Assembly: GCA_964035545.1 (NCBI GenBank)
Contig: CAXIUT010000196.1
Span: 1 to 30,720, forward strand
Direction: 5' to 3'
DNA length: 30,720 nucleotides
Source of the DNA: Bugula neritina
Taxonomy: Eukaryota > Animalia > Bryozoa
A program made the translations under genes and the position numbers. Within the stretch, counting starts at the first letter, position 1; every line of letters begins with the position of its first letter. A model generated the notes under the pieces. That model was not told where the DNA came from and ran no database searches. It saw nothing but the letters and a program-made list of their open reading frames with translations. Of this stretch, positions 1 through 30,720 are shown piece by piece.

Positions 1-99
1 CCCAACCCCAACCCCAACCCCAACCCCAACCCCAACCCCAACCCCAACCCCAACCCCAACCCCAACCCCAACCCCAACCCCAACCCCAACCCCAACCCC
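1..99 (+). repeat. Left telomere, (CCCCAA)n
   Basis: Perfect C4A2 array at the window start. It matches the Tetrahymena-type telomere repeat and has the correct polarity for a left chromosome end. Confidence 0.97.
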
Positions 100-180
100 T
101 CCAGTCATAAAAAAATAACTTATAGGCATCTATTTTTATGTTTTTAATAAGATATAATTAATCTAATATTTATAGAATTA

Positions 181-2691
181 TCATCTTTCCTTATGGTATA
201 AGACCTTCAAGTTATCATTCCAAACAACTGTTTTATTCCCAATATTGTTATCCTTTGGACTCTTTATTTTGTTGGCCTTTATCGTACTTCTTATTTTATT
301 TATTTAATTGTTTTTCTTCTATTTATTTTAGTCTTATTAAGTCTTTGATACTCCTTTTGAGTTTTCTGATACCAACCTTTTTTTTTTTTGAGAATTTTAA
401 TTCGATAACATAAAATTATTTCTTCTTTTGAATGTATATTTATTTGATTTACTCTTTTAGGTTTAAGAAGTTTTAGAGGCCTAAACTGGACTGTCATCGA
501 TGGGTTTGACAGATTTTTATTTGCATAATTTTTTAATTCCTTTATATATGAGTTTTAATAGAATAACAAGCGCTTCTAAGAGATGATGGAATGTTCCTAT
601 TAATAAGATAGATAAACAGATTATGCTTGTATACTTTAGAACTTCCATATTAGTTGAAAAGTAGAAGATAATAAAGCAAGAGTGAAAGATCAACTGATAT
701 ACTATCTTCAATATTTATAAGATTCGATACTTCTTAACGATAAAGCACAGATAAAGAGCCAAGAGGTTGCTCAAACCTATGATGATAAAGAAGAAATAAA
801 CATTACTTATCAATACTAGCAGGGGATATATGAAATTTTAATAGCCTGCCCACCAATTTCTTAAAGCTACTTGGATATATTTTTTATATTTTTACTTTTT
901 AGCTTTTGAAAATTCATTCATAAAGCTAACTAAAAGGAAGAACACTAGGAGCATTAATATCGTGTATTGAGCTAGCATATTGATTTTAGATGGAAAATTC
1001 AAGTATCCTCCCATCATAGAATACTTCCAAGTCAGGACTAAAGGAATCATGTTGGAAACCAATAAGCCCCAATACATATCCATTCTATATTTTTTTAGAC
1101 CTTTTTCGATGTAATTTATATTGAGAAAACTTTTCCCCATGAGTAAGATGAATAATTAAAAGAGAAGAATACTTGCTATGATGGCAATAAAACTATATGA
1201 ACAAGTTTGGAACAAATCAGAACTTATTTCTAAATATTATCCTCTTTTACTAGTCACTCTTTCAATTGAAATGCCATTTAATTTACCCCAAAAAAATTAT
1301 AAAATGCTTAGTTAACTAGCTTTATAGAGTTTGCAAAGGTTCTAGAAGATTACATATGGCAGGCGGATTTAAAGAAGGACATAGAGACTTGAAATCATAA
1401 AATAGTTGTAGATATTTATGAATAAAGCAGCGAAAGGACTGCCAAAGATGACTGAAAATGAATTTTTAACTACTACTTCTACTCTATATAAAGTTTATTA
1501 TATTAAATTAAGAGTTTTTTATTAGAACTCAGATGTATGAAGTTCGTAATACAATGTATTCTCCTCCACAGTTTCATTCTCCTCCACAATTACACTTGGA
1601 GGACTGACTACAGGTGGAATATTTTCAGGCGGGTAGCTTTGAAGAACTGTGCCACCATCAGTAATATTAACTCCATAAGTATCAAGACCATTTGTTGATA
1701 TGCTGAAGAGTTCTCCGATTGTTTAATCTACTTAGTTAGTCTCAGAAGGTAAATTGCTACTCAAAGATCCAGAGCTAGAAGTATCTAAATCATATAAGAA
1801 ATCTTGGTTATTTTTTTTGACCAGCACAAAACGATTACTAGTATCCAAGAAGGAAACAGATCTAACTTGACCTCCTCCAGTATTAAAAGAACCAACAGTA
1901 GTGAAATCACTTAATCTTAGTACTCTTACTGGACCGTGATTATCTATTTATATTAAGGCTAAAGTGCTATCACTACTAAAAGAAATACAGCTCGTTTTTC
2001 CTGATGAACTAATCACACTATCATTATATATGTGAAGTAAAGAAAAGTTATTAGGGATTGAGTAGATATATACCCTTGAGTTTTTAGTCCAAGCCAGAGC
2101 TTTTTATCTATCAGGTGATATGGATACAGAACAGTTGCTATAAGGTAGATTTATTATGAAACTTGTATTATCCGCCATTTTAACTACATGTACAAGGTCA
2201 TTTGGTCCTGTTTTTTTTACATAAGAATAGATATGATGATCTTTAATAAAAACCTTTTCTGGTTAATCAATTGAATGATTTCCACTAGTTCCTTGATATC
2301 CCAATATTCCGCTTTAGTCTAAGCTAAATATTAAGTGTTAGATGAGATTTGAGGTAAATGAAGTCAGAACCAGTAAGGTTTAAAGTTAATTCACTGATAC
2401 AAATATTAACACAAAAGGAAGGCTGTTTCCATATGCGTAGTTAGCATAGGTTTGAACTAAAATACTAGGATCTATCTTATTGCGAATATAAACTATATTA
2501 TCTGACCCTAATATGTACAAATTAGTATTACTTTTCTCAACATTTCTCAAAAAATATGCGGGATAAGGTGATCCCGGGTCACCAGAAATAGTAATGCTTG
2601 TCCCTGAGAAAAGAGTAATTGAAGCAGATCCAATAGTTGCAGTTATTTGGCAGTCGATGAAACATAGCAGGAATAGAAAAACTATTTTCAT
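181..2691 (-). CDS. Membrane protein, ~836 aa: signal peptide, beta-propeller-like extracellular region, multi-pass TM C-terminal region
   Basis: Track ORFs 2386-2772, 892-1140 and 517-711 share one frame and join when TAA/TAG=Glu. Starts MKIVFLFLLCFIDC. Has WD40-like strands (SVSISPDREKALAW, SCISFSSDSTLAL, VRSVSFLD) and several hydrophobic helices. Ends at TGA 181-183. Confidence 0.8.
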
Positions 2692-3009
2692 GTTTTGTTT
2701 TAGAAAATTTTTATATTTAAAATCATTTCTAAGAACTATTTTAAGCAAATAAATAATCAATGTTCGATTCACTTTTACTTTTTACAAATGATACATTTTT
2801 ACATTTTTATTTCGTAATTATTTTTTTATATAAAAACGATGATTTTACTTGTTCAATGATCTACTTAAGTTTACTTGGATTTAATTATTAATAATTCTTT
2901 TACTCGACCTTTCTATTCTGCTTTATCTTTACTTAAAAAAGAATATAGATTATTATTTGTCACTAGCTTACAATTATTTGTCTTATTTATATTTATATTT
3001 TATATGAAA

Positions 3010-6000
3010 TCATTGAGTACCAAACATTGAATTGCTTTCTTTGAACTGAGATAACTTTTAAAGTTGTTTCAAAATGGCATTGTCTACTTTACTACTGACT
3101 TGTTGTAAACCTGTGCTCTTAACTCGTTTATACCAAATATCTGGGTCAAGACCGTTATCTTTTAGAATAGTTCCTGACTAGCGGTTATCCAATCTACTGA
3201 CCTGCTCTTGAATACGTTCTTTCAATTTCTCTTCCTTTTCATTCATTTGTTTCTCGTACTCCACGAAAACTCCTCGATCTTAATTTTTTTTATTTGAACC
3301 AATTTTTTATTCTCTTAGTAAATTAATTACATTTTATTGAGTATTCCATTTTCTGTGAAGAGGGTCTTCAGCTTTATTAAGAACATGATATTCCAAAGGC
3401 TCTTCTAAGGTTTTGAGATTGAAGTTGTTATATTTTTCTTTCATTTCTTCAGCATGATGATAAGATTCATAATATGAAGGTTTGAAATACTGTTTTTGTT
3501 CAATATATTTCCTATTTTTGCCAGGACCTTATCCCTCTACAGTTTTCAACTTAGCCTTTCGCAGGTTGGGATATCCTTTTAGCTGTTCAATTTATATCTA
3601 TCCTCTATCAAGTTGTTTAAGAGACTGAATATAGATTTCATACTAAAGAAGTTCTATATCTTAGTATTTAGTCACCATTCCTTTAAGATGATCCAAAACT
3701 TATGCATATATCTATCTGTGTTACTCTGCTTCTTCTTTCCATTTGTTGAAAAACAGATAAACATCTGCCATGAATCTATATTTGGGAGCTATGTGAGGAT
3801 TTACTCGATAAAGTTTGGCTGAAATCCACTAATCATGACTCAAGTTTTGCTTTTAATTATCTGGGTCTATCATTTCGAACTCATCTTTTAAGAAGAGTTT
3901 AGTCACAGATCCAGTCTAAACCACTCTTAAACACTACTAAAAATCAATCTATCTGCAAATTGGAAGCAACCTACGCTGATCATCCTTAAACCTTTCGTTA
4001 GATAGTCTTGATTATAAAAGTCTTGTTATACTGGCACATAGTGGTCGATTTCTATCATATTTATTTAATAGCTTTTCTAAAAACACTTTCTCATGATGCT
4101 CAATATCGTTATTTGGTATTTAACCACAGTGAACACCATTTTTATATTGCAATTAACCCCATCCTTATACTTCTATCGAAGGTAAACGTCCTCCATCAAG
4201 GCCTGAAAGTCTCTCAACTAGTTGAAGAATCTTTTTTGCCCATAAAAGCAACACTATTGAACGTCTTTTCTTAGATTTTTTATCAGGATTTCTTTAGATT
4301 TACTTTCGATGCAATTATTGTTATTCTAGATATTGTTTAACAATAATTGAAAGAAAAGGCTATCCTGGATAAGTCTGAAGAACAAGAGTTTCTTCCTAAT
4401 AAGTTCTATATTGGAAAAGTAAAGGAACAAAGTTCGAAGCTACTTATGATAGAGTCGCATAATACCAACTTTGATAAATAGCTATTCTCTATTTAGTACT
4501 ATATAGTGTTAATCTGCAGATAGGAGTATTCAGATTAGGATCAGTTGGCTTCACTCCAAGCATGCTTCCGACAAAATACTAATAGAGTTACATTTTTTAT
4601 CCGCCTTTGAGACCTCCTTCGCCCTATCGAGATACTAGTTGCACAGCATCATCTAAAGAAGATAAATGGCGATTAAATAAATTTAAAAATATTTCATGAT
4701 GAGTCCATACAGGAATCAAAGCCTATTGTAAAAGAGCTTCTCCAGAGGATATACTGATCGCAGTTCTTGGAGGAAGGAAGGTAAAGGAAGAAAGAAGAGC
4801 CAAGATTTCTTTATAAGCTCCAATTTTCGATATACAAATTAAGGCAACTCTTTTACCAGTAAAGGATTAAATCACTTAATCGAATGATTCTGATTTTATT
4901 TTTATTTTTTGAAGAGGAGATAGTAATTCCTTTGCTAGTAGTTTTGAAAAATTAATAGATTTATGAAAGATTATATGATACCTGTATTGAGCAATAACCT
5001 CATTAATTGCGTCTAGTAAATGCATATATGCAGGTTTGACGATAACAATGACTGAATCAAACATAGTTGTTTCAGGGAAAAATATAGATGCCAACTCTTC
5101 TGTGCTTTTATCTGATTTTGATGAATACAGAAGATAGTTGAATGAATCTTCTCTTAATCCTTTTAAAACTTATTCTCTCTGTCTTTTAGTTCCTTTAAAT
5201 GCTCCTTCTAATTTTCCTCTCTCAATGCGAAGCATATCTCTTGTCTTGCAGTTTTCAAGAACATCTGAATAGCCGTTACTGCCTAAAAGACATTTATCTA
5301 AGGAAATCAGATCTCCACAACTTTTGAAAACTTCATCTTTCGATGATGGTTTTAAATTAAGTTCTTATTTGAAGAGTTATTTTCCTCTTTTTATTTAAAA
5401 TCCAGGTTTCTCTGGGATCCATATAGTATTTACTGTAGCTAAACCTTTGGGATTAGAGTTGAGAAGAGCATCTGCATCATATATAGCTCCCATTTTACTG
5501 ACCAATAGTAATTCAGATGCTCCAGCACTCATCATTTATTGATATTCAGATAATTATTCTTTAGAAATGTGTTCAAGAGCTGATATATAGTGTGCCTGTT
5601 CTAGTGATATTCTTTGTTTTCTTCTTTGAATAATTATGAATCCATTTAATCTTAAAATATTAACTATGATTTATGATATTTTGGCTGCAAGTGGCCTGAT
5701 TATTATAATACACCTTTGACCCATTAGATAGTTAGGAAGAAGATTACTGATCACTTTTTATATATTTTATTTGTCTTTTACCTCAAGGAAAGATGGAAGA
5801 TCTCCTTAGTTTTTCAAAGTTTATGGTCCTGTTTTTACAGAATAAAAAATACCAAATTTAGAAAGATGATCATTAGCAAGTTATTTTCCAAGAAGGTAGG
5901 TGATTTGATGATAAGGTAAGAATTAAAGTATTTTTTAAAGACTTAATCGTTTAATATCCTTGATTCCTTCAAGAAGTGAGTAATAACCATTATAATCCAA

Positions 6001-7193
6001 TAGATCTTAAAATTTCCATTCATTTTATTAACTTTTATCTGTATTTGCCAATAAGAATAATCTTTTATGTAATTCAAAATATGCTGGGAATAGTTATTGA
6101 ACCTCAAAGAAAGCATCTTTTTTTGAAACAGAAACATGTGCTATTGAAGCAGAAGGATAATTCTCTTACACTTACTTCAATGCCTTTTTGATTTATGATG
6201 CATTTGGATATGAATCATCTACTTTTACTATGAAAACAGCCAATTACTAATCATCTTGAACATGTTCTAAAGAACGAATTTTAACAGAAACAGCTATTTT
6301 TTTAAGAATGATAAAATTTTATTTAAACTATTATCCAACCTCGATATCTTGCTTCCAACCTCCAGAATTGTGAATACACTAAGCTAATTCAAGCATAGCC
6401 TAGAGAAGACCTGGCTCATTACTGTTATTAAGAATATTACATCTGAGTAATTTTAACTCAAAGAGTTTTTTATCAACTAATTGTGATTAAAGAAGTTAGA
6501 ATCCTATTTTTTATAGTAATTGAGTAGTATTCCAGAGTTGTTATTAATTTGGTTGTTATCCTTTGAGACGAAAAGCTAGAACTCGATAGTTTAGGTTCAG
6601 ATAATCTTCTTTTAGTTCAAATTATTTTAAGTATTTCCAAATATATGGTCGATGAAATGAAGTTGTTTTGGATGAGGCATGAGCTGACATTGGACAGCCA
6701 CAATTATTGCAACTCATGAAAGGAACTCTTTTCGTTTTATTTTTATTGTTCTGATTGTTTGTATTTTTGAAATTTCCTCGAAATATTGAACATCTACTGC
6801 ACCCCAAACATAGAGTTCTTCTGTTTTTAAAGATTGAAGGGGCAAGAACAGTATTTCCTCTTTAAATTTATCGATTTAAATCGCTAACTCTTTTTTCGTA
6901 GTCCTCAATTATGACGATTATACTTCCATTGTGGTATTTTTCAATACCTAGAATTAAACTCTTTGGGAATATTTTTACTAATCCCTCCTCGCCTGGATTA
7001 AATCTGGGTCCTCAATTGCCAGATTTTGCTACTAGTACTTTTATTGATTGAAAAGTCTATTGGGATCATAAGACAATTCAGTGCGGATCAATTCAGATTA
7101 TCGCTTTTTGAGAGGTCGACCAAGAGGATTGAAAGGACTGTTGCGGATAGCGCATAACTATTCTCCTATTTTAGAAAAAAACTCAGTTGTCAT
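3010..7193 (-). CDS. ~1387-aa protein with a Cys/His zinc-finger-like motif and two degenerate nucleoside-diphosphate-kinase (NDK)-like domains
   Basis: Continuous frame from ATG 7193 to TGA 3010-3012 after removing a 20-nt intron at 6904-6923. Motifs: CLGCSRC...CNNCGCPMSAH; IIIIRPLAAKISEIIVNILRLNGFIIIQRRKQRISLEQAH...MMSAGASELLLVSKMGAI; VIVIVKPAY...SKIGAY. Confidence 0.8.
6904..6923 (-). other. 20-nt intron (gtataatcgtcataattgag)
   Basis: Joins the ATG-7193 frame to the Zn-finger/NDK frame. GT...GAG with A at -6. Confidence 0.7.
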
Positions 7194-7261
7194 TTAAAAT
7201 TAATGATAACTATTCTTAATCAAACTTAAATATTCATAATTATAGCAAATTATAGTATTTA

Positions 7262-7366
7262 GGGGTTGGGGTTGGGGTTGGGGTTGGGGTTGGGGTTGGG
7301 GTTGGGGTTGGGGTTGGGGTTGGGGTTGGGGTTGGGGTTGGGGTTGGGGTTGGGGTTGGGGTTGGG
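7262..7366 (+). repeat. Right telomere, (GGGGTT)n, closing minichromosome 1
   Basis: Perfect T2G4 array, inverted relative to 1-99, 68 nt upstream of an inward-pointing ATG. Confidence 0.97.
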
Positions 7367-8478
7367 ACTTCATAGTTGACACTGGTCAAGAACCATTTCT
7401 AAAGACTGATGAGATTTTATCCTGAAATGTTCATTAAGTCACTAAAATATTCAATCAGACCTTAAATTTATTCATCGTAAAATACTTTTTCTGCGACAAC
7501 TGTAGCTACTCCAAGCAACCATCCTGCATTTTTGAGCTGAAGATCAATTTATCCTCGGGCAAGGCATTTGCAAAGAAGACAAAGGGCCAAATTGATAAGA
7601 AATGGTGACTATGACGAATAGAAGCACTAAAGTAATTTTTACGAAAGTTCAAGATCAGGAATAGATAGATCTTATAGCGATATAATATTCTAAATTGAGA
7701 AAAATGAACTACACTAGCTTCTATCTTCAATAATGGTGATAGAAATATTGGGATTGTGAATGCTAAGTTGATTGTTAAGTTTGATTTAGCCAATAGAACA
7801 TTTATCATTTTGACTTTGAGAATAAGAAGATACACTGAATTGACTACCTATTTTTTATAAAACCTTTCCTTTTATATTTATTTTATCTGTATTTTATTTT
7901 TGGATTCCTTTTAAGTTGATAGCATCTGCGATTGATATTCTATTCATTTTGCTCATGTTTGATTGACCTTTTTTCAATTGTAATCTAGGTAAACTTTCAC
8001 ATTCATCATCTTCTTAGTTAGGATTAAATTTAGAGACAAATTGGGTTTTATTTCTACCTTTTTTTCTCTTAGGAATGATAATTTCTTAAGAACTTCCTTT
8101 GTTGTTTTTACTTTTGTTTGAAGAAAATGATCCTAAGGAACATTTAGACTTGCTAATTGAAAGACTCATTTCTTAATCAAGTATTTTGAATGTTTTTATT
8201 AGGGAGTCAAATCGAGGTCTTTACTTTATAGCAAGATTGAAGAAAGTAATTATTTTAGTATAGAGTTTATCTTTGGGGATGGCTTATATTTATTTTTATC
8301 TTTGAGAAGAGCGTTATTTAGCATAGAGAGATACTTTACTTTCAAAATTCAAGCCGTATATGCTTGAAACATGTTTGTTATTATTCTTAATAAGTTATTC
8401 TTCTTCAATGTTTCTTAACTAAGGAGAGTGAACAATAATAGATGGGACTTGACTGTATGACTAGATAGATTCTTCCAT
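7367..8478 (-). CDS. Cyclin-domain protein (Pho80/PCL/cyclin-U-like), 3'-truncated at the junction
   Basis: Open frame from ATG 8478. The C-terminal part [52 protein letters not shown] resembles the cyclin box. It runs into the telomere tract without a stop. Confidence 0.7.
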
Positions 8479-8795
8479 TAATTAATTAAACATAGAATTG
8501 ACGATATAACTTTACACCTAAATAGCGATGAATGGATAATTAAAATTAATAAATAATAGAACTTTAAACATAATCAAAGTACTGTTCAGATAGTGTTTTA
8601 TATAGAATTATTTTTTATTATTCCTAATTTTTTAAACTTTTTATTTGGCAAAAATAATAAAAATTAACCACTTCTTATACTTTTATACAAACAAAGAATC
8701 TGATAAAAGGGATAGGAGTTGTTTGACTTTAACTTTATATTCTTTGATTAAAGAATAAATAGATAGTCTTTTGATAAAGAATAAATTATTTCTAA

Positions 8796-9635
8796 ATGCT
8801 ATCATCTTGTATTTCTTTGTCTATAGTTTAGTTGTATAGTTCTACTTAAATATATTAAACCTCAATTTCTTGTTAATTATTAATGTTGCAAGAAATGACA
8901 AGCCCTGGAGACAATGCCAAAGAAGAATAACGGAAACGAAAGTCTTCTAACAAAACTCTTATTTTTAAGTAGTAAATTAACAATTTTATCGATTCGATTA
9001 TTGATAGTGTCAGGTGGAATCTCTGTAATTAATTTGATAGTTAGCTGCAAAGAAGTATTCTTCAGACTTTCTAGAAGCTGTTTTTATGAAAATCAAAAAC
9101 CCAAAACAACTTAACTTTCTTTGGTTACGTATTGTTATTCTTAAGAAGATTGGAACAGTCTCTAGAAGGTTTGTGACTTAGTTGTCAGACCAGTTTACAC
9201 TTGTTTGAAAATTATAAATATTGGAGGAAACAATATCACATCAGTAGAATCACTTGCAAAGGCCAATATGGAATCCCTCGAATAGTTATGGCTGTGGAGT
9301 AATAAAATAACGAGGGTTGATTGTCTCAGAAAGATGAACATACCCAATTTGAAGTACCTTGATGTTAGTTCGAACTTGATAGCTGAATGGCCAAGATTCG
9401 GATAGCTAAATTGCCATCATTTGGAACTCATAAGCATTCAAAGAAACAGTTTTGTTTTTGTCGATCACTTCATAAAGAACATAAGATTTGAAGATAACTG
9501 CGTGTTAAATATCTGTAGAAATAGAATTATTAAGTCGATAACAAACTGATTCGAGTTTTTGGAAAGATTGTCTCTAAAAAGAAAAAACAAGGAAAACTCT
9601 TTCACGTTATGAAAAACAAACTCGAATACATCTGA
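8796..9635 (+). CDS. Leucine-rich-repeat protein, ~259 aa, three 20-nt introns (start codon uncertain)
   Basis: LRR units LNFLWLHWNSL, LKIINIGGNNITSVESL, LEELWLWSNKITRVDCL, LKYLDVSSNLI. Introns 9025-9044, 9129-9148 and 9515-9534. TGA at 9633-9635. Confidence 0.85.
9025..9044 (+). other. 20-nt intron (gtaattaatttgatagttag)
   Basis: Restores the LRR gene frame. A at -6. Confidence 0.75.
9129..9148 (+). other. 20-nt intron (gtattgttattcttaagaag)
   Basis: Removal yields the LRR LWLHWNSL and the downstream frame. A at -6. An AG 3 nt earlier would keep the same frame, so the acceptor rests on the LRR register. Confidence 0.75.
9515..9534 (+). other. 20-nt intron (gtagaaatagaattattaag)
   Basis: Yields VLNIFDNKLI, at the same LRR phase-1 position as the other two introns. 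A at -6. Confidence 0.7.
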
Positions 9636-9916
9636 TCATCAAACGTAAATCCATTTAATATCAAATAAACTCAATACTATCTATCTCTTCAATAGAAACT
9701 GTTCAAATCAATATCCAAAAGTATATCTAAAAATACAGTCTTAAAATATTTATTTCAGAAGGACAACGTCACTTGAATTACCTCTGTTAGCCCTGTTTTT
9801 AAGTTTTTCTTTTAATTTAATTTAAAAGATAAATAGTTTTCAATAATTTTATTAGCAAGTCAGTTTTTTATATAATTTAATATTGAGTTTGTGTAATAAA
9901 TATAGTTATTAATCCG

Positions 9917-11647
9917 ATGGGCATTAGCAACTCCCAGACATTTCCTTTCATGCCCAGTCCTCCTCCATATCACTAAGAACAGCAAATAATGACTAAAGTT
10001 TGGACTTTTAAAGATATTTTATAAATGAAAAAGAAAGAACAAATACTATAGTCAATTAAACATGAACAAAAATACAACATCTGCAAAATACTAAATAACT
10101 ATTCCGAATATATCAACTAAATACAAAGTTGGAAACTAATAGCTGCATTTTAGTATCCCTTACATTCTCTTAGAAAGGAAATTATCTAACGCAAAAAATT
10201 AAAGCCTCCTAAATACTTCACTTAAAAATAACTATAAACCATTCTTAATATATCAGCATTGTTTTTTAACAACTATTATGCCTATCTTTGCAATCATAGC
10301 GATATTTTCTCTAATATTTTTATCCATAAAAATTAATTTAAAATATGTCATCCTGAATTACTATCATGTAACTGTTCAGATAACTACTGCACCACTAACA
10401 ATATTAAACAGCAAGTTATTGATCAGGTGTTAGAACTTATCATGTTGACTAAGATAGTGAGAGGAGGGAATAGATAAAAATAAAAAGCTATGTATCTGTA
10501 TAATCATTCCAAATGGCTATGCAACCTACTCTAGAGACTTGTAGATCCATCGAGTAATCTTTTGACTTTGTGTCAAGAGTCATCTTTTCTCAATCAAGTA
10601 TCAAAGATTTAATCAAATAGAAATTATGAACTATCGACTGAAATAACTCCTTTCACTCTTTATCCTCCAAGATTCACTACTCCCTATCGATTTGATAAAT
10701 AGATATAAGTGCGGTAGTCTAAACATGCTTAATAGACAAAAGTATCAAATAATACTCGATTTTATCAACGTTCAAATTCTTTAGATTTCTAACAATAAAA
10801 ACAACCTAAATATTCTGTTTTACTTTATGAAGGAATGTAGCTGTAAAAAAAATTAACCCTCGATTAAATATAAAAATAGATAGTAGAATCTTACGGATAA
10901 AATTAATAAACTTACTCAATTGTAAATCATACCAATCTATATGAGCTACCTAGTGAAGGAACAGACACAGTAAAAGAACATCACTTCTAAATCCAAGATA
11001 CTAATAGTGTGATAATAATGTCATCACTTTACAAAGACTAGGAAACAATCAAAAATAGTAAAAGTTGTGTTTATCCAGTCATACCTACAATAATAGAATA
11101 ATAAAGTTAAATATATTCTCAAGATTCTAGAAAAAAGTAGTAGATATCATCTCCTAAACATCTGAATGTAAGTATATAATAGAATGGTTATCATTATAAG
11201 GGGGAGATGTTGAAGGGAAAGAAACATGGAAGAGGGGTATTTTACTATCCAAATGGAGTTCATTATGAAGGAGAGTGGTTTAATGATTAAATGTAAGGAA
11301 TAGGGACTTTGTATTATTCATCAGGTCAAGTATATTATCAGGGATATTGGAAAAATAATAACTTTCATGGAAAAGGAATATTTTATAATTAAAATTAATA
11401 AAGAATTCAAGGTTGCTTTGATTATAGAGATTTTAATCAAATTGGGAAAAGATGGAGATCTTTTTAAGGAAATTTCTAAAAAGATAATAAAGAAGGTTAA
11501 GGAGTTTTAACGCTATCGAATGGCTAAGTTCTTCAGGCATAGTGGAGATAGAATGTGATATCAGGGAGGGGAATTTTCTATACGCTTCAAGGTCACATAA
11601 TCAAGGGAATATGGATAGAAAATATACTCTATTAGCAAGATAATTGA
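9917..11647 (+). CDS. MORN-repeat protein with a degenerate kinase-like N-terminal segment, ~576 aa
   Basis: Single frame with TAR=Glu. C-terminal MORN units [70 protein letters not shown]. The N-terminal [17 protein letters not shown]...YFTEKELETIL resembles a kinase hinge/alphaD-alphaE. Confidence 0.85.
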
Positions 11648-11755
11648 AATGAATGATTTTTAGGTACTATTAATATCAATTCATTATTAATATTAAAAAT
11701 ATGATTAGGAAATTATAATTATTAGAAACATAGAAAAGAAATATGTATTTTTGAA

Positions 11756-13597
11756 TCATTTTTTCATCTTTTTTTCATCTTAAAGATCATTAATACGATT
11801 TTTTTGTTCATCAATTGTTGATTGATGAAGAGCTACTATTCCTTTCAAAGTTGTTATTTCTAATTATAGTTCTTCTCTAAAATCATTTAATTTCACTTCA
11901 GAATCATTCTTCTTTTGTCCTTCATAAATGTTTATAAGTTTAGTTCTTTATAGAAGCCATTTTTATTTTTAAAGAACTAATTCATTTCTAGCCTCAATAA
12001 TGATTTGATCTTTTTGAAGTTAGAAATCTTATCGAAGATCAGCTTTAAGAGTTTATTTTAGTTTGTTCTTTTATGTTCTTAGTTGCATTAATTCATTTTC
12101 TTTACTATTTTTCATTTTTTCTTTTATAAGAACTTATTTTAATATTTTTTAAGATTATTCAAAAGACTTTTGTAATTTTTCTGTTTATTTTCTTATCATT
12201 TAAAGATACTCTTTAGAACTGGCTTCATGAAGGGAAATTTGTTATCCTCTTAATAATCTGCCAGCTAAACTTTGTCTTAATTCTGTCAGTTATGAATTAA
12301 GTTGTAAATTTTTGATTTATAAATTTTAGTTTAATTTCTAAAGTTTTTTTAATTGATCTTGAAGTCCTTTTTTATCTTTTTTAATTCTATCTATATTTTA
12401 TTGATTTTATTCAATCGTTCTTATTTTTCCTTTAAGTTAAATAATATCTTTATCTTTTTTTGTTATTTACTTCCAATATTTTAATTATCTAATTAAAGTA
12501 TAATATTTTTTTATTCTAATCCTTTTAATTTTCTTAGTTCTTTCAATAAAGAGTTATATTATGGATTATCATTAATTTTTAAATGTTCAGGTATTGTTTT
12601 TTGATTGATTTTAAGTATATTGACTTATTATTATAACTACTTTATTCTTTTATTTAATAATTCAAGAATATTATTTTCTTAATTATCTATTTAAGAAATG
12701 ACTTTTTGTCCTGAAAGTACCTTTAGATTAAGTTATGGTTCATATTTATTTGTGTTAAGCCATTAATGATTTTTAATTTGTTCAAGAGTAAATCTTTATT
12801 CCGGATTTCTTTTTATCATTCCTAGTATAAAACTTTTAGCTAAAATAGAAAAATTACTAGGAAAGTTTATTTTGGCATTCAATATATTTTGATTCATAAT
12901 ATTTTAAACTTTATCAACAAAAGGAGTTTTTCCAGTTAATAATTAAAAAGTTAGAACACCAATACACCAGATATCAAGTTTTTAATTGTGACCTGATTTA
13001 TCTATCATTTAAGGAGCCAAATATTGATGAGTTCCACAGAAAGTTTTTCGAGGTTTATTGAGAAAGTTAGACCATCCGAAATCTAAATTAAAACAAAATA
13101 ACCTGCTAATTTGACTCTATTCTTTATGTCTAATAGAATATTTTATGGCTTTATATCACGATGAACTATTTGTTTCTTATGGAGATATTAAACTGCCTCT
13201 AAAACTTATCTTATCATTTGTTTAGCAGTATTTTAATCTAATTTACCCTATTTATTTATTTTAGAAAAAAGCTGACCTTTATGAGCAAGCTATAAACAGA
13301 GATAGATATCTTCTTCAGTTTAAAAATAATCCTTCAATTCTATTATATGAGGGTGATGTAGCTATAAGGATATTTTTATTTCATTTCCAATTTGATTTTC
13401 CATCTTTGATTCTCTCATTTTTTTTTTAGATATCCTTTTCAAAGCAAAATACATCTTACTCTTTTTATATATTGCCTTATAAACAGTTCCAAAAGCTCCC
13501 TTTCCCTGATTTAATCAAAAAATACCAATTCTTTAGTAATTTAAAAGTCTGAGAGTTCACTTTTTTTTCGTTTAGGGTTTTAATTTTAAGTAATCAT
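11756..13597 (-). CDS. Aurora-like Ser/Thr protein kinase with a long C-terminal coiled coil (~595 aa)
   Basis: [77 protein letters not shown]. 20-nt introns at 13506-13525 and 13083-13102. One further unresolved frame shift near 12450-12470. Start codon inferred. Confidence 0.9.
13083..13102 (-). other. 20-nt intron (gttattttgttttaatttag)
   Basis: Splits the Asp codon of DFG. Removal gives KLADFGWS. Confidence 0.95.
13506..13525 (-). other. 20-nt intron (gtattttttgattaaatcag)
   Basis: Removal gives the Gly-rich loop KELGKGAFG. Confidence 0.93.
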
Positions 13598-14043
13598 ATT
13601 TGATTTAATATAGTTTTAAAGAAAATTACGAGGTTTAGAGTATAATTTTCTTATTTCTAAAAGATGATTCTTAATTTTTGATAAGTTTAATTGGAATTTT
13701 TATTATTAATTTTAGTGTTTATTGATAAGACTTTTAAGTGAAAAAATAGATTAAACTTAAATCGTTCAACTGTTATTTTGAAAAAGAGAAAAAAATGTTT
13801 TCATTGAAGTCTTTGAATACAAAATTTTCATTTTTAGTTCAAGACATTTTCTATTAAAAAGAAGGTAATTAATGAGAGATTATACTTTTTCAATATTCTA
13901 AATTTGATACCTATTTTTTTCAATTATTTCATCTAAATTTAAAAGCTTTTATTCTCAGAACAATTCTTTAAATCTATTCATTTTATGATGATTTTTAGTC
14001 TGTAAATAGGAGTTATTTATAGTAGATAAATAGGAATTATCAA

Positions 14044-14453
14044 TCATTCCTCAGCTGCTCTTTCGATACGATACAATAAATCGATAAATTACAACTCCTT
14101 CTTTCTTGTGCCTGGACCTGTTAAAGCTGCAAATATTTGATCTTATTCTTAATTTTACATAGACATCTCATTGATATTTTTTATTTTTTTACCTTTCTTG
14201 AGACTGCTCTTCCTGACTTTTTCTTCTTTTGACTTCCCCCTTGTTTTTGGTCCGATAGCGATTATTTTTCCAAACTTTTGTTTGCAGACAGGACAAGTAT
14301 TGTGATTCTATATTAAGAGATATTTACCTGAGACCACTAGGTGATGCACTGATGGCAGAAAAGATGGGAACATTTATCTGGTTTATGAGGATTTTTGACT
14401 TTAACGAGGCAGATTGGACATATATCATTGGAGTAACGATTTGACTTGTTCAT
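14044..14453 (-). CDS. C3HC4 RING-finger protein, ~129 aa
   Basis: CPIC...CSHLFCHQCITEWSQNHNTCPVCKQKF after removing intron 14308-14327. TGA at 14044-14046. Confidence 0.9.
14308..14327 (-). other. 20-nt intron (gtaaatatctcttaatatag)
   Basis: Joins the two halves of the RING motif. A at -6. Confidence 0.92.
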
Positions 14454-14548
14454 TTAGGAATGTTTATTATTAGAGAATTTACTCAAAACTATTAATTATA
14501 TCGTTCAGTTTTTAAAATATTGTCTAATTTTTATAAATATGATATTTC

Positions 14549-14622
14549 GGGGTTGGGGTTGGGGTTGGGGTTGGGGTTGGGGTTGGGGTTGGGGTTGGGG
14601 TTGGGGTTGGGGTTGGGGTTGG
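14549..14622 (+). repeat. (GGGGTT)n telomere tract ending segment 2
   Basis: Perfect T2G4 array, 95 nt upstream of the RING gene ATG. Confidence 0.96.
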
Positions 14623-14631
14623 ATTTATCAT

Positions 14632-16107
14632 TCATTTGCTATAAAAGTGTCTAAAGACAGGTTCCGAAATGAATTTCTAGGTGTTGAAGTGTTAATTTCC
14701 TATACTAACAGATATTATTTTAGGATCAAAGCAACTGAATTGATAATTTATGCGATATATTTGGGGCAAATATTATGCAGATAACTCCTTATATGATAAT
14801 AAATTTTAAATAACATATTTTTTATTTATAATTTCAGTCTCTTTTTGCTTATTGTATCTTGTTACTTCTTGAATTTCCTCTAAAATATCATTTAAAACTA
14901 TTTATTTTTATTATTTTATTCCTTATTTCTGATATCTCTTTGGTGTTAATTAATTAATATTTAAATCTTTTATTTGACTAGCAATAAATGAACATAAATT
15001 AGATTTTCTAAGTTCCTGTTATGACTATTATGGCTATTCGATAACTATTTCTTCTTGTTCGCTTTCACTCTATTCAGAAGTGAAGAGATTTACTCTTGGA
15101 ATTGATACTGATTCTTCAATAACAACTTCTTATTTTTTAGATTGACTTTCTTCCTGAATTTTATCTTATTTTAGGAGTAATTTTTATTCTATTAGTTTGC
15201 TTATTTATTTATTAATTGGGAACTAAAAGTGTTTTAAGTCTTATTTTTGATTTACAGGCTATTTTTTAAAAGAATTGTCAAACTAATTTATGTTTTTTAT
15301 CAATGGAGGTTCTATTTAAAGAAATAATGATGATTATTCTTTTTATAATTATGACTATTCTTTTTATAATTATGATTATTCCCTTTATACTAATGACTAT
15401 TCTCTTTATAATAATGATTATTCTCTTTATTGTAACAATTCTTATCCCAATTATGAATATACTTTTTATTAATAAGGATTTTAATTATTTCTATTTTAAT
15501 ATTCACTCTTATTATCAGCTCTTTTTCTTCTTTTTCTGTTTATTTTATTCAATATACTTTGATTAGTTTAAATCTTTTGAGATAGTATAGAGTCTTCTTT
15601 ATTTCTTTTTATATAATTTCTTTTTTTTATGTAATTTCTTCTAATATTTTTTTTCTTATTTTTCTTTTTTGATCTAATAAATTTAATGTTTTAAGATTTT
15701 TATTTTTTTTTGTTTTTTTTAATAGAAGGGCAATAAGAAGAGTCAGATAGAAGGAGATCATCATTTTACACTTATTGATTTTAAGTTCTAAGATGATGAT
15801 ATTTTTCAATATTTAAGAAATTATATGGTTTTTTAACTCTACCTTCCAAATAAAACTGAGTCCACAGTTTTTCTTATCTTTCTACAAGATCTTTCTTCTA
15901 AATTTAAAACTGATAAACAAAATGCATTAGATGTTATAATTTTTTGATTTATTCCCATTTGAATTTCTTCACCTAATCACTTATCCACTCTAACTTATAC
16001 ATACGCTAGCCATTGACTATTTGAAAGTTGGTTATTTTGAAATCAACTACCTTCCCCTTTATAATTTCATCTAAGTTGCGAATATCTGCCTCACTTTACC
16101 ACTACAT
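14632..16107 (-). CDS. ~491-aa acidic protein with a possible N-terminal chromodomain-like segment and internal heptad repeats
   Basis: One frame, ATG 16107 to TGA 14632-14634. NGERMYKLEWISDEVKKFKWEEIKKLEHLMHFVYQFE resembles the chromodomain pattern. The domain call is tentative. Confidence 0.65.
15330..15434. repeat. Coding 21-bp tandem repeat, 5 copies (EESxLE[K/R] on the - strand)
   Basis: Units atga(t/c)tattc(t/c)(t/c)tttat... start at 15330, 15351, 15372, 15393 and 15414. Confidence 0.9.
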
Positions 16108-16209
16108 TTTATATTAATTCTAATATTGGAGGTAATTAGCTATCTGGATTTATATATCGAATACGTTAATTCAAAAATATATCAATTGGGTCTGAAGTAT
16201 CATAAAAAA

Positions 16210-16566
16210 TCATCTTTATTTTAAATAGTGAATAAATTATTCACGAGTCAAATAGTCCCTCTAAGATTTGGTTACTTTATTTATTATCACTTTCACCTCG
16301 GCTTCTGTCAAATGATTAGCTTTTTTATGTTATCCCATTTTGTTATAAGAGTATTTTAAAAAAAGAGTGAACTATTTCAGTTATATCTTATCATCTCTGA
16401 CTTTGTTAAATCGATTGAATATTTTTATGGCTACTTATCTTTTAGTTATATCACATTTTTATCCTTCCTACCAGCGACAAGCTTCTTCTAACTAGGCTCT
16501 TCTCTTGGCATCCCAGTCTATTTTAAGAGATCTCTATTCTTTATTTTATGAAGAACAAATGCCCAT
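16210..16566 (-). CDS. Small degenerate EF-hand-like protein with an N-terminal MGIC acylation motif, 118 aa
   Basis: MGICSS...IFNRFNKVRDDKIELKEF...RDYLTREEFIHYL, then TGA 16210-16212. Confidence 0.7.
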
Positions 16567-16682
16567 CGAGTCTTCTTTTAATTTCTTTGTATTAATTATA
16601 AAATGATCACTCATCTAAGCTCTCAATAGAATAAATATAAATTATACTTATTTGAATTATCAGAATATAAGGTTAGATAGAA

Positions 16683-17066
16683 TCAAAGAAATTATCCTAT
16701 TCCTGATTGTTTTATATAATTAACGAATTCATGGCGCATTAGATATTATCTTTTTTATTTAAAACCTAGCTTTATAAATAGTGTTTCCAGTTCTTTTGCT
16801 ACTATCTATTTGCTTTTCTTTTTACCACTACTTCTTTTATTGGCATATTTTATAAAATTTATTAGCTAATCTCTTTCCAATATTCCATTTTTATTCTGAT
16901 CGAAACGGTCAAATAGATTTTCCGCAATCTTCTAAATTTATTCCTTTTGCTATTCAATAGTTTTAATTGAATCAAAGGAAGTAAAGGTTGGTGCTGATTC
17001 TTCGCGATTTGACCATCTTTTGGATAATGTTTTTTATTGTTTAGATTCGTAGTCGCAATTTCCCAT
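16683..17066 (-). CDS. Small EF-hand calcium-binding protein with an N-terminal MGNC acylation motif, 127 aa
   Basis: Canonical loop LFDRFDQNKNGILERDELINF (position-12 Glu encoded by TAG at 16866-16868). Second, degenerate hand REYLMRHEFVNYI. TGA 16683-16685. Confidence 0.85.
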
Positions 17067-17259
17067 TGATAATTATATTTTCTGATTTAAATGATAAACT
17101 TTATATATCAGGATTTTAATTAAGATTCTTATTTTAATAAAAATTAACTGAAAAAATGAAAACAAATATTTTTTATTTATCATTAGCTTCTTGATAAAAT
17201 TTGAAATACATTTATCTTATCATAATAAACCTAATGAAATCAATATTATAACAAACAAA

Positions 17260-19691
17260 ATGAAATTTATCATCATCTTCACTCTCCTACTCCTAGAGAT
17301 AAGTTCAACGACTCTAGCGACTGATAACTGTCCTTAAGGTTTCGAGATCACTACTTCTAACTCTACAACCTATACCTACCTAAAATCAACCACTGATCTT
17401 CTCTATGCCGATATCTATTCTTCACAGGATCAATCATAGTTGCAAGCTGCTTTTCATTCTGGAGATACACAAACAATCAATAAACAAATAGTAACTGTTT
17501 CGTTGATTGTTCCCTTTATACTTATTATGGTTGCCTTTGTAATTACGTTTGTAATTGCTATTTGCTGTTGTATATTTGAGAAGTCTTGTCCTCCCTGCAA
17601 GTCGTGGAAAAGAGATTTTACTATTAGACCTTATGAAAAGTCATAACTAAAATGTCTAGTAGTGTTTACTCTTATATTTGCCATTGGAATAGCCCTCACA
17701 ACTATTGTTGCTTTTGTCTTCTTCCCAAAACTTAATTAATATATATAAAACACAAAATGTGGGCTCTACACAACTTTAGATGTAGCTAAAAATGGAGACC
17801 AAACGAATGGTTGGGGAGGTTTTACTCAACTAAAAAATCAAATAGGAAATGTATCTAGTCTTCTCTCAACTGCTTCCACAGCTGTATCGACCAATCTAGC
17901 TAATAATGAATGGCTAAAAACCTATATGTAAGACTTGAAAGAGCAAAATATCGACCTTTATAAAAAGAATTTCGAATCTACAGTCCTAACTCCAACTGCT
18001 GCCACTACAGCAAGTGCACAAACAAGAGACGATATCCCAAGAGTGACTCCTCTTTTCATTTCAGCAGGATTGGGACCAAATGGTACTGCGAACACTATGG
18101 TTACTGATCTTGATGAAGGAATTAGAGTTACTGAACAGGTATCAGCTCAAGGTTATAAAGTATTTACTTCTGCTTTCCTCTTTGCTAATTCATAAACTAC
18201 AATGAGTCAAAATCTTAATTTAGCTATTGATAGCATGACTCAAAATTCTAATTATCTCACTGATATTCAAGTATCTCTTGACAGCTTTTCTGCTTCTATA
18301 TTTGATAATTTATTCAACTGGGGACTTTACATTATCCAAGCTATTTTGGGCTTCATATTAGCAGCTAGTCTGTTACTTATCCTTGGAGTTGTAGCTACTC
18401 ATTGTTTTGAACTTTATCAATGTAGATTAAGTGTACATCTTGGCTGGATCACCTATGGAATTACATATTTTGGTATTGTTGGATTAACCTTTATATTTTT
18501 TAGTTTTGGAGGCACTAGTTATCAATTTTGTTAATTTTATGGTTCATTGATGACAAGTAGTACTTCTTTTTCTTCATATGCATAAGTGACAGGTCCTAAT
18601 GAGTTCAACCGTTTTTTCCAGAAGATTTAAACTTGTTTCTATGGTGATGCAGACATCATGAAATCATTTGCTATTGCACAAGAGACTCAAACTATTAGCA
18701 ATATGTATGCTTAGATATAAACATTTTTGAATATGAGAGATTCAACGACTACTCATTATGTAGATCCTTCCAACTCCACCACCAAGATATCAGGATGGAT
18801 TGCTGCTATGGAAAAATACAGACTTGGAATCTATGACGATGCAGATTCTACTCTTACCTCATAGGATAATCCTAAAGTAGCACTCGCTAACTTCAATAAA
18901 TATACTAACAACTAAACAGGAGGAAATCCGCCCAGTTGTACCAATGACTATTGGGTTTTCGATAGTACGAATTGCACTAATAGTGCTACTGAAACTCTAT
19001 ATGTTTCTAACTCAGGAAATAGTGGGACTACCTTTGCTGCCACTGGCAATACCTGTATTTCTTTTAATTAGAAGTTTCAATCAACAAATAGTTATATTTG
19101 GAGAGAAAGTGATATATACAATCGATACATAAGTCAAAGACAGTGTGGAGGGATCACAGATACTTTCTAGAATGTTAAAAAGTATGCTACTTCACTGATA
19201 AACTATCGAGATTCGAGAATCAATTTATACCAAAACTTAAAAGATCAACTTGATGCTCTTCTTACCTCCAACAATAACTTCAATACGAATCTTACTACTT
19301 TTACAACTGCTGTTTCAGGATTTGTTACCAGCACTTCCACTCTTAATACCTTAGTAACTAATGCTGTTAATGGCCTTGATGCATCTGGTAACTGTACTAC
19401 TATTGCTAATAATATGAGATTTGTTTATAATACATTTTGTGTTAATTTTCTTTATACTTCAGTTCAATTTGGTAATTTTTTTGTTATTTAGGTATTTGTT
19501 GTCTTGTATTGCTTGCTATTATGATAGGAGGCACTCTTACTGGTAGCGTTTTTGCCATTAGATATGGAAGACTTGAACATGATCATAAAGCAGTCAGGCC
19601 AGAAACACCTTCCTTACAACAACTTCATTCTGAAATATTTGAAAAGAAACAAGAATCTAAATCATCGAGTTCGTCTTCTGATTAAGATTGA
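17260..19691 (+). CDS. Five-TM glycoprotein with prominin/Tweety-like topology, ~803 aa
   Basis: Track ORFs 17440, 17935 and 18202 are in frame with ATG 17260. Signal peptide, TM1, Cys-rich loop (ICCCIFEKSCPPC), TM2, large loop, TM3-TM4, large loop, TM5. Intron 19472-19491. TGA 19689-19691. Confidence 0.8.
19472..19491 (+). other. 20-nt intron (gtaatttttttgttatttag)
   Basis: Removal gives SVQFGICCLVLLAIMIGG (last TM). A at -6. Confidence 0.88.
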
Positions 19692-19820
19692 TTGTATGCC
19701 TTTACCAATATTGTTTTATTTAAGTTATAAAGTTTCTTTTCAAGATGATAATTATTTATTCTTTTCTATATTATAAACCTAAGTATTTTCTACTACTATT
19801 TTCTTTATAATATTAGAAGG

Positions 19821-20948
19821 ATGCTTAGATAATTACCCTTTCCACTTGTCACGCTTGAATTAGCAGAGTAAGAGATAAATAAATATCTTCTTAGTTTAAC
19901 TCCTCACAAATTATAAACAACTTTTAAGTTAAAATATCCTTTGGGTGACTTGTTTCCTTTGCCTCATCAGCTAATAACTAAATCTATTCTGTTTCTATTG
20001 CGAGTAAGGTATCCCTTATTGCTCAAATTTGATGGAAATAAGCATTGTATAAGGAAGTATGACTAAGTTTTAAAAGAACTTTATCAAGACAATCTTAAAC
20101 AATCGAGACTAATATCAGAATTTCAATTTCAATATTTCATCTTAATTACGATCAAAATATGTTGTGTCTTTATCAATGAACACTTCAAAAATATAATCAT
20201 ATCGAAATAAGAAGAATAAGATATGTACTGTTTGATGATAAAAATTCTTTTAGGAGTCATTGTCTATCCCACTTGCTACAAAATACTATAAAATAAATAT
20301 ATAGATGCTGAAAAGTATTCAATGAACAAAGGTAAAGCCACGAACCAGATCAAGAGAAAAGATACTGAAAAAACTGTTGGTACTAAAAAATTAGTTACTA
20401 TGAATGCTATTCAAGCAAAAATGCACAAAAGAAAATTTAAAAGACTTAAAGATCAAAGAGTGTCTATCTTCATGGACACTTCTAATTCAACTTTAAATCA
20501 ATTTAAATAAGATCTATCTCTATCTCTGAAAGTCAAACCACCCAAAATAGATCCTCCGCCTAAATAAAATTATTCTACTATTGAAAAACGAATCCTTTCT
20601 CATATTCCTCCTCTGTAGTTATAATCTATTCAAAAACAGAAGAAAAGAAATATTCATACTGAACAAGTTTCAAGTTCAATGAAGTTGGGCATTATGCTGG
20701 ATCAATTATCACATAATTATTCTAAAAGAGATTTTATTCTTAAACAATCACATCCAAGTTAACTTTTAAATCATCGGGTATTTGAAATACCCTCTGAACC
20801 TAGACTATCAGCTAAAATAAAATAAAATTCATAGTTTGTAATTAAAGAGTAAAGAAAGACTCATCAGCCAACTCTAAGAAAAACTAAAGATTATTGGAAT
20901 AAAGTTACAAATGACCTAAAAAGACAAAATAAATCCATATAAATCTGA
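19821..20948 (+). CDS. Hypothetical protein, ~375 aa
   Basis: ATG-to-TGA frame with TAR read as sense. Includes track ORF 20322-20510. No recognised motif. Confidence 0.65.
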
Positions 20949-21000
20949 TCTATTATGTTTAATTTTATTATTAATTATTAAGATAACTATTTGTTTTTTA

Positions 21001-21864
21001 TCATTTTGTTTGTAAAGTCTTCAATTTTTATCTCTACATTATAAAGATCTCACAGTTATTGATCTTGTATCCAGCATAGAGTTTAATACATTCGGAATGA
21101 GCTACTATTGCTATTTTGTTGTATTTTTAAAAATATTTTTAGAGAACTTTTAACTGTTATTCATACTTAGGCAATAAACGCCTCTTTATTTCTTGCTATT
21201 TTTAGAGGTTTTTACGTCTTTAGAACCAATTCTCCTTCATCATATTTAAACATAAATTAATAGCTAGTTCTCTTCTTTCCTTTCCTTCAAGTCCTTTTAA
21301 CTTATCCAACATAAATTATCGATCTTTATCTTCAAAAAGTGTATAAATATACCAGGCCTATTTATCTTTAATATTTGAAAAGTCAAAATGAAGAAATTAC
21401 TGCATGGATTATTCTATTTTAGACCCCACATCATTTGAAGACTACATTATTTATCTGAAGGCTGGTTCAACAATGATCGAAGCTTTGGATTTATGATTTT
21501 TAAAGATAATATCACAAGTTCTTAGAGCTCTTCTCATAGGAGATACTAAAATTATATCTACATCAATATTTTACATTTTTTATCTGGCTTTTTTAGCTTG
21601 TTAGATTCCTTCCTTTGTAATTTCAACATCCAAGTATTTAGGATGAAACTTTTCAGTAGTGTATTCTTCTGAATCAAAGACCTTTTCACTGCCATACTTT
21701 GTGGTCAGCTCATCAGTTACTTTGTTAAACTAGCTTTCAGCATGCCTGATAAAATACATAATTTAACTTTGATTATTATTACATCCATTTGGAAGCTATT
21801 ATTAGGAACACATACTCAACATTATAAAGAAAGAGAAGATAAATTTACTTAATACTTGTTTCAT
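21001..21864 (-). CDS. Histidine phosphatase (phosphoglycerate mutase family) protein, ~287 aa, possible signal peptide
   Basis: YFIRHAESEFN, DVEITKEGIEQA, VSPMRRALRT, VEPAFREIMESSNDVG, AIVAHS, NNCE. TGA 21001-21003. Confidence 0.88.
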
Positions 21865-21875
21865 TTTATATTATT

Positions 21876-22328
21876 ATGGCTGAATCAAATAAAAAACAAT
21901 AAACTAAAAGAAAACATTCAGAGAACCTTTCTCCAAGTTCTTTTAAACTTCCCTATATTAGACCTCCTAAATTAATGTCTTTCGCGAATAAAGAGTCTCC
22001 AAGTCCAAAAAGCAGCAAAGGATTCGACTTACATATGAACAATGTATCATTACCATCTTACTAGCCAACAAAAGATAAAAATCTTGTTTATTTTTTTGAG
22101 AAACCAAGCACAAGAAAGCTAATTCATGATTTGAAATAAATTGAGCAATAAAAAGCAAAAAAGACAATAATGCGAGCAGAGAGAATTCATTCTCATAATC
22201 AATAGATTAAAAGTGATTTGAAAACCTCGAGGTATCAAGGGAAAACAGAGTAGTTATCCAAAATTGAGTTTCAAAACTATTTAAAGAAGATGAAAGATAA
22301 AATAACGAATAGTCTTTAGAAATAGTGA
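21876..22328 (+). CDS. Hypothetical protein, 150 aa
   Basis: ATG 21876 to TGA 22326-22328 in one frame (…LPSYEPTKDKNLVYFFEKPSTRKLI…). Confidence 0.6.
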
Positions 22329-22442
22329 CTAAATAACTCAGTATTGAACTTTGATTCAGTCAATTAAATTTATATAACTTACATTTTAATTAACTTGATA
22401 AAGATTGATAAATATTGATATGATATAAATAATATCTTCTTC

Positions 22443-23252
22443 ATGGATAGACCTTATAATCATGCAGATTAAATTCTGAGATCTTCTCAAGGTTATGCAC
22501 TTTTTATTGGAGATATTCAATCGGCATAAAATTTTGATTGGCTCAAGAGTAATCATATACTCACAGGTATTTTCTTAAAGATTTAGTCATAACTGCTGCT
22601 TCAGGATTTCATTTAAAATATCCTTCTTCTATCAGTCATATTGTCTATCAAATGCAAGATACAAAAATGGAAAATATATCTCGTCATTTTGATACAGCTG
22701 CAAAAAATATAGATAAAAGTGAATATTCTTTAATTTAGGTCTTAAAGTTGGTGGAGTATTAGTGCATTGTGGAGCTGGAGTATCAAGAGTAACTCTTATT
22801 TTAACTAGTCTCCGACCTTGGTGATCGCATACTTAATTAAATACAAAGCGATGACTTTTCATTAAGCTTTAAAACATCTTAAAAGCAAAAGACCTACAAT
22901 CTGTCCTAACCTAGGATTTTAGTTACAGCTAAAATCATATGAAAAAAAACATAATTCTCTAGCTAATACTTTCTCGCTTTCTTCATAAAAGAAATAAAAA
23001 AAGTAGAAGTTGCCAGAAATCATGAAATAAACTTCTTTTCAGACAAATGCTTTTAACAGTTTTGCAAATTATCATCAGACAAGAGGTATTAGTCTGGTTA
23101 AGAGTAAAAGTTTAAAACCTTTAGAAAGCAAAAAGAAGAAAGAAGATTAGTATCTAAGAAATATAGCTGAGTTTAGGTTTGGAATAACTAACATGTCTAA
23201 ATGGAAAATATAAAGAAATTTCAAAAATTAAAAGAAATTCGTTCAATTCTGA
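22443..23252 (+). CDS. Dual-specificity protein phosphatase, ~249 aa, three 20-nt introns
   Basis: LFIGDIQSA, QDTKMENISRHFD, VLVHCGAGVSRSPTLVIAYL, KRPTICPNLGFELQL. Introns 22567-22586, 22719-22738 and 22789-22808. Confidence 0.93.
22567..22586 (+). other. 20-nt intron (gtattttcttaaagatttag)
   Basis: Gives NHILTVITAA. The internal AG at positions 13-14 is presumably skipped. A at -6. Confidence 0.88.
22719..22738 (+). other. 20-nt intron (gtgaatattctttaatttag)
   Basis: Restores the frame into the HC motif. A at -6. Confidence 0.9.
22789..22808 (+). other. 20-nt intron (gtaactcttattttaactag)
   Basis: Splits the catalytic HCxxGxSR|S motif. A at -6. Confidence 0.95.
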
Positions 23253-23636
23253 TTTAATATTTTTGTCAAAATTATATTTTTGTTGCTTTTGTCATCTATA
23301 TCATTCTTTTTTTAATTCATAATTTATTTTTTTGACTTTATTTGTTATTTAATAGTATTTTTTTCTTTTAATTATTTCTGATTTCTGATTTCTAAAGGAT
23401 AATATTGAATCTAGATTCTTTAATCAATTTTTATTTAGAAAGATATGACTTAATTATAAATATATCTGATTAAATTTAATCTTTATGTAAAGGTTGTTTC
23501 AAAAGACTATTTTTTCTTGATCTGTTTCTATTTTAAGAAACTCTTATTTATCTTATTTTGTTACAGCTTAATGAATAAAATAAATGATCAAAATATAAAT
23601 AACTGTTCATTAATTAGTTCAGTGCACATAATCATC

Positions 23637-24491
23637 ATGCTTCGTTCTTCAATTGACAATCTAAACTTCCTCAAAAAAACTCAAGGATAAACTTTCTATC
23701 GAAGTAAGCGTAAGACAAGTATTGGGATTGGTTAATCTTCCACATCAAGAAGATATAGTGATGGGCAACAATCACCTAAAAATCAAGATAAAAGTATAAA
23801 ATCAAATGCTGATCTTGCTCTTAAAGATATTAGATAAAAACTTAGCTCTTTGTTTTCAGTAGATACTCAGAACAATCTATTTAGCAAAAAAAATATTGAT
23901 CAAAAAAATAAAAAATATGATCATTTCAGAATAACTACCTTTCGATATCCTCAAAAAAAGTTTTCCTATCATAAATCTCCTTAATCTCTTGAAGAAACCA
24001 AACTTTAAGATATCCAAAATGAATTTAAAGTGACTGAAGCGAACATTCTGAAACGATAATCTGCAAATGATCCTCGAAACTATGATCAACTTGGCATTAA
24101 AAGACATTTTCTTAAGTGGCAGGGATAAAACCGTTGTTTTGAAAAGGCAGTTCAATTCAAAAAACCCAGTTCAAGACATACAACAGATAAATTAATAATG
24201 TTAATCAAGTAAAGGTAGGGAATAGAAAGTCATAAATAAAGATTAGATGTCAAATAAAGATTAGATGTCAAATAAAGATTGAATAGTAATAAATCTAGAT
24301 TAGATAGTAATAAGTCAAGAAGTAGTCATGGATAAAAAACAGAAAGTCATAAGTAGAGGTTAGATAGTCGTAGGTAGATTAGTTTATAGTATTCTTCTGA
24401 TGAATTGGAGATAAATGAAGTGGAGGGATGGAAAAGGACGCCCAAAGAATTAGAATAAAGTTATCTTATGAACTTTTAAAATGAAATTTGA
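23637..24491 (+). CDS. Hypothetical low-complexity protein, ~284 aa (start uncertain)
   Basis: Open frame to TGA 24489-24491. Ser/Lys/Arg-rich with KERLD repeats. Confidence 0.55.
24234..24280 (+). repeat. Coding 18-bp tandem repeat (aaataaagattagatgtc x2.6), with degenerate copies to ~24370
   Basis: Direct inspection. Encodes KERLDV repeats. Confidence 0.85.
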
Positions 24492-24619
24492 TAGATATCT
24501 TTTTCCATTATTTTTGACTTATTTTCTTAATTTCAGCAAGTACAAGCTGGATATGCTACGTAAAAGCTTTTCACTGCTCTGATAACTTTTCCTCCTCTAG
24601 AATAGTATACAAACCAGAT

Positions 24620-24916
24620 ATGATACATACCAGCGCATAGTTGATTGACTACAGCATTCGTAATATTAATTCCATTGATATCCTTAATCCAGGCTACTTG
24701 AGACAAGTCGATACTAACAAGTACTTATGTGTTGAAGGGTTTATGAAATTCAATGAAGGTTCCACATTTGATAATCAATTACCATTGGCTATTGCACTAC
24801 AGGAGGTAGAAAGTATCAGTGCATAGCCAGATATTATTGTTCGAATTATAGTTGATGAGAGTAGTAGATCCTTTTTAGCAGAGAGGTATTCGATTAGAAT
24901 AAATGTTGAAAGCTGA
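24620..24916 (+). CDS. Possible small hypothetical protein (~98 aa; 5' end unresolved)
   Basis: Extends track ORF 24641-24826 through TAG codons to TGA 24914-24916. Confidence 0.4.
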
Positions 24917-25171
24917 GTCTATGTTTGTTTGATAGTCAGAAATATAAGACATATTTTTGTATATTTCTTTGAGGGTTAGTTATTGTGAATATGTAATTGG
25001 TCCTGCTTGTGAATAATTCAAGTGCTATGGTGATAAATTTGAAGCTACTGAGTTATTGCATCTACAATTAGCTGTTTCTATTAATATTAGAATGATTCCA
25101 ATCATAATAGTTATTGATTCACTCCTTTTTTTCATGAATAATGTTATTAATTTTGATAAATATATTGATTA

Positions 25172-25849
25172 ATGCAAGAACTTCTTCTTGAAGATTTCCA
25201 GAGCTTTGCTAACTCAATTCGTCAAATAACTTTTAATGATGTGCGTCTCAAATTCATGGACTATCAAAATAATGACTCTATCTCGAAGATGGTAGGTGAG
25301 TATGTACCAAAATTGCATCAATATTAACAATAGTTTGATCAGCATAAAAAAGAGGAAGAAAATATGAGAAAAATACCATCTTTTGATGGAAAAAAAGAGT
25401 TTAATAATACGGATAATATGCATAGAAAAATAATAAGTACTTTTAAAAACTTTTTATTAAGCTAAATAAAAGATTTTAAAGAATATCTTCGTCTGACTAT
25501 TGATATCGATCAACTCAGTAACATGCTCAGTCGAATCTAGATCTTGAGATTCAAACATTCAGAGTGGAACCTGATTTACTATCTCTTTACTGCTAGTAGA
25601 AGAAGCATCAGAATATTTCTCAAGCTAAGAGAATAAATAATTAAAACAAACACCTTTACCACTGTCAAGTATAATCCCATTTCTACTCACAATTCGGCCA
25701 AATATACAGATAGATACTACTATCTTGATAAAATGAGTGTTTCTAGAAAGAAAAAAGAGTGGTAATAATTGGTTTTTCTGGCTGGATTCGTCTATGATGA
25801 TGAATTTACACAGCTTCTTTTTAGCGAAAGAGATGAGTAAATATGGTGA
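25172..25849 (+). CDS. Hypothetical protein, 225 aa
   Basis: ATG-to-TGA open frame with TAR=Glu. No motif recognised. Confidence 0.6.
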
Positions 25850-25975
25850 TATTTAGAATATTAGCTGCTTAAATTATTGAATACTGCTTATGGCTTAATA
25901 AACAAACTGCTGGATCATCTCCTACCAAGTGATATTAACATCTTTATCTTATAATTTGACTTATAATAATTGCCA

Positions 25976-27067
25976 ATGATAAGAAGCAACAAGAAAAAAG
26001 AGAAATCAAAAGAATCTCACAAGGAATCAGAACAAATCAAAAAGAAGCAGGAATAAAATAAGCTTGTAGACAAAAAGAAAGAAGATGATCAAAAAGAAAG
26101 AGCTCCTAGAATATTAAAGGAAATTGTAATTCCTATTCCTTTGGTTGTAACTAAACCAAGAAGAACTCGAAAGAGAACAGTTGAAATGCCTAAAGGTTAT
26201 TTAAGATATGCTTCATTACCTTTTCCTCCAAGAAATTTTATCGAATTGACTGAAGAAGAGATTGACTTTATTTCTTTATGGAGAGAAAAATATAATTTTC
26301 GTGGTTTCAATCTACTTAGCGAGGATCAATTAGAAAAGACTTTTAAATTTTTTACTAGTTTTAAAAACCAAAAAAGTTATTAATAGCTTGAATTAGAGTT
26401 AAGAAAGTACCTGCTAAGTCCATAAAATTCAGAGTTCTATGCTATTTTCAAACTTTTCAGTCAATAAGATGAATAATTATTCTTTTAATTTACTTCAAAA
26501 TTAGTTTTAAAATGGAAACATAGAATTTAGTATAGGTTTAGTCTAAATGAACATCATAGAAAAAAATGTTAAAATATTCTTTTTCAGGCTAAATAAAATT
26601 TTATTTTTACAAGATTTAGTTGGTAGAGTGATAAGTATGTTGTTTTTCTGAATAAATAGATAAAAATCAATCAGAAACTATACAATGAAAATCAATCGAG
26701 AAGCAAAAGATTTAACTAAAAAAAATAATTACTCATAAAAAATGTAATAACCTTTATGAATAGTTTAGAAAAATTTAGAAAATCAGCTAATCTTGATGAA
26801 GAATTTGAGAATCTGTCCTATTTTATGAAAAATAAATAACATAAAGTAAATCTTATTGAAATTGATTTAATTATCAAAAACGTCATCAAAAAATTTACCT
26901 AATATAAAATCAGAAAATCAAATAATAAAGAAAGTAGTAATAGACTATCAGGAAAAATCATCTCAAACTTGCCGATTGAAAGTTCTCAAAATCAATAACA
27001 TATTCGTTCAAGTCAGTAAAAGTAAGGTTAAGGAATAAAGGCAAAATCAAAAAAAAGGAAGTCTTGA
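25976..27067 (+). CDS. Hypothetical basic protein, 363 aa
   Basis: Contains track ORF 26141-26383 in frame. TGA 27065-27067. Confidence 0.65.
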
Positions 27068-27093
27068 TAATTCATTTGATAAAAAATCATTAC

Positions 27094-27504
27094 TCAACAA
27101 CAGCAAAATCCTCCTTTACTTTATTCTTAAAGACGAGATTATCTTATATTTGACTTATTTTTTTTAGGACTACCTTTACTTCCTATTTCAATTTCATGTC
27201 TTGACTTTTTTAGATCTAACCTTTCCATTGAATGTTCTTCTCCTTCATAGAGATAGAGTTTTATGACTCCGTTTTAAGGTCGTATGTGTTTTAATATTTG
27301 TGAGATTGTGGAATCTTCTGAAATAGGTCTTCCTCTTTTTTCAAGAGCTAGATAGTTATGGTTGTGAGATAGTTTGTTTAGTTCATGGAGATATTCGAAT
27401 AGATTTTTGATCCTTGTTTTTGATTCTACTTCTAGAACTATCTCTTTAACTCTGGTTGCATTGGAATCAAGTTTTCCCATCATCATGATTCCTACTTTGT
27501 ACAT
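27094..27504 (-). CDS. 136-aa protein with a possible ubiquitin-like fold and a C-terminal GGFCCC lipidation motif
   Basis: Track ORF 27274-27504 extends through TAA codons to ...SKGGFCCC-TGA. The pattern EVESKTRIKNL...LEKRGRPISEDSTISQI...VIKLY resembles a beta-grasp fold. Confidence 0.7.
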
Positions 27505-27562
27505 TCTTATCCTATAATTTTATTAATTTTATCCAACTTTAATTAAATCACTTAGAATACCT

Positions 27563-27650
27563 GGGGTTGGGGTTGGGGTTGGGGTTGGGGTTGGGGTTGG
27601 GGTTGGGGTTGGGGTTGGGGTTGGGGGTTGGGGTTGGGGTTGGGGTTGGG
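27563..27650 (+). repeat. (GGGGTT)n telomere tract ending segment 3, with one G5 variant unit
   Basis: T2G4 array with GGGGG at 27623-27627, 58 nt upstream of an ATG. Confidence 0.96.
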
Positions 27651-28005
27651 AAATATAAAAGTATTATTCTGAAAACATTTAACTTTTGAAATCTATTCCC
27701 ATGTTCTAGTGTTAGAATAGCAATATTTAATCATAATTAACATTTTTAATAATCCCTTTTTAAAGCTTCTAAAACAAAGAAGATTTCAAGGTGATCATGG
27801 AATTAAATAAATAAAATTCTAAATTTTGAAAATAAGAATAGAACTTTCTCTGTTTGTTTCATTCATAACTCTTTTTGATTATATTTTTATTGATAATTTG
27901 TATTTCTTCTAATTGATGTTATTTCGGATAAACGCATAATGGAAGATTGTTCGTTTAAATTTACATAGAAATTCTTTCCCTATATTCTATTTAAAATCAC
28001 AGAAA

Positions 28006-29917
28006 ATGGCAGGAGACTCAGAAGAAACAAAGAAACTCAATGGTTATACAGATATAGAACATGGACCCTTAAGTGAAGCTAACAGATAGTGTAGAGATAT
28101 CATCTGCACCATCCTCTTTCTCGCCATGATCGTTATCATGGTCTACATGTCAGCTCATGGCTATGCTAATGGAAATCTCAGCAAACCCTTCAGAGCCACA
28201 GATTCTAACGGTATAGTTTGTGGAGAACCTGGAGGAGTGGCTGAAACTTATCCTTATGCTTACTTTTTCAACCCAACCTCTTTTACTCTTGAGAATAGGT
28301 TCTGTGTACAAGAGTGTCCCAACTACTCATCAGGATCTCTATCAACTCTTAGCTGTTACGGAACATCATGCCCATACGCAGTTACAATTCTTTCAGATGG
28401 AACATACTCTTCCAATCCTTCTTCTACATCAGTTATCATTGGCTATGAAACATCATCTTTGATCAGTCGTGTCTGCATTCCTAGCAGCACAGTCTTCACT
28501 GGTGCTTTTGCTTCTTATGTTTCTACCTTCAGCACCTACCTTTCACAAGGAGGCTTTAGTACTTTCATCACTGACCTATAAAATGTATATTATTTAATAT
28601 TTAGAATTGGCAATGGGTTTTGGGTGCAGTAGGCTTCTGTGTTATCCTTTCCTTTGTCTTCATGTACTCTCTTAAGTGCCTTGCAGGATGCATTGTCTGG
28701 ACTTCTGTCTTTGGCATCATTATTGCTTTTGGGCTAGCAGGTTTCATCTGTCTCTATAATGCTGGAGTTATCGTTACCCCTGATGCTGCCTCTGGATACC
28801 TTGGAATTCCAACTGTTTCTGGAGCCACTGAGAATGAATATAAAATATTCGGATATATTGCATTTGGATTTTGTGGATTTTTCCTTTTGCTTCTTCTTTG
28901 CTGTTGTAGTCGTATCCGTCTCGCAGTGGCAGTTTGTAAAGCAGCAGGTCAATTCGTTTCGCATGTCTGCACAGTTATGTTAGTGCCTATCATTCAGGCA
29001 TTCATAACCTTATCACTGTGGGCAGTTTGTCTTATAGCTATGCTTTACCTTGCATCAGCTGCTACTTATGTCTATACTGGAGATGTTTTCACAAGCATTC
29101 AAAGCTATAAGGAAGATAACTTGATGTACTTTTACACCTTCCTCTTTGGAACTCTTTGGTGTAACGCCTTCATTCAAGCTGCAGGAATCTTTGTGATTGC
29201 CAGTGCTTGCTGTATCTGGTATTACTCACATGGACCTAACCAAGATGAAGTCAACTTCCCTATCTTTAGAAGCTACAAAATGGTCTTTAGATATCATTTT
29301 GGTAGTCTTGCTTTTGGATCTCTTATCTTGGCTATTGTCCAGTTCATGCAAATCATGCTTGAGTTGTTTAAAAAGCAAGCAGAAGCCAGTGGAGCTGATA
29401 ACAATAAGTGTTTTGAGTACGTTATCAACTGTTTGAGATGCTGCCTTGAGTGTGTTGAGAGAATTGTTCAGTTCATCAACAAAACCGCTTACATTCAGAT
29501 AGCTTTGAGAGGCAAAAACTTTTGTAGCGCTGCTAAAGACGGTTTCGAGATTGTCTGGGCCAACCCAGCTAGATACTTTATAGTCGGAGGAGTTGGTTCT
29601 ATCATTATGTTCCTCGGAAAGCTGATGATCGCATCTGGAACTACTATCTGTTTCTACTTGCTCATTACTTATGAAAGCAGCATTAAGCAGAACGTCATGG
29701 AGCCAATCTACCTTCTCATCGTACTTCTAAATATATTTAGATCGTTTTCATCATTTCCTATGCAATTGGAGTGCTCTTCATGGCTGTCTACAGCATCGCT
29801 ATGGACACAATCCTGCAATGCTTCATCGTTGATGAGGCCAACCAACAAGCCAAAGGAGCTAAGACTGCTCTCTATGCTCCAGAATAAATCCAAAACCTGA
29901 TCGACATGGACGAATGA
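28006..29917 (+). CDS. Choline transporter-like (CTL/SLC44) protein, ~623 aa, two 20-nt introns
   Basis: NRECRDIICTILF, DSNGIVCG, FCVQECP, RIRLAVA, RYHFGSLAFGSLILAIVQ, FINKTAYIQIALRGKNFCSAAK, IAMDTILQCFIVD. Introns 28585-28604 and 29721-29740. TGA 29915-29917. Confidence 0.95.
28585..28604 (+). other. 20-nt intron (gtatattatttaatatttag)
   Basis: Joins the two large track ORFs (TDLEN|NWQWVLG). A at -6. Confidence 0.93.
29721..29740 (+). other. 20-nt intron (gtacttctaaatatatttag)
   Basis: Restores the SLC44 C-terminus (IVFIISYAIG...DTILQCF). A at -6. Confidence 0.93.
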
Positions 29918-29967
29918 TACTTCACACTTTACTCTTTAATATTTATCATCATATTTAGTTTATAAAA

Positions 29968-30428
29968 TCACTTCTTGCCTTTCTTGTAAACTTGGTTAGC
30001 ACTCATGATCTGCCCTTTTCTGTCTAGTTGGTCTGGCTTTAGCTAAACTGCAACTACTTTTAGAACCTAGCCATCTTCAATCAACTCAAACTTACCATTG
30101 ATCTCACTGCAGCTAAAAATGCTTTTCTTGGCTACATTGTCCTGAATAAGATTAATAGTACCATAGAGTTTTGACTTCCTCCTTTGATCGTAGCTGTTAT
30201 GTGATTTCCTTATTTCTGAATGTCTCCATTGAAAGTAGTTTAGTTTTTGTTAGCAGTGACCAGTTCATAGCCTCTTTAGCATTAATAGTAGTAAGAGTAT
30301 GTACATTCGAAAGTATTGTTTGGACGTAAAATAAGAGTTCTGTTTTAATTTTCATAAATTCCATAGTCAGCATCAGCCTACCTTTGATCTTCAGTGAATT
30401 ATTTATGACAAGTGTATGAGGTTTACAT
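29968..30428 (-). CDS. Hypothetical beta-rich protein, 146 aa, one 20-nt intron
   Basis: ATG 30428 to TGA 29968-29970 in frame after removing 30142-30161. Confidence 0.65.
30142..30161 (-). other. 20-nt intron (gtactattaatcttattcag)
   Basis: GT...CAG with A at -6. Restores the frame to the terminal TGA. Confidence 0.75.
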
Positions 30429-30627
30429 ACAATATAATATTAGATCCAAACATAAAAATAAAGTTTTATAAAGAGAGATGAACCAGTGATTTTATTAGAA
30501 AATATATCATCAAAAGTATTTTTAGAAAGTATTAAGTACATAATACATCTAATGAAGATTTATTTTTTTGAATTTTTTAAATATATATATATTAAATTGT
30601 TCGTCTAAACAAAATATATTTATTCTC

Positions 30628-30720
30628 GGGGTTGGGGTTGGGGTTGGGGTTGGGGTTGGGGTTGGGGTTGGGGTTGGGGTTGGGGTTGGGGTTGGGGTTG
30701 GGGTTGGGGTTGGGGTTGGG
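30628..30720 (+). repeat. (GGGGTT)n telomere tract ending segment 4
   Basis: Perfect T2G4 array running to the window end. Confidence 0.97.

Follow-up and report, generated by a model that had tools for sequence, protein, structure and literature searches.

The genes of the window, by which we mean the whole stretch of 30,720 nt analysed here, are interrupted by introns of one size, and it is very likely that these are peritrich GT-AG introns that have shrunk to a floor of 20 nt, a minority of the class being 1-3 nt longer. In the window, 15 of 15 introns are 20 nt long with GT..AG ends, and 13 of them begin with GTA.

Origin and genetic code of the DNA

The window is DNA of a peritrich ciliate that was co-assembled with its animal host. 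In alpha-tubulin, conserved Glu positions are occupied by TAA and TAG, and in 40-odd related loci the residue aligned to UAR codons is mainly Glu (E 92, D 24, Q 17). Likewise, the HRDxKPEN and APE motifs of the window kinases fit UAA and UAG as Glu, and long open reading frames appear in the window only when delimited by TGA, UGA being the stop. This is the peritrich nuclear code (code 30; UAA/UAG = Glu, UGA stop), and the reassignment of UAR to Glu has a single origin, in Peritrichia (PMC10553269). C4A2 telomere tracts and C4A2-capped minichromosomes were found, and the contigs bearing telomeres are therefore somatic chromosomes. The window is present in two sequencing runs, both of DNA, with contigs that are colinear with it, introns included; a run search did not detect its sequence in two runs bearing the host species label. 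Beyond the window, 200 kb (contig C66) and 12 loci of the genome were sampled.

Introns of the window

The 15 introns are listed below, with slashes marking the junctions in the translations; the weight matrix behind the scores is described further on.

6904..6923, minus strand: intron, 20 nt, GT..AG, phase 0, A at position 15; joins 154+1297 TGA-free codons
9025..9044, plus strand: intron, 20 nt, phase 1; the gene is leucine-rich-repeat-like; 83+53 codons joined, by frame continuity only
9129..9148, plus strand: intron, 20 nt, phase 1; frame continuity only; weight-matrix score <8 (sub-threshold)
9515..9534, plus strand: intron, 20 nt, phase 1; frame continuity only (205+32 codons); weight-matrix score <8 (sub-threshold)
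13083..13102, minus strand: intron, 20 nt, phase 1; interrupts the kinase DFG (..VKLA/D/FGWS..), the downstream piece beginning at Pkinase profile position 142
13506..13525, minus strand: intron, 20 nt, phase 0; directly before the kinase GxGxxG loop (..ITKEL/GKGAFGTVY..), the downstream piece being Pkinase 8-51 (E 7e-8)
14308..14327, minus strand: intron, 20 nt, phase 0; within a RING finger, CPIC..CSHLFCHQCITeWSQ/NHNTCPVC completing C3HC4
19472..19491, plus strand: intron, 20 nt, phase 1; gene of 790 codons, interrupted close to its 3' end, 773+65 codons joined; weight-matrix score 13.5, the window maximum
22567..22586, plus strand: intron, 20 nt, phase 1; in the gene of a dual-specificity phosphatase, the next exon matching DSPc weakly
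22719..22738, plus strand: intron, 20 nt, beginning with GTG, phase 1; in the same phosphatase gene (..NIDK/S/LKVGGVLVHCGAGVSR), the next exon being DSPc positions 74-90
22789..22808, plus strand: intron, 20 nt, phase 0; interrupts HCxxGxSRS (VHCGAGVSR/SPTLVIAYL)
25837..25856, plus strand: intron, 20 nt, phase 2, A at position 15; absent from the earlier list
28585..28604, plus strand: intron, 20 nt, phase 0; choline-transporter-like gene, 304+431 codons, continuous with intron-free homologues (..FITDLEN/NWQWVLG..)
29721..29740, plus strand: intron, 20 nt, phase 0; same choline-transporter-like gene, placed by the aligner
30142..30161, minus strand: intron, 20 nt, phase 0; 115+57 codons joined; weight-matrix score 12.2

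A first-pass annotation of this DNA had listed 14 of these introns, and a check of the sequence confirmed each as a 20-nt GT..AG segment on the strand given, with A at position 15. That list was incomplete, the segment at 25837-25856 (+) being a 15th. When it is spliced out, a C-terminal exon (IEYCLWLNK..) is obtained that is conserved in two related species.

Nature of the segments

Removal of the segments joins long TGA-free frames and rebuilds conserved motifs as well as collinearity with protein profiles. Several of the boundaries had been described as pinned by the motifs DFG, GxGxxG, RING and HCxxGxSRS, which is indeed the case, and the choline-transporter profile can now be added to these. 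In the 372-residue exon before 29721, residues 85-368 correspond to PF04515 positions 2-289 (plus 4 residues) and the exon after it begins at position 294, while in the unspliced reading the match ends at 296. Moreover, when intron-free homologues were given to a spliced aligner whose length prior is uniform from 8 to 150 nt, the introns at 28585 and 29721 were placed exactly, both at 20 nt. In all 14 introns of the earlier list, retention leads to a TGA after 11-228 codons.

The orthologous sites in related species are informative as well. Using the length-neutral aligner, a 20-nt intron was placed at the site of 25837-25856 in L039, from species B (11586-11605), and in L036 (2273-2292). At the site of the 28585 intron, L033 and L036 have an ortholog of 20 nt, and at that of the 29721 intron so do L033, L036 and L037. 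Overall, up to four species share the 20-nt length at an orthologous site, at 56-76% protein identity, and the intron sequences are unrelated. Intron length is thus conserved across species while intron sequence turns over.

Judged from the DNA, the segments appear to be ordinary U2-type GT-AG spliceosomal introns that are presumably removed at the RNA level. Short internal eliminated sequences (IESs) do occur in ciliates, and frameshifting is frequent in some of them (Euplotes), so germline-limited IES-like DNA or sites of translational bypass or frameshifting might be proposed in their place. We regard this as barely credible. IESs are bounded by TA..TA and missing from telomere-capped DNA, whereas the segments are bounded by GT..AG, with a GTA start and an A at a constant internal place, and lie on telomere-bearing, somatic chromosomes; a shortened DNA form without the 20-nt segments was not found in the two DNA runs. 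Motifs such as DFG need exactly 20 nt to be skipped, which frameshifting is unable to do.

Length distribution in contig C66 and in related species

To describe lengths beyond the window, a weight matrix was trained on the window introns and six introns from other species, with no C66 data; it scores the two ends and the interior composition. It was applied equally at every length L from 18 to 60 nt over the independent 200 kb of contig C66. At L=20, 23 matches were obtained, whereas lengths of 26-60 nt gave 3.6 on average (Poisson P ~8e-12). The length profile peaks at 20 nt alone, and likewise in three related species. In the C66 profile, which started at 18 nt, lengths of 18 and 19 nt showed no excess, and neither did 16-19 nt within the window. 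The share of other lengths in this organism is poorly bounded, the matrix test allowing roughly 10-25% of its introns to be 21-22 nt long, and three plausible in-frame 21-nt candidates lie inside C66 genes.

A homology sample was drawn from the choline-transporter genes of peritrich-like metagenome contigs with UAR=Glu. Among 45 distinct introns placed by the aligner, 33 are 20 nt long, two 21 nt, nine 22 nt and one 23 nt; none of the 45 is shorter than 20 nt or of 24-30 nt. Since these loci mix many species, the 73% at 20 nt is a figure for the clade and not for this genome. At orthologous sites in the relatives, the reading frames flanking the introns pin the lengths of 21, 22 and 23 nt. Several loci mix 20-nt introns with longer ones (L055 with 21 and 20 nt, L061 with 20, 21 and 20 nt, L089 and L090 with 22 and 20 nt). 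In the case of L062, all three introns are 22 nt, and in the case of L038 they are 23, 23, 21 and 21 nt, with none of four at 20 nt. In distant relatives, the same aligner recovered introns of 15 nt and of 27-28 nt.

These data bear on an ascertainment artefact, in which true lengths would be broad (about 18-30 nt) and 3n+2 frame-shifters with a remembered pattern would simply be the easiest to spot. The first-pass annotation itself had cautioned that in-frame (3n) introns are more easily overlooked than frame-shifting ones, with good reason, as the 21-nt candidates of C66 belong to exactly that class; in addition, codon-usage scores separate frames poorly (~0.085 nats per codon). An artefact of this kind is nevertheless very improbable. 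The matrix, run equally at all lengths, peaks at 20 nt alone, and the flat-penalty aligner, which did recover the 15-nt and 27-28-nt introns of distant relatives, found 33 of 45 at 20 nt with none at 17-19 or 24-30 nt in the Glu-code clade.

The length had also been claimed to be fixed, with a broad distribution named as the observation that would speak against it. In view of the 12 introns of 21-23 nt among the 45 of the UAR=Glu relatives and the 21-nt candidates of C66, ‘fixed length’ is too strong. A narrow distribution did hold up, 20 nt being the commonest length by far and the only one among the 15 introns of the window; a single length did not, given the 21-23-nt minority in relatives.

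The same minority weighs on a strict two-sided ruler, the reading of the first-pass annotation, by which the spliceosome would take 20 nt alone with both arms fixed, exceptions being annotation errors. The uniform window, the lone 20-nt peak on C66 and in three related species, the orthologous introns that stay at 20 nt despite full sequence turnover and the A at -6 in 33 of 33 (see below) are all in line with such a ruler. We consider it distinctly unlikely, however, as 21-, 22- and 23-nt introns are frame-pinned in relatives, several of them in loci that also carry 20-nt introns, three in-frame 21-nt intron-like segments lie within C66 genes, and the lengths spread to one side only, none being below 20 nt. 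What is observed is a minimum length of 20 nt with a short upper tail, that is, a one-sided pile-up and no two-sided ruler.

It is also conceivable, though rather unlikely, that intron length in peritrichs is quantised with a lineage-specific quantum, mostly 20 nt, 22 nt in L062 and 21-23 nt in L038. If true, such quanta would constitute a heritable and evolvable spacing rule in the splicing machinery, and comparing the spliceosomal RNAs and proteins of sister lineages across quanta could locate it.

Other methods were less informative. Counts of the motifs GT..AG, GTA..TAG and GTA..A-6..AG by length were too noisy in the window alone and at most suggestive in the window plus C66 (181 vs ~135). 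Joining open reading frames with TGA-only stops gave a flat result because random frames remain open. Ab initio frame tests were noisy because codon usage discriminates poorly: Viterbi gene finders, modelling introns or generic frameshifts, were weak, and their ‘shift by 1’ calls were mostly artefacts, one being an actual 20-nt intron in a SNARE gene. Spliced alignment guided by paralogues within the assembly supported just three introns, all of 20 nt; a 60-nt ‘intron’ from it reads as a coding insertion and was rejected. A matrix match at 7690-7709 (-) sits in an unbroken leucine-rich-repeat frame, a 22-nt segment at 15536-15557 lies within a strong 512-codon frame, and kinase subdomain XI is matched better when the 18 nt at 12840-12857 are kept; these were discarded too. 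Apparent excesses at 14, 22 and 35 nt in C66 are due to a 21-nt coding tandem repeat at 58.7 kb.

The adenosine at position -6

Enrichment of A at -6 over the AT background, as proposed in the first-pass annotation, was borne out. The A stands at position 15 in all 14 introns of the earlier list (~4e-7 at 35% A) and in 33 of the 33 homology-placed 20-nt introns of related species. On C66, 12 of 13 candidates in coding context, selected without that position, carry it as well, the lone exception with good coding context being GTATATTTTACCTTTTTTAG. The A at -6 is effectively invariant among 20-nt introns, and its constant place would fit a branch adenosine.

A proposed lower limit to intron length

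We propose that the introns of this clade have been reduced to the shortest length observed there, which would be the minimum that the spliceosome accepts. At 20 nt, the layout consists of a 5' GTA, a T-rich interior, the presumed branch A at position 15 (-6), a stretch of three bases that are mostly pyrimidines, and AG. Most introns have this minimal length and a minority exceed it by 1-3 nt. Two spacings would set the floor, namely the distance from the branch to the 3' end, as in the 15/16-nt introns of heterotrichs, and the distance from the 5' end to the branch, which exceeds that of heterotrichs by 5 nt.

A retained intron shifts the frame in every case, 20 being 3n+2, and with a single stop codon a frame shift would be the surest route from a retained intron to a premature stop. 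Selection against 3n lengths would explain that 21 nt is rarer than 22 nt, and we infer both a steric floor and such selection. In the tail of the kinase gene (window 12289-12568), the frame changes without any 20-nt candidate, which might reflect a gene boundary or else an intron of atypical form. A search of the assembly for U2 genes scored host copies alone, the ciliate part being too incomplete for absences to count.

In practice, gene prediction in peritrichs, including cobiont contigs in animal assemblies, will fail without 20-nt introns and the Glu code, and GTA-N11-A-N3-AG can serve as an annotation prior for peritrich introns.

Comparison with known intron systems

Campanella sinica, Epistylis hentscheli and Vorticella campanula, together with Paramecium, have been reported to show ‘similarly narrow patterns’ of intron length with few 3n introns (Zhou et al. 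2026, Mol Biol Evol, PMC13685798), and by genetic code these three peritrichs belong to the same clade as the ciliate described here. The main text of that study, figure and supplements aside, gives no length figure, motif or A at -6 for peritrich introns, and our literature search found no statement of a 20-nt length in peritrichs. According to the same main text, core spliceosomal proteins, the five snRNAs and the U2 GUAGUA motif are conserved in all ciliates surveyed, the three peritrichs included. Since narrow peritrich intron lengths are already in print, the present result refines and extends a known phenomenon and does not constitute a new one. The conservation of the 20-nt length across species at orthologous sites is a result of the present analysis.

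In the karyorelict Loxodes magnus, introns have a mode of 17 and a mean of 19.3, with negligible counts below 16 (PMC11441545). The short introns of L. magnus and Paramecium likewise show a lower bound, a one-sided tail and 3n depletion. Their distributions are clearly broader, however, whereas here a single length is shared by about three quarters of the homology-placed introns of the clade and by all 15 of the window. A Paramecium-like locus in our sample, L106, accounts for the introns of 27-28 nt.

The closest parallel is found in the heterotrichs Stentor coeruleus and Blepharisma, whose introns are of 15 nt (~93%) and 16 nt and thus shorter than those of the window. As in heterotrichs, the introns are GT-AG and AU-rich, of nearly a single length with a small +1 class and nothing below the modal length. 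In Stentor, the branch A lies at position 10 of 15 or 11 of 16 (PMC9505925), and the spacing from the presumed branch A to the 3' end is exactly the same here, 6 nt, in agreement with the first-pass annotation. Unlike in heterotrichs, the mode is 20 instead of 15, the 5' splice site being 5 nt further from the A; the modal length is 3n+2, heterotrich introns being mostly 3n; and the lineage is a distant one (Oligohymenophorea, Glu code). Introns of 15 nt occur at the same gene position in L099 and L102, which are distant choline-transporter relatives.

Tiny, length-locked introns are natural experiments on the minimal spacing of 5' splice site, branch point and 3' splice site. Heterotrichs provide a first data point (15 nt, branch A at -6) and peritrichs a second one, with equal 3' spacing and a 5' arm longer by 5 nt; sister lineages supply more, at 22-23 nt. 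This pattern of equal branch-to-3' spacing and differing 5' arms suggests that it is in the 5' arm (U1/U6-U2 geometry) that the clades differ.

Origin of the DNA

The window has a G+C content of 30%, and long open frames appear in it only when TGA is taken as the sole stop. Telomeric (C4A2)n/(G4T2)n tracts were found at five places:

6-95, telomeric tract
7260-7367, telomeric tract
14547-14618, telomeric tract
27561-27651, telomeric tract
30626-30715, telomeric tract

The tracts show that the window is made up of several short somatic chromosomes, telomere-capped and lying end to end. Positions 1-7367 have a telomeric cap at both ends, and the four segments of the first-pass annotation are the stretches between tracts. 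The same kind of tract occurs at about nine internal places of C66, another ciliate contig of the assembly.

Eight chromosomes of the assembly (216 Mb) are large, use the standard code and carry multi-exon genes; beside them are hundreds of small pieces. On the small pieces, kinase genes have in-frame TAA/TAG, and alpha-tubulin, present on two of them, has TAA and TAG at conserved glutamates (FFS-E-TGAGK, VID-E-VRTG, VG-E-GMEEGE); kinase motifs in the window read HRDIKP-TAA-N and AP-TAA-M. Because reassignment of UAR to Glu has a single origin, in Peritrichia (PMC10553269), TAA/TAG at conserved Glu sites identifies the window, as judged by its code, as peritrich ciliate DNA co-assembled with an animal. 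The large contigs (C1-C8) are animal-like, with the standard code and multi-exon tubulin and dynein genes, and are those of the host, the small contigs being those of a ciliate cobiont. Only 4 ciliate dynein AAA1 matches were found, so the ciliate genome in the assembly is very incomplete; about 245 kb of it was covered here. More than one peritrich may be the source of these pieces. Over window 8900-14899, sequence from two DNA runs departs from the window at many single bases and by two 1-nt insertions, a sign of different strains or alleles within the ciliate population.

Introns of the window

The first-pass annotation had listed 14 introns of exactly 20 nt. At the sequence level each of them is 20 nt long, GT..AG, with A at position 15 (-6, the presumed branch point). 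Their excision fuses long TGA-free frames and, for 8 of the 14, restores textbook motifs (KLA|D|FG, L|GKGAFG, RING C3HC4, phosphatase VHCGAGVSR|S). In the choline-transporter-like gene, the exon upstream of the intron at 29721 has 372 residues, of which 85-368 match PF04515 profile positions 2-289, and the downstream exon matches from profile position 294; read unspliced, the profile is lost at 296. Three database homologues (P0030, P0014, P0007) cross both junctions of this gene without an indel. Six others (P0001, P0002, P0004, P0024, P0026, P0036) diverge exactly at the junction, as expected of gene calls running into an intron. A protein-to-genome aligner written for this study charged one and the same penalty for any intron between 8 and 150 nt; guided by P0030 or P0014, it placed both introns at the coordinates first assigned to them. 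In contigs of four related organisms it placed introns at these two protein positions as well, of 20+20 nt (L033), 20+20 nt (L036), 20 nt (L037) and 23+23 nt (L038), their sequences being unrelated.

The list was correct in its entries and incomplete, as a weight-matrix match revealed one more:

25837-25856, + strand, 15th intron, 20 nt, phase 2

It includes a TGA formerly taken as the gene end. If it is spliced out, the gene gains a C-terminal exon (..IEYCLWLNK..), conserved in two syntenic relatives; each of these has, according to the aligner, an orthologous intron of 20 nt with A15. The window has at least 15 introns, all of 20 nt.

An alternative would be that the 20-nt segments are eliminated DNA or recoding sites. 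Yet contigs from two DNA runs, colinear with six of the introns, contain no joint at them, and the chromosomes bearing the segments are telomere-capped. Moreover, segment boundaries are GT..AG and motif restoration demands a skip of exactly 20 nt. Elimination and recoding were rejected; the segments are probably spliced out.

Gene order over window 23900-29900 is shared across three species (window, L039/L033 and L036), at a G+C of 0.30 to 0.47: the gene interrupted at 25837, then a short gene on the minus strand, then the choline transporter. In species B (L039), two of these genes lie about 1.3 kb further apart. At window 12289-12568 (-), a kinase gene frame ends at TGA, and a second frame, offset by 2 and coding for a K/E-rich coiled coil, overlaps it. 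No 20-nt GT..AG candidate was found there, only A-rich ones of 17, 23 and 41 nt; the frame change may mark the border between two genes or an intron of unusual type.

Intron length in independent DNA

The noise in ab initio frame tests was too high, and two frame-independent tests took their place. In the first, a weight matrix built from 8 positions at the start, 10 at the end and the composition in between, trained on the 14 listed introns and 6 from other species, was run on 200 kb of C66 with intron length set in turn to each value from 18 to 60 nt. At a score of at least 9, 23 matches were obtained at 20 nt against a mean of 3.6 for lengths 26-60 (P about 8e-12), and at a score of at least 10, 15 against 1.1. 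No other length between 18 and 60 stands out, 21 nt giving 7 matches (P 0.07). Species B, C and D give the same 20-nt peak; the related locus L038 lacks it. Chains of 14-, 22- and 35-nt GT..AG "introns" at about C66 58744-58890 (+) were discarded as mimicry by a 21-nt coding tandem repeat (GTAAAGACAGAAAGGAATGGA..), which cautions against taking arrays of this kind for genes divided into exons of 1-2 nt.

Three 21-nt segments of C66 are T-rich GT..AG candidates of phase 0 in good coding frame, with A at -6 (plus-strand coordinates):

166686-166706, 21-nt candidate, locus L017, between a SNARE motif and the membrane anchor
169952-169972, 21-nt candidate, locus L017
194707-194727, 21-nt candidate, locus L020

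Retained, each would add 7 residues. They are probably 3n introns, invisible to frame-based reading. The window has no 21-nt weight-matrix match.

The second test used homology, with the aligner run on all 80 choline-transporter loci of one metagenome scan. Loci with 41% identity to the guide or more have their UAR codons opposite Glu in most cases (E 92, D 24, Q 17); in distant loci the counterpart is Gln. This Glu-code group, whose figures pool many species, gave 45 distinct well-flanked introns: 33 of 20, 2 of 21, 9 of 22 and 1 of 23 nt, with none shorter. The share of 20 nt is 73% (95% interval 58-85%). Since flanking reading frames fix length modulo 3, the 21- and 22-nt classes are not misplaced 20-nt introns. 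Lengths are mixed within single loci (21+20 in L055, 20/21/20 in L061, 22+20 in L089 and L090); two lineages are off 20 nt throughout, L038 with 23/23/21/21 and L062 with 22/22/22 and A at -7 or -8. That the aligner is not bound to 20 nt follows from distant relatives, with 15-nt introns in L099 and L102 and 27-28 nt in L106 and L107. The former two (shared protein position 522, G+C 0.51-0.52) look heterotrich-like; the latter two (G+C 0.22-0.24, UAR mostly against Gln) look Paramecium-like.

The adenosine at -6

The claimed invariance of this base, found in 14/14 listed introns, extends to 33/33 homology-placed 20-nt introns, which were selected without use of any internal base; A occurs at -7, -8 and -5 in only 8, 3 and 1 of these 33. 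It also exceeds background: with the -6 position removed from the matrix, 12/13 in-coding candidates of C66 have A, and those out of coding context are near background (A 6, G 5, T 4). At C66 34297-34316 (+), a 20-nt candidate well placed in coding sequence (GTATATTTTACCTTTTTTAG) lacks this A and may be an exception. A stands at -6 in the two 21-nt introns placed by homology; of the nine 22-nt ones, five have it there and seven have A at -8 (position 15), so that either spacing may be the one kept.

Discussion

A fixed-length ruler had been proposed for these introns. The predominance of 20 nt stands (15/15 in the window, conserved across species); a single fixed length is not supported, given 21-23 nt in relatives. 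The length distribution shows a sharp floor, at 20 nt, with a short tail above it.

Because 20 is 3n+2, retention of such an intron shifts the frame in every case, and at 14/14 listed introns the shifted frame reaches TGA after 11-228 codons. Where only one stop codon is in use, retention of an in-frame intron would seldom lead to a premature stop, which would fit 21 nt being rarer than 22 nt, as well as the low share of 3n introns reported for most ciliates (PMC13685798). The text of that paper (Zhou et al. 2026) describes narrow, Paramecium-like intron length patterns in three peritrich genomes and conservation, in all ciliates examined, of the U2 GUAGUA motif and of the core parts of the spliceosome; it states no peritrich intron length or motif, nor did the other literature searched yield a paper giving either.

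The same floor-plus-tail shape is seen in heterotrichs, at 15 then 16 nt, and in Loxodes, with a mode of 17 and negligible numbers below 16. Stentor has the same spacing between the A and the 3' end as the window introns; the difference lies in the 5' arm. Shape and spacing together lead us to read 20 nt as a minimum spliceable length, presumably that of the peritrich clade, and not as a two-sided ruler. The earlier wording should be softened to a probable minimum-length pile-up with fixed branch-to-3' spacing. The window introns are best regarded as one more well-characterised example of the tiny introns known from ciliates.
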